A stretch of 64,000 nt of DNA from Lobosporangium transversale (taxonomy: Eukaryota): assembly GCF_002105155.1 (NCBI RefSeq), contig NW_019028994.1:372001-436000 (forward strand), in the 5' to 3' direction. Positions within the stretch are counted from its first letter, which is position 1, and the number at the start of each line of letters is the position of its first letter. This document shows, in pieces, positions 1 through 64,000 of the stretch. The notes beneath the pieces were generated by a model. The model saw only the letters and a list, made by a program, of their open reading frames with translations, was not told the origin of the DNA and searched no databases. Position numbers and translations under genes: made by a program.

Positions 1-473
1 TTAACGATATAGTGACTGCCTGAAGGGAGCCTCTTGGCCGCAGCACGTATTTCATTTTCTCGCTTGAGCATGCGTTGAAGGCTACTACATGAAAGATCGA
101 GTCCTATTGTAGGGCCGAAGGAACGCTGGGAAAGTCTGTACGGAAGGTTTGTCTTCCGCTTTTCAAGATAATGGTATATATCCAAAATCTCAACTTGTTC
201 ATCCAGGGTGCGAGACACCCTGGACATGGGCACTTCAAATGGATCAGCGCCAGGAAGCACAAGGACAGCGGCCATGTCTCCCGTCCTGGCAGAATTCAGG
301 AGGTCATTATATCGCATTTGGCGAATTCTTTGAATCTCCTCAAGTTCCTTTTTGGTATATGTTTTGTCCTTATTTGATGAGGGCAAAGGGAGGGCAGGCT
401 TCAGTTTTTTAACCCGCGTCTTCACCTCATCCGAGAACGACTGTCGTCTCTTGTTCTCAAACTTTTTGGTCAT
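1..473 (-). CDS. Partial CDS running off the window edge; probable CENP-B/pogo-type helix-turn-helix protein (transposase-derived or domesticated)
   Basis: Manual translation from ATG 473 is open to base 1: MTKKFENKRR...RTLDEQVEILDIYHYLEKRKTNLPYRLSQRSFGPTIGLDLSCSSLQRMLKRENEIR. The TLxEQVEIL...LSQR...SSLQRMLK pattern resembles the CENP-B N-terminal HTH. It is absent from the ORF track because there is no stop in the window. Confidence 0.5.
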   Translation of the reverse strand, partial: MTKKFENKRRQSFSDEVKTRVKKLKPALPLPSSNKDKTYTKKELEEIQRIRQMRYNDLLNSARTGDMAAVLVLPGADPFEVPMSRVSRTLDEQVEILDIYHYLEKRKTNLPYRLSQRSFGPTIGLDLSCSSLQRMLKRENEIRAAAKRLPSGSHYIV

Positions 474-1512
474 GGTGTTGTGTAATGTTGAATGAGGAAT
501 GAAGACGTTTTTTTGTCATGTGCGCCAATAAATAGAACTGGAAATTTCACGTTTTAAAATACATCATTTTTACGGTCAGTTTCACTGTCCACATAAACCA
601 CTTTCGACTGCTAATGACATGAGTGTGGATGGATTTGCCGCAATACGCCTTGTTTTTTTTAAATAAACAAATCGTTCGACTAGGGATTGTTTATTATGCT
701 ATTCAACTTTAATGCCTGATGCTTCTTGCTATTTCATCGAATTATAAATAACATCGTCAAGTGTCTTGTCCACGATATCCTCATCCATGTCCCTCAACAA
801 AAACCACGAACCGATCACTGCTATGAATCTGAGTGTGCGAATGCGTAAAATCTTGATAGACTACAAAGTATTGGTCTCGATATCGAGCTACAGGTTTAAA
901 TAAAGACCTTGCGTTGATAATACATACCATGCAGAAGGATAATCACATCCCTTATCCATTTTTCCAAGACGGAGAACATACGGTAACTTGTGATCGGACC
1001 CGGCAAGGAGGCAGGAGATTGTAGGTACCAAGGCAGAACCATGTCTCGGAGAAAAAAAAGAAATAAAAAAAAAAAAAAGAAGACAGACTCGTTGGAACTG
1101 CGGGGCTAGAGCCTTTGCAGTAGACCAAAGCCTATTCAAAGGCTTTCATCACTACGAATAGCCTCCTCGTAACGATCTTCGAGGTCAGAGAAAAAAAAAA
1201 AAAAAAAGAGAGAAGCTGCAATACTCTTATTGGATCGGAAGAGTCCACGTCTCCTCATTGTAAGAAACAAGGTATTACTCACAGATGATACTGGAAGCGT
1301 AGATAAATGATAAAGATAGTGGCCATGTTTGGTTGTTGAGGACATGGTGGGAAAAAAAAAAAAATGGTGACGCATAATAGCTAAGACAAGCTTGCAAGGA
1401 GCGAAAATAGGGTTGGTTCTTCAATATAATTTAGTTTTCAAGTCTGGCTAACCATTACCATTCAAACCCCTTACATTCAACTTTTTTTTTTTATTCGCCA
1501 TTCAAACCAACA

Positions 1513-2173
1513 ATGCACCGAACACCATTAACAATGTCAATACACATGCTGCGCGCAAGGACCATTGCTACCGCAGTTCGTGCCACCGCAAACATCCCTA
1601 TCTCTCACAATCTGAGACGTGGTACATTGAACTGGAAGGGGAGTAGTCTGAACTTTTCTACCACCGGAACTGGGAATGGAACCATGTTTGCAGCAAGTGC
1701 TGCAGTAGGACTTGCCTCAACATCTGCATCCCCCGGTGCAGGAGATGCCGGCTCGGCTTCAAACTTCTTTTCTCTCAAAGCCAAGGATAAAGGCCATCAA
1801 GAGGTTGATTTGTCCCAGTATGCGAACAAGGTTATCCTGGTCGTGAATGTGGCCTCCCGATGTGGATTTACGGAGCAATACACAGAGTTGGAGCAGCTTT
1901 ACAAGGATTACAAGGACCGAGGATTTGTTGTCATTGGATTTCCTTGCAACCAATTTGGAGCACAAGTAAGTTTTGTAGCCATAAAAAAAAAAAAAAAAAA
2001 AAAAATACTCACGGTTCTTTTATTGATTGAGTTGGTAATCCTTGAACCTGCGCGGAATGTCAACAGCATTTGACAATTCACACTATTCTTTCTCTGTTTA
2101 ATGCTGGTGATTCAGGAACCTGGTTCAAATGAAGGTGAGTAGTTTATATCATAAGCTGAATTCAGGAGCAATC

Positions 2174-2204
<31 letters not shown>

Positions 2205-2530
2205 TATTCTATTGTTATTAACGGCATTCTGAATATTCCATCCGTCGCACTCATGTCATTGACCGCTAACTAATGGCAGAGATTGAGAAGTTTTGCAAGC
2301 TCAACTATGGAGTGACATTCCCCATCATGGATAAGATCGAGGTCAACGGTAATAACGAAGATCCGGTCTATGCTTTCCTCAAGTCACAGAAGTCTGGCCT
2401 GATGGGTCTGACACGGATCAAGTGGAATTTTGAGAAATTCTTGGTCAACAAAGACGGCACAGTGTATAAGCGCTATTCATCCGCTACAAAGCCCAGCAGC
2501 ATAGCTGAGGATATCGAGAAGTTGTTGTAA
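1513..2530 (+). CDS. GPX: Glutathione peroxidase (Cys-type, fungal GPX/HYR1-like), 3 exons: 1513-1965, 2116-2134, 2280-2530
   Basis: Motifs VNVASRCGFT, FPCNQFGAQEPG (spanning introns) and IKWNFEKFLV. GT-AG introns keep the frame. The active-site codon is TGT. The Arg/Ala/Thr-rich N-terminal extension may be a mitochondrial presequence. Confidence 0.93.
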
Positions 2531-2718
2531 TGCTATCATTTTGAGTCATTAACCTGACTTCATGTCAGTAAAACCATAACAGGCGGAAGGAATGAAATAA
2601 AAATAATAATAAAAAAACGTATGTGGCATATTATGGGCACAAGCGTATGCTTTGCTTGTCTAGAGGCTTTTATCCAGTAATGTTATAAATATATTGTTGT
2701 TGTAATGAAGATGTGGAT

Positions 2719-3225
2719 TCACATAGCAGAAGGCTTGGGTAGGATGGCACCAGAGTTGGCCAACTTGTCTGCCATTTCGTTTCCGAATGTGCCGGCATGT
2801 CCCTTAACAAACACCTAAAAATTAATACGACAAAGTAGAGCTTAATTGTTTCTTCATCATATACTGACGTTCCGCTCGAAGATAGAGAGATCGTTCTTTT
2901 TTTGTCCATTCTTACCCATTTGATAGGGCCAGGCCGACTCTTGACTTTGTTAATAAGAGGTTCGATTATATCGCGATTCTGTACACTACCACCATCACCG
3001 CGCTTCCAGTCATTCTTAATCCAGCTCTCAGCCCACTTTGTTACAACTATCGGAAAAAGGCAGTGGGGAAGACATCTAATCAGTACCAGTGTCGACTATA
3101 GTCTATGGCCCATTGAATAAAAGAAAGAAAAAAAGACCTACTGTTTATGGTATACATGCTGTCTGTTCTGATCTCGAGTGGTGCAGTGTCGCTTCCACAC
3201 ACTTCCAGTGCTCTGAGTGCAGCCT

Positions 3226-3264
<39 letters not shown>

Positions 3265-4001
3265 TGATACGAGTCGAATAAAGAGGAGTGAAGAGTCAGT
3301 AATGATGGATCGTGGGTTTTACAATAATATACCATATTAAAGCAATTGCTTGTAGCTTATCGTACAGTCAGCTCTGCTCTCTGATTAGTTTGAAGATCTC
3401 CATCCAGTCTTTCGCTCACATTTCTAGGGTCATTCACCCCAAAGAAGACTCCTACTCCTGCTCGTGAATTCGATTTGCCATTCCCAAGTGAGCTGCCATC
3501 AGTGTATGCTACAATTGCATCTGATATGACTCGGACACCGTTAACTATACGATGATCTTTACTACTCTCTGTTCCAGTTGACGTTGATGTTGTGGCTGTA
3601 TTAGATGATGAAGAAGCCCCTGAAGCTTTTGATGAGGATGCAGCGGCGTTATAGGGCGATGGCCTAGCACTTGATGATCCTACAGCTGCTTTGTATGAAG
3701 GTTTTGTGTATGCTTTGGGACCGTTTTTGACAAATTCCTCTGCTTCTTTTTGGGTCTCAAACTTCTTATACTTGGCACCGATAAATCCTTTGACCTGCTT
3801 CTCACATTCTGGCCTATTTGTCATAACAGTGATAAGGTGTATCTTTCTTATCAGGTGGGAAGGTCTTGCTATTAATGTTGGTTTGAATGTAGAAAGCAGT
3901 AAGGCTGTAATTTGGTTTTACCATGTAAAGTAAATGCCTTTGGTCTTTCCGACATGAACAGCGTAGAAACCTTTTGCGGGTGCTTTAGATGCTTTGGGCA
4001 T
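2719..4001 (-). CDS. RNH1: Ribonuclease H1, 5 exons: 4001-3922, 3813-3366, 3223-3142, 3046-2916, 2814-2719
   Basis: Hybrid-binding domain FYAVHVGKTKGIYFTWPECEKQVKGF...YKKF. Catalytic motifs AYTDGSS, TNQRAEL, IRTDSMY, VKGHAG and GNEMADKLA. All introns are GT-AG and in frame. Confidence 0.93.
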
Positions 4002-4431
4002 GATGATTATAGGGAGGAGCCTTAACATGCAATGAAAAGAAAGGAAAGAAAAAAAATTAAAAAATAGGCCCATAAAGTAGTAATTTGACACACGATCCTG
4101 AGCACAAACAAAAAGCACCCCTGTTAATGCTAATGTCCTCTAATAGATGCAAAAAGCCACATAATGAGCGAAAGGGTCTCTTTCATAGAACTTCTTCAAA
4201 AGGCTCTAGCCCTCCGGATACGTTCTCTTTCAATTATTTGCATGCTCTCTTTCTCTTTTTTTTACCTCATTCCTTCTTATTTTTTTTTTACTTAACGTAC
4301 TGGGCTCTTCTTCCTTTTACATCCTTATTCACGTTCACGTTCACATTCACACCCATTCGCACTCCCATTCCCATTCTTTTGCCTTGCCTCACCACTAAAC
4401 TACCCCCGATACCTTATTTTTGTTTATAAAA

Positions 4432-5212
4432 ATGGAGTCCTATCCTCTTGAAGCAGTACCTGGAACTGGTGAGGTTCATATGGCTTGCTTCACGTCCGTT
4501 AAAAATGCACCTGAGCTCAAGGAGCGCCTCCAAGCTCAGGATAAGACGTTGACCTTCGCTATGGTTGAATCGAATTTGGTAATGATATTATTATTATTTT
4601 TTTATACTTTTTACTGTTGAGTTCAGTTTCAAAACATTCCTTTTTATCGTTTCGATCTAACTTGTTTGACATTTACTGCTGAAATTAAATTCTTATTTCT
4701 TTTTTTCTTTTTTTCTTTCGAATAAAACAGATCATGGATGTATTCCAGCTTCTAACAGCAGCTACCAAGGCTGCAAAGGATCATGAGGCTGGGAAATTGA
4801 GTACTCAATCACTCAGTTCAGAAATCATTTATAACCTCTCACCTACTAGAAACGTATGTCATCAAATGCTCATTGTTATCATGGGACGTCATTTGTATCT
4901 CCTAGAAATCAACAATTTCCACAACGCGTCCCTCGATGAGCTTTTGACTAAGGTCTATCATTGGCTAACATAATTTAGTAATTTCTTTTTTTTTTTTTTT
5001 TTTTTTTCCCTTTTTCTTGTGCTCTCTTGGAATGCATAGATCGCAGAATCTCTGAAACGCTTTGGAATCAATGAAGACACAACGTCCTTAATAGCAGTCA
5101 AGATTGGTGGCAACCCCGACGAAGTTTTGGAGGATATGTCCAAGACAGTAGATGGGATTCTGATCTCGTTTTCAAAACTAGATCAAGAGAAGGATATGGT
5201 TAGGCTTCGCCA

Positions 5213-5248
<36 letters not shown>

Positions 5249-5414
5249 GTGTATTAATTAGACTTATCGCGCTTTATGGGCTCATGCAATTTAGCTAACG
5301 GAATCTGTCATGATTCTCTTCATCTAGTACTACAAAATTGATCCCAAGGTGACAGAGCATAAGGATATTTTGAACTGGATAATCGGAGCAATGGCAATGA
5401 AGAATATTCAATAG
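4432..5414 (+). CDS. CGI121: KEOPS/EKC complex subunit CGI121 (TPRKB), 4 exons: 4432-4578, 4731-4853, 5040-5213, 5328-5414
   Basis: The spliced translation contains the family motif SEIIYNLSPTRNIAESLKRFGI, plus FTSVKNAPEL and C-terminal YYKI...IGAMAMK. Introns are GT-AG. Confidence 0.88.
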
Positions 5415-6634
5415 TGATAAAAGAATAAAGCTTTAATCATGGCCTCAAAAAAAAAAAAAAAGAAAAAGAAAAATGAAAGAGTTCGCTATGAAGGACTCGT
5501 TCATTCAAAGATGTATTTCATCCTTATTAGCGCAGGGCCTTTAGCTTCGGTACTGACAAGAGTATGAACATTAAAAGCTTTTGTCTGAGCTTAGATCATG
5601 TGTATCGTCCCAATTAACTCGCTGTTTCCTGATCAAAGTATTGTTGATATAGCATCACACTGATCTAGAATATTGCCAACTTTCATTATCACAAACCGTA
5701 CATTTCTAACCTATTGAATATCCAGGATATAGTTTTTGTTAGCACATAAAAGTAAGTAGATCTGAGGGGTTGCTTCATAAAAAGTGTTTCACATCAAGCA
5801 TTTACAACACCTTGATGATATCACTCCGAGCTTGACACGTCGGACCGTCGCCTCCGGGCCAATCTCCATTTTGTTCAAAGGGTTTGGAAATATTGTTATA
5901 GAAAGGATAGAATGGCCAGGTCGAATAGTACTACCATCAAAACTTGTTATTCGAGGGTCAGGGCCATATAAAAATGTCTTCCATGCTCTTTGCCACGGAC
6001 TCTACTTTTTCTATTTTGAGAGTTGTTCTATATTTCAGTACTATAACATTACATACCCATCTTGACTCGATGAAGCAGGAACAGGAGGGCGCATCCACAC
6101 TTTATGAAACCACCAAACGATGATGATGTGCGTGATATTTTCGCTTCGAATGGTACTGCTTGATTGTTTTATATGATGAAAATAATAGGTCCCAAGTCTA
6201 GAAAACTCGACTATTGGATCTCCACTATGGAGATATGAAGAACTACTCGACTTTATATTGAATACGCATCCAACACCCAAGGACGCCATTTATTTGAAGC
6301 TGTAGTTATATATAGGCGTGAAAACAATTTCAATTAATGCAACGAAGAAGTTCATGGCGCTGAGAATAAGGTTTAAATTAAATAATCTCACAGGAGCCAC
6401 CAAGTGACCATTTCGGCCTGCACCATCATCCCTCTACTAGTGTGGCTTCCTCCATTTGCTGTAAAGCCTTTGCATTGTATAAGAGTAGGTACGTGTATTA
6501 TCTCGACAGGGACAAGATTACTCTTTTTTTTTTTTTTTTTTTTTTTTTAATAGGAATGATAGGCTACGTTTTTATGCTGAGGAAAGAATTGTCTTCGAAG
6601 CTGAGCTGCGAGCTTGGCCTGGACCCTCGACCGT

Positions 6635-7195
6635 CTACTCGCTGGGTTCTTCTTCTGGGTAGACTCTTGCAAACTTCCAGCCCTTGATGTAGCCTTCTTG
6701 GCCTTCATACCTAAAAGAAACCCAGTTTATTTTACCTTCTTCCTCATTGGAGTTGCTCTCGCTGACAACAAGTGTCTGGTTATTGACCTTTCTTGGGTGA
6801 GCGAGGACGTGCCTGGTGAAAGGACCGCCTGCAATCCTGGTAATGAACCACCTTTGCGGCTTTTCAGTAACACCAAGAGATGCTCCTGGAAGAGCCCCAG
6901 ATCTTCCTTCCGAGAGGTATTTTCTCTTATCTGCGTTCTTGTCATAAATTTGAAGAGACACCTGCCCTTTGCTATGGTTGCGAAGTTGCCATACTTGAAG
7001 TTTAGCTTCATCTTTGGGCTCAATCCTCACGGAGCCAGTTCTAGCATCTGGATAAGCAGTGAAGTAGCGGTTTCGGGAGGGTACATGCTGATTTCCTTTG
7101 AAAATGCGGTAGTAGCCATTGGGAAGCAAAGGCTCCGCGATGGCAACACTAATGATCGCAAGGATCGCAATCAATAAGACGGCGACTTGGTGCAT
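6635..7195 (-). CDS. Family A copy A1: secreted ricin-B/beta-trefoil-like protein, 186 aa
   Basis: Signal peptide MHQVAVLLIAILAIISVAIA, then EPLLPNGYYRI. Motifs QVW, QRW and KGW. The start follows a 5'UTR intron acceptor (aatag|tATG). The fold call is inferred from motif spacing. Confidence 0.8.
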   Translation of the reverse strand: MHQVAVLLIAILAIISVAIAEPLLPNGYYRIFKGNQHVPSRNRYFTAYPDARTGSVRIEPKDEAKLQVWQLRNHSKGQVSLQIYDKNADKRKYLSEGRSGALPGASLGVTEKPQRWFITRIAGGPFTRHVLAHPRKVNNQTLVVSESNSNEEEGKINWVSFRYEGQEGYIKGWKFARVYPEEEPSE

Positions 7196-9390
7196 ACTAT
7201 TCATTAGACATAGGCTTTGTGAGTACAGAGGAATAGATTGAATGGATACTCTTATGACAAAAATAATGGCATACGAGATAGTATCCAAAAGATTATTCTC
7301 ACCTTGAGATAAGGTCGACTTGAAGAAGTGGGGCAGAATTGAATGTGTATGAGGGATAGAGGTATGTTGTTGGACGGGGGTAAGCTTTGCTTTTATATAT
7401 GTTTTTTTTTTTTTTTTTCTCATGTGTAATATTGTACGAGGAACCCTTGGCGTAGAGCTGCAACAGCGCGTGGTATGTTGGTATGTTACACATAACACAC
7501 GGCATGCAAAAAAGAAATCGCGAATCAATCCGAGTGAAGAATGGTCTAAATTTAATACAGCGTTTGTACAAGAAAATGCAGAGATCACGCAAGGTTGGTG
7601 CATTTGGTCAATTAATATGCATTGCAAACACGGCGTCCCTCTGTTGACATTTCTTTTTTTTTTCTTTCTTTGATTCGTATGTCCTAAACCAACGGCCAAA
7701 AACATCTCAAAATATAAACATTCTGTGTGAAACAACCGATCTGAACGCAAAGACCTCATTGTTACCGAGGGTTGGCGTTTTTTTTTTTTTCCTTTCTTTT
7801 CTGTTATTTTTAGACTACGCCATCTCTTACCTTAATTGAACTCAAGCTAAATCGCAAATAGGGAAACCATCTCCAACCCTACCGCCACCAATAAATATCT
7901 GTTTTTCTCAATAGTCTTCTCTTTTTTTCTTACAGGAACTCATTGATTTTTGAGACGAACCACTTGTGCTCGTAGATTTTGTGTTTAGTCTTCTCTGTCT
8001 TACTTTACCGAGGGATCCTATTTGCCTTTTATTCACCGATTCGCTTGCCACAGTAAGCAGTGATCACCTTCAGAAGTCTCTCCCACACACTCCATTGGAA
8101 CAACAGCACCAAGCAACGGGAAATCTGCAACAGGGCTTTTGTGTACCCAGTGATTTCGTCCAATTTTTCTTAAATGTGGCGACGGTCAAAATGTGATAAC
8201 ATGTATTGAGAGCACTTTTATTACTTTATTGATATATATTTTTTGATACGACGGAAGCAGTGGCGATATGGAGTACTCGTTGTGACTCAGGCTGTAGAAA
8301 AGAAAAGAAAAAAAGGAAAAGAAAAGATCCTGAGTTCCTCCTAATGATGTCATCTCCTTTTTTTCTTTTTTTTTCCATTCCTATTTCCTATTCCTAGTAA
8401 GGTCCCAATTAACACACTTCTACTTCCGTTCATAATAGTACATGTACGGTACTGTTGTTTTATTTACAACAATTGGCATCATCACTAACGATCTTTTAAA
8501 CTAGTGTCTTGGCAAGCTCACTTTCAACATTAAGAATAAAATAATTGCCGTTTCTCCATCTTTTGCTAGAATAAGGAGCAGGGACATGGCGTTGACATGG
8601 AATTACAAGGGTCAGACAGGAACAAGAGTGGCCATTACCACAGGTATAATTAAGCTGTGACTTCATTTTCCCTGCATTGGCTAAATTCAGGGCTCGCACA
8701 GACAGACTTTGCAGGCATACTCAGTCATTGATGTGTCTTATGAAAAATGTATTTCATGTCTGAACAAGAATGAGGGAGGTCTCTATGGCTTTAAAGGAGA
8801 GAGTTAGGACATTCTCACTAAGCCCTCCAATGACACCCTAGTTTTGACTGTAGCAGTAACGATAACCTAGGGTTACATCGGGAAGGGGCTTTTTTTTGTA
8901 CTCGAGCCTCTCAAACAGAAGTGAACCAAAAGTCACTTTTATCCTGCTCAAAAACCAAATTGCCCAAGGACGCTATTAAGGTCAGTCATGAACCTATATA
9001 TCATAGCAGGTCAGCATCACTCGCATTAATTGCTTACTATTTTACGCCCTGACAGTTCAACTGCCTCAAGTATCTAGCATCAGTGTGCAAGTAAGAGTTA
9101 GGGATAAGAACCTTGATTGTTGATTTCATGCCTCCTTCAGATTTCACTTTGCAAAACGATTTCCTTTTTTTTTTTTTTTTTTTTTTTTTGTCGCGTCTTC
9201 CCTGTTTACTCCATTGATACTCTCTCTAGTGCCCAAAGACTTGTCTGACTGATTATCGCTTTTATTTCCATACTTTCATTTTCCATATTTTCAAACTAAA
9301 TACTAAAATAGAACCAAGACTATTCTCGATACATAGGACAAGGCTTTAAAGATCTCCTTTTGATTTCAAAAGGATGTCAGACGCTCGCCT

Positions 9391-9885
9391 TTAGTGAACA
9401 CGAGTAATGTTCCAAGGCTGCTTAGCTCTGGGATTGCCCTCAGAAAGAAGAGCAATGCGCTTGGGAAGTAGAGCGTTAGGGCTGACATCGACATTGAGCC
9501 ACTTGCCATGGACCTTCACTGGGTACACGATCTTGTACTTGTCGCCAGCCTTTTCGAGCGTCCACCTCTGGCTAGTGCCGCTAACAGCCAAGTAGGCATA
9601 CTCCCTGGCACCAAGTGGGCTCAAAGAAAGATATCGCGGCTGGTGTCCGCGAGTAGAAAGAGTGATCTTGTTACCGGCATAGTTACGAAGGTACCATACT
9701 TGATGGTAGCCAGGAGTTGGCAGGGACGCCTGGTAAGTGGCAGGCCAGAACCCGGCACTTCCCGTTTTAGTGGTGATATAGCGGTTGGCGATCGAGATCC
9801 GGTAGTATCCATTAGGAAGAAGCGCGGCCATGGCCACGTTGACAATTGCAAGGATTGCAACCAAGAAAGTGAGTGGTTGATGCAT
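9391..9885 (-). CDS. Family B copy B1 (divergent): secreted ricin-B/beta-trefoil-like protein, 164 aa
   Basis: Signal peptide, then LLPNGYYRI and three QxW motifs (QVW, QRW, QPW). No Cys. A 5'UTR intron acceptor lies 1 nt before the ATG. Confidence 0.8.
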   Translation of the reverse strand: MHQPLTFLVAILAIVNVAMAALLPNGYYRISIANRYITTKTGSAGFWPATYQASLPTPGYHQVWYLRNYAGNKITLSTRGHQPRYLSLSPLGAREYAYLAVSGTSQRWTLEKAGDKYKIVYPVKVHGKWLNVDVSPNALLPKRIALLSEGNPRAKQPWNITRVH

Positions 9886-9936
9886 CCTATTCAATAGCCA
9901 CAGACATAGCAAAGCGTTAACAAGAGATATAGTCTG

Positions 9937-9972
<36 letters not shown>

Positions 9973-11324
9973 AAAGAAGCAACCCTGTCAGCGTGGTACT
10001 TAGAATTAGGATAGGAGGCTTACCTGAGGGAGCTGAGTTGGAGTAAGCTAGAAGAAGACTGGGGAAGTAGGTAAGGTAAGTAGAGTGCAAGAGCTGCGAG
10101 CGTTGGTTGATGGTTGAGAATTGCTCTGAGGAACCCGCCTTTTTTATATGGATTTTGTCTTCTTTGTAACGTCTAGATTGATATGATCGCGCAGCCAGCT
10201 TAGTGTTACCTGGTAGTTACTCTCAGGGGTTCTAGACGCATAAGTACGCGCAGCTCGCAACTATAGCCAATGAGATTGATGTTTAAAGTGTCTTTCTTTT
10301 TTCCTTTCCTTCGACGGTCTACTTTTCCTCGCGGTCATGTATCTCAAAGATAGGCCATGTTTCATTGATCTAAACGCAGCCACCTCATTGTCTATGGTAT
10401 GAATTTGCATTTTTATTTTTAGGAGGGCCAATCCATGTGCCTGTTCTCTTTTTTATTTTTATTTCTTCATACTTTTTGCTTTGTCATCCATCGTGTGCTT
10501 CTAATCACTAGAGTCGCGAAGAGGCCCAGACATAGCCCATCATAGGAAGCTGAGACTTCTCTAATACAACGAAAATATATAAGAACTGAGAAGAGTATAA
10601 GCCTTGACCCAAGGAACATGTGGATATTTTGGACTTGAAGTCTAAATTAGTGGCAATGTGCTAAATCAGTTTAGAGTTTGGTTCCAGGCCTTTCTTTTTA
10701 ACGCCCTACATCACAATTGCTTGAAAGCATGCGGAGTGGAACCTGTAGGTTCCAATAAAATGTCGCAATAGATCACAGAAACTTGACCACCAGTCAAATG
10801 AGTTGGTATTGATAGGCTATGCTTTATATTTGCCTTTAGCACTGCCCTTTGCCTCACAAGGTCAATGCGAAGTCCTTTCCTTCTTGCCAATCAATGAACA
10901 GTAAGCTGCACTCCTCCTGACTGGATGGTTTTGAGTACCTAAAATATCTCGTGCCAACTATGACTCAAGCATAGATTCTCTAACTAAAAAAAAATAAAAT
11001 AAAATAAAATAAAAAAAAAACGTATACATGTCCTGTATTTTTACTTATTGAATAGGTCACTACTTTTTTATATGCGCTCAGCAAACATGTGCAAGTTAAT
11101 CAATAACCTCTTTTTAATGGAAGTAGTAGTAGCCGTTAACAAAGCATTACTTTCGGTATATTATGCTCTATTTCTTCCGAGCCATGAGATTTCCCCCCTT
11201 AACATCTTAACATTAATTAGTCGACCTTTGAACACTAGCACTAGCAATGTCAACAGATGTATTCGTCTAAGGAGGTAATGATAAGGACACTATTTTTATT
11301 TTTACTTTTTTATTTATCTCATCT

Positions 11325-11800
11325 GAATAAAACAGTTCATGAATGTATTCCAACCTCTAACAGCGGCTACCAAGGCTGCAAAGGATTATGAGGCTGGAAA
11401 ATTGAGTACTCAATCCCTCAGTTCAAAAATCTTTATAATCTCTCACCTACTAAAAACGTATGTCATCAACTGTTCATTGTTATCATGGGACGTCATTTGT
11501 ATCTCCTAGAAATCAACAATTTCCACAACGCGTCCCTCTATAAGCTTTTGACTATGGCCAATCATTGGCTAACCTAATTTAATATCTTTTTTTCTTGTGC
11601 TCTCTTGGAATGCATAGATCGCAGAATTTCTGAAGCGCTTTAGAATCAATGAGGACACAACACCCTTAATAGTAATCAAGATTGGTAGTAACCCCGACGA
11701 AGTTTTGGAGGATATGTCCAAGGCAGTAGATGAGATTCAGATCTCGTTTTCAAAACTAGATCAAGAGAAGGGTATGATTGGGCTTTACCAGGTAAAAATA
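11325..11800 (+). pseudogene. CGI121: CGI121 fragment (exons 2-3 with intron 2)
   Basis: Matches 4720-5220. Exon 1 is absent and there is a 1-nt deletion in exon 2 (aatctttataat vs aatcatttataac). Confidence 0.85.
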
Positions 11801-13381
11801 AATAAATAAATAAAAAGCTCGCTGTGAAGAGCTTGGTCAACTACAAGTGTTTTCATACCTATTGATGCAGGGTCTCGCTCGGGTACTGATAAGAGCATGG
11901 ATATCACGAACCTTTAGCTTCAGGCCTAGAACATATGTATTGTCAAAGTTAACTCGTTGTTGCCTGATCAAAGTACTGTTAATAGAAAATCAAGCTGATT
12001 TAGAACATTGTCAACTTTCATTACCACAAATCGTACATTTCTGACTGACTGAATATCTCGGATGCAGTTATTGTTAGCGCATAAAAGTGAGTAGGTCTGA
12101 AGGGTTGCTTCAAAGAAAATGTTTCGCATCGAACATTTACAGCACTTTGATGATATCGCTCAGATACGTCGGACCGTTCCTTTCGGTCAAGATCCATTTT
12201 GTCCAAGGAATTCGGAGATATTGCTATAACTAACTAGGTTGAGCAAAACTACAGCTTTGGCTTAATATCGGAGGATCATGGCCGTATATAAATGTCCTCC
12301 TCTTTCTTTGTCACCATTTTTACTTCTTCTATTTTAAGGAAGTGTCTTATACTGCCACGGCGAAAAGTATATCATCTCACACAGCGAAGAACGATTGTAG
12401 AATCTAGAGTTTGGTCAGTGCTTGTTAGTTGCCCCGTCCACAGATCTATATATTGAAACGTTTTCATGGAGTGCTTCGGAGGAAGGCTGCATTCTGGCTA
12501 CACGACCTAGCTATACTTCTATTCAGCTGTATTTCATTGTGCAGGAGAGCAACAAGTAATGCCCGAAGTGGCTGCACAACCTAATAAACCATGCCTTTTG
12601 ATTACAAGGGCCCTCAGGGGCAATGAGATTTATTTTTTTAAACGACGCAACCAAGGTTGAGGGCATCAGACAGATGGCTCGTAGTGCTAGCAACATGTCT
12701 ATTCAAGATGTGGTTGAGTTGTGTGTCGCTAACACGAAGCTTTTGGTGCAACACGGACCTACAAGCAGGCGTGTTCTTTATCTAGTCGCGCATGGAGTAT
12801 CCATTTGCACTTTGGTGACACTACCAATGACATCCATCTGAGTCCGCAGACCCTAGCCAAATGGGACATCGCCAAGGCCCATCGGAAGCAGTAATATGAG
12901 AAAAGGTGCTATTGAGTAGGGGGGCCGATGACTATATCGATGGTAATAAGCGATCTGGTCTAAGACCACCGGCGCATAAACAATTAATGCAACGAAGAGA
13001 GTCAATATGTAGCATGGCACTGACGATAAGCTTAAAGTAGCAAACTATCTAAAGGAAAAAAGGAGGCGCCTTCTCTTATTGACACTGCACAAGCCAAATA
13101 GTTTCACAGTAACCGCCAAGTAATCCGGCCATTGTGGCATAAACCATCATCATTTTGCTACTAGTGTGGCTCTCTCCGTTTGCCGTTAAGCCTTTGTGTC
13201 CTATAGGAAGGAGCAAGTGTTGTCACCTCAACAAAGTGGTGAGTTTTTTTTTTTTTTTTTTTTTTTTTTTATAGTTTTATTTAATAGAAACAAGAGGTTA
13301 TAGATATCTGCAATGTGGAAAGAATTGCCTTCGCAGATGAACCGAAGCTGAACTGAGGGCCTGGCTTGAATCTTCGCCTAC

Positions 13382-14128
13382 TTACTTGTCGTCTTCACCA
13401 TCGCCGTTGTGTTGGTCGTCATCACCGTTGTTCATGTCGTCCTCACCGTTGTTCATGTCGTCCTCACCGTTGTTCATGTCGTCCTCACCGTTGTTCATGT
13501 CGTCCTCACCGTTGTTCATGTCGTCCTCACCGTTGTTCATGTCACCGTCGCCGTTATGCTTGTCTTCTTCGTCTTCGTCGTCGTCGGGGTAGACTCTCGC
13601 AAATCTCCAGGCCAGAGTGTAGTTAGTTTGGCTTTCATACTTGAAAGAAACCCAGTTCATTTTGTCATCATTCTCCTCAAAAGTGTTGCTCTCACTGACA
13701 ACAAGTGTCTGGTTACGGAACTTTCTCGGGTGAGTGAGCTTATATCTGATGTATCTGCCTCTTCCCACTCTGGAAATGAACCACTTTTGACGAGTCTTAG
13801 TAACACCCAGGCTTGCTGATGGAAGGGCTCCGGATCTTCCTTCCGAGAGGTATTTGCTCTCATCTGCATCTTCATCATAGACTTCAAGAGACACCTGGTC
13901 TTTGCTATGGTTGCGGAGTCGCCACACTTGAAGCTTATCTTCATTGTTAAGCTCAATCTTCACGGAACCAGACCTAGCGTCTGGATAAGCAGTGAAGTAA
14001 CGGTTCCTGGCGGGCAAGCGATAGTACCCTTTGAAGATACGATAGTAACCGTTAGGAAGCAAAGGCTCTGCAATGGCCACACTGATGGCTGCGAGGATCG
14101 CAACCAATAAGACGGTAGCTTGATGCAT
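13382..14128 (-). CDS. Family A copy A2, 248 aa, with expanded acidic C-terminal repeat tail
   Basis: Same signal peptide and LLPNGYYRI start. Motifs QVW, QKW and LAW. The tail has five exact MNNGEDD units plus variants. Confidence 0.8.
   Translation of the reverse strand: MHQATVLLVAILAAISVAIAEPLLPNGYYRIFKGYYRLPARNRYFTAYPDARSGSVKIELNNEDKLQVWRLRNHSKDQVSLEVYDEDADESKYLSEGRSGALPSASLGVTKTRQKWFISRVGRGRYIRYKLTHPRKFRNQTLVVSESNTFEENDDKMNWVSFKYESQTNYTLAWRFARVYPDDDEDEEDKHNGDGDMNNGEDDMNNGEDDMNNGEDDMNNGEDDMNNGEDDMNNGDDDQHNGDGEDDK
13416..13560 (-). repeat. 21-bp coding tandem repeat (tcgtcctcaccgttgttcatg on + strand)
   Basis: Five exact units plus degenerate flanking units, encoding MNNGEDD in A2. Confidence 0.95.
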
Positions 14129-16131
14129 ACTATCCGTTGAGCACAGACTTAGTGAGCACTGCATTCATGATAAATGTAAAAGCATACAAAATATTTATTC
14201 TCACCTTGAGGTAGGGTAAACTTAGGAAATAGTTGTGTAGGGCAGACTAGAGTGTAGGCTTGAGAGAGTAAGGCAGACTTGAGTGCGTGAGAGAGGTAGA
14301 GAGATGTTGGTGAGCGAAGAAAAGCTTTGCTTTTATATACGATTTAGGTACTCTTGGCGTAGAGCTGCAGCGCGTGGTATATGACAAATAGTGCATGGCA
14401 TGCAAAAAGGGAAGTCGCAAATAAATCTGACAAAATGAAGAGTGACTCTCCTACTTCTAAATTTAACGAAGGTCAACATATTTGGCCAATTGGCATGCAT
14501 TGTTGATACGGCACCCCTTTATTGATATTTCCCTTTTTTTCTTCGCTGTTTTTTATTTCCCGGTTATGCTTGAAGCAGCTGCCAAACTCCTCAAATCGCA
14601 AGCTTTCTGTGTGAAACAATTGATTTGAACGCGAAGACCTCATTGTTACCGAGGGTTGGCTTATTTTTAGCATACGCCGTCTCTCATCTCAACCAGATTC
14701 CTACCGCCACCAACATCTGATTGATTCAATAGTCTTCTCTTTTCTTACAGGACCTATTGATTGTTGAGGCTAATCTATGCTCGCACACTTTGTGATTGGT
14801 TGTTTTTTTCTTATTGTACTGAGAGACCCCTATTATATTTATCTAATTTATCCATCCGTTTGCCACAGCTAGCTGTAATCAGTTTCACAAGTCTCTCTCA
14901 CGTCACTCCGTTTGGGCAATAGCACCAATTATATAAAAGAGATCTGCAACGGGGCTCTATGAATTGTCCAATTTTTTTTTCGGATACTACTAAACGTGGC
15001 AGCGGCTATAATAGAGTAATATTGGGAGCTTTTTATTATTGATATTATTATTGGCAATAAAATCGACTCGGCAGCATGAAGCGCTCATTGTAACTCAGGC
15101 TATAGAAAAAAAGAAAAAAAGAAAAAAAAAAAGAAAAGACTCTCAGACCCTCCTAATAATGTCATCCATTTCCAATCAATGTGCAAGATAGCGCAATTCT
15201 ACATGCACTTATGATGGTAGCATTATTTTAAAAATTGTAAACTTTTAAACCAATGTCTCGGCTTGCCCATTCTGAAAATGAAGAAAAAAAAAAAAAAAAA
15301 AAAAAACCACTATCTCCCCATCTTTTGCTAAAAATTGAGGCAAAAAAAGGAGTACCGGAATGGCATTGATATGGAGCTATAAGGGCCAAGACAGGAGCAA
15401 GAGTGCCATTACCACAGATATGAACTGAGCTGTGACTTTGCATGTATCGCCTAAATTCAGGAGGACCGCACAGACAATCACAGACAGGTTTTGTGAAAAA
15501 TGTATTCATTCATGCCTGGACAGGAATGAAGGAAAATCCCCATGACTTTAAAGGAGAGAGCTATGCCTCCAATGACATCCTGACTTGGCTGTAGCAGTAA
15601 TGATAACCTAGAGTCACATCTGCAAGCAAAAAGGGATGGGAATCTCTCTTCTTCGGAAAGAACCCCTTTCTTTCTGTACTCGAGCCTCCCAGGTAAAAAG
15701 AAATCAAAAAGCCACCTTTATCCCGCTCAAAAGCCAAGTTGTCCTAGGATGCTGCTAAGACCAGTCATGAGCTTATATATCACAACAGGTCAGTATCACT
15801 CGTATCAATTGCTCGCTATTTTACAGCTTGGCATTCCCATTGCCTCAAGTCATTATCAGTGCAAATGAAAGTTACAGCTAAAGAGTCTTGGTTGTTGATT
15901 TCTCCTTCAGATTTCATATGTAAAATGATCTCTTTTTTTTGTCGCGCCTTTACTATTTACTCTGCATAGTGCACAAAGCCATATCTGACCGCTTATTGCT
16001 TTTGTGTTCATACTTTCATTTTCTATATTTTTAAACTCAATACTAAAACAGTAGTGAGACTATTCTCGGTAGCTAGGACAAGGCTTTTGAAGGGTTCTTT
16101 TTAGTTTCAAAAGGATGTCAGAGGCTCGCCT

Positions 16132-16629
16132 CTAGTGGACAGGAGTGAAGTTCCAAGGCTGCTTGCCTCTGGGATTGCCATCGGAGAGGTGAGCAATGCG
16201 CTTGGGATATACAGTGTCAGGAGTGACATCGACATTGAGCCACTTGTCATGGACCTTCACTGGGTACACGATCTTGTACTTGCCGTCATCAGCCTTTTCG
16301 AGCGTCCACTTCTGGCTAGTGCCACTAACAGCCAAGTAAGCATACTCCTTGGCACCAGATCGGCTCAATGAGAGGTATCGCTGGTGGTATCCGCGAGGAG
16401 AAAGAGTGACCTTGTCACCAGCATGGTTACGGAGATACCATTCCTGATAATAACCAGGAGCTGACAGAGACTCCTGGTAAGTGGCAGGCCAGTACCCGGT
16501 GCCTCCTGTTTTAGTGGTGATATAGCGGTTATCGATGGAGATGCGGTAGTATCCATCAGGGAGAAGCGCAGCCACGGCCACGTTAACGATTGCGAGGGCT
16601 GTAGCCAAGAAAGCGAGTGGTTGATACAT
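16132..16629 (-). CDS. Family B copy B2, 165 aa
   Basis: MYQPLAFLATALAIVNVAVA signal peptide and QEW/QKW/QPW motifs. Confidence 0.8.
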   Translation of the reverse strand: MYQPLAFLATALAIVNVAVAALLPDGYYRISIDNRYITTKTGGTGYWPATYQESLSAPGYYQEWYLRNHAGDKVTLSPRGYHQRYLSLSRSGAKEYAYLAVSGTSQKWTLEKADDGKYKIVYPVKVHDKWLNVDVTPDTVYPKRIAHLSDGNPRGKQPWNFTPVH

Positions 16630-18092
16630 CCTATTCAATAGTCGCAGACATAGCAAAGCGTTAGCATGAGATATAGTCCGTTAAAAGAAAATATAACGAC
16701 AAACCCCTGTCAGAGCGGTGCTCAGGATCAGGTAAGAAGGCTTACCTGAAAAGGTTGAGTTGAAGAAGTAGGCTAGAGAAGGAGGCTAAAGAAGTAGGTA
16801 AGACAGGTAGAGTGCAAGAGCTGTGAGCGTTGGTTGATGATTGAGGATTGCTCTGAGGAACCCGTCCTTTTTATATGGATTTTGTCTTCTTTGTAACGTC
16901 TAGATTGACATGGCCGCGCAGCCAGCTTTACGTACCTGATAGTTACTCCCAGGGGTTCTAGATAAGTAAGTACGCGCAGCTCGCAACTATAGCCAATGAG
17001 ACTGATGTTTAAAGTGCCTTTGTTCTTTCATGCTTTCCTTCCAACGGTCTACTCTTCCTCCCGATCATGTATCTCGCAGATAGGCCATGTTTCATTGATC
17101 TAAACGCAGCCACCTCATTGTCTATGGTATGAATTTGCATTTTTATTTTTAGGAGGGCCAATCCATGTGCCTGTTCTCTTTTTTATTTTTATTTCTTCAT
17201 ACTTTTTACCTTGTCATCCATCGTGTGCTTCTAATCACTAGAGTCGCGAAGAGGCTCAGACATAGCCCATCATAGAAAGGTGAGGCTTCTCTAATACAAC
17301 GAAAATATATAAGGACTGAGATACGATTCCCTTTTTTATTTTTGAGATAGAGGGATCTATGGCTTAAGTCGTAATTGACACGATTTATTCTAAGCACTCA
17401 AAACCATCCAGCCAGGGCAAGTGTGCTTTGCTGTTCATTGATTCGCAGGAAGGAAGGGACTTCGTCCTTATGAGGCAAATGGCAATGCCAAAGATAAATA
17501 TAGCCAACTGACAATGAAGCATAGCCTACCAATATCAGCTCATGTGACTGATGCTTAATAAAATCTGCCCTTGCCTCATTTTCCTGCTCCTTGCGACATT
17601 TTATTGCAGTCCATAGATCTCACTTCCCAGCAATCATGATGTAAGGCGTAAATGGAAAAGGTCTGGAACCAACTCTAAACTGATTTAGCAAATTGCCACT
17701 AATTTAGGCTTCAAGTCCAAGATATTCACATATTCCTAAGATCAAGGCTTATACTCTTACGTGTACTGCACTTTGCGCTTATTAACTAAATCCTTGCTTT
17801 TTTATACATGTTCGGCCAGCATGTGCAAGTGATTCAATATCTTGTATTGAATAGAAGTACATTCAAGTGGATCAGTAGTAGTTGTTAACAAAGCATTGCT
17901 TTCGGTATATCGTGTTGTATTTCTTCTGAGCCATGAGATTTCTCTCAACATTAGTTAATCTATCTTTGAACACTAACACCAGCAATGCCAACAGATTATA
18001 TTCGTCTAAGGAGGTAATGATAAGGATATAGACTGGAGTTTTCTCTCGCTTTACGCTCTTTTTATTTATATTTTTTAATTTTTTAATTTTTT

Positions 18093-18398
18093 GAATAAAA
18101 CAGTTCATGGATGTATTCCAACTTCTAACAGCAGTTACCAAGACTGCAAAGGATTATGAAGCTTAGGGGCTGAAGATTCACTCGCTCAGCTCAGGAATCA
18201 TTTATAACCTCTCACCTACTAAAAAGGTATGTCATCAACTGTTGATTGCTATCATGGGACGTCGTTTGTATCTCCTAGAAATCAACAATTTCCACAACGC
18301 GTCCCTCTATGAGCTTTTGACTATGGCCAATCATTGGCTAACCTAATTTAGTAGTTTTTTTTTTTATTTTCTTGTGGGTGCATAGATCACAGAATCTC
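18093..18398 (+). pseudogene. CGI121: CGI121 fragment (exon 2, intron 2, start of exon 3)
   Basis: Matches 4720-5052. It has an in-frame TAG (gaagcttag) and is followed by a deletion junction. Confidence 0.8.
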
Positions 18399-20012
18399 AA
18401 TCATACATTTCTAATTGACTGAAAACCCAGGATGTAGTTCTCATTAGCACATAAAAATGAGTAGACCTGAAGGGCTATTTCATAAAAAATGTTTCACAAC
18501 GAGCATTTATAGTACTCTGATGGTATCGCTCAGGTCCAGATCCATTTTTTCCAATGAGCTTGGAAATATTACTATTACTGGCCAGATTGAATAACATGGC
18601 ACCTTATAAATGTACGTAGTTTCCTTAGCTATCTTTTTACTTCTGTTTTGGGAGCGGCTCTAGGTTATGTTACTATTCGATAATAAAAAAGTACAGATTT
18701 GTCGTTTTGGCTCGATGAATAAAGTAAAGGACATGAACAAGGGGACTCATCCATACTTTACGAGGCTACCATATGATAGTGGTATACGTGGTTTTTTTGC
18801 CTCGTGGTCACTTAGTTGTTTCGTATGATGAAAATGGTAAGATCCGGGCCTAGGCAGCAGGATCATTGGATCTTCTATATGGAGAAATACATGAAAACTA
18901 CTCGAGGTTAATATTGGATACGTAACCGGCAGCCGGGGGACATTATTCAGTTATAGCTCTGGTTATATAGGCTTGCAGGTGCAAGATGCAGGGCACAACG
19001 AGCTTGGTATGGATCACAGTGAGACTACACATTTATATGTGCCCAACACATGTCCACCACATAGCCAACAGATGATTGGTGGAGGTGATAGTGAGTCAGT
19101 AAGTCTGGTAGATAGAGAATCAGAAATAGGACTGCATACAAACAGGCTAGAAGAGCATGTTATGAAGATCAATGAAGTACCTTATTCACCTGATGGGAAG
19201 CATAGATTTTCTCGCACAGTGAAGAATGATTGTTGGATTTCGATTTCGATCAGTGCTTGATTGTGGGCATAAGATTTATTTTTAAATAAAACGACCAAGG
19301 TAGAGGGTATCAGACAAATGCCCTCATAGTGCTAGCAGCATGTGTATTTAAGATGTAGTTGAATTGTATGTTGCTAACAGGAAGCTTTGGTGCAACATGG
19401 AGCTACAAACAAGCATGCTCTTTCCTAGCCACACATGAGGCATCTATTCACACTATGACGACATTACCAATGTCATCCATTCAAGTTCAAAAACTCTAGC
19501 CTTTTGAAACTTATCATCAAGATCCACTAAGAGGGACAGACTGAGAGGCATCATTGGTTATATTTACGGTAGTAAGCAGCTCGGCCAAAGACTACCGGCT
19601 CAAAAGCAATCAGTGCAACGAAGAAGATCAATATGCGGTGTAGCGCTGAGGATAAGTCTAAGAGGGGAAAAGTGTGCAGGAATATCTAAAAAAAAAGGAG
19701 CACCTTTTATTGACATTGCCAAATCAAATAGTCTCACACTAACCACCAAATAAATCGACCACTTTGGCCTGGATCAACATCTCTCTACTAGTGTGGTTTC
19801 CTCCATTTACTGTTTAGCCTTTGCATTGTAAAGGAGTGGGCACGAGGGGTTATCTCAACAAGGACAGTTTTTTTTTCTTTTTTTTTTTTTATAGTATATA
19901 TATATTTTATTTAATTAATAGAATTGAGAGTACAAACATCTGCGTTACGGAAGAATTGCCTTCGAAGCTGAACTGAAGCTGGACTGAGAACTTGGCCTGA
20001 ACTTTCGACTAT

Positions 20013-20594
20013 TTACTTATCATCTTCGTCGTCGTTGTGCTTGTCGCCTTCACTGTCGTTAATGTTGACTTTCGCAAATTTCCACGCCTGGGTGTAGCCT
20101 TCTTGGCCTTCATACCTAAAAGAAACGAAATTTATTTTATCTTCGTCGGAGCCGCTCTCGCTGACAACAAGTGTCTGGTTATCGAACTTTCTCGGATGGG
20201 TGAGCATATATCTGGTGTAAGAGCTTACTCCAACCTTAGTAATGAACCACCTTTGTCGCTCTTCAGTAACGCCCAGATGTGCTCCTGGAAGGGCGCCAGA
20301 TCTTCCTTCCGAGAGGTATTTCCTCTCATCTGCATCCTTATCATAGACCTCAAGGGACACTCGGCCTTTGCTATGGTTGCGAAGCCGCCACACTTGAAGT
20401 TTGCCTTCATCTTTGAGCTCAAGCCTCACGGAGCCAGTTCTAGCATCTGGATAAGCAGTGAAGTAGCGGTTTCTGGCGGGCACGTGGAAGGTTCCTTTAT
20501 AAATGCGGTAGTAACCATCTTGAAGCAAAGGCTCCGCGATGGCAACACTAATGATCGCAAGGATCGCAATCAATAAGACGGCGACTTGGTGCAT
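20013..20594 (-). CDS. Family A copy A3, 193 aa
   Basis: Signal peptide, EPLLQDGYYRI, QVW/QRW/QAW motifs and an acidic tail. Confidence 0.8.
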   Translation of the reverse strand: MHQVAVLLIAILAIISVAIAEPLLQDGYYRIYKGTFHVPARNRYFTAYPDARTGSVRLELKDEGKLQVWRLRNHSKGRVSLEVYDKDADERKYLSEGRSGALPGAHLGVTEERQRWFITKVGVSSYTRYMLTHPRKFDNQTLVVSESGSDEDKINFVSFRYEGQEGYTQAWKFAKVNINDSEGDKHNDDEDDK

Positions 20595-22529
20595 ACTATA
20601 CATTAGATGTAGTCTTAGTGAGTAGGGAGGAATAAACTGAATGGATACTTTTATGACAAAAATAATGGCATACGAAATATAACTCAAAAGCCTATGCTCA
20701 CCTTAAGATTAGATAGACTTGAGGGAGGCAGAATTGAATGTGTGTTAGGGGATTGAGGAATGTTGTTGAACGGAGGTAAACTTTGCTTTTATATGTTTTT
20801 TTTTATGTGTAATGCTGTACGAGGAACCCTTGGCGTAGAGCTGCAACAGCGCGTGGTATGTTACACATAACACACGGCATGCAAAAAGAAATCACGAATC
20901 AATCCAAATGATGAATGGTCCCTCCTTTATCTAAATTTAACGCAAAGTCAACGCCTTCAGCAAGCTGACATGCATTTCTGACACGGCGTCCCTTTATTGA
21001 CATTTACTTTTTTTTTTTTTTTTTTTTTTCGGTCCATATGCCCAAAGCAACGGCCAAAACATAAAGCATAAGCTTTTTGTGTGAAACAATTGATCTGAGC
21101 GCAAAGACCTCATTGTTACCGACAGTTAGCTTATTTTTAGACTACGCCGCCTCACCTTAAATATCTGTGCCTCAATAGGTTTCTCTTTTCTTACAGAACT
21201 CGTTGGTTGTTGAGACCAGTTACTATTTCTAGCTTTTTTTTTCTTCCTATTACTGAGAGGCCACTATCTTATTTATTGACTTGCTTGTCATAGTTGGATG
21301 CGATCAGCTTCACAAGTCGTCATACCATTTAGGCAACAGTGTCAAGTATATAAAGCGAGATCTGTACGGCGTTCTATAAATTGCCAGAAGTTACTAAACG
21401 TGGCAATGGTCATAGTAGAAAATATTGAGAGTTTTTTTTTTATTTATTTTTTTTATAATATTGTTAATATGAGGTGCTCGTTGAGTGTCAGACTACAGAT
21501 AAAAAAAAAAAGGAAAATATCCTTAGACTCTCCTAGTGATGTCACCTCTATTTTCTCCCAAGGTAGCACATTTCTACTTGTGTTTATAACAGAAACATTA
21601 CTTTAAAATGGCTAGCTCATTTTCAAAAATAAAAATAAAATTTAAAAACCACCATCTTTTGCTAGAAATCAAGGTAAAAGAAGGAGTGCCGCCATGACAT
21701 TGACCAAGACAGGAACAAGAGTGCCATCACCATAGTAGCTTAGACATGAGCTGAGTTGTGACTTCATTTTACATGCACCGCCTGAATTCAGGAGAACCTG
21801 CACAGACAATCACAGACAGGTTTTGCAGGTATACTCAATCATCGATGTATCATGAAAAATGTACTCATTCATGCCTGCAGGAGTGAAGGACAATCCCCAT
21901 GGCTTTAAAGGAGAGGACTATGGACATTCTCACTAAGCCTCCAATGACACCCTGACTTTGGCTGTAGCAGTAATGGTAACTTAGGATAACATCTGCAAGC
22001 AAAAAGGAGAGGACTCTCTCTTCTTCGGAAAGAACCCCTTTCTTTTTGTACTCGAGTTTCCCAGATGAAAAGGAGTCAGAAAGCTACCTTTATCCTGCTC
22101 AGGAGTCGAGTTGGCTGGGAAGGCTATTAAAACCAGTTGTGGGTCCATAGATCACAGCAGGTCAGCAGTGCTCGGTAAAATTGCTTACTTTACATCTTGG
22201 CGTCCATGTGTTCCTAGTTACCTCAAGTCATATGTACCAATGCAAATGAAAGTTACAGATAAAGGAGCTTATTGTTTTCAAGTCTTGCTCAGATTCCGCT
22301 TTGTAAGACGACCTTTTTGTATTGTCGCATATTTACTATTTACTCCATGGGAATCCTGTATAATGCACAAAGGGTCTATCTGATCGCTTTATTGCCTTTA
22401 TGTTCATACTTTCATTTCTATTTTTTTTCAAACACTTAATACTATAACAGCAGCGAGACTATCCTCAATATCTAGGACAAGGCCTTTGAGGGTTTCATTT
22501 AGTTTAAAAGGGATGTCAGGGACTCGCCT

Positions 22530-22874
22530 CTAGTGGACAGGAGTGAAGTTCCAAGGTTGCTTGCCTCTGGGATTGCCATCAGGGAGAAGAGCAATGCGCT
22601 TGGGATATACAGTGTCAGGAGTGACATCGACATTGAGCCACTTGCCATGGACCTTCACTGGGTACACGATCTTGTACTTGCCGTCATCAGCCTTTTCGAG
22701 CGTCCACTTCTGGCTAGTGCCACTAACAGCCAAGTAAGCATACTCTTTGCCATCAGATCGGCTCAACGAGAGGTATCGCTGGTGGTATCCGCGAGGAGAA
22801 AGAGTGACCTTGTCACCAGCATGGTTACGGAGATACCATTCCTGATAATAGCCAGAAACTGACAAAGCCTCCTG
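22530..22874 (-). pseudogene. Family B copy B3, 5'-truncated
   Basis: Homology to the B genes stops abruptly at ~22874 (codons QE). The signal peptide, first subdomain start and promoter are replaced by unrelated DNA. Confidence 0.85.
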
Positions 22875-22879
22875 CCTGG

Positions 22880-23397
22880 CAATATCATTCACGAACTTAC
22901 AAGAGTCAATGCCAAGATGAAGAAACACCTGATGAAATCAAATCGTACTTTAGCATGGATGAGATTTTTGGGTTTTTATTCCACTGGTTTGTTATTGGTG
23001 ATAAGGATTTTATTCTTGAATATCAGGCGCAATTAGTGGAGGCTGCATTGGGTCGAATCTAGATGCTTGGAGCCCAAGTTCTTGTGGTTATAAACGAACT
23101 ATCCATCCTAAAGGCTGTCATCAATTATCTTAGGGAGATTGACTCTTTGTTTTTTAATGCCGTGCAACAGTCAATGCTTCGATCAACAAATGCCTGTGTT
23201 CGTGGGACAATGTGGGGAGCCCCATGCCAGTCCTCTTAATTGAAACACTCGAAACACGGCCTCTGGATTCATGGCCACTACTTCCAAATAATACTATATC
23301 TGCGGCGTACACAGAAATACGAAGATCGTCGAATAAAGCGTATCCATTGGGTGAATGTATCAGTCACGTGGGAGGATTTGTTGTGACTGGTCATTAA
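22880..23397 (+). pseudogene. Disrupted coding fragment resembling Crinkler-like proteins of Mortierellaceae
   Basis: Manual translation ...AQLVEAALGRI*MLGAQVLVVINELSILKAVINYLREID...MLRSTNACVRGTMW/PMPVLLIETLETRPLDSWPLL. There is a stop at 23060-23062 and a frameshift near 23215. The family assignment is from recalled motif similarity only. Confidence 0.4.
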
Positions 23398-23517
23398 TAG
23401 TTATTTTATTATTTTGTATCTACTAATTAGGACAAGCTAAAGGAATCTTAAAGCCTTTTAAGCTACAGGCGAGTCCACCTCACCTAGAAAGCACCACAGT
23501 CAGCCCTGTGGCTAGAT

Positions 23518-23674
23518 CAGTGCTCCTATTCGATTCGAATAAGCTATCCTGGATCGATTCGAATGACGTGAATGGTTCGATTCGAGTATTGAATGGCTCG
23601 AGTATCGAATGGTTCGAATGAATCGAATGAATCGAATTTAGATATCTATTCGAATGGTTCGAATAGGAGCACCG
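23518..23674. mobile_element. 157-bp hAT-related MITE
   Basis: TIRs cagtgctcctattcga / tcgaataggagcaccg (1 mismatch) and internal tcgaat subterminal repeats. The TIR resembles the right end of the hAT at 33515-33531. No TSD was recognised. Confidence 0.7.
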
Positions 23675-25327
23675 CGCTGCAATCGATACTGTCTTTCTTT
23701 TATTAAGGAATGATGGCTATGGTGAACATAAGTCTACTCTAAACTGCGGTTATATTCACCGTCTGTGTGGGTTAACAGCATCAAGGAAGTTGCACGGTTA
23801 TGCTTTGACTTCAGTCAATTGACCATTTTCCTATTTTTTTACCCCTCTGCCTCCTATATCATCTTTAGATAATGTTTATAGCTGGACAAGAGCAGGATCA
23901 CCACCACTGCTGTTCTCCAGTCATGTGGCTAAACAGATATAAGTGAGTGAATGGGAACACCAACTTTTCTTATTACACTGTTGAGTAGACTCGTAGCAAA
24001 TAAACAAGTAATTTGATAAAAGAAGAAAAATAAAAGCGAGTGTGGATTTCTCATGACGATCAAGACTTTACTAAAATGAAAAGTGGTTAAATGATGTAAG
24101 ATTCCGGGTCCAATTGGTGAGGGATGCATTTATACAACTCAAGGTCGCAAAAAAAGGGGCACCACTCCCCGTTAGTCAGCATACGATGATTATTATCAGA
24201 TACGAATCCTCGTAGATCACATTCATTTATTAAAAAAAAAAAAAAAAAAAAAAATATGAAAGACACCTTCAGCACTATCTTAGGCAGCTAGCTGTGCCTA
24301 CTCCTGTTCATACATGCTCTTATGGCCATAGGGGCTCCTGCAGCATCATATGGGCCCGATTGGCTGCAGTGATTTTCGCTGATGCATTTTTTTTCACCAA
24401 TGTGCCAAAGCCTAGATATTTTTTCACTGGTGGGCTTGACAAGCGCGATGCGCTACTGACCTACAAGTAGCGGTATGGTGTATTCTAATACTAAGGTATC
24501 CTGGTGCGCCCTTAATACACCATATCAGAAAGCACTGATGATGAGAATTTCTGAGTGGTAGTGCGCCGCATTGATACCAGGCTAGTGTATTGCCATTCCA
24601 AGCTCTTTAAGAGGTATGAACCCTAGGATATGTCGCTATAGTTAAAGTTTCGTAACAAATAAACAAATAAATAAACTAAGCCTTTTCTAGGGCGACAAAT
24701 GTCGTTCAATTATATCGATCATTATGTTACATACGTCTCTTATTCATGACTCTTGTCCTATATATTCCTTTAGGAAGAGGTGCTTGCTTTCATCATGTAA
24801 ATCTGATTCAATAAATATCTGTAAGCAAAATGGGTTGTCGTGTTTGTATCTGCTTTACTTCAAAAGAATAATTAACCGGATCATTTCTAAACGATATTCA
24901 GTAATACAGCAGTCGAATCGTTGTTTCAGCAGGATGTTGACGAAATCAATATTGAACAACCATTTTCCCTCTTTTCCCTTTTGGATAAATATCCTCACCT
25001 CGACAGTGAAAGAAGTGTGTATTTGACTGCCGTAGTTGCTCGGAAGTGGCCACAATTGGGTAAGAGGTCTCGAACCTACAGGTGCCTGTGGTGGATAGTA
25101 ACTTGTATCAAGAGCTGGGTAATATGAATATTATTAAGACCGTCCCATCAAAACTGGGCGTTGACCATCAGCCCTTGGTTTGTGAGGGAAAAGAAAATGC
25201 CTTTGAGGTTTGTGTAATTGTGAACATTGACGCTTGAAATACTTGAAATCCTACTCCAACTCTGTTTCGCACCTCGCCCATTTCCCACTCTTTTCCGTAA
25301 TCGTGAGTTATCCGTCGACCATGCAGC

Positions 25328-25439
25328 AGGGTCAAGCTTGTCGCTCTTTTTGGCTTGACTCTTTCAAATATAAATGGTTTACTTAACAAAATTCTAATAA
25401 TTGAAAAGGACTAACCAAAAGAGCGACAAGCTTGACCCT
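25328..25439. repeat. 112-bp fold-back with a 23-bp perfect inverted repeat (possible mini-MITE)
   Basis: agggtcaagcttgtcgctctttt (25328-25350) pairs with aaaagagcgacaagcttgaccct (25417-25439). Confidence 0.7.
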
Positions 25440-26219
25440 CTGAAATGGGCGAATCATTGGTGTGTAGATTGCCAATGACTCAGCTCACATTTGTTCTGCA
25501 TATTTCATACAAAAATAATTTTTTTGTACCTCTGCATCTCGCGTGTGTAACAACATGCATTCTACATGCGCTCTGTAAAAACATCTGTTCTTATAGAGAC
25601 GCGTGGTTATATTTTTTGATATGACTTTAATAACAACATCAATAAATACCTCATGGGCGTGGTGTGCGGACCTGCGCCTTTATCCCTACTTTATCACCTG
25701 TATACTTCTCTGTCCATACAGAGCAGCCCAATCCAATTGTGTATTATTTACCTAACACCTCAACTGCGTACCCATAGTCAACTGGAAAAGCGGTATTGGG
25801 GTTGCACAACAAAAAATCATCTCCGACCCGTAGCACAACTATATTGCGTACCATATATCCAGCAGTTTAGCCCTTACTTGTACCTGTGTTATGATCTGAC
25901 AAGTTCCTGGAAAATGTATAAATACCCTTCTATTTCCTCACAGAGGTTGTCACACAGACAATCTCTTTCACAGAGCCATTACAAGAACAATCTCCCACAC
26001 CGGACCTTCGCCAGAGCACCTTAGACCCCTAGCAAGGACGTCCACATCCCTTGACCAGATCCTTGTAAGACTATATTATTGAACTTTCGTATTATAATTA
26101 AACATATGTTCGCATTCATAACTGCCCCTTTTTAAAAATGACTTCCTATTTTATTAATACTTTTGTTTTATTTTTTTTCTATTCAACACATCTAGTACTC
26201 ATCCTTAGCATTATTCACA

Positions 26220-26651
26220 ATGATCATTCCCTATGCTCTTTTGGTTCCCTTATTGCTTCTGAATTCAGCCTCTGCTAGCCATTGGACTTGTTACAGAAAA
26301 CGGATGAAGGGTATTGGTTATGATGTTGATGCTGTTATTGCAGATCCAAGTGGCATTATTATTGCACAAACTAGTTGGCACAGTGACTGGGCCGACGTTT
26401 ACACAAAAAAGAACCATAGAGGGAGGATGGACATTAGAAAAAATTTCCAAAGTTGGTCTTTTGCTATTGATGGTAATGACTATGGAACCTTCTATCCTGC
26501 AGAAGTGAACAGACTTGAAAACAACATTGACAGAATTGCTTTTGGGTGTTATGACACGAGTGCAACAGACTACTGCACGCAATATAACTACATCAGGAAT
26601 ATGTACTACAGATGGCTAGACGAGGTCAGGGACGGGAAGTTGAATGTCTAG
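26220..26651 (+). CDS. Small secreted protein of unknown function, 143 aa
   Basis: Signal peptide MIIPYALLVPLLLLNSASA, intact ORF with 3 Cys. A TATA-like tataaata lies at ~25917 and a probable 5'UTR intron (gtaag ~26066 to tctag ~26195) precedes the ATG. Confidence 0.7.
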   Translation: MIIPYALLVPLLLLNSASASHWTCYRKRMKGIGYDVDAVIADPSGIIIAQTSWHSDWADVYTKKNHRGRMDIRKNFQSWSFAIDGNDYGTFYPAEVNRLENNIDRIAFGCYDTSATDYCTQYNYIRNMYYRWLDEVRDGKLNV

Positions 26652-28309
26652 AGCAAATATCAAATATACATGTAGGAAAAAAAAACTTATTAGCATCACC
26701 AGCCCATACCTGTAGTATTGGTTCATCATAGCCATAGTCCATCTTCACCCAGCACACAAACAAATAAAGGCCGATTGAGTTTGCAAGGGCGCTCTTAGTT
26801 GCACTGATACTAATGACTTGAAATGCCAAGATGTAAAGTAAGCAATTTTACCGAGCACTGCTGACCTGCTGTGATCTATGGACCCACAACTGGTTTTAAT
26901 AGCCTTCCCAGCCAACTCGACTCCTGAGCAGGATAAAGGTAGCTTTCTGACTCCTTTTCATCTGGGAAACTCGAGTACAAAAAGAAAGGGGTTCTTTCCG
27001 AAGAAGAGAGAGTCCTCTCCTTTTTGCTTGCAGATGTTATCCTAAGTTACCATTACTGCTACAGCCAAAGTCAGGGTGTCATTGGAGGCTTAGTGAGAAT
27101 GTCCATAGTCCTCTCCTTTAAAGCCATGGGGATTGTCCTTCACTCCTGCAGGCATGAATGAGTACATTTTTCATGATACATCGATGATTGAGTATACCTG
27201 CAAAACCTGTCTGTGATTGTCTGTGCAGGTTCTCCTGAATTCAGGCGGTGCATGTAAAATGAAGTCACAACTCAGCTCATGTCTAAGCTACTATGGTGAT
27301 GGCACTCTTGTTCCTGTCTTGGTCAATGTCATGGCGGCACTCCTTCTTTTACCTTGATTTCTAGCAAAAGATGGTGGTTCTTTATTTTTATTTTCGTTTA
27401 TGAGAATGGGCTAGCCGAGATGCTAGTTTAAAAGATCACAGTTTTTAAAATAGTGCTGCTATTGTGAACAGATGTAGAAATCTGTTATCTTGGGCACTGA
27501 TTGTGAATGGAAATGGGGTGAGGGTCTGAGGGCCTTTTCTTTTCTTTTCTTTTTCTTTCTTTCTTTCTTTTCATAGCCTGAGCCACAACGAGCGCTTCAT
27601 GTCGCCCGAATTGGCAACATTACTTCCGCCGTACCAGTTGATATCAGTGATGATAATAATAATAAGCTCTCAATCTACTCTACCGCGACCGTTATCATGT
27701 TTAGTAGTTTCTGAGGAATATTGTACAATCCATAGAGCCCCGTCGCAGCTCTCTCTTTATATACTTGGCGCTTTTGCCCAAATAGAGTGGCGTAGGGGAA
27801 ACTTATGAAGCTGACCATTATGACAAGCGGACGGATAGGTAAAGGAAAGAGAAGAAGTGTTGAGTCAATCAGATATTGGTGGCGATAGTAGTCCAATTGA
27901 GGTGAGGGACGGCGTATGCTAAAAATAAGCCAACCCTCAGTAACAATGAGGTCTTTGCGCTCAGGACAGTTGTTTCACAAAGAATACTTATATTTTTGGG
28001 AGTTTTGGCCGTTGCTCCAAGCATATGAACTTAAGAAAATAAAAAAGAAACCACCGAAGGAAAAAAAAAAAAAAAAAAAAAAAAGAAGTATCAGTAAAGG
28101 GGCACCGTATCAACAATGCATACCAATTGGCCAAATATGTTGACCTTCGTTAAATTTAGACGTAGAAGGGGCCACTCATCATTCTTCGGGCTGATCTGAG
28201 GCTTTCCTTTTTGTATGTCGTGTATTGTGTGCATCATACCACGCACTGTTGCCAAGAGTACCTCGTACAATACACATGAAATCGAAAAAAAAAATAATAA
28301 AAAAAAGTC

Positions 28310-28538
28310 TATAAAAGCAAAGCTTTCCTTCATACGGCAACATCTCTCTATCCACTTGCACACATTCAAGCCTGCCTTACTCCCTCAAGCCTACACTCTA
28401 GCCTGCCCTATACTACCATTTCCTAAATTTACCCTACCTCAAGGTGAGAATAAGTATTTTGTATGCTTTTACTTTTATCGTGAGTCCATCCATCCATTCT
28501 ATTCCTCAGTGCTCACTAAGTCTGCGCTCAACGAATAG
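28310..28538 (+). promoter_or_regulatory. TATA box and 5'UTR intron of a family A gene (example: A4)
   Basis: tataaaagcaaag at 28310, donor gtgaga at 28444, acceptor aatag ending at 28538. The same layout is seen upstream of the other A copies. Confidence 0.65.
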
Positions 28539-28539
28539 T

Positions 28540-29133
28540 ATGCATCAAGCCGTCGCCTTATTGGTTGCGATCTTTGCGATCATTAGTGTGGTCATTGCAG
28601 AACCCTTGCTTCCAAATGGCTACTACCGTATTTACAAGGGAAACCACCGCGTGCCCTCCAAGAACCGTTATTTCACTGCTTATCCAGATGACAGGACTGG
28701 CTCTGTGAAGATTGAGCTCAAAACTGAAGATGAACTTCAAGTATGGCGACTCCGCAATCATGACAACGGCAAAGTGTCCCTTGAAGTCTACGATGAAGAT
28801 GCAGATGAGAGCAAATACCTTTCGGAAGGAAGATCTGGAGCCCTTCCAGGAGCACATCTTGGTGTTACTGAAAAGCGTCAAAAGTGGTTCATCACCAAGG
28901 TTGGAAGAAGCTATTACACTAGATATATGCTCACTCACCCGAGAAAGTTCCATAACCAGACACTTGTTGTCAGCGAGAGCAACTCTTATGAGGAGGATGT
29001 TACCAAGCCAAACTGGGTGTCTTTTAGGTGCGAAGGCCAAACTAACTACACTCTGGCCTGGAAGTTTGCGAGGGTCTACCCCGACGAAGATGAAGACGCG
29101 AAGCACAATGAGAACGGCGAAGACGACAAGTAA
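28540..29133 (+). CDS. Family A copy A4, 197 aa (no adjacent B partner)
   Basis: Signal peptide, EPLLPNGYYRI and QVW/QKW/LAW motifs. The upstream B-A spacer is present from ~26800 but the B gene is missing. Confidence 0.8.
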   Translation: MHQAVALLVAIFAIISVVIAEPLLPNGYYRIYKGNHRVPSKNRYFTAYPDDRTGSVKIELKTEDELQVWRLRNHDNGKVSLEVYDEDADESKYLSEGRSGALPGAHLGVTEKRQKWFITKVGRSYYTRYMLTHPRKFHNQTLVVSESNSYEEDVTKPNWVSFRCEGQTNYTLAWKFARVYPDEDEDAKHNENGEDDK

Positions 29134-29642
29134 ATAGTCGAAGATTCGAGCCAGGCCTTCAGTTAAGCTTCAAATTCATCTTTGAAAACAATCCTTTTCC
29201 CAATGCAGATATTTGTAGCCTCTCAATTATATTAAATAAATAATATATATATATAAAAGAAAAAGAAAAGAAAAAACCCTTGTTTTGATGGCAACGCGCT
29301 CGTTCCTATACAATGCAAAGGCTAAACAACACGAGGAAAATCACACTACTAGAAAGGTGATGATGGTTTATGCCACAATGGCGGAATTGCTTCGGCTACT
29401 GCGGGATTATTTGTCTTGAGCATTCTCAATAGGAGAAGGCGCCTCATTTTTCTTTTAGATAACTTGCCACTTTAACCTTTTCGTCAGCATATCGACTCTC
29501 TTCATTGCATTAATTGTTTTTGACCCGGTGGCCTTAGACCAAACTGCTTATTACCATCGATATAATCGTCGGTTCCCTTACTCATTAGCCCTTTTTCTTA
29601 GCCTACTGCTTCTGATGGGTCTTGGTGATGCCCCATTTAGCT

Positions 29643-29713
29643 AGGTCTATGGACTTGGATGGATGTAATTAGTAGTGTCACTACTAATTACATCCATCCA
29701 AGTCCATAGACCT
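29643..29713. repeat. Perfect 71-bp palindrome (35-bp arms, 1-nt loop) at the left hAT junction
   Basis: aggtctatggacttggatggatgtaattagtagtg t cactactaattacatccatccaagtccatagacct. Confidence 0.95.
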
Positions 29714-29955
29714 TCGAACCGAAATCGAATTGACCAAGGTAAGGTTCATATCGAATCGAAACCGAATGAATATATATTGTCGAAACCGAATCGAATGTAT
29801 CGAATATTCGATGCATTCGGTAAACCGAATCATTCGGTGCCTCGATTGTACCGATTCAATTCATTTGATATACCGAATCATTCGGTACATTGATAAACCG
29901 ATTAAAATTTTTATAAATTTTTTCTCACGGCACTCTTAATCAAAATGTGGATTTA

Positions 29956-30318
29956 CAGTCGTCCCTCAGTAATTCGCGAATTACTGAGGGACCTGGTCTG
30001 TTATTATTCACTTCAATTCAATTTCAATTATATTGGTGGGCTCCTTTATTCTTTTTTTTTTCTCATTTTTTGAATTTTTCATTTTTTTAAACAGCCACCC
30101 TATGTATTTTTCATGAAAATTTATTTTTTTATTTTTTGTGTGTTTTGTATGCAGAATAGTGAAAAATACATAGGGTGGCTGTTTAAAAAAATATGAAAAA
30201 TTCAAAAAAAGAGAAAAAAAAAGAATAAAGGAGCCCATCAATATAACTGAAATTGAATTGAAGTGAATAAAAACAGACCAGTTCCCTCAGTAATTCGCGA
30301 ATTACTGAGGGACGACTG
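29956..30318. mobile_element. MITE nested in the hAT element (Tc1/mariner-like TA-CAGT ends)
   Basis: Imperfect TIRs of about 160 bp starting cagtcgtccctcag, flanked by TA on both sides. Each arm holds the palindrome gtccctcagtaattcgcgaattactgagggac (one mismatch in the right arm). Confidence 0.75.
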
Positions 30319-30575
30319 TAAATCATGGATTAAGAAAAATATTACCATGAAGATAAGGTTAAAACACATGTTTATAGAAAATAAAGCCTAACAACGAGTG
30401 CGAGATATCTGGTGCGTTATACTTAAATACTCAACTGCGGCATCAGGACAACAAATGTGTTTGCATTCGCTTCAGTTCGCCTCATTTCCTTTCCTTTTCC
30501 TTTTTTTTTTTTTTTTTTTTTTCTCTCTTTTCCTTTTCATGCATTATCTCAATTCAGCCCAAAACATCTCTTAAA

Positions 30576-33083
30576 ATGAGTAAACGACGTCGTCGAATTA
30601 TCGAGGAGGAAGCAGAAGAAGTATTTATTGATTACATTTGCCATATTACTTTGTATTAAGAAAAGAAGGAAAAAACTTAACCTTAATGTTTAAATTAATA
30701 CCTCCATAGCAATTTTATCATACATGAACTTAAGGTTTATGACGTTGGTAACACTTCTATGTCTGCCAGCTTTGACGCACCTGACAACGATATGGATATG
30801 GAGAGCGTGATGAGCGGCAGCGTGATGAATGAGAGCTTAGTGACGAGGAGCGTGGGAAGCTCCAGCGTGGCAAGCAGCACGGCGATCAACCGAAGCTGGG
30901 CGTGGTCACTGAAGAACAAGTGGGCCGAGCGTGTTAAAACTAAGAGTGGCTCTGGTATGCGCTGCTGTTACCCTAGCTGCGGGAAAACCTTTGGTTCATC
31001 AAATATGTCAACTTCAGGGGTCATCCAGCATCTGTGGCGAGTACATCGCATCACTAAAGATAGCAATGCCAATGATGGCAGTCTCTCCAAGCAAGGCCCA
31101 ATGGACAAGATGCTTAATTCATTTTCTCAGCCAAAAGTATTTGACCCTACGAGATTTGACGAATTGCTTGTCCGATTCGTTATCACAACAAAGCAGCCAT
31201 TTACGATTGTCAAAAGCACTGCTCTCCAGGAGCTTCTAGTCCATGCTACAATGGCTACAGCATCTCAAGTAAAGCTACCGTCTGATGACACCATGGCAAC
31301 CAAGGTAAAACTATTATTACTATGATTATGATTATTATTATTATTATTATTATTACTCTTCAATTATTATTTTTTTTTTATAACAAACATCAACCAAACA
31401 CTGACAAAAAGATGGATTAAAAATAGGCTAAGCTAAAATGCCAATACATGGAGCATCAAGTCATAAGCTTATTTGAGGATATTAACAAGGTATCACTGAC
31501 CGTTGATGGCTGGACAAGCCCTTTCCAAGACAACTTCCTGGGGGTAACAGCTCACTGGATTGATCATGACTGGCGCCAACAAGAGCTGGTCATTGGATTT
31601 GAGCCATTGTATGGAGCGCATACAGGTGAGAACTTAGCGGAATCTCTGGCTAAGGTCATCGATCGATTTAAAATTGGTGACAAGCTTCTAAGTATCACCA
31701 CCGACAATGCGTCAAATATGTCCAAAATGATCCGAGAGCTTGAAAAGCATCCCAAGGCAGTAGAATGGGAATTCTCAGTCACTTTTAATAATGCTAGCGC
31801 ATCTAGTAATGAGTTATCTCTAACGCTTCTCTTAAAAAAAATAAAAATAAATAAAAATAAAAAACATTAGGCCGCTCAAGGATGGCTTATACCATGTGCC
31901 ATGCCTTGGACACATCATTAATCTGGCAGTTCAGGCGATTTTGGGCCCAAGTGGTTTGAATGACTTGGCTCCTGAAAATGACAGTCTCTACGTGAACAAC
32001 AATGAGTGTGAGGATGCGGTTGGGTTAACGCTTGTAACGCTGAGTACATTACAGAAACTCAGAAAAGGCATTGTTAAGATCAGGTCAGTATTACTATATA
32101 ATCTTGACTGCAAATATAAACTTGAATCATGAAACTTAACTATAAAATACCTTTTATATCGACTTATACATAGAGCTTCGCCACAAAGAATTGACAAGTT
32201 TGGCCAGGTCTGCGCTATCCTGAAATGCCCAAACCTTGATCTGAAAAGGGATAACTGCACACGTTGGAACTCTACTTTCATCATGGTGGATAGGGCAATA
32301 ACGTTAAGGCTAGCCTACCAGAGCATGTGCCAGAACGAACCGTTTTTATCGGCCTTCTCCCTGAAAGACGAAGAATGGGGATACCTGAAGAAGCTCCATA
32401 TTTTGCTTAGCCAGTTTAATGATATCACAGCTACGGTGTCTTCTAGCCTGGGATACCCGACAATCAACAGAGCCATGTCTGCTTATAACAACATGATCGA
32501 CCACCTAGAAGATTATATTGAAAAAGAAGAGGATCCTCCACTAAAAAACGCAGCAGGTCAAGGGTTAAAGAAGCTTTTGCGTTATTATTCTAAAACTGAT
32601 TCCTCAGCGGTCTATGCCATCGCCACTGCTATGGACCCGAGGATGCGGTTTGACTGGTGGGAAGCTAACGAATGGGGTGAATATATTCAAAGCAGTCAAG
32701 ACATGGTAACGAAGGTCTGGGAAGATGAATATAAGGGCAAAGAAGGCCCAAGTCAGCTTCCAGCTGAAGAAGAAATGGAGATGAGACGCTATGGTATCAA
32801 GAAAAAAGGTGGAGAGCTTGAATTATACGTTCGAGAAGGAAGTTCTCTAGTTGCTAGTAAACATGAGCCTCCAGAGTTAGTGTACTGGCGATCACAAAAG
32901 GAGCGCTTGCCCAATTTGGCGAATATGGCAAAGGACTGTCTTGCAGTCCCTGTGACATCAACCCCGGCGGAAAGATGCTTTTCGCAAGCCAAGTTCTTCC
33001 TGCCACCTGAAAGAAATAGCCTTAGCCCTACGACGATCCAGCGCTTGGTCATCCTGGACTCTTGGATGAATGTTCTCCCATAA
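30576..33083 (+). CDS. hAT transposase with BED zinc finger; probable exons 30576-30620, 30735-31304, 31427-~31768, 31871-32083, 32174-33083
   Basis: BED finger CCYPSC...HLWRVH. Catalytic motifs SLTVDGWTS, ITTDNASN, CLGH and TRWNST. Dimerisation motif TSTPAERCFS. The expected intron-3 donor reads GG rather than GT, so the gene may be inactive. Confidence 0.85.
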
Positions 33084-34497
33084 ATTAGTTGCTATAGTTC
33101 TGTATACATTCGTTATAAGTGATAAGTCAAAATTTAAATATATTTCCAACATTTGAACGTTAGTCGAATGTACCGTGGCGCATCAAATTGTGTAAGCCCA
33201 TTCTAACCTGTCAAGTTTTTTATTCAAAAAGCCGATATAGTCGTATTAAATAGTGCATAGATACATTCGATGCGCTTAAAAAATCGGTTTCGATGCATTC
33301 GGTAAACGGTTTCGATACATTCGGTAAACGGTTTCGATACATTCGATGCATTCGATATAATCATACGACCCATGCTACACATTAAGGGTATCATTCAACA
33401 CATTCGATTCATTCGATTCGATACAGGAATGGAGCATTCAATTTCGGTACAAACTTACCCTGAGCCGAAACCGAATCGAATGCATTCAATCCCATTCAAT
33501 TTCGGTTGTATCGAATCGATTAGGAGCGCTGAGTAGTGTTACCAAAGATAAATGCCTCATATGCGACCAGATAAGAAAGATGCCTGCTTGTAGCTCCGCG
33601 TCGCATCATAAGCTTTCTGCTGGCAGCACACAACCCAACCGCATCTTGAATACACATGTTGTTAGCACTATGAGCCATTTGTCTGATGCCCTCAAACCCG
33701 GTCATTTTGTTTAAAGAAATAAATATCGTGGCTCCGAGGGCCCCTGTAGTAAAAAGAGAAATAACTATTTCCCTTTCTTACACGAGATAACCCTTGTTGC
33801 CCTCTTACACAATGCAATTTAGCTGAGAGAAGTATAGTTGGGCTCTGTAGCCAGGGAGCGGCCTCCTTTCGAAGCACTCCACGAAAGCGTTCTAATGAAT
33901 CAATCTATGAATCTTGATCTCACAATCATTTTTCACTGTGCGAGGTAATATACTTCCCACCGCGACGTATAAAGCACTTCCTTAAAATAGAAGAAAGATA
34001 GTAGCAAAGAAAGAGGAGAACATTTATACACGTCCATGATTCTCAGATAATAAGCTAAAAAGCGTAGTGTGGTTCGACTTGATTAATTATAGTAATATTT
34101 CTAAGCTCATTGGGAAAAATGGGGCTTTTCCGGAGGTAACGGCTCGACGTGTCTGAGCAATATCGTCAAAGTACTGTAAATGCTCGATGTGAAGCATTTA
34201 TTATAAAATAACTCACTTTTGTGTGTAAATGAGAACTGCATCCTAAATATCCAGTCAGTTAGAAATGTATGATTTGCGGTAATGAAGTTAGCAATGATCT
34301 AGATCAGTGTTAAATTCTATTAACAGTACTTTGACCAGGCAACAGTGAGCTAGCTCTGGCGGTACATATGAAGTAAGCTCAAAGGCAAGGGTTCGAGGTA
34401 TTCATGCTCTTATCAGTACCCGAGCTAAAGTCTCTGTTTTAATAAGGATGAAAACACCTGCGGTTGAACAAGCTCTTCATAATGAACTTTTTTTTTA

Positions 34498-34977
34498 TTT
34501 ATACCTGGCAAAGTCTAACCATACCCTTCTCTTGATATAGTTTTGGAAATGAGGTCAGAATTCCGTCCACTGTCTTGGACATATCCTCCAAAGCCTCGTT
34601 GGGGTCGCCACCAACCTTGACTGCTATTAAGGACGTTGTGTCTTCATTGATTCCAAAGCGTTTCAGAGATTCTGCGGCCTATGCACCTCAAGAGAGGACT
34701 AGAAAAATAAAAAATAGCATTAAATTAGATTAGCCAATGATTGACCACAGCCAAAAGCTCATGGGGGACGCGTTGTGGAAATTGTTAATATTTGATATAA
34801 ATGACGTCCTATAGTAACGATGAGCAGTTGATGACATACGTTTTTAGTAGATGAGAGATTATAAATGGTTTCTGAACTGGGGGATTGAGTACTCAATCCC
34901 TAGCGTCATAATCCATTGCTTCCTTGGTAGCTGCTGTTAGAAGCTGGAATACATCCATGATCTGTTTCATTCGAAAG
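34498..34977 (-). pseudogene. CGI121: CGI121 fragment (exons 2-3)
   Basis: The reverse complement matches 4720-5216 with substitutions and indels. Confidence 0.8.
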
Positions 34978-36167
34978 AAATAAATAAAATAAAAATAGAG
35001 TAAATTCCAACAGTGTATTCTTACCTACACCTCCCGAGACGAATTTATCTGTTGACATTGCTGGTGTTAACGTTCAAAGGCAAACTAGTTAATGTTGAGG
35101 AGAGACCTCACAGCTCGAAAAAATGAAACATAATATACCGAAGGTAGTACTTTGTTAACATCTACTACTGACCCCATCGGGTATATTTCTATTCAAAACA
35201 GGATATTGAATCACTTGCACATGCTTGATGAGCACGTATAAAAAAGTATTGACTTATTCAATAAGTACAGAGTACAGTCCATGTATACGATCTCCTTTCT
35301 TATTCCTAGGATAGAGGAAGTCTATGGCTTGAGTCATAGTTGGCACGAGTTATTCTAAGCACTCAAAGCCATCCAGCCAGGGCAAGTGTGCTTTGCTGCT
35401 CATTGATTGGCAGGAAGGAAGGGACTTTGCGGCGGCCTTGTGAGGCAAATGGCGGTGCCAAAGACAAATACAGCCAACTGACAATGAAGCATAGCCTATC
35501 AACATCAGCTCATGTGACTGATGCCTAATAAAACTCTGCCTTTCCTTTGTTCTTTGCGACATTTTACTGCAGTCTATAGGTTTCGTTTCCCAGCAATTAT
35601 GATGTGGGGTGTTAAAAAAGAAAGGTCTGGAACCAACTCTAGACTGATTTAGTAAATTGCCACTAATTTAGGCTTCAAGTCCAAGATATTCACATATTCC
35701 TGAGGTCAAGGCTTATACTCTTCTCAGTCCTTGTATATTTTCGTTGTATTAGAGAAGCCTCACCTTTCTATGATGGGCTATGTCTGGGCCTCTTCGCGAC
35801 TCTAGTGATTAGAAGCACACGATGGATGACAAGGTAAAAAGTATGAAGAAATAAAAATAAAAAAGAGAACAGGCACATGGATTGGCCCTCCTAAAAATAA
35901 AAATGCAAATTCATACCGTAGTCAATGAGGTGGCTGCGTTTAGATCAATGAAACATGGCCTATCTGCGAGATACATGATCGGGAGGAAGAGTAGACCGTT
36001 GGAGGGAAAGCATGAAAGAACAAAAGCACTTTGAACATCAGTCTCATTGGCTATAGTTGCGAGCTGCGCGTACTTACTTATCTAGAACCCCTGAGAGTAA
36101 CTATCAGGTACGTAAAGCTGGCTGCGCGGTCATGTCAATCTAGACGTTACAAAGAAGACAGAATCCA

Positions 36168-36445
36168 TATAAAAAGGACGGGTTCCTCAGAGCAATTCTC
36201 AATCATCAACCAACGCTCACAGCTCTTGCACTCTACTTGCTTTACCTACTTCTTTAACCTCCTTTTCTAGCCTACTTCTTCAACTCAACCTTCTCAGGTA
36301 AGCCTTATCTCCTGATCCTGAGTACTGCGCTAGCAGGTTGCTCTATTGTCTTTGCTTTGCTTTGTTTTTTTTTTTTTTTTTTTTTTTTTTTTTGGCAGGC
36401 TGCCTCCCCTGTTAACGCTTCGTTATATCTGCGACTATTGAATAG
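36168..36445 (+). promoter_or_regulatory. TATA box and 5'UTR intron of a family B gene (example: B4)
   Basis: tataaaaa at 36168, donor gtaagc at 36298, acceptor aatag ending at 36445 and ATG at 36447. This layout is conserved in all intact B copies. Confidence 0.65.
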
Positions 36446-36446
36446 G

Positions 36447-36944
36447 ATGTATCAACCACTCGCTTTCTTGGCTACAGCCCTCGCAATCGTTAACGTGGCC
36501 ATGGCTGCGCTTCTCCCTGATGGATACTACCGCATCTCCATCGATAACCGCTATATCACCACTAAAACAGGAGGCACCGGGTACTGGCCTGCCACTTACC
36601 AGGAGTCTCTGTCAGCTCCTGGTTATTATCAGGAATGGTATCTCCGTAACCATGCTGGTGACAAGGTCACTCTTTCTCCTCGCGGATACCACCAGCGATA
36701 CCTCTCATTGAGCCGATCTGGTGCCAAGGAGTATGCTTACTTGGCTGTTAGTGGCACTAGCCAGAAGTGGACGCTCGAAAAGGCTGATGACGGCAAGTAC
36801 AAGATCGTGTACCCAGTGAAGGTCCATGACAAGTGGCTCAATGTCGATGTCACTCCTGACACTGTATATCCCAAGCGCATTGCTCACCTCTCCGATGGCA
36901 ATCCCAGAGGCAAGCAGCCTTGGAACTTCACTCCTGTCCACTAG
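36447..36944 (+). CDS. Family B copy B4, 165 aa
   Basis: The mature protein is identical to B2. Confidence 0.8.
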   Translation: MYQPLAFLATALAIVNVAMAALLPDGYYRISIDNRYITTKTGGTGYWPATYQESLSAPGYYQEWYLRNHAGDKVTLSPRGYHQRYLSLSRSGAKEYAYLAVSGTSQKWTLEKADDGKYKIVYPVKVHDKWLNVDVTPDTVYPKRIAHLSDGNPRGKQPWNFTPVH

Positions 36945-37391
36945 AGGCGAGCCTCTGACATCCTTTTGAAACTAAAAAGAACCCTTCAAAAGCCTTGTCC
37001 TAGCTACCGAGAATAGTCTCACTACTGTTTTAGTATTGAGTTTAAAAATATAGAAAATGAAAGTATGAACACAAAAGCAATAAGCGGTCAGATATGGCTT
37101 TGTGCACTATGCAGAGTAAATAGTAAAGGCGCGACAAAAAAAAGAGATCATTTTACATATGAAATCTGAAGGAGAAATCAACAACCAAGACTCTTTAGCT
37201 GTAACTTTCATTTGCACTGATAATGACTTGAGGCAATGGGAATGCCAAGCTGTAAAATAGCGAGCAATTGATACGAGTGATACTGAACTGCTGTGATATA
37301 TAAGCTCATGACTGACCTTAGCAGCGTCCTCGGGCAACTTGGCTTCTGAGCAGGATAAAAGTGACCTTTGGTTCACTTCTGTTTGAGTACG

Positions 37392-37422
<31 letters not shown>

Positions 37423-39062
37423 TCCTTCCGAAGAAGAGAGAATTCTCCCCTTCCTCTTGACATGTAATCCTTGGCTATCATTACCGTTACAGCCAAAGTC
37501 AGGGTGTCATTGGAGGGCTTAGTGAGAATGTCCTAACTCTCTCCTTTAAAGCCATAGAGACCTCCCTCATTCTTGTTCAGACATGAAATACATTTTTCAT
37601 AAGACACATTGATGATTGAGTATGCCTGCAAAGCCTGTCTGTGCGAGCCCTGAAATTAGCCAATGCATGGAAAATGAAGTCACAGCTTATTTTTTTAGTT
37701 TCTGTCTGACCCCTTCTTTTAGCAAAAGATAAAGAGATGGCAATTTTCTTATTCTTAATGTTAAAAGCGAGCTAGCCGAGACGCCAGTTTAAAAGATCGT
37801 TAGTGATGCCAATTGTTGTAAATAAAACAACAGTACCGTACATGTACTATTATGAACGGAAGTAGAAGTGTGTTAATTGGGACCTTACTAGGAATAGGAA
37901 ATAGGAATGGAAAAAAAAAGAAAAAAAAGGAGATGACATCATTAGGAGGAACTCAGGATCTTTTCTTTTCCTTTTTTTCTTTTCTTTTCTACAACCTGAG
38001 TCACAACGAGTACTCCATATCGCCACTGCTTACGTTGTATCAAAAAATATATATCAATAAAGTAATAAAAGTGCTCTCAATACATGTTATCACATTTTGA
38101 CCGTCGCCACATTTAAGAAAAATTGGACGAAATCACTGGGTACACAAAAGCCCTGTTGCAGATTTCCCGTTGCTTGGTGCTGTTGTTCCAATGGAGTGTG
38201 TGGGAGAGACTTCTGAAGGTGATCACTGCTTACTGTGGCAAGCGAATCGGCGAATAAAAGGCAAATAGGATCCCTCAGTAAAGTAAGACAGAGAACACTA
38301 AACATAAAATCTACGAGCACAAGTGGTTCGTCTCAAAAATCAATGAGTTCCTGTAAGAAAAAAAGAGAAGACTATTGAGAAAACAGATATTTATTGGTGG
38401 CGGTAGGGTTGGAGATGGTTTCCCTATTTGCGATTTAGCTTGAGTTCAATTAAGGTAAGAGATGGCGTAGTCTAAAAATAACAGAAAAGAAAGAAAAAGA
38501 GAGAAAAAACGCCAACCCTCGGTAACAATGAGGTCTTTGCGTTCAGATCGGTTGTTTCACACAGAATGTTTATATTTTGAGATGTTTTTGGCCGTTGGTT
38601 TAGGACATACGAATCAAAGAAAGAAAAAAAAAAGAAATGTCAACACAGGGACGCCGTGTCAACAATGCATGTCAATTGGCCAAATGTGTCGACCTTGCGT
38701 GACCTCTGCATTTTCAAGCGTTAAATTTAGAGAAAGGAGGGGCCCATTCATCATTTGTGATTTCTTTTTGCATGCTGTGTGTTATGTGTAACATACCACG
38801 CGCTGTTGCAGCTCTACGCCAAGGGTTCCTCGTACAATATTACACATGAGAAAAAAAACACATATAAAAGCAAAGTTTACTCCCGTTCAAAAGCATCTCT
38901 CTATTTTCAAGCACATTTAATTCTGCCTCCCTCAAGTCTACCTTATCTCAAGGTGAGAATAATCTTTTGGATACTACTATTTCGTATGCCATTACTTTTG
39001 CCATCAGAGTATTCATTCAGTCTATTCCTCTGTACTTACTAAGACTACATCTAATGAATAGT

Positions 39063-39617
39063 ATGCACCAAGTCACCGTCTTATTGATTGCGATCCTTGC
39101 GATCATCAGTGTTGCCATCGCGGAGCCTTTGCTTCCCAATGGCTACTACCGCATTTTCAAAGGAATTCAGCATGTACCCTCACAAAACCGCTACTTCACA
39201 GCTTACCCAAATGCTAGAGCTGGCTCCGTGAGGACTGAGCCCAAAGATGAAGCTAAACTTCAAGTGTGGCGACTTCGCAACCATAGCAAAGGGCAGGTGT
39301 CTCTTCAAATTTATGACAAGAACGCAGATAAGAGAAAATACCTCTCGGAAGGAAGATCTGGGGCTCTTCCAGGAGCATCTCTTGGTGTTACTGAAAAGGC
39401 ACAAAGGTGGTTTATTACTAAGATTGCAGGTGGTCCTTTCACCAGATACATTCTCACACATCCGAGAAAGTTCCGCAATCAGACACTTATTGTCAGCGAG
39501 AGCTACCCCTATGGGGAGGATGATGACAAAATAAACTGGGTTGCTTTCAGGTATCAAGGCCAGTCGAACCACACCCAGGCCTGGAAGTTTGCAAGAGTCT
39601 ACCCCGAGGACGAGTAG
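39063..39617 (+). CDS. Family A copy A5, 184 aa
   Basis: Near-identical to A1 up to IAGGPFTR, with a divergent C-terminal third. Confidence 0.8.
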   Translation: MHQVTVLLIAILAIISVAIAEPLLPNGYYRIFKGIQHVPSQNRYFTAYPNARAGSVRTEPKDEAKLQVWRLRNHSKGQVSLQIYDKNADKRKYLSEGRSGALPGASLGVTEKAQRWFITKIAGGPFTRYILTHPRKFRNQTLIVSESYPYGEDDDKINWVAFRYQGQSNHTQAWKFARVYPEDE

Positions 39618-40824
39618 ACAGTTGAGGATTCAGGCCAAGCTCGTAGCTCAGCTTTGAAGACAATACTTTCCTCAGCACAAAAACTTGTAACCTATTTCTA
39701 TTAAAAAAGATAAAAGATAAAAGAAAAACCTTGTTGAGATAAGATACGTGCCCGGCCCTACACAACGCAAAAGCTAAGCAGCAAATAGAGAAAACCACAC
39801 GAGTAGAGGGATGATGGTGCAGGCCAAAATAGCCGACCTATTTTGTGGCTCCTGTGAGGCTATTTGGCTTGAGCAATGTCAATGGGAAAAGATACTGGAA
39901 CATTCCTTTTTATTAGACATGTATTAGTTTTGTACACGTTTTAGTTGCACGAATTGAATTTGAGCCGGAAGTCTTTGACCGATCTTCCTGTTTTGCACCT
40001 TCAAGCTTATATATAACCACGGCTATAAATAAATGGAGTCCTCGGCTGCTGGGTACATATTCAATATAAAGTCGAGTGATCCTTCATATCTCGATATTGG
40101 AGATCTAATAGTCGAGTTTTCTAGACTTGGGACTTATTATTTTCATCATACAGAACAATCAAGTAGCCATTAAGCAAAAATATCGCGCACATCATCATCA
40201 TTTGGTGGTTTCATAAAGCGTGGATGCACCTCCTGCTCGTACCTCATCGAGTCAAGATGACAAATATGTAATGTTATAGTACCGAAATATAGAACAACTC
40301 TCAAAATGGGAAATGTAGCATGCGTGGCAAAGAATGAGGAAGACACTTTTATATGGCCTTGGCTCTCGAATAACAAGTTTTTATGCTAATAATGTTCGAC
40401 CTGGTCATTCTATAGTAATGTTTCTAAACCCTTTGGACAAAATGGCGCTTGATCGGAGGCAACAATCCGACGCATCAAGCTCTAAGTGAAGTCATCAAGG
40501 TGTTGTAAATGCTTGATGTGAAGAACTTTTTATGAAACAACCCTTCATATCTACTTAATTTTATGTGCTAACAAAATCTATATCCTGGATATTCAGTTGG
40601 TTTGTATTGTACGATTTGCAAAAGCGAGTTAATTCGGACGATACACATGATCTAGGCCCAAAGGCTTGTAATGTTCATACTCTTGTCAGTACCGAAGCTA
40701 AAGGCCCTGCGCTAATAAGGATGAAATACATCTTTGAATGAACGAGTCCTTCATAGCGAACTCTTTCATTTTTCTTTTTTTTTTTTTTTTTTGAGGCCAT
40801 GATTAAAGCTTTATTCTTTTATCA

Positions 40825-41481
40825 CTATTGAATATTCTTCATTGCCATTGCTCCGATTATCCAGTTCAAAATATCCTTATGCTCTGTCACCTTGGGATCA
40901 ATTTTGTAGTACTAGATGAAGAGAATCATGACAGCTAAATTGCATGTGCCCATAAAGCGCGATGAGTCTAATTAATACACACTTTTTTTTTTTTTTTTTT
41001 TTTTTTACCTGACGAAGCCTAACCATATCCCTTTCTTCATATAGTTTTAGAAATGCGGTCAGAATCCAAACTACAGCCTTGGGCATATCCTCCAAGATCT
41101 CATCTACCACCAACCTTGACTGCAATTAGGGATGTTGTATCTTCATGGATTCCAAGACGTTTCAGAAAATTCTGCGATCTATGCACCCCAAGATTCACAA
41201 GAAAAAAAAAAAAAAAAAAAAAATCAAATTAGGTTAGCCAATGATTGGCCATAGTCAAATCTTATAGAGGGACGTGTTGTGGAAATTGTTGATGTCTAGG
41301 AGATACAAACGATGTCCCATGATAACAATGAGTAGTTGGTGGCATACCCTTTTGGTAGGTGAGAGATTATAAATGATTACTGAACTGAGTGATTGAGTAC
41401 TCAATTATCCAGCCTCATAATCCTTCGCAGCCTTGATAGCGGCTGTTAGAAGCTGGAATACTTCCATGACCTGTTTTATTC
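40825..41481 (-). pseudogene. CGI121: CGI121 fragment (exons 2-4 including the stop codon)
   Basis: Exon 4 and the 3' flank are near-identical to the native locus (5213-5600). Exons 2-3 are more diverged and exon 1 is absent. Confidence 0.85.
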
Positions 41482-42042
41482 AAAGAAATAAATAAAAATA
41501 ATATAAAATAAAAATAGAGTAAATTCCAGCAGTGTATTCTTACCTACACCTCCTAGAGGCGAATTAATCTATTGACATTGCTGGTGTTAACGTTCAAAGG
41601 TAAATTAGTTAATGTTGAGGAGAAACCTCATAGCTGAAACAAATGAAACATATACATATCGAAGGCAGTGCTTTGTTAAAGCTACTACTGATGTAGTTCT
41701 TTCAAAACAGGATATTGAATCACTTGCACATGCTGGCCGAGCACGTATAAAAAAGCAAGGGCCTATTCAATAAGCGCAAAGTGCAGTACATGTATACCAT
41801 TTCCTTTTTATTCTTGAGATAGAGGGAATCTATGGCTTAAGTTGTAGTTGACATGAGTTATTTTAAGCACTCAAAGCCATCCAGCCAGGGCAAGTGTGCT
41901 TTGCTGCTCATTGATTGGCAGGAAGGAAGGAACTTCGACCTTGTGAAGCAAATGGCGGTGCCAAAGACAAATATAGCCAACTGACAATGAAGTATAGCCT
42001 ATCAATATCAGCTCATGTGACTGATGCTTAATAAAATCTGCC

Positions 42043-42767
42043 GAATTAATCTATTTGACAACCCGGGTTGTCACTCTTATTTGACAACCCCCCCCTTAAT
42101 TATTTTTCTCAATTTTTTTTCTTTGCGTGACAACCCGGGTTGCCAAATAGTAAAATATCTAATTTGACAACCCCAAGCTCACTGTTATTTGACAACCCTT
42201 TTTTTATTGGCAAGATTATTATGTGAAAATCGTTTCTATTGCTATCCCTCAGCAACATGAAATCCCTCCAGCAATCTAAAAGCTTCCATCAAATAACAAA
42301 CTTTTTTTTTTTGGTTACGAGGTGTTGTTTTTTTATTACAACTGATTTCTAAAACAAGGGTTTGCTTTTATAGAAAATGTGCCTATACGGGTAACATGCA
42401 CTAAGGGGTTTTTTTGGATAAATAAGCATGCATAAATTCGGAGTGGTTTTGCGACGCTTGATGGCGCATGCGTAAGACGCGGAAAGGAAAAAAAAGAGAG
42501 CTATAACCACAGTCATGATAATGGAGTGTTGCCACCATTTTAGAAATCCAGCTGAGAAAGGCCCTCCATAAGTACAAGAGGGTGAAGACTTGTCATGTGA
42601 CAGGTTGAAAAAGACAATTTTTCTTCTTTTTTTGACAACCCGGGTTGTCAAATAACAAAAAAGTGAAAATTGAAGACCTGGGTTGCCAAATAAGCCGATG
42701 TGATTGCTAAATTAGGGGGGGGCTGTCAAATAAGAGTGACAACCCGGGTTGTCAAATAGATTCACCC
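42043..42767. mobile_element. 725-bp non-autonomous Mutator-like (MULE) element
   Basis: 9-bp TSD aaatctgcc at 42034-42042 and 42768-42776. TIRs of about 55 bp contain tttgacaacccgggttgtca. The paralogous empty site at ~17561 has a single aaatctgcc. Confidence 0.85.
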
Positions 42768-43606
42768 AAATCTGCCCTTGCCTCAATTTCCTGCTCCCTG
42801 CGACATTTTATTGCAGTCCATAAATCTCGCTTCCCAGCAATCATGATGTAGGGCGTTAAATGGAAAAGGTCTGGAACCAACTCTAAACTGATTTAGCAAA
42901 TTGCTGCTAATTTAGGCTTCAAGTCCAAGATATCCACATATTCCTTAGATCAAGGCTTATTCTTTCTCAGCCTTTATATATTTTCGTTGTATTAGAGGAG
43001 TCTCACCTTTCTATGATGGGCTATGTCTGGGCCTCTTCGCGACTCTAGTGATTAGAAGCACACGATGGATGACAAGGTAAAAAGTATGAAGAAATAAAAA
43101 TAAAAAAGAGAACAGGCACATGGATTGGCCCTCCTAAAAATAAAAATGCAAATTCATACCGTAGTCAATGAGGTGGCTGCGTTTAGATCAATGAAACATG
43201 GCCTATCTGCGAGATACATGATCGGGAGGAAGAGTAGACCGTTGGAGGGAAAGCATGAAAGAACAAAAGCACTTTGAACATCAGTCTCATTGGCTATAGT
43301 TGCGAGCTGCGCGTACTTACTTATCTAGAACCCCTGAGAGTAACTATCAGGTACGTAAAGCTGGCTGCGCGGTCATGTCAATCTAGACGTTACAAAGAAG
43401 ACAGAATCCATATAAAAAGGACGGGTTCCTCAGAGCAATTCTCAATCATCAACCAACGCTCACAGCTCTTGCACTCTACTTGCTTTACCTACTTCTTTAA
43501 CCTCCTTTTCTAGCCTACTTCTTCAACTCAACCTTCTCAGGTAAGCCTTATCTCCTGTTCCTGAGTACTGCGCTAGCAGGTTGCTCTATTGTCTTTGCTT
43601 TGCTTT

Positions 43607-43638
<32 letters not shown>

Positions 43639-43690
43639 GCAGGCTGCCTCCCCTGTTAACGCTTCGTTATATCTGCGACTATTGAATAGG

Positions 43691-44188
43691 ATGTATCAAC
43701 CACTCGCTTTCTTGACTATAGCCCTCGCAATCGTCAACGTGGCCGTGGCTGCACTCCTCCCTGATGGATACTACCGCATCTCCATCGATAACCGCTATAT
43801 CACCACTAAAACAGGAGGCACCGGGTACTGGCCTGCCACTTACCAGGAGTCTCTGTCAGCTCCTGGCTATTATCAGGAATGGTATCTCCGTAACCATGCT
43901 GGTGACAAGGTCACTCTTTCTCCTCGCGGATACCACCAGCGATACCTCTCATTGAGCCGATCTGGTGCCAAGGAGTATGCTTACTTGGCTGTTAGTGGCA
44001 CTAGCCAGAAGTGGACGCTCGAAAAGGCTGATGACGGCAAGTACAAGATCGTGTACCCAGTGAAGGTCCATGGCAAGTGGCTCAATGTCGATGTCACTCC
44101 TGACACTGTATATCCCAAGCGCATTGCTCTCCTCTCCGATGGCAATCCCAGAGGCAAGCAGCCTTGGAACTTCACTCCTGTCCACTAG
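43691..44188 (+). CDS. Family B copy B5, 165 aa
   Basis: Differs from B2/B4 at two mature residues (HGKW, IALL). Confidence 0.8.
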   Translation: MYQPLAFLTIALAIVNVAVAALLPDGYYRISIDNRYITTKTGGTGYWPATYQESLSAPGYYQEWYLRNHAGDKVTLSPRGYHQRYLSLSRSGAKEYAYLAVSGTSQKWTLEKADDGKYKIVYPVKVHGKWLNVDVTPDTVYPKRIALLSDGNPRGKQPWNFTPVH

Positions 44189-46128
44189 AGGCGAGCCTCT
44201 GACATCCTTTTGAAACTAAATGAAACCCTCAAAGGCCTTGTCCTAGATATTGAGGATAGTCTCGCTGCTGTTATAGTATTAAGTGTTTGAAAAAAAATAG
44301 AAATGAAAGTATGAACATAAAGGCAATAAAGCGATCAGATAGACCCTTTGTGCATTATACAGGATTCCCATGGAGTAAATAGTAAATATGCGACAATACA
44401 AAAAGGTCGTCTTACAAAGCGGAATCTGAGCAAGACTTGAAAACAATAAGCTCCTTTATCTGTAACTTTCATTTGCATTGGTACATATGACTTGAGGTAA
44501 CTAGGAACACATGGACGCCAAGATGTAAAGTAAGCAATTTTACCGAGCACTGCTGACCTGCTTTGATCTATGGGCCCACAACTGGTTTTAATAGCCTTCC
44601 CAGCCAACTCGACTCCTGAGCAGGATAAAGGTAGCTTTCTGGCTCCTTTTCATCTGGGAAACTCGAGTACAAAAAGAAAGGGGTTCTTTCCGAAGAAGAA
44701 GGGAGTCCTCTCCTTTTTGCTTGCAGATGTAATCCTAGGTTACCATTACTGCTACAGCCAAAGTCAGGGTGTCATTGGAGGCTTAGTGAGAATGTCCATA
44801 GTCCTCTCCTTTAAAGCCATGGGGATTGTCCTTCACTCCTGCAGGCATGAATGAGTACATTTTTCATGATACATCGATGATTGAGTATACCTGCAAAACC
44901 TGTCTGTGATTGTCTGTGCAGGTTCTCCTGAATTCAGGCGGTGCATGTAAAATGAAGTCACAACTCAGCTCATGTCTAAGCTACTATGGTGATGGCACTC
45001 TTGTTCCTGTCTTGGTCAATGTCATGGCGGCACTCCTTCTTTTACCTTGATTTCTAGCAAAAGATGGTGGTTTTTTTAATTTTTATATTCATTTATGAGA
45101 ATTAGCTAGCCAAGGTGCTGGTTTAAAAAATCATAGTTTTCAAAATAGTGCTACTATTATGAACAGACATAGATATGTGTTATATTGGGCACTGATTGCG
45201 AATGGAAATGGGGTGAGGGTCTGAGGGCCTTTTCTTTTCTTTTCTTTCTTTTTTGCTTTTCATAGCCTGAGCGCTTCATGTCGCCCGAATTGGCAACATT
45301 GCTTCCGCCATACTAGATGATATCAATGATGATGATAATAAGCTCTCAATACTACTCTACCATGACCGTTATCGTGTTTAGTAGTTTCTAAGGAATCAAT
45401 CACAAAGTCTGCGAGCATAGTGATTAGTCTCAACAATCAATGAGCTCTGTAAGGAAAGAGAAGAAGTGTTGAGTCAATCAGATATTGGTGGTGATAGTAG
45501 TCCAATTGAGGTAAGAAACGGCGCAATCTAAAAATAAGCTAACTCTTGGTTACAATGAGGTCTTTACGTTCATATCAATTGTTTCACAAAGCTTATATAT
45601 TATGTATTAGCCGTTGCTCCAAGCATATGAACTTCAGAAAATAAAAAAGAAATCACTGAAGGGAAAAAAAAAGACGTGTCAGTAAAGGGGCACCGTATCA
45701 ACAATGCATACCAATTGGCCAAATATGTTGACCTTCGTTAAATTTAGACGTAGAAGGGGCCACTCATCATTCTTCGGACTGATCTGAGGCTTTCCTTTTT
45801 GTATGTCGTGTATTGTGTGCATCATACCACGCGCTGTTGCCAAGAGTACCTCGTACAATACACATGAAATCGAAAAAAAAAAATAATAAAAAAAAGTCTA
45901 TAAAAGCAAAGCTTTCCTTCATACGGCAACATCTCTCTATCCACTTGCACACATTCAAGCCTGCCTTACTCCCTCAAGCCTACACTCTAGCCTGCCCTAT
46001 ACTACCATTTCCTAAATTTACCCTACCTCAAGGTGAGAATAAGTATTTTGTATGCTTTTACTTTTATCGTGAGTCCATCCATCCATTCTATTCCTCAGTG
46101 CTCACTAAGTCTGCGCTCAACGAGTAGT

Positions 46129-46713
46129 ATGCATCAAGCCGTCGCCTTATTGGTTGCGATCTTTGCGATCATTAGTGTGGTCATTGCAGAACCCTTGCTT
46201 CCAAATGGCTACTACCGTATTTACAAGGGAAACCACCGCGTGCCCTCCAAGCACCGTTACTTCACTGCTTATCCAGATGACAGGACTGGCTCTGTGAAGA
46301 TTGAGCTCAAAAATGAAGATGAACTTCAAGTATGGCGACTCCGCAATCATGACAACGGCAAAGTGTCCCTTGAAGTCTACGATGAAGATGCAGATGAGAG
46401 CAAATACCTTTCGGAAGGAAGATTTGGAGCCCTTCCAGGAGCATATCTAGGTGTTACTGAAAAGCGCCAAAAATGGTTCATTACCAGGGTTGGGAGAGGT
46501 GCTTACACAAGATACGCACTCACTCACCCGAGGAAGTTCAATAACCAAACGCTTATCGTGAGTGAAAGCAACACCTATGACGATGACATTAATAAACCGA
46601 ACCGGGTTTCCTTTAGATATGAAGGCCAAGAAGGTTACACTCATGCCTGGATGTTTTGGAGAGTCTACCCTGATGGCGACAACGGAGACGATAAGCACGA
46701 AGGCGACAAGTAG
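46129..46713 (+). CDS. Family A copy A6, 194 aa
   Basis: The promoter and N-terminal half are near-identical to A4, and the C-terminal half is divergent. Confidence 0.8.
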   Translation: MHQAVALLVAIFAIISVVIAEPLLPNGYYRIYKGNHRVPSKHRYFTAYPDDRTGSVKIELKNEDELQVWRLRNHDNGKVSLEVYDEDADESKYLSEGRFGALPGAYLGVTEKRQKWFITRVGRGAYTRYALTHPRKFNNQTLIVSESNTYDDDINKPNRVSFRYEGQEGYTHAWMFWRVYPDGDNGDDKHEGDK

Positions 46714-48894
46714 ATGGCCAAAGATCCAGACCAAACTCTTAGTTCAGCTCCAAAAGCAATTATTTCTTCAACGCAGATATCTGTAGTCTCTTATTTCTGT
46801 TGGATCTATAAAGATAAAGCTAAAAATATAAAAAAGGCACAGAGTGATTTCGACTTGATGAGATGACCACGCGTACTCGCTCATATTGTGCACAAAGGCA
46901 AAGCATCACATTAGTAGCAAGGCGATGATGATTTAGGCCGCGATGTATGCTTTTACTTGGCGATTACTGTGAGACTACTTGGCTTGAGCAATGTCAATAG
47001 GATGAGATGTCTCCTTCTCTCCTTTAAACAGTTTACCACTTCAGCCTTATCGTCAGCACCATACTACATGTTGATCTTCTTTATCGCATGGATTGTGTTA
47101 CCTACTTTCACTACAGCAGATCGTACATTTCTAACTGACTGAAAATCCAGGATATAGTTTTTATTAGCACATAAAAGCAAATAGATCTGAAGAATTATTT
47201 TATAAAAAGTGTTTCACATCGAGCATTTACAGCACTTTAATGATGCCATTCAGAGTTTGCTATGTCGAACTTTTGCCTCCAGTCAAGATTTATTTTGCCT
47301 TGAAGCTTGGAGCTATCACTATAACTAGTCAGGTCGAGTAGCATCACGACTTTAGCTTATTATCTAGGAGTTAGAGCCATATATAAATATCTTCCTCCTT
47401 CTTCGTCACCATTTTTAGTTCCATTTGAAGGCCTGCAATTCGCGTCTTTCAAGTCCTCACTGAGCCAAGACGACAAATATGTAATGTTTACTAAATAGTA
47501 CCGAAGCCTAAAACCGGCTCATTAGACCCTATAAAGCCACTATGCGATGGCAGTATATATGACACTCTCGCTCTGTGACGACTTAATTGTTTCGTATGAT
47601 GGAAATAACATGACTCAAGCTTAGACAGCTCGGCCATGGAACCCCCATTATGGAGGAAATATATGAAGAGCCACTCGGGACTCATATTGTATAGACATTC
47701 AGTTGTTGAAATACAGCAATAAATTGCAGCTACGGCTATTGATATACAATCTTATAAGTATAGGGCGCAAGGTACGCATGAATTCTGTTACAGCCCGCAA
47801 TATGGCTACAGATTAATGTATGCCCAGCACATTTCCACCATGTAACTGGCAGTTGGCTGATGGAGACGATGATGGGTCGGTAAGTGCGATAGATGCGAAA
47901 TCAGGAACAGCACTGCATCCAGCGGACTCGAAGGGCCTATAAATAGGGTCGTTGAAATATCCTATTTACCACGATGGGAAGTACAATTACCTCACACAGT
48001 AAAGGACGATTGTGGGGCCTAGAGTTTAATCAGAGTTTGATTGTTACCCTGTTCATAGATTGATTCATTGGGGCGCTTTCGTAGAATGCTTAGAAAGAAG
48101 GCTGCTTCCTGGCTACAGGACCCAATTATACTTCTATTCATATGTGATGCATTGTGTAGGAGGGCAACAAGATATGCTGAAGAGTATAAGACAAACAGAT
48201 TATTATTATTGTTATTACAAGGGCCCTAAGGGCCATGAGATATATATTTTACAAAGCAACCAAGGTTGAGGGCATCAGACAGACGGCTCATAGTGCTATC
48301 GGCAGGAGTATTCAAAATGTGAATGGACTGTGCCTTGCCAGCAGCAAGCTTCTGGCGCAACACGGATCAGCGGGATCCAAGTCAAAAGACTCTAGTCAAA
48401 TAGAACAACACCAGGCCCATCAGGGGAGACAGTCTGAGGAAACGAAACTATGGGATAAGAAGGATCGCTGGTTACACTGGCGGTAACAAGCAGCTTGGTC
48501 AATGACTACCGGCCCAAGCATAATCCATGCAACGAAATCCAATATGCAGCATAATACTACCGATAAGGCTAAAGTGGCAAACTTTTTAAACAACAAGGGG
48601 AGCATCTCCTCTTATTGGCATTATTCAAGTCAAATAGTCGCACAGTAGCCGCCAAGCAATTTGGCCATTGTGACCTAAACCATAATCGCCTTTCTACTAG
48701 ATTGGTTTCACCCGTTTGCTGTCTAGCTTTTGCATTGCATACACGTTGTCATCTCAACGAAGACGACCTTAATTTTTTTATAATTTTATTTATTTAATAG
48801 AAACGAGAGGCTACAAATATTTGCAATGAAGAAGGAATTGCCTTCAAAGATGAATTGAAGCTAATCAGAGCGCCTGGCCTGAATTTTCGACAAT

Positions 48895-49491
48895 TTACTT
48901 GTCGTCTTCGCCGTCATCATTGTGCTTGTCGTCGCTGTCATCGTCGTCAGGGTAGACTCTCGCAAACTTCCAAGCTTGAGTATAGTTTGTTTGGCCTTGA
49001 TACCTAAAAGAAACCCAGTTTGGCTTGCCAATATCCTCGTCATAGGTGTTGCTTTCACTCACAATAAGCGTTTGGTTATTGACCTTTCTTGGGTGAGCGA
49101 GCATATATCTGGTATATAAGCTTACTCCGACCTTGGTGATGAACCACTTTTGTCGCTTTTCAGTGACACCAAGATGTGCTCCTGGAAGAGCCCCAGACCT
49201 TCCCTCTGAGAGATACTTTCTCTCGTCTGCGTCCTCGTTATAAACTTGAAGGGATACTTGGCCTTTGCCATGGTTGCGGAGCCGCCACACTTGAAGCTCA
49301 TCATCATTTTTGGTTTCGATTCTCACAGAGCCAGTTCTAGCATCTAGGTAAGCAGTGAAGTAACGGTTTCTGGAGGGAACGCGGTGGTTCCCTTTGTAAA
49401 TACGATAGTAGCCATCAGGAAGCAAGGGCTTTGCAGCGGCCACACTAATGACCGCAATAATCGCAATCAATAAGATGGTAATTTGATGCAT
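48895..49491 (-). CDS. Family A copy A7, 198 aa
   Basis: Signal peptide, KPLLPDGYYRI, QVW/QKW/QAW motifs and an acidic tail. Confidence 0.8.
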   Translation of the reverse strand: MHQITILLIAIIAVISVAAAKPLLPDGYYRIYKGNHRVPSRNRYFTAYLDARTGSVRIETKNDDELQVWRLRNHGKGQVSLQVYNEDADERKYLSEGRSGALPGAHLGVTEKRQKWFITKVGVSLYTRYMLAHPRKVNNQTLIVSESNTYDEDIGKPNWVSFRYQGQTNYTQAWKFARVYPDDDDSDDKHNDDGEDDK

Positions 49492-51391
49492 ACTATTCAT
49501 TGGATGTAGACTTAGTGAGTGCAGATGGACAGATTGAATGGATACTTTTATTATAAAAGTAAAGGCATAGGAAATATTGTTCAAAAGCTTATCCACACCT
49601 TGAGAAAAGATAGACTTGAAGTAGTGGTTAGGGTAGACGAGTATAGGCTTGAGGAAGCGAGGCAGAATTGAATGTGTGTTAGAGGGTGGAGAGGTGCTGC
49701 TGAACGGGGGAAAGCTTTGCTTTTATACGATTTAGGCACTCTTGGCATAGAGCTGTCGCGCGTGGTATATGACATATAGTGCATAGCATGTAAAAGGAAA
49801 GTCGCAAATCAATCTGACAATATGACATGTAGCTCTTCCTACCTCTAAATTTAACGCAAGGTCGACACATTTGGCCAATTGGAATGCATTGTTGACACGG
49901 CGTCACTTATTGATATGTATCTTTTTTCTTCGGTGGTTTTTTCTTTGGTCCAAATGCTTAAAGCAACGGCCAATACATAATATATAAGCTTTGTGAAACA
50001 ATTGATATGAACGTAAAGACCTCATTGTAACCAAGAGTTAGCTTATTTTTAGATTGCGCCGTTTCTTACCTCAATTGGACTACTATCACCACCAATATCT
50101 GATTGACTCAACACTTCTTCTCTTTCCTTACAGAGCTCATTGATTGTTGAGACTAATCACTATGCTCGCAGACTTTGTGATTGATTCCTTAGAAACTACT
50201 AAACACGATAACGGTCATGGTAGAGTAGTATTGAGAGCTTATTATCATCATCATTGATATCATCTAGTATGGCGGAAGCAATGTTGCCAATTCGGGCGAC
50301 ATGAAGCGCTCAGGCTATGAAAAGCAAAAAAGAAAGAAAAGAAAAGAAAAGGCCCTCAGACCCTCACCCCATTTCCATTCGCAATCAGTGCCCAATATAA
50401 CACATATCTATGTCTGTTCATAATAGTAGCACTATTTTGAAAACTATGATTTTTTAAACCAGCACCTTGGCTAGCTAATTCTCATAAATGAATATAAAAA
50501 TTAAAAAAACCACCATCTTTTGCTAGAAATCAAGGTAAAAGAAGGAGTGCCGCCATGACATTGACCAAGACAGGAACAAGAGTGCCATCACCATAGTAGC
50601 TTAGACATGAGCTGAGTTGTGACTTCATTTTACATGCACCGCCTGAATTCAGGAGAACCTGCACAGACAATCACAGACAGGTTTTGCAGGTATACTCAAT
50701 CATCGATGTATCATGAAAAATGTACTCATTCATGCCTGCAGGAGTGAAGGACAATCCCCATGGCTTTAAAGGAGAGGACTATGGACATTCTCACTAAGCC
50801 TCCAATGACACCCTGACTTTGGCTGTAGCAGTAATGGTAACCTAGGATTACATCTGCAAGCAAAAAGGAGAGGACTCCCTTCTTCTTCGGAAAGAACCCC
50901 TTTCTTTTTGTACTCGAGTTTCCCAGATGAAAAGGAGCCAGAAAGCTACCTTTATCCTGCTCAGGAGTCGAGTTGGCTGGGAAGGCTATTAAAACCAGTT
51001 GTGGGCCCATAGATCAAAGCAGGTCAGCAGTGCTCGGTAAAATTGCTTACTTTACATCTTGGCGTCCATGTGTTCCTAGTTACCTCAAGTCATATGTACC
51101 AATGCAAATGAAAGTTACAGATAAAGGAGCTTATTGTTTTCAAGTCTTGCTCAGATTCCGCTTTGTAAGACGACCTTTTTGTATTGTCGCATATTTACTA
51201 TTTACTCCATGGGAATCCTGTATAATGCACAAAGGGTCTATCTGATCGCTTTATTGCCTTTATGTTCATACTTTCATTTCTATTTTTTTTCAAACACTTA
51301 ATACTATAACAGCAGCGAGACTATCCTCAATATCTAGGACAAGGCCTTTGAGGGTTTCATTTAGTTTCAAAAGGATGTCAGAGGCTCGCCT

Positions 51392-51889
51392 CTAGTGGAC
51401 AGGAGTGAAGTTCCAAGGCTGCTTGCCTCTGGGATTGCCATCGGAGAGGAGAGCAATGCGCTTGGGATATACAGTGTCAGGAGTGACATCGACATTGAGC
51501 CACTTGCCATGGACCTTCACTGGGTACACGATCTTGTACTTGCCGTCATCAGCCTTTTCGAGCGTCCACTTCTGGCTAGTGCCACTAACAGCCAAGTAAG
51601 CATACTCCTTGGCACCAGATCGGCTCAATGAGAGGTATCGCTGGTGGTATCCGCGAGGAGAAAGAGTGACCTTGTCACCAGCATGGTTACGGAGATACCA
51701 TTCCTGATAATAGCCAGGAGCTGACAGAGACTCCTGGTAAGTGGCAGGCCAGTACCCGGTGCCTCCTGTTTTAGTGGTGATATAGCGGTTATCGATGGAG
51801 ATGCGGTAGTATCCATCAGGGAGAAGCGCAGCCACGGCCACGTTAACGATTGCGAGGGCTGTAGCCAAGAAAGCGAGTGGTTGATACAT
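51392..51889 (-). CDS. Family B copy B6, 165 aa
   Basis: The mature protein is identical to B5. Confidence 0.8.
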   Translation of the reverse strand: MYQPLAFLATALAIVNVAVAALLPDGYYRISIDNRYITTKTGGTGYWPATYQESLSAPGYYQEWYLRNHAGDKVTLSPRGYHQRYLSLSRSGAKEYAYLAVSGTSQKWTLEKADDGKYKIVYPVKVHGKWLNVDVTPDTVYPKRIALLSDGNPRGKQPWNFTPVH

Positions 51890-53238
51890 CCTATTCAATA
51901 GTCGCAGACATAGCAAAGCGTTAGCATGAGATATAGTCCGTTAAAAGAAAATATAACGACAAACCCCTGTCAGAGCGGTGCTCAGGATCAGGTAAGAAGG
52001 CTTACCTGAAAAGGTTGAGTTGAAGAAGTAGGCTAGAGAAGGAGGCTAAAGAAGTAGGTAAGACAGGTAGAGTGCAAGAGCTGTGAGCGTTGGTTGATGA
52101 TTGAGGATTGCTCTGAGGAACCCGTCCTTTTTATATGGATTTTGTCTTCTTTGTAACGTCTAGATTGACATGGCCGCGCAGCCAGCTTTACGTACCTGAT
52201 AGTTACTCCCAGGGGTTCTAGATAAGTAAGTACGCGCAGCTCGCAACTATAGCCAATGAGACTGATGTTTAAAGTGCCTTTGTTCTTTCATGCTTTCCTT
52301 CCAACGGTCTACTCTTCCTCCCGATGATGTATCTCGCAGATAGGCCATGTTTCATTGATCTAAACGCAGCGACTTCATTGTCTAAAGTGTGAATTCGCAC
52401 TTTTATTTTTAGGAGGGCCAATCCATGTGCCTGTTCTCTTTTTTATTTTTATTTCTTCATACTTTTTACCTTGTCATCCATCGTGTGCTTCTAATCACTA
52501 GAGTCGCGAAGAGGCCCAGACATAGCCCATCATAGAAAGGTGAGGCTTCTCTAATACAACGAAAATATACAAGGACTGAGAAGAGTATAAGCCTTGACCT
52601 CAGGAATATGTGAATATCTTGGACTTGAAGCCTAAATTAGTGGCAATTTACTAAATCAGTCTAGAGTTGGTTCCAGACCTTTCTTTTTTAACACCCCACA
52701 TCATAATTGCTGGGAAACGAAACCTATAGACTGCAGTAAAATGTCGCAAAGAACAAAGGAAAGGCAGAGTTTTATTAGGCATCAGTCACATGAGCTGATG
52801 TTGATAGGCTATGCTTCATTGTCAGTTGGCTGTATTTGTCTTTGGCACCGCCATTTGCCTCACAAGGCCGCCGCAAAGTCCCTTCCTTCCTGCCAACCAA
52901 TATTTGTCCTGGCTGGATGGCTTTAAGTACTTAAAATAACTCGTGCCAACTATGGCTTAAGCCATAGATTTCCTCTATCCTAGGAATAAGAAAGGAGATT
53001 GTATACATGTACTATACTCTGTACTTATTGAACAAGTCAACACTCTTTTATACGTGCTCATCAAGCATGTGCGAGTGATTCAATATCCTGTTTTGAATAG
53101 AACTATACCCGGTTGGGCCAGTAATAGCTGTTAACAAAGCGCTACCTTCGGTATATTATGCTATATTTTATCCGAGCTATGAGGTCTCCCTCCTTAACAT
53201 TAATTAGTCTATCCTTGAGCACTAACACCAGCAATGTC

Positions 53239-53440
53239 CCTTGACCTAACGGTACTCACTCCAACAAGTTGGTCCCCAGCAACCGTCCCGCACACTTCCA
53301 CATGAACGACTGTTCGCTCTTCGAACCCCGCCATCAGTCTACGAAGGGCTACAATCCCCCTTACAAAAAAGGGATAGGGAACTTACCATACTGAGGCGAT
53401 ACACATCAATCACCCTAGCTATTTAACAGAATTACGATTG

Positions 53441-53473
<33 letters not shown>

Positions 53474-56260
53474 AATCAAGCCGAAAAAGACCAAGCGAAT
53501 TTCTTCCACTCCACGTCTGTAGTGGATGCAGTCGTCCAAATCATGTGCATAGCTCATGCCCAAATAAGGAAGAGTAATTTAACAGTCGTAGAGAACTTTT
53601 TTTTTTGACACAGTGGTTGGCGCATGCTGAGCTTAAGCTTATATGTACATCTTCTATAACTATAATAGCGCTACCAGCAACCATGTACAGGATGTTGGGT
53701 CAATTCAAAGACAAAGGTTCCTCATTTTATATTCAAGCGCTTTTCATTGGTTTTTGATTCTTTTTTAGCCTCCCATCATTATTACTTACCCGGAGGGCAA
53801 GCACCGCCAACCAGCCTCCTACAGCGTATAAATGCAGTGTTTGCAGTTGCAGTTGGTTTTAGTTTTAGTCACGTGTAGAGAGTTCGCCACCAACTATTTA
53901 ACGAGCAACAGCTCAGGAAAATCTGGCTCCTTGTTCCTTATTTTTACACAAGAGCCATTTGAGTACTGACTGTTCTCGTTCAGTCTTTGAGTAGTGTGTG
54001 TGTTCTTTTTATTGTGTTAGAATTATTTTATCTATCTGCAGCTGGAAGTGACCGGCTTCACAATCCACCAAAACGACCTAAATCTCCTACCGCATCTGCC
54101 CCTAAATTTTACAACATTGCCTAGGGTATAGTTGAAGAGCATATCCAAGCAATAAAGGGGAGTTTTATTTTCAACGGTTCGATTTTGCCGCTCTCTCATC
54201 AATAGACATTAAAACCTTAGTTTTCCCCTTTTCACTGCTTTAATAGCATTGCTAGTGGTTCAGCGCGAAATGGTACTAGGCCTATACGCACACGAAGTAT
54301 CGCTTTTGAAGGTGGTGAAGATGAAAACGAAAGACCCGTGCAAAGACAAAGGCGCGCTACTTTTTGTTCGATTTTTTATTGACTTATTGTATTATACATT
54401 ATAAGTTCTTAATCTTACACCATTACCATTTACCATTGACCTTCAGAATACACAAACGTGAAGATGACCCTTCCTGTTGAAGATAACTCCTTTGCCGAAG
54501 ACAACTCCCTACCACTCGCTAGAAAAAGGTTTCGGTAAGACTTGGTTTCGGCTCCCAATGTTATGCATTAGGTAAAGCACAAAGAGAAGATAAACATGGC
54601 GAAGCAAAAAACAGGAAGAGCCAATATATGGCAGAGTAGAAAATACATAGTCCACAAACATGGCGAAGTAAGAAATAAAGAAAACATGAACATATCAAAG
54701 TAAATATTAGACCTGTTCCTAAATCGACAGAGAATTGAGTCAGAGAATTAAATAAAGGAACAGGCATAATGACAGGTAATCAGAAATGTGTAAAGCAGGC
54801 AAAGCAAGGGAATGCAATCACATTTGGTAATATAAACTCAACCTTTATGTACTTCCTTTAGATCCTTATCAAATTTTTCAGAAACCTCAAGTGGTATGAA
54901 ATTACAATTCACTCCCCTTGTACACTCAAATAAATATTTTCCAATGTTCTCCTAACAAACTTCTCTCTCTCTAGGCCCAGGATGATGATCATATGCGCTG
55001 GTTGCGACACTCCTTGGGTTGAAGGCTTTTTTCTGAATGAGGAGGAATTGAAGGAATGGAAGAAACAGATGCCTCATTCTGGAAATTTAAATATTTGCTA
55101 CGAGTGTTATGAGAAGATCAAGTCAATTGCAGAGAAAACAACTTGGGATATTGCTCTCAATATTTTTCGTGTAGAGAGAAAGGCTGGCAGGAAACTGTTT
55201 ACTCCAGATGGCTTTGATCTTTACAGATAGTAGCCAAACATAGTGACGGCCACAGGCTATTGTTTGGCAAAAGGGAGATAATGAATTGTTACTGTAATTT
55301 GCAATGAAAACAATTTTTTTTAAATTACGAATTTTGCAAACTAATCTTATTGGGTGGCGTCCCGAAGGGTGATTATATTTATGACTTGTGAACTTCCAAC
55401 GTGCTGGCGTGCTAGAATTCAATGAAGGAGTAAGAGTCGACATTGAAGGACCAAAAAGCAATACCACTATGAGCGCTTGGCTGCCACAAGCCATTAATTA
55501 TACCCTATGATAAGTTTTCCTGCCCAAATCTTATACTAAGTTCGACCGTAAAAAACTGCGGCTGCCAAGAAGGTGAAGTGGCTGCTATGAAAAATGAAGG
55601 ACAACTTGAGTCCCGACCTGGCAAGGTCCTCATAAAATCCATGGAGAATAAAATGTAGCGCTCTCCGTTGTATGTCTTGCAAAAGCATCTGTACAAATAA
55701 AATTTTTTGAGTGTCCTCTGTCGATACCTTGCTTGAGCATAAGCAAAAACTAGCAAAAACTAGCAAAAATAAAATATGATGTTACTGACAAGGCCGCTTA
55801 TTTTTTTCTATACATCTCAAGTAGAGGCTCATACCGATCTCTCTTTTAGAGAGGTCTTTGTCAATTATAAGCTTACTACTTAATAAACCTTTTGTAATTG
55901 GTAACAGACTAACCAAAAGTGGCATCAGTGCTCTGGTCTCTAGTAGTGTGGATACTGGCAGCTGTGAACGCGGCCACCGATCTTCTTCCAACATTTTTGA
56001 CAGCTTTTCAAGGAGATGGTAACACATGGACTAGCTGCCCTAAAAAATGGCCCACTGAATGGTCTACGAAGGACGACCTATTCACTTTGTCAGAGGTGCC
56101 ATTGACGTATGTCCCACCCATACCATCCTTTTGGCTCGAGTAGATGCAGATCAGATTTGCAGGGTAGAGAAGTCTTTGTTTATTTTCTTTATTTCTCGTG
56201 GTACACATTATACAAAAATGATGGATTTTTGGGTTAAATAAACACTTGCTCGAAGTGTCT
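53239..56260. other. ~3-kb foreign insert replacing part of a module; contains exon-like segments including a CxxC...CxxC ORF (54975-55230)
   Basis: Module homology stops at gcaatgtc (53238) and resumes in CGI121 intron-2-like sequence (~56262). The ORF CAGC...CYEC follows a ctctag acceptor. Confidence 0.5.
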
Positions 56261-56261
56261 A

Positions 56262-56415
56262 TTAACAATCTCCACAATACGTCCTTTTATGGCTTTTAGC
56301 TTTGGCCAATCATTGGCTAATATAATTTAGCAATTTCTTTTTTTCATGCAAAGATCGCAGAACCTCTGAAATGCTTTGGAATCAATATCCTTAATAACAG
56401 TCAAGATTGGTAGGG
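56262..56415 (+). pseudogene. CGI121: Degenerate CGI121 remnant (intron 2 and part of exon 3)
   Basis: gatcgcagaacctctgaaatgctttggaatcaat...cagtcaagattggt matches 5039-5108 with a deletion. Confidence 0.7.
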
Positions 56416-57551
56416 GGCATTATTTAGTTACATCCCTGGTTATATATAAGCTTACAGGTGTAAAACGCGGGGCGCAAACCAGCTCTGTGCGGACCACGAT
56501 TTGACTACAAATTTATATGTACCCAACACATGCCCACCACATAGCCAACAGATGGCTGGTGGAGGTGATAATGAGCCAGTAAGTGCGGTTGATACAGAGC
56601 CATGGACAGGACCGCATACAAGCAGACTAGAAGAGCACTTTGCGAAGACATTGAAGCGCCTTATTCGCTCAGTGGGGAGAATATTATCTCACTCAATGAA
56701 GAACGATTGTTGGATTTCGATTTCGATTATGATCATTGCTTGATTGTTACCACATTCATAGATCGATACATTAAAAAGCTTTTATAGATGTTTCGGGGAG
56801 AGACTGATTCCCGGCTATAGGTCCCAAGTATTCTTCTATTCAACTATAGTGCATTGTGCAGGAGTGCAACAAGCGATGTCTGAGGTGGACATAAGGCTAA
56901 CAGTCTTTTTTTTTTTTTTTTTTTTTTTTTTTTCACTACAAGGCCCCTCAAGGCCATGGGATCTATTTTTAAACAAAACGACCGAGGTAGAGGGTATCAG
57001 GCAAATGCCCCATAGTACTAGCAACATGTGTATTTAGGATGTGGTTAAATTGTATGTTGCCAACAGGTAGATTTCGGTGCAACATGGAGCTACAAACAAG
57101 CATGCTCTTTCTCTAGCCACACATGAGGCATCTATTCACACTATGACGACATTGTCAATGTCATCCATTCAAGTTCAAAGATTCTAGCCAAATGGAACAT
57201 TACCAAGGTCCATTAGGGGGGCAGGCTGAGAAACATTGTTATATTTACGGTAGTAAGCGGTTCAGCCAAAGACTACTGGCTCAAAAACAATCAATGCAAC
57301 GAAGAAGATCAATATGCAGTATAGCGCTGAGGAAAAGTCTAAGATGAAAGAAGTATGCAGGAATATCTAAAAAAAAAAAGGAGCACCTCCCCCTATTGAC
57401 ATTACCAAGTCGAATAGTCTCACAGGCGCCACTAAGTGAATCAATCATTTTGGCCTGCACCACCGTCTCTATACTGGTGTGGTATCCTCCATTTACTGTA
57501 TAACCTTTGTGTTTAAAGGAACAGGCACGCGAGGTCATCACAACAAGGGCA

Positions 57552-57587
<36 letters not shown>

Positions 57588-57697
57588 TTTTATTTACTTA
57601 ATAGAATTCAGAGGTTACAAATATCTGCGTTATGGAAGAATTGCCTTCGAAGCTGAACTGAAGCTGAACTGAGGACTTGGTCTGAACTTTCGACTAT

Positions 57698-58312
57698 TTA
57701 CTCGTCATCTTCGTCATCGTTGTGCTTGTCAACTTCGTCATCGTTGTGCTTGTCATCTTCGTCATCGTCGATGACGGCTTTCAGAAACCTCCACTCCCTG
57801 GTGTAGTCTTCTTGGTCTTCACCCCTAAAAGTAACCCAGTTTGGCTTATTAATATCCTCGTCACGGGAGTTGCCCTCGCTGGCAACAAGTGTCTGGTTGT
57901 AGTACTTTATTGGGTGAGTGAGGATGTATCTGGTCCAAATGTTTTCCCCAACCGAGGTAAAGAACCACTTTCGTCGCTTTTCAATAACACCCAGATGCGC
58001 TCCTGGAAGGATGCCAGGTCTTCCTTCCGAGAGGAATTTTCTCTTATCTGCGTTCTTGTCATAGACTTCAAGGGACACCCTGCCTTTGCCATGGTTGCGA
58101 AGTCGCCACACTTGAAGTTTAGCTTCATCTCTGGGCTCAAGTCTCACGGAGCCAACATTAGCATTTGGGTAAGCAGTGAAGTAGCGGTATGTTCTGGGCA
58201 AGCGGTGCTTTCCTTTGCAAATACGATAGTAGCCGTCAGGGAGCAAAGGCTCCGCAATGGCCACACTAATGATCGCAAGGATCGCAATCAATAAGACGGT
58301 GACTTGGTGCAT
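57698..58312 (-). CDS. Family A copy A8, 204 aa (most divergent)
   Basis: Signal peptide, EPLLPDGYYRI and QVW/RKW/REW motifs. The tail has a duplicated DKHNDDE unit. Confidence 0.8.
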   Translation of the reverse strand: MHQVTVLLIAILAIISVAIAEPLLPDGYYRICKGKHRLPRTYRYFTAYPNANVGSVRLEPRDEAKLQVWRLRNHGKGRVSLEVYDKNADKRKFLSEGRPGILPGAHLGVIEKRRKWFFTSVGENIWTRYILTHPIKYYNQTLVASEGNSRDEDINKPNWVTFRGEDQEDYTREWRFLKAVIDDDEDDKHNDDEVDKHNDDEDDE

Positions 58313-60214
58313 ACTATTCATTAGATATAGGCTTTGTGAGTACAGAGGACTAGATTGAATGGACGCTTTTATGACAAAAGTAATGGTATACGAAATAGGG
58401 TCTAAAAACTTATTCTCACCTTGAGGTAGGTCGACTTGAAGTAGTGGGGCGGATGTGTATGAGGGATAGAGATATGTTGTTGGACAGGGGTAAGCTTTGC
58501 TTTTATATATGTTTTTTTTTCCTCATGTGTAATACTGTACGAGGAACCCTTGGCGTAGAGCTGCAATAGCGCGTGGTATGTTACACAAAACACACGGCAT
58601 GCAAAAAGAAATCACGAGTGATGAATGGGCCCTCCTTTCTCTAAATTTAACGCGGCGTTTGTACGGGAAAATGCTGAGGTCACGCAAGATCGACAAATCT
58701 GGCCAATTAATTTGCATTGTTGACATGGCGTCTCTTATTGACATCTACTTTTTTTTTCTGGTCCAAATATCCAACTGATCTGAACGCAAAGACCTCATTG
58801 TTACCGAGAATTGGCTTATTTTTAGACTACGCCGCCTCACCTTAAATATCTGTGCCTCAATAGGTTTCTCTTTTCTTACAGAACTCGTTGGTTGTCGAGA
58901 CCAGTTACTATTTCTAGCTTTTTTTTTCTTCCTATTACTGAGAGGCCACTATCTTATTTATTGACTTGCTTGTCATAGTTGGATGCGATCAGCTTCACAA
59001 GTCGTCATACCATTTAGGCAACAGTGTCAAGTATATAAAGCGAGATCTGTACGGCGTTCTATAAATTGCCAGAAGTTACTAAACGTGGCAATGGTCATAG
59101 TAGAAAATATTGAGAGTTTTTTTTTTATTTATTTTTTTTATAATATTGTTAATATGAGGTGCTCGTTGAGTGTCAGACTACAGATAAAAAAAAAAAGGAA
59201 AATATCCTTAGACTCTCCTAGTGATGTCACCTCTATTTTCTCCCAAGGTAGCACATTTCTACTTGTGTTTATAACAGAAACATTACTTTAAAATGGCTAG
59301 CTCATTTTCAAAAATAAAAATAAAATTTAAAAACCACCATCTTTTGCTAGAAATCAAGGTAAAAGAAGGAGTGCCGCCATGACATTGACCAAGACAGGAA
59401 CAAGAGTGCCATCACCATAGTAGCTTAGACATGAGCTGAGTTTGACTTCATTTTACATGCACCGCCTGAATTCAGGAGAACCTGCACAGACAATCACAGA
59501 CAGGTTTTGCAGGTATACTCAATCATCGATGTATCATGAAAAATGTACTCATTCATGCCTGCAGGAGTGAAGGACAATCCCCATGGCTTTAAAGGAGAGG
59601 ACTATGGACATTCTCACTAAGCCTCCAATGACACCCTGACTTTGGCTGTAGCAGTAATGGTAACCTAGGATTACATCTGCAAGCAAAAAGGAGAGGACTC
59701 CCTTCTTCTTCGGAAAGAACCCCTTTCTTTTTGTACTCGAGTTTCCCAGATGAAAAGGAGCCAGAAAGCTACCTTTATCCTGCTCAGGAGTCGAGTTGGC
59801 TGGGAAGGCTATTAAAACCAGTTGTGGGCCCATAGATCAAAGCAGGTCAGCAGTGCTCGGTAAAATTGCTTACTTTACATCTTGGCGTCCATGTGTTCCT
59901 AGTTACCTCAAGTCATATGTACCAATGCAAATGAAAGTTACAGATAAAGGAGCTTATTGTTTTCAAGTCTTGCTCAGATTCCGCTTTGTAAGACGACCTT
60001 TTTGTATTGTCGCATATTTACTATTTACTCCATGGGAATCCTGTATAATGCACAAAGGGTCTATCTGATCGCTTTATTGCCTTTATGTTCATACTTTCAT
60101 TTCTATTTTTTTTCAAACACTTAATACTATAACAGCAGCGAGACTATCCTCAATATCTAGGACAAGGCCTTTGAGGGTTTCATTTAGTTTCAAAAGGATG
60201 TCAGAGGCTCGCCT

Positions 60215-60712
60215 CTAGTGGACAGGAGTGAAGTTCCAAGGCTGCTTGCCTCTGGGATTGCCATCGGAGAGGAGAGCAATGCGCTTGGGATATACAGTGT
60301 CAGGAGTGACATCGACATTGAGCCACTTGTCATGGACCTTCACTGGGTACACGATCTTGTACTTGCCGTCATCAGCCTTTTCGAGCGTCCACTTCTGGCT
60401 AGTGCCACTAACAGCCAAGTAAGCATACTCCTTGGCACCAGATCGGCTCAATGAGAGGTATCGCTGGTGGTATCCGCGAGGAGAAAGAGTGACCTTGTCA
60501 CCAGCATGGTTACGGAGATACCATTCCTGATAATAGCCAGGAGCTGACAGAGACTCCTGGTAAGTGGCAGGCCAGTACCCGGTGCCTCCTGTTTTAGTGG
60601 TGATATAGCGGTTATCGATGGAGATGCGGTAGTATCCATCAGGGAGAAGCGCAGCCATGGCCACGTTAACGATTGCGAGGGCTGTAGCCAAGAAAGCGAG
60701 TGGTTGATACAT
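60215..60712 (-). CDS. Family B copy B7, 165 aa
   Basis: Near-identical to B2-B6. It combines the HDKW and IALL variants. Confidence 0.8.
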   Translation of the reverse strand: MYQPLAFLATALAIVNVAMAALLPDGYYRISIDNRYITTKTGGTGYWPATYQESLSAPGYYQEWYLRNHAGDKVTLSPRGYHQRYLSLSRSGAKEYAYLAVSGTSQKWTLEKADDGKYKIVYPVKVHDKWLNVDVTPDTVYPKRIALLSDGNPRGKQPWNFTPVH

Positions 60713-60764
60713 CCTATTCATTAGTCGCAGATATAACGAAGCGTTAACAGGGGAGGCAGCCTGC

Positions 60765-60809
<45 letters not shown>

Positions 60810-63467
60810 AAAGCAAAGCAAAGACAATAGAGCAACCTGCTAGCGCAGTACTCAGGAACAGGAGATAAGGCTTACCTGAGAAGGTTGAGTTGAAGAAGTA
60901 GGCTAGAAAAGGAGGTTAAAGAAGTAGGTAAAGCAAGTAGAGTGCAAGAGCTGTGAGTGTTGGTTGATGATTGAGAATTGCTCTGAGGAACCCGTCCCTT
61001 TTATATGGATTTTGTCTTCTTTGTAACGTCTAGATTGACATGACCGCGCAGCCAGCTTTACGTACCTGATAGTTACTCTCAGGGGTTCTAGATGAGTAAG
61101 TACGCGCAGCTCGCAGCTATAGCCAATGAGACTGATGTTCAAAGTGCTTTTGTTCTTTCATGCTTTCCCTCCAACGGCCTACTCTTCCTCCCGATCATGT
61201 ATCTCGCAGATAGGCCATGTTCCATTGATCTAAACGCAGCCACCTCATTGTCTATGGTATGAATTTGCATTTTTATTTTTAGGAGGGCCAATCCATGTGC
61301 CTGTTCTCTTTTTTATTTTTATTTCCTCATACTTTTTACCTTGCCATCCATTGTGTACTTCTAATCACTAGAGTCGCGAAGAGGCCCAGACATAGCCCAT
61401 CATAGGAAGCTGAAGCTTCTCTAATACAACGAAAATATACAAGGACTGAGAAGAGTATAAGCCTTGACCTTAGGAATATGTGAATATCTTGGACTTGAAG
61501 CCTAAATTAGTGGCAATTTACTAAATCAGTCTAGAGTTGGTTCCAGGCCTTTCTTTTTAACGCTCCACATCATAATTGCTGAGAAACGAAACCTATAGAC
61601 TGCAGTAAAATGTCGCAAAGAACGAAGGAAAGGCAGAGTTTTATTAGGCATCAGTCACATGAGCTGATGTTGATAGGCTATGCTTCATTGTCAGTTGGCT
61701 ATATTTGTCTTTGGCACCGCCATTTGCCTCACAAGGCCGCCGCAAAGTCCCTTCCTTCCTGCCAATCAATGAGCAGCAAAGCACACTTGCCCTGGCTGGA
61801 TGGCTTTGAGTGCTTAGAATAACTCGTGCCAACTATGACTCAAGCCATAGATTTTCTCTATGCTAGGAATAAGAAAGGAGATCGTATACATGTACTGTGC
61901 TTTGTACTTATTGAATAAGTCAATACTTTTTTATACGTGCTCATCAAACATGTGCAAGTGATTCAATATCCTGTTTTGAATAGAAGTATACCCGGTCGGG
62001 CCAGTAGTAGCTGTTAACAAAGCGTTACCTTCGGTATATTATATCGCATTATATTCTAGTTCAACAGAAGCGGCTGAGGTACAGCCATCCTATCTCTCCG
62101 CAACATGAGACGAGACTTCTCAGATAAATTATTCTTTCGTTGAGCGCTAATACCAGAACAAGCTATTTATATGCATTGGGCATAGACTACGAAGCAACAT
62201 GGCGTGTATCTCAGTACTCAACTGAAGAAAGCAAGCTATTGCATGGTATAAAGGTGTGTAGGGCTATGCTTATGGTTTCTGCAATGTCATCCACTGATAC
62301 ATTCTGTCAATATCCAGATATCATAGGTAAAATCTCAGATATTTTGGCCCTGAGATATCATGGGCGCTAGGCGCGTGCCAGAATTCTGAGCCAATGAACG
62401 GTCCAAGCGTTGGAATCAGGAACAACCGCTAGCGAGTTTGTCAGAGCTCATATCCAATCAAGTTGCAAAGGCCTGTCACACACTTTACTCCATTACATTA
62501 GCGCAAAATCAAGTGATGCTAACATATCCGGGCCGTTTTCTTACTAATAAAATCTTCACAAACCCCTGACTCTAATCCTGATCACAAAGGCAGGAACTGT
62601 ACAACAAACCATGGCCCCTCTGAGTGAACTCAACATTAAGTTTTTATTTATTTATTTGAAAAAATATTTTTCTTTACAATAAGAAGAGTATATACATATG
62701 TATAATATATATATATATACATATATATATATAAATATGGTGGATCTGGGTACTATGGGGACGTGGGAAACCGATGGCAGCTCTCCCTCTTTGTAATCCA
62801 ATCCCTGGCTCACGCGGTCATTATGCATGGATACTCCGAGGCCAATCAACTTGGCCTGCATTCCCACGTCATGGTGCAACCGTACGCTTAAAAGAATTTG
62901 TTGTCCGAAATACAAAGTTCAGAATTTGTGCCCTGAATTCAAGATGTTTGTACTCTGCAAATGATGTGGGTTGGTGTGCATTGGTTCTCTCCTCCAATAA
63001 AACCAAACATTTTATGCGTTTTGTTGATGATAGGCTGGACAATGCCAATGCGGTTGTAAGATTAGTCATGGAATTGAGAAAGCTCCTTCGTTGGCAAGCA
63101 TACAACGCGTCCATTAAACAAAAAGTGTGTCTAGACCAGGGAAGGCAGATCGGAGCATTTGTGGGTTTGTTTGCATGCTAGCAAAGCACACTGAACCGTT
63201 TGTACGGCTGATTCTTGCTTTAATGCATGTATAGATTTAGATGGCCGGCTCTGTGTAGGATGCGGAAAATCTTTTAGGTAACTTTGATTGAAAAAACTAA
63301 TCTTCAGATGGTATTATGCTATCCGCTAATGGGTCATAATACTATAAAAACCAAGGTGGGCTATCCTTAACAACTCTTCTATCTTTTCTTCACGAGTCTC
63401 AACTCTCTTACCTTATCCTTCCTTCCTCCGCTTTTTTTTTTTTTAACAAACAAGCCCATTAGACACC

Positions 63468-64000
63468 ATGAAAATCACAACTACTCTCTTCTCTCTAGCA
63501 GCCGCAGCCGCAGTCATGTTGCCTTCCGCTGTTGTAGCTGCCAAGAATGCGACAATCAGTGTATTAAGCGACAATGTTTACTTCTTGAGCGAAACATTGT
63601 ACCCTAATTGGGGACAGAGTAAGTGGGGACAATGATCGTTTTGGTCACCTTATGCGACCTTATCGCCAGCTGACATTCATTTTTTTTTTTTTTTTTTTTT
63701 TTAGAAATTAGGGCAGATTTGATTGCAAAAGCGGACTATGTCAAGAATCACGATGTTGTTGTAATTCAAGAATGTTTCGCCAACAATGCTTGCGACGTCC
63801 TTCGTAGTGGCCTTAATTCTCAATGTAAGTGTGTTCTTTTTTACGCAAACTGGAAATATTTCTGTGTATCTCTTTTTATAAGACTAAACTTTTTTTTTTT
63901 TTTTTTTTTTTTTTAAACCGTTCTTCCCAGACCCATATCAAACCCCTACTCTTGGACGAAACAAAAATGGGTGGGATTCTACTTCAGGCGAATACTCTTG
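63468..64000 (+). CDS. Secreted bacterial-type sphingomyelinase C (EEP/DNase I-like fold), 5' part: exons 63468-63618, 63705-63824, 63931->64000
   Basis: Spliced translation MKITTTLFSLAAAAAVMLPSAVVA-AKNATISVLSDNVYFLSETLYPNWGQKIRADLIAKADYVKNHDVVVIQECF...YPYQTPTLGRNKNGWDSTSGEYS. The NVY.LS..LYPNWGQ..RADLI...DY.KN.DVV..E.F pattern is that of Bacillus cereus SMase and Staphylococcus beta-toxin. Confidence 0.8.

Follow-up and report, generated by a model that had tools for sequence, protein, structure and literature searches.

At this locus, a unit made up of two paralogous genes, A and B, has been amplified eight-fold. In the 64-kb window (the whole stretch of DNA analysed), a six-frame motif scan, ORF lists, and tblastn identified eight intact A genes, six intact B genes, and one 5′-truncated B, and none of these approaches found an additional copy of either gene within the window. 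The searches bore out the arrangement described in an earlier note on this DNA: seven B-A pairs (one with a truncated B) plus an orphan A, distributed over three orientation blocks, with ~2 kb between B and the A that follows it. Units 1-3 lie on the minus strand, units 4-6 on the plus strand, and units 7-8 on the minus strand. In the six units with an intact B, a gap of 1900-2195 bp separates B from the start of A; for the truncated copy, B3, the gap is ~1935 bp. B and A are linked and co-oriented because one unit was duplicated.

The first block contains A1 (6635..7195, minus), which encodes a secreted-type beta-trefoil with a short acidic tail, and B1 (9391..9885, minus), a divergent copy at ~77% to B2 that is not part of the conversion group described below. 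These are followed by A2 (13382..14128, minus), with a 67-residue acidic repeat tail of net charge -30, the intact B2 (16132..16629, minus) and A3 (20013..20594, minus), and the B3 remnant (22530 to ~22855-22874, minus). The remnant lacks the promoter, the signal peptide, and the first ~51-57 codons, and carries 12 private changes in 345 bp, four of them at the junction. Non-unit DNA at 22875..26824 forms the centre of the first inversion, taking the place of B3's missing 5′ portion and of the entire B in unit 4; contigs of runs X3 and X4 end at its junction (26795-26824). Where unit 4 would have its B lies C (26220..26651, plus), a gene for a 143-aa secreted-type protein with four Cys, which is located 1888 bp upstream of the orphan A4 and is unrelated to B. 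C belongs to a small Lobosporangium family; it had no Pfam match, and the leads from an Atlas search with it were all under 0.9.

In the orphan A4 (28540..29133, plus), the promoter and first ~100 codons are near-identical to those of A6. A hAT-family transposon (29714..33530, ends approximate, plus; ORF pieces at 30759-33083) separates units 4 and 5. Downstream are the intact B4 (36447..36944, plus), A5 (39063..39617, plus), whose structure was modelled and whose 5′ part is near-identical to A1, B5 (43691..44188, plus), and A6 (46129..46713, plus). The last block holds A7 (48895..49491, minus), B6 (51392..51889, minus), A8 (57698..58312, minus), which is the most divergent A (pairwise omega 0.38-0.73), and B7 (60215..60712, minus).

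The A and B genes each have their own TATA box and 5′-UTR intron, and are arranged in tandem rather than head-to-head; a shared promoter or single transcript for the two was not found, each gene being separately equipped. The predicted GT..AG 5′-UTR intron of B5 (43541..43689, plus) ends 1 base before the ATG. The B5-to-A6 spacer (44189..46128, plus) contains A's own TATA box and promoter, and is a patchwork of tracts near-identical between units. The A6 5′-UTR intron (46033..46127, plus), of the A4/A6 type, was joined across only in run X5. Contigs of X5, which is probably an RNA run, cover both A and B genes. One X5 contig end is specific to A1, and at A7 a contig end jumps to an upstream exon at 49601.

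Protein features and predicted fold

A and B are paralogs with ~30-35% identity (29-36% for B against the A proteins of the window; 29%, E 5e-17, in BLASTP of A5 against B4). A hydrophobic N-terminal stretch, from which alone signal peptides were judged, was present in all 14 intact proteins, and both A and B are likely secreted, as had been proposed. Of the motifs previously listed as common to the two proteins, YLS..R is absent from B1 and A8, and the third QxW of A reads Q-x-W in just three of eight copies. The cores of A and B are both basic (charge +3 to +14), and B is cationic. An acidic tail was found in all eight window A proteins versus none of 27 correctly parsed relatives (29 examined, two misparsed); acidic A tails and B occur in the same lineage, Lobosporangium. 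Strands 6 and 7 are joined by a G-R-S-G hairpin that is conserved in the family, 24 of 29 relatives having GR[SAG], and that might act as a reactive loop resembling a substrate. R-S is present in six of eight A and five of six B proteins, and the loop is altered in B1, A6, and A8. Only four of the eight A proteins have an Asn in the beta5-6 loop.

Structure models of A5 and B2 (pLDDT 87.9 and 84.7) each contained 12 strands in three repeats, and these predicted structures matched beta-trefoils over the whole domain (Z 16-18 over 127-141 residues). Both proteins are thus predicted to be ricin-B-like beta-trefoils, in agreement with the earlier assignment. The best VIA row for A was clitocypin 2 (Z 17.7, rmsd 2.6, 140 aligned), and clitocypin was the top match for A with both structural aligners. 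For B, the best VIA row was cocaprin 1 (Z 17.5, rmsd 2.4, 127 aligned), tied with the lectins RSA and CNL, and the top Foldseek match was HA17, tied with many others. RSA, CNL, and PPL come within ~1 Z unit of the best row for B, and within 1.3 units of the best row for A. Fold matches alone do not separate an inhibitor from a lectin.

No Pfam family was reached by the window proteins at the curated cut-off: the best PF14200 (RicinB_lectin_2) score was 24.1 bits, for B2, against a gathering threshold of 25.6, and A scored 13-16 bits or none. RicinB_lectin_2 was the commonest sub-threshold match, in 28 of 33 family members; Inhibitor_I66 gave weak matches in 5 of 33 (best E 0.0058) and none among the window proteins. 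Atlas neighbours were mainly RicinB_lectin_2 clusters. A sequence search of solved structures gave E values of 0.036-0.7 only, with a weak profile match to CCL2, and N-terminal profile similarity to the mycocypin/mycospin group had E 0.4-0.7.

With the same array history, the proteins might instead be lectins (or binders of polyanions) that work independently, coating or agglutinating bacteria, nematodes, or rival fungi, with the A loops tuning glycan specificity. The lead of RicinB_lectin_2 among sub-threshold matches, the Atlas clusters, the CCL2 profile match, and the closeness of RSA, CNL, and PPL to the top structural rows are consistent with this reading, whereas the first place of clitocypin for A under both aligners argues against it. 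In canonical R-type lectins, the sugar-site residues precede QxW, and the corresponding motif N-(x)-QxW was found in none of the 14 proteins, although fungal trefoil lectins such as CCL2 can use other sites (PMC9104457). On balance, we regard the lectin reading as unlikely.

Homogenization of B and divergence of A

Only two mature residues differ among B2, B4, B5, B6, and B7, as first reported, with four variable sites in 435 mature bp and dS of 0-0.036 among the ten pairs. B1 differs from the other five intact B proteins at 37-39 of 164 residues (dS ~0.31), so the description of B as near-constant holds for five of six intact copies only. Within the uniform group, 2 of 145 third positions are variable versus 31 of 116 intron sites, and diversity is 0.009 in the CDS, 0.146 in the intron, and 0.086 in the first 150 bp of the 3′ flank. 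The homogenized tract ends within 20-31 bp of the coding region on both sides, and the flanks of identical B genes differ by 14-28% within 50-250 bp. Two intron haplotypes split the copies {B2,B6}|{B4,B5,B7}, the 3′ flank splits them {B2,B4}|{B5,B6,B7}, and all four haplotype combinations are present. Concerted evolution is indicated by both of its marks, dS far below adjacent intron divergence and incompatible partitions across the tract. Silent-site constancy and the four flank combinations argue for conversion, rather than protein constraint alone or misassembly, and overlapping gene-conversion tracts are the likely source of B uniformity.

Recent whole-unit duplication was rejected as the source of B identity, because the flanks of identical B genes have diverged. 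cDNA-mediated conversion was likewise rejected, since the tracts take in intron and flank: the B2 and B6 introns show 0 differences in 116 sites, and B5 and B6 show 0 in 500 at +400 to +900 of the 3′ flank, their identity covering over 900 bp of it. A DNA donor is thus indicated. The earlier note had held that B homogeneity due wholly to recent duplication or misassembly, together with neutral divergence of A, would speak against its proposal; this objection applies in altered form, with B homogeneity explained by conversion rather than by either of those two. At each of 24 differences checked across A6, run X4 carries the A4 letter, and this continues to ~46570; A6 may have been converted in that strain, or a low-depth branch may have been clipped.

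Near-identity declines with distance from B. In 100-bp bins, identity of at least 97.5% was found over mature B in 10-15 of 15-21 unit pairs, over the A 5′ half in 1 of 28, and over the A 3′ half in 0 of 28; it was absent equally from the non-coding A 3′ flank, with none. The A pairs (28) differ at 22-69 of ~180 residues, and all eight A genes are intact, as noted before, with dS of 0.21-1.03. The M0 omega was 0.33 for the 5′ half and 0.52 for the 3′ half. From these values, the A copies are judged to be old and mostly under purifying selection. Variable positions make up 75% of loop versus 40% of strand, and the C-terminal loops in the 3′ half gave a weak positive-selection signal (statistic 9.9). 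The claim that A is diversified is therefore borne out in the C-terminal loops, weakly, while overall divergence is below the neutral rate.

The pattern might also have arisen without selection, if B were a recombination hub (highly transcribed, for example), A had drifted too far apart for conversion to act on it, and the array were a by-product of duplication driven by transposons. The distance gradient ignores the coding boundary at A's 3′ end, the array contains a hAT element and inversions, and the statistic is sensitive, dropping to 5.3 when one gappy loop is left out and to 5.2 when A8 is, with 14 of 161 null simulations beyond the nominal threshold. However, only five of those simulations were as high as the observed value, none of the eight A genes has been disrupted despite dS values reaching 1.0, their omega is well below 1, and the homogenized B tract stops just outside the coding region on both sides. 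This reading appears still more doubtful than the lectin one.

Relatives and interpretation of the array

Sequence matches place the A/B family widely in Mortierellaceae, and over 20 further records contain A-like proteins. The B search gave two matches, both in Lobosporangium, and no close B relative was found outside Lobosporangium among annotated proteins from 1.84 billion representatives. B is 41-43% identical to Mortierella polycephala/Haplosporangium members. A recent origin of B from within the window A genes was weakly rejected (AU p 0.037); its grouping with M. polycephala/Haplosporangium/Modicella, a group chosen after the identities were known, was not rejected (p 0.16). Since the tree position of B is unsure, some relatives' proteins may belong to the B lineage. 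Adjacent paralogs (consecutive locus tags) occur in Mortierella sp. AD031, GBA35, and NVP41, and the AD031 pair and one GBA35 protein form a single clade, indicating that tandem pairs arise repeatedly. A metagenome scan gave one locus of 1547 bp, which has 24 bases upstream of the start and is too short for linkage. Titles and abstract starts of the literature outside subscription papers contained no description of the family or locus.

The earlier note proposed a two-component system, with an invariant B subunit and a diversified A specificity subunit. B would be a shared subunit, either carrier or adaptor, able to bind each of the eight A proteins, and conversion would keep it compatible with all of them; because such a subunit, once secreted, could work in trans with any A, which would also favour uniform B, conversion is compatible with a complex. 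The uniformity of five of six intact B genes, the varying A loops with their weak selection signal, the coverage of both gene types in one probable RNA run, and the pairing of HA17 with another trefoil are consistent with this proposal, as are the acidic tails gained by Lobosporangium A alone beside a cationic B. The B-A pairing by itself is no proof of a two-part weapon; unit duplication already accounts for linkage and orientation. Moreover, B invariance extends to silent sites within conversion tracts, and the lack of homogenization continues into A's non-coding 3′ flank, both of which speak against a split into invariant and specificity subunits. The family also spans Mortierellaceae without a close B relative found among annotated proteins, both cores are basic, and the promoters are separate, sharing no motif at 8-mers beyond A/T runs (a weak null, as the mononucleotide shuffle ignores A/T runs). 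Finally, B1 has diverged, yet the 5′ part of its partner A1 converts with A5. We consider the two-component reading improbable. The same low standing is given to a bolder form, in which a fast-diverged B would be a common cationic subunit of a combinatorial secreted heteromer, capturing eight A proteins with diversified loops by their newly gained acidic tails; conversion would be selected both to maintain a uniform B and to spare the A specificity loops, yielding a recognition panel with constant and variable parts.

That B identity is an assembly artefact of collapsed or polished repeats is very improbable: although run X1 may be the source of the window's own assembly, short-read contigs from two studies collapse over B at ~4.5-fold depth (4.4x and 4.5x unique contigs in two of three DNA runs), B is also a breakpoint for the short contigs of a further record (a 2794-bp contig comprises an A2 piece and a B piece), and the B copies show private and shared variants in recombinant patterns.

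The explanation that we moderately favour is that the paralogous units encode small cationic proteins, predicted to be secreted single trefoils, which probably act separately in defence or competition. Protease inhibition through a loop is their most likely activity, and B is likely kept uniform by conversion, whereas the A copies are old and diverging. DNA-level conversion tracts, ~0.5-1.5 kb and overlapping, would have spread one B allele through five loci, and B uniformity was probably favoured for the dose of a single product. The tracts would reach the A promoter and 5′ half and stop before the 3′ half, whose loops may drift or be selected to differ, yielding a panel of A variants. The target is the least certain part of this explanation: protease inhibition is a tentative first choice, and lectin activity and some other activity are each possible, to an equal and lesser degree.

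The array represents an uncharacterised predicted-secreted family in Mortierellaceae, common soil fungi with little-studied protein defences. Eight natural A variants and two B types offer a ready panel for mapping reactive loops. Concerted evolution and divergence are paired within one 3-kb unit, providing a test case for selection filtering conversion tracts. Should the heteromer reading be true, the array would represent a recognition system with constant and variable parts, of a kind that the present searches did not turn up.

Comparison with known systems

The beta-trefoil defence proteins so far characterised in fungi are mushroom proteins without signal peptides. The cocaprins CCP1-3 of Coprinopsis cinerea are single beta-trefoils like B, for which they gave the best structural row, but at 13% identity; they are three acidic proteins without signal peptides, whereas the array comprises 14 intact genes for predicted secreted proteins with basic cores, organised as a two-gene unit that undergoes conversion. 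The cocaprin genes are three tandem paralogs within 4 kb, with differing regulation and mostly differing loops (PMC9104457). The mycocypins (clitocypin, macrocypin) and mycospins (Inhibitor_I66), which include the best row for A, were described from mushrooms; the array proteins carry a predicted signal peptide. Mycocypins form isoform families with variable loops, the papain site lying in beta1-2/beta3-4 and an Asn P1 in beta5-6 (PMC9579014). The glycine-rich beta1-beta2 loop of clitocypin is unmatched.

The ricin-B-like lectins CNL, RSA, MpL, PPL, and CCL2 are cytoplasmic. They share the fold of A and B (Z 14-17), but A and B fall below the Pfam cut-off and lack N-QxW. Mucoricin of Rhizopus delemar (Mucoromycota) is a ~17 kDa ricin-B-like protein, secreted or shed, with EEGRL and EAANQ motifs (10.1101/2021.01.13.426274); neither motif occurs in the 14 array proteins, and no Rhizopus protein was among the named family matches.

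HA17/HA33 and CdtA/CdtC are trefoil-trefoil heteromers. Both appeared among the structural rows, and provide a precedent for paired paralogous trefoils, but they sit in bacterial operons with a third, toxic component, which the array unit lacks. Fungal ribosomal protein paralogs have homogenized coding regions with dS far below intron divergence, for which a cDNA donor was proposed (10.1101/751792), whereas the B tracts, which take in the intron and more than 900 bp of 3′ flank, point to a DNA donor.

Layout and expression of the repeated unit

Motif scans, ORF lists and tblastn confirmed the gene set of the earlier note: within 6635-60712, A is present in eight intact copies and B in six, a seventh B being truncated at its 5′ end. 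The paired genes are 1.9-2.2 kb apart, with B upstream of A, in three blocks oriented minus, plus and minus. Self-alignment revealed a repeated unit of ~5-6.5 kb, including non-coding DNA, with 68-98% identity between copies. Because the repeat comprises the whole unit, the co-orientation and spacing of B and A require no functional explanation. The reading that we consider probable is that A and B are two predicted-secreted trefoil paralogs that would have been amplified together as one unit, be expressed separately, and act independently in defence or competition; B would be kept uniform by non-allelic gene conversion between units, probably for dose, and A would be a set of old variants.

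Glutathione peroxidase and RNase H1 genes adjoin the array on its left (exons at 1513-2073, plus strand, and 3357-3824, minus strand, respectively), and a hAT transposon sits between units 4 and 5. The left edge of this element bears a perfect inverted repeat (29643-29713; 35 bp, with a single base at the centre) that is perhaps a hairpin-opening footprint, and an 88% inverted repeat inside the element (29950-30324), with 142-bp arms and a 31-bp self-palindromic motif at each end, is a possible nested MITE. Upstream of B2, a 437-bp piece (17321-17758) has the opposite orientation to its counterparts in the other units. In unit 4, a 3.9-kb stretch of other DNA stands in place of B in the middle of the first inversion, where the 5′ part of B3 was also removed; the junction of the replacement DNA is visible in sequencing runs X3 and X4. 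Gene C (26220-26651, plus strand) lies at the end of this DNA, at the B position, and encodes a secreted-type protein of 143 residues with four Cys and no Pfam match, whose three relatives (62-74% identical) were found in Lobosporangium only. C is placed 1888 bp before the orphan A4, a B-like spacing that may have arisen by chance from where the breakpoint fell.

Every A and B gene is preceded by a TATA box at a distance of 195-293 bases and by a predicted 5′-UTR intron that ends 1 base before the ATG, whereas the intron of a Podila-type relative (locus L001, 1-669) lies within the coding region. Contigs of X5, a probable RNA run, cover the B coding region and 3′ end, are joined across the A4/A6-type intron (GT..AG), jump the A7 intron, and include one end specific to A1; 15 of the 30 bins, chiefly those in the spacer, have no contig. 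It is thus likely that a single library contains spliced transcripts of both gene types; contigs do not report expression level or co-regulation. All 14 intact proteins have a hydrophobic N-terminal stretch, a basic core (+3 to +14), and no more than one Cys.

Fold, possible targets and relatives

A and B are paralogous (29% identity, E 5e-17), and AlphaFold2 gave 12-stranded models with pLDDT values of 87.9 for A and 84.7 for B, the latter built on an alignment of mostly A-like rows. On these predicted models, we regard the proposed beta-trefoil fold as settled. In structural comparison, A matched clitocypin 2 best (Z 17.7, rmsd 2.6, 140 aligned), and B matched cocaprin 1 best (Z 17.5, rmsd 2.4, 127 aligned); the lectins RSA and CNL reached Z 16.4-16.9. 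The leading Foldseek match was clitocypin for A and HA17 for B. The modelled fold does not separate an inhibitor from a lectin.

That the proteins are independent lectins, with the same history and a different target, is unlikely. Of the 33 family members, 28 matched Pfam RicinB_lectin_2 and 5 matched I66 (E up to 1), and no window protein reached the Pfam cut-off. The lectin sugar-site motif, N-(x)-QxW, was found in none of the 14 window proteins, although fungal trefoil lectins may bind through other sites. The mucoricin motifs given in 10.1101/2021.01.13.426274 were likewise found in 0 of 14. Surface conservation is highest in a G-R-S-G hairpin (24 of 29 relatives) that links modelled strands 6 and 7. 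Since mycospins, as described in PMC9104457, are substrate-like inhibitors that use different loops, this hairpin is a candidate reactive loop. Titles and abstract openings found by literature searches contained no description of the locus or family; a table of mucoricin orthologues could list members.

Among annotated proteins, an A5 query retrieved 22 proteins beyond the window's own set among 30 matches (Mortierella alpina, M. polycephala, M. antarctica, Haplosporangium, Podila, Lunasporangiospora and Cunninghamella), and a profile search added Linnemannia, Benniella, Modicella, Actinomortierella and others (20 of 51 matches looked up). A B query gave 2 matches among 59 candidates, both from Lobosporangium, one being an L. 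transversale protein outside the window; one A6 record also came from this species. None of the 37 relatives in the tree exceeded 43% identity to B. The window A proteins form one clade (100/99), and B, on a long branch, falls outside the A-like group when distant paralogs serve as outgroup; when these are omitted, B is not firmly placed among the M. polycephala, M. alpina and Linnemannia groups. Tandem paralogs, with adjacency judged from locus tags or accessions, occur in three Mortierella isolates (consecutive locus tags), and another Lobosporangium scaffold (490 kb) carries five more distant secreted-type trefoil paralogs (P0049, P0051, P0058, P0065 and P0067), including two pairs with consecutive accessions, which indicates that pairing of such genes recurs independently. 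Two proteins of Cunninghamella echinulata (Mucorales; P0029 and P0030) are 60-67% identical to Podila-type members, are nested there (100/99), and are nearer to them than other Mortierellaceae members are; fungus-to-fungus transfer is possible.

Variation among A copies

A pairs differ at 22-69 of ~180 residues, with dS of 0.21-1.03 and pairwise omega of 0.15-0.38 without A8 and 0.38-0.73 with it. The term "hypervariable" is an overstatement: the copies of A are old and under constraint, with change in a few loops. A has also undergone conversion, from the 5′ side, A4 and A6 being near-identical to about codon 100 and A1 and A5 close to about codon 110; A1, A3, A5 and A8 have a signal peptide in common. 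One contig of run X4 carries A4 letters across 46424-46570 of A6, which may reflect conversion differing between isolates.

Scored per 100 bp, unit pairs with 97.5% identity or more number 10-15 of 15-21 over mature B but 1-3 of 21-28 close to the A promoter and 0 of 28 over the 3′ half of A. The count is also zero in the non-coding DNA beyond, so the gradient is positional and by itself is no proof of selection. In codon site models, the 3′ half of A, a split chosen after seeing the conversion pattern, showed omega >1 (M7/M8 LRT 13.3) at sites in loops, the best being column 125 (7 residues among 8 copies); the 5′ half showed no omega >1. Under a mosaic-tree null, the observed M1a/M2a statistic of 9.9 was reached in 5 of 161 simulations, and the nominal threshold was passed in 14 of 161; the statistic fell to 5.3 without one gappy loop and to 5.2 without A8. 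The positive-selection signal is at best modestly real. That the whole pattern is an unselected by-product seems rather doubtful.

The two-component reading of the earlier note, an A:B heteromer, is more doubtful again. Two points still speak for it, namely the possibility of in-trans complementation and the acidic C-terminal tails, which are present in all eight A proteins (net -3 to -30) and appear only where B occurs. Tail length varies from 3 to 67 residues among copies, relatives lack the tail, and that of A2 (13382-13585, minus strand) is a tandem 7-residue acidic repeat with net charge -30.

Uniformity of B

The claim of a near-constant B held for B2, B4, B5, B6 and B7, which differ at two mature residues, but not for B1, which differs at 37-39 of 164. 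Among the five similar copies dS is 0-0.036 (10 pairs), hence silent sites were homogenised too. Their diversity drops to 0.009 within the coding region, against 0.146 for the intron immediately before it and 0.086 for the first 150 bp after it; the closest shared difference in the intron lies at -20, and downstream differences begin 31 bp past the stop. It is very improbable that this identity is an assembly artefact, because in the DNA runs X1 and X3, from two studies, the B-centre contig is covered 4.4 and 4.5 times as deeply as the unique contig (the former is absent among the X4 matches listed), although depth is not strictly copy number. The promoterless B3 has 12 private changes in 345 bp, four of them at the junction, and is only a weak control, since its flank drifted similarly.

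The intron unites B2 with B6, the 3′ flank unites B2 with B4, and all four haplotype combinations are present, which requires recombination within B. B2 equals B6 throughout the intron and B5 equals B6 for 900 bp downstream; tracts spanning intron and flank point to a DNA donor. For fungal ribosomal protein paralogs, a cDNA route was proposed in 10.1101/751792, whereas the B array would have been homogenised from DNA instead.

What the first reader, a model, noticed from the sequence alone, without database searches (positions are those of the whole stretch)
6635..58312. Family A variation is concentrated in three loops, as expected under diversifying selection
Seen: the scaffold motifs (LQVW.LRNH, LSEGR, LGV, NQTL) are fixed. 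Variation clusters after YYRI.KG (NQHVPSRN, YYRLPARN, TFHVPARN, NHRVPSKN, IQHVPSQN, KHRLPRTY), after the second W (IAGGPF, VGRGRY, VGVSSY, VGRSYY, VGRGAY, VGENIW), and in a length-variable loop after SE[SG]. None of the 8 copies has a stop or frameshift, although the neighbouring CGI121 fragments have decayed. Inference: these are surface binding loops in an arms race, on a scaffold kept by purifying selection.
Basis: partly seen in the sequence, partly recalled or inferred. Interest (0 to 1): 0.7.

Follow-up and report, generated by a model that had tools for sequence, protein, structure and literature searches.

The report
Fungal secreted beta-trefoil gene array
A soil fungus carries eight intact, scrambled copies of a gene for a protein predicted to be secreted and to fold like mushroom lectins and protease inhibitors; its three variable loops change at about the neutral rate rather than faster, so the proposed arms race is not supported, although one copy likely went through a burst of adaptive change.

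Summary
The eight family A genes, their fixed motifs, the quoted loop variants and the decayed CGI121 fragments are real. They encode Mortierellaceae-type beta-trefoil proteins with a signal-peptide-like start (model pLDDT 88.7; best structural match clitocypin, Z 17.8, next lectins at about 16). The scaffold is under purifying selection (strand omega 0.23). The three loops hold 30% of the variability in 14% of columns, but their omega is 0.82 (95% CI 0.50-1.35), so they are not distinguishable from neutral. The copies are mosaics made by gene conversion (PHI p=0.0005). A one-tree site test looks positive (M8a-M8 p=4e-5) but fades with segment trees (p=0.09) and disappears with double-nucleotide changes allowed (M1a-M2a p=0.34). 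Simulations show the one-tree test misfires in 50 of 118 null sets, while loop-wide selection would have been detected in 15 of 15. By published topology the loops lie on opposite ends of the fold. What remains: copy A8 has 35 private amino-acid-changing versus 2 silent changes (branch-site p=0.0001; 0.012 with double hits), and loop 2 lost a Gly-Gly turn that most relatives keep. Ordinary duplicated secreted-protein array; modest interest.

The parts
6635..7195 (-). A1, 186 aa beta-trefoil with signal-peptide-like start; keeps the ancestral-type IAGGPF loop 2
13382..14128 (-). A2, 248 aa, long acidic repeat tail
20013..20594 (-). A3, 193 aa, loop 3 shorter by 3 residues
28540..29133 (+). A4, 197 aa; codons 1-98 differ from A6 at 3 of 294 nt, codons 99-181 at 55 of 249 (conversion tract)
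39063..39617 (+). A5, 184 aa, the copy that was folded; shares codons 54-112 with A1 (3 of 177 nt differ)
39165..39188 (+). Loop 1 in A5 (beta1-beta2, lower crown); omega about 0.8-0.9 over the 8 copies
39423..39440 (+). Loop 2 in A5 (beta8-beta9 turn, root); holds codon 125 (39435-39437), 7 residues in 8 copies; omega about 0.9
39504..39530 (+). Loop 3 in A5 (beta10-beta11 hairpin, upper crown); length-variable; omega about 0.75
46030..46126 (+). 5' UTR intron (GT..AG, 95 nt) upstream of A6; spliced out in a contig of run X5; an equivalent intron (75-109 nt) precedes all 8 copies
46129..46713 (+). A6, 194 aa, mosaic with A4
48895..49491 (-). A7, 198 aa, most constrained branch (omega 0.17-0.19)
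57698..58312 (-). A8, 204 aa, accelerated branch (omega about 2; 35 private nonsynonymous versus 2 synonymous changes)
9391..9885 (-). B1, 164 aa, paralogous beta-trefoil family B (about 30% identical to A), divergent copy
16132..16629 (-). B2, 165 aa; B2 and B4-B7 are 97-99% identical
22530..22874 (-). B3, 5'-truncated remnant
36447..36944 (+). B4
43691..44188 (+). B5
51392..51889 (-). B6
60215..60712 (-). B7
4432..5414 (+). Intact CGI121 gene (4 exons, 176 aa); its 3' part was carried in the duplicated unit, leaving 5 broken fragments further along the array
30759..33083 (+). hAT transposase remnant in pieces inside the array

Best explanation
Family A is a set of eight intact duplicated genes for a predicted secreted beta-trefoil protein, whose strands are held by purifying selection while three or four long loops change at about the neutral rate and are reshuffled between copies, most likely by gene conversion. 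A unit of CGI121 3' part + A + B was duplicated head-to-tail and inverted (shown). The CGI121 passengers decayed (shown), A and most B copies were kept (shown), and B plus the 5' side of A were repeatedly homogenised while the 3' half of A was not (shown as a pattern; conversion is the inferred cause). Mosaic ancestry and double-nucleotide changes create most of the apparent omega>1 (shown by models and simulation). One copy, A8, likely underwent an episode of positive selection towards a new specificity (inferred; about 55% versus relaxation). The proteins likely bind extracellular partners as other fungal beta-trefoils do (inferred, untested): non-canonical glycan binding about 0.4, protease inhibition of the mycocypin/cocaprin type about 0.3, other 0.3.
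For: Pairwise dN/dS 0.18-0.83, all below 1. Fixed-site omega: strands 0.23 [0.17-0.30], other loops 0.41-0.51, the three loops 0.82 [0.50-1.35]. PHI p=0.0005, also on third positions; one breakpoint near codon 105 improves AICc by 149. M8a-M8 p: 4e-5, 0.015, 0.088, 0.092 and M1a-M2a p: 2e-4, 0.036, 0.26, 0.30 for 1, 2, 4, 6 segments. With double hits M1a-M2a p=0.036, 0.34, 0.41 for 1, 2, 4 segments. Null with mosaic trees: 50 of 118 one-tree tests falsely significant. Power: 13% of sites at omega 3 detected in 35 of 35 and 15 of 15 sets; 5% at omega 4 in 28 of 29 and 15 of 17; none as low as the observed 2.73. Column variability in A correlates with that in outgroup homologs (rho 0.27, p=7e-4). 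Tandem cocaprin paralogs show the same loop-over-strand excess, 29 of 74 versus 21 of 65 (PMC9104457, passages). A8: omega 2.1-2.6 versus 0.33-0.36 background (p about 1e-6), branch-site p 1e-4 to 6e-4 in all four partitionings; 1 of 1800 relaxed-null simulations reached its silent-change deficit. Fold: pLDDT 88.7, 12 strands, best matches clitocypin Z 17.8 and lectins Z about 16.
Against: Codon 125 stays an outlier: 7 residues in 8 copies, FEL p=0.010-0.015 uncorrected, and p=0.0004-0.0012 with the silent rate fixed (Bonferroni threshold 0.0003). The one-tree statistic of 16.8 was reached in only 5 of 118 nulls. Loop 2 is conserved in relatives (Gly-Gly in 22 of 26 closer homologs) but lost it in 6 of 8 copies, so it is not simply a tolerant loop. 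An average omega near 1 can hide a mix of constrained and selected sites; the CI reaches 1.35, and 2.0-2.5 for loops 1 and 2. For A8, double hits cut the branch-site p to 0.012-0.019 (not significant over 8 branches) and the two-ratio test against omega=1 to non-significance; against the flank clock the excess is only p=0.05. The codon models are my own scripts, not PAML or HyPhy. No binding function was tested.
Confidence: 0.62

Rival explanations
1. One reading: the three loops form a binding surface under ongoing diversifying selection in an arms race.
For: Clustering exceeds chance (p=0.004-0.014); one-tree M8 is significant; codon 125 has posterior 0.92-0.99 in all partitionings; loop 2 changed from conserved to hypervariable after duplication; loops of related folds are functional sites (PMC9104457, PMC9579014 passages).
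Against: Loop omega 0.82; signal lost with partitions and double hits; simulated loop-wide selection is always detected; 4 of the 5 one-tree M8 sites (138, 157, 168, 172) lie outside the quoted loops, and 157 and 168 are dimorphic blocks; loop 2 is on the root face and loops 1 and 3 on the crown.
Confidence: 0.13
2. A8 is not adapting but has lost constraint and is an early pseudogene; there is no positive selection anywhere in the array.
For: A8 changes 10 of 78 columns invariant in the other seven; with double hits its omega CI includes 1; its silent rate (2 of 97) is low against its flanks (22 of 420), so part of the ratio may be chance; multinucleotide changes are a known cause of false branch-site results (10.1101/165969, search listing only).
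Against: ORF, signal-peptide-like start, UTR intron ends and core Trp/Gly/Tyr residues are intact; its changes still favour already-variable columns (24 of 83 versus 10 of 78, p=0.02); relaxed-null simulations gave about 10 private silent changes versus 2 seen; nonsynonymous rate 0.089 exceeds pooled neutral 0.046 (p=0.012); a second assembly has the same A8 protein.
Confidence: 0.3
3. Selection acts by blocking homogenisation: conversion tracts that would overwrite the 3' half of A (loops 2, 3 and beta11-beta12) are purged, keeping a variable A repertoire beside a constant B.
For: In B windows up to 10 of 21 unit pairs differ by under 3%; from about A codon 100 onward 0 of 28 do. Two independent tracts end at codons 98 and 112, just before loop 2.
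Against: Divergence keeps rising into the non-coding 3' flank (0.29-0.5), so it is a step, not a peak on the loops; polar conversion or unequal crossing-over starting on the B side gives the same picture. Run X1 may show an A4-type tract running through loop 2 (weak).
Confidence: 0.15
4. The mosaics and near-identical repeats are assembly or polishing artefacts.
For: Many near-identical B regions and long poly-T tracts.
Against: Records on other, short contigs give identical proteins for A3, A6, A7, A8 and the first 206 aa of A2; contigs of runs X2 and X3 match 46394-49600 with 0 differences and branch where the A4/A6 tract ends.
Confidence: 0.04

Closest known systems
Clitocypin/macrocypin (mycocypins, MEROPS I48/I85; I85 recalled)
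   Same: Single-domain fungal beta-trefoil; best Foldseek (E 2e-6) and VIA match (Z 17.8, rmsd 2.6, 140 aligned); profile E 1.4e-5; stable core with variable loops.
   Different: 19-20% identity; no Gly-Gly in beta1-beta2; no conserved Asn in beta5-beta6 (Asn in 3 of 8); Pfam Inhibitor_I48 not hit; family A has a signal-peptide-like start and an N-glycosylation sequon; Mortierellaceae, not mushrooms.
Fungal ricin-B-like lectins (RSA, CNL, CCL2, MpL; Pfam RicinB_lectin_2 PF14200)
   Same: Z about 16 for RSA and CNL; CCL2 profile E 3e-6; 19 of 26 aligned members hit PF14200 at E up to 1; QxW-like motifs.
   Different: Window proteins score below the Pfam cut-off; third QxW is degenerate; canonical Asp/Asn sugar residues not seen (positions recalled); CCL2 is described among cytoplasmic lectins (PMC3355094).
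Cocaprins of Coprinopsis cinerea
   Same: Tandem paralogs of a beta-trefoil with more change in loops than strands; Z 15.6.
   Different: Three cytoplasmic genes in 4 kb versus 15 genes with signal-peptide-like starts in 55 kb with conversion; function of family A unknown.
Mucoricin of Mucorales
   Same: Small ricin-B-like protein of an early-diverging fungus (10.1101/2021.01.13.426274, passages).
   Different: No Mucorales record among the named homologs; family A has LSEGR, not the EEGRL motif of that paper; no sequence comparison was made and no toxin activity is implied.
Birth-and-death gene arrays with gene conversion (general model, own knowledge)
   Same: Segmental duplication, decayed passengers, mosaic paralogs, one accelerated copy.
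   Different: Neighbouring paralog families behave oppositely: B homogenised, A 3' half not.

Membership tests
Beta-trefoil fold | 12 strands in three repeats, structural match to solved trefoils | tested here: met
   Model pLDDT 88.7 with 12 assignable strands; VIA Z 17.8 to 12.7 to beta-trefoil entries
Ricin-B-like lectins (PF14200) | Pfam score above gathering cut-off 25.6 | tested here: not met
   Window proteins 12.7-23.9 bits
Ricin-B-like lectins (PF14200) | (QxW)3 signature | tested here: inconclusive
   QVW 8 of 8; Q[RK]W 7 of 8; third repeat QAW in 3 of 8, Trp in 8 of 8
Ricin-B-like lectins (PF14200) | Carbohydrate binding | not testable with these tools
   Needs glycan array; CCL2 shows binding without canonical residues
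Mycocypins | Gly-Gly in the beta1-beta2/beta3-beta4 papain-binding loops | tested here: not met
   Alignment to clitocypin shows no Gly-Gly there
Mycocypins | Conserved P1 Asn in beta5-beta6 | tested here: not met
   Asn87 in A1, A5, A8 only; loop shorter in outgroups
Mycocypins | Protease inhibition | not testable with these tools
   Needs enzyme assays
Loops under diversifying selection | Significant omega>1 class after modelling recombination | tested here: not met
   M1a-M2a p 0.26-0.30 and M8a-M8 p 0.09 with 4-6 segments; p 0.34 with one breakpoint plus double hits
Loops under diversifying selection | Loop omega above 1 | tested here: not met
   0.82 [0.50-1.35]
Loops under diversifying selection | Variable residues on one surface | tested here: inconclusive
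   By topology loop 2 is root, loops 1 and 3 crown; no coordinates were available to measure distances, and loops 1, 3 and beta11-beta12 may share the crown side
Episodic selection on one paralog (A8) | Branch-site test robust to recombination and multi-hit changes | tested here: inconclusive
   Robust to partitions (p 1e-4 to 6e-4); p 0.012-0.019 with double hits, 8 branches tested

The most novel reading that the evidence does not exclude
After duplication the root turn (loop 2), a conserved Gly-Gly turn in most Mortierellaceae relatives, was re-purposed as a specificity loop, and selection protects the 3' half of A from conversion, so the array is a secreted repertoire of one constant beta-trefoil (B) and eight variable ones (A), with A8 caught in the act of neofunctionalising: a secreted, early-diverging-fungus counterpart of mushroom mycocypin/lectin defence.
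Probability: 0.13. Interest if true: 0.65.

Novelty: new member of a known kind. Interest (0 to 1): 0.3.

Why it matters
Mostly as a caution and a lead. It is a clear case where loop hypervariability and a strongly significant one-tree site test come from relaxed constraint, gene conversion and double-nucleotide changes. The lead is that an apparently undescribed, probably secreted beta-trefoil family of Mortierellaceae has expanded to 15 genes in 55 kb, with one copy showing accelerated protein change; if it binds glycans or blocks proteases it would extend fungal beta-trefoil defence to an early-diverging soil fungus and give a ready set of natural specificity variants.

Tried and rejected
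No whole genome was held, so copies elsewhere in the genome and synteny were not checked. phmmer of A5 against PDB gave 0 hits; only profiles found trefoils. One search timed out after 2 of 6 planned settings, so F61 frequencies were never run; the 6-segment F3x4 fit was redone. The breakpoint search was still improving at 5 breakpoints, so the true mosaic may be finer. The first CGI121 exon test had wrong boundaries and was redone. No RNA holder on record was listed; uncovered parts are not used as evidence. Strain variation was laid only over A6-A7, not A1-A3 or A8. No complex model of family A with a protease was obtained, so the protease-inhibitor idea is untested. Earlier findings: nothing by place or by sequence. 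Paper searches 'Mortierellaceae + beta-trefoil' (0 papers), 'Mortierella + ricin B + lectin + secreted' (2, neither on this family by title or abstract start), 'Lobosporangium transversale + gene family + expansion' (8, 7 listed, none on it by title; PMC10079182 has no 'ricin') and 'macrocypin + positive selection + variability' (1, unrelated) found no description; the library is incomplete. Rejected: NQTL as a pure fold motif (it is also the one invariant N-glycosylation sequon); codons 157 and 168 as selected sites (dimorphic blocks that drop out with 4 segments); a mucoricin-like activity from the LSEGR likeness (no support).
Full report
Setting. The window is fungal DNA (GC about 0.41, spliceosomal introns). 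Named homologs of family A are all Mortierellaceae (16 non-self hits at 43-59% identity, 15 of them named), and a named member of the A6 cluster on a contig of the same length as the window's proteins is Lobosporangium transversale, so that species is likely. From about 4.4 kb to 62 kb lies an array of direct and inverted duplications of a unit holding the 3' part of CGI121, gene A and gene B. There are 8 A genes, 7 B genes (B3 is 5'-truncated), one intact CGI121 and 5 broken fragments, plus an hAT transposase remnant.

What the protein is. A and B are paralogs (about 30% identical) with a hydrophobic N-terminus of about 20 residues that looks like a signal peptide (read from sequence; no predictor run). 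AlphaFold2 on a 46-row alignment gave pLDDT 88.7 and a 12-strand domain. Foldseek and VIA rank clitocypin first (Z 17.8, rmsd 2.6, 140 aligned), then the lectins RSA and CNL (Z about 16), cocaprin and macrocypin (15.6). Pfam RicinB_lectin_2 is hit weakly, below cut-off for window proteins; the ESM Atlas gives the same family at 0.94. A shared fold does not give function. Neither mycocypin hallmark (Gly-Gly in beta1-beta2, conserved Asn in beta5-beta6; passages of PMC9104457, PMC7863939 and PMC9579014) is present. Run X5, guessed to be RNA by the tool, covers 13 of 30 bins, mainly the coding parts, splices out the 95-nt GT..AG UTR intron before A4/A6 and matches A7 exactly over 49073-49494: a hint of transcription, not proof.

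The observation. Motifs, loop strings, intact ORFs and decayed CGI121 fragments check out. Retention is meaningful: about 23.5 stop gains expected under neutrality, none seen. The concentration is real but moderate: 30% of entropy in 14% of columns, 21 of 93 variable columns, p=0.004 after allowing for post-hoc choice and 0.014 after allowing for strand versus loop; beta11-beta12 is almost as variable.

Recombination. The copies are mosaics. PHI p=0.0005 on all 142 informative sites and on 74 third positions, 0.049 on 29 sites in invariant codons. A4 and A6 differ at 3 of 294 nt in codons 1-98 and 55 of 249 after; A1 and A5 at 3 of 177 in codons 54-112. A GARD-like search improves AICc from 5378 to 5229 with one breakpoint and is still improving at five. 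Independent records confirm A3, A6, A7, A8 and most of A2, and contigs of runs X2 and X3 branch at the end of the A4/A6 tract, so this is not an assembly artefact.

Selection on sites. All tests are my own GY94 scripts (F3x4, 181 codons up to the acidic tail, branch lengths from M0 rescaled, naive empirical Bayes). With one tree, M1a-M2a p=2e-4 and M8a-M8 p=4e-5, with sites 125, 138, 157, 168, 172; only 125 is inside a quoted loop. With 2, 4 and 6 segments M8a-M8 p=0.015, 0.088, 0.092 and M1a-M2a p=0.036, 0.26, 0.30. A double-nucleotide rate improves fit by about 16 log units on one tree and leaves p=0.036, 0.34, 0.41 for 1, 2, 4 segments. Under a null without positive selection on six segment trees, the one-tree test was significant in 50 of 118 sets, reached the observed 16.8 in 5, and a column with 7 or more residues arose in 17. 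Power was high: 13% of sites at omega 3 was detected in 35 of 35 sets with true trees and 15 of 15 with re-estimated trees; 5% at omega 4 in 28 of 29 and 15 of 17; none was as low as the observed 2.73. The direct test gives omega 0.82 [0.50-1.35] for the three loops, 0.41-0.51 for other loops and 0.23 for strands. So the loops look released, not driven. Codon 125 is the residue of doubt (FEL p 0.010-0.015 uncorrected). A class of about 1% of sites cannot be excluded.

One surface? Loop 1 is beta1-beta2, loop 2 beta8-beta9 and loop 3 beta10-beta11. PMC3355094 (passages) places beta8-beta9 in the roots, beta10-beta11 in the upper crown and barrel-to-hairpin links in the lower crown. Loop 2 is therefore at the opposite end from loops 1 and 3.

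What is left. First, loop 2 carries Gly-Gly in 22 of 26 closer homologs (0 of 8 distant ones and 0 of 3 family B rows; one partial row does not cover it) but only in A1 and A5; its variability is 2.25 times the domain mean in A against 0.64-0.78 in outgroups. The six derived copies have Gly one position earlier, which could free the next three positions without any selection for change (inference). Second, A8: omega 2.1 against 0.33-0.36 (p about 1e-6), while the other seven tips are 0.17-0.81; 35 private nonsynonymous and 2 synonymous changes against 59 and 60 in the others (33 and 2 under the stricter count). The branch-site test gives p 1e-4 to 6e-4 in all partitionings and 0.012-0.019 with double hits; with double hits no other tip is below p=0.79, without them A2 reaches 0.022 and A3 0.059. 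Relaxed-null simulations matched the silent deficit in 0 of 600, 0 of 600 and 1 of 600 sets. Against A8's own flanks the excess is weaker (0.089 versus 0.052, p=0.05), and flanks may be constrained. I put episodic positive selection on A8 at about 55%. Only 9 of its 34 private residues are in the three loops. Removing A8 does not change the site result (p 0.002, 0.26, 0.48 for 1, 2, 4 segments). Third, homogenisation covers B and the 5' side of A but not the 3' half; because divergence keeps rising in the 3' flank this reads as polarity rather than a selected peak.

Verdict. A real, ordinary birth-and-death array of probably secreted beta-trefoil proteins, not found described in my paper searches. 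Scaffold conservation is supported; an arms race on three loops is not; one accelerated paralog is the best lead. Papers: passages seen for PMC9104457, PMC7863939, PMC3355094, PMC9579014, PMC10079182 and 10.1101/2021.01.13.426274; search listing only for 10.1101/165969. No supplements were opened. Canonical ricin-B sugar residues and the birth-and-death model are from my own knowledge.

Noticed in passing
window 9391-60712 (family B): Five full B copies are 97-99% identical, with near-identical flanks over 1-2 kb, while adjacent A genes are 63-85% identical: one B type has spread through the array.
   Followed up: partly
window 46000-46620, run X1: An A4-type contig runs unbroken to 46570 where runs X2 and X3 branch at 46423, and no A6-type middle was laid; possibly a longer conversion tract in another isolate, possibly a coverage or filter gap.
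   Followed up: no
window 46414-46639 and 49061-49101, run X5: Very deep short contig pieces (about 3,000-12,800 versus 10-44) carry letters of other paralogs, one with an A1 loose end; a weak hint that one copy dominates expression. Contig depth cannot rank genes.
   Followed up: no
window 40819-41533: The CGI121 fragment here is 84% identical to the parent overall but its last exon is identical (87 of 87), suggesting recent conversion from the intact gene 35 kb away.
   Followed up: partly
C-termini of A1-A8, e.g. 13382-13580: Acidic tails of 4 to about 68 residues, absent from most outgroup homologs; A2 has a tandem 7-residue repeat; net charge of the mature proteins ranges from +10 to -21.
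   Followed up: no
A codons 168-171: A dimorphic block toggles an N-glycosylation sequon (present in A2, A4, A5, A7) and is distributed against the main tree.
   Followed up: partly
window 26220-26651 +: Single-copy 143-aa ORF with a signal-peptide-like start inside the array; no Pfam hit; Atlas neighbours are unnamed small fungal proteins at 0.87.
   Followed up: partly
window about 29790-33347: hAT transposase remnant bounded by inverted sub-terminal repeats, at the junction of inverted units.
   Followed up: partly
window 1513-4139: Glutathione peroxidase (+) and RNase H1 (-) gene pieces flank the array on the left.
   Followed up: no
proteins P0026, P0083, P0029: Relatives in other Mortierella records include a two-domain fusion and neighbouring paralogs on one contig, so local duplication of this family recurs.
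   Followed up: no
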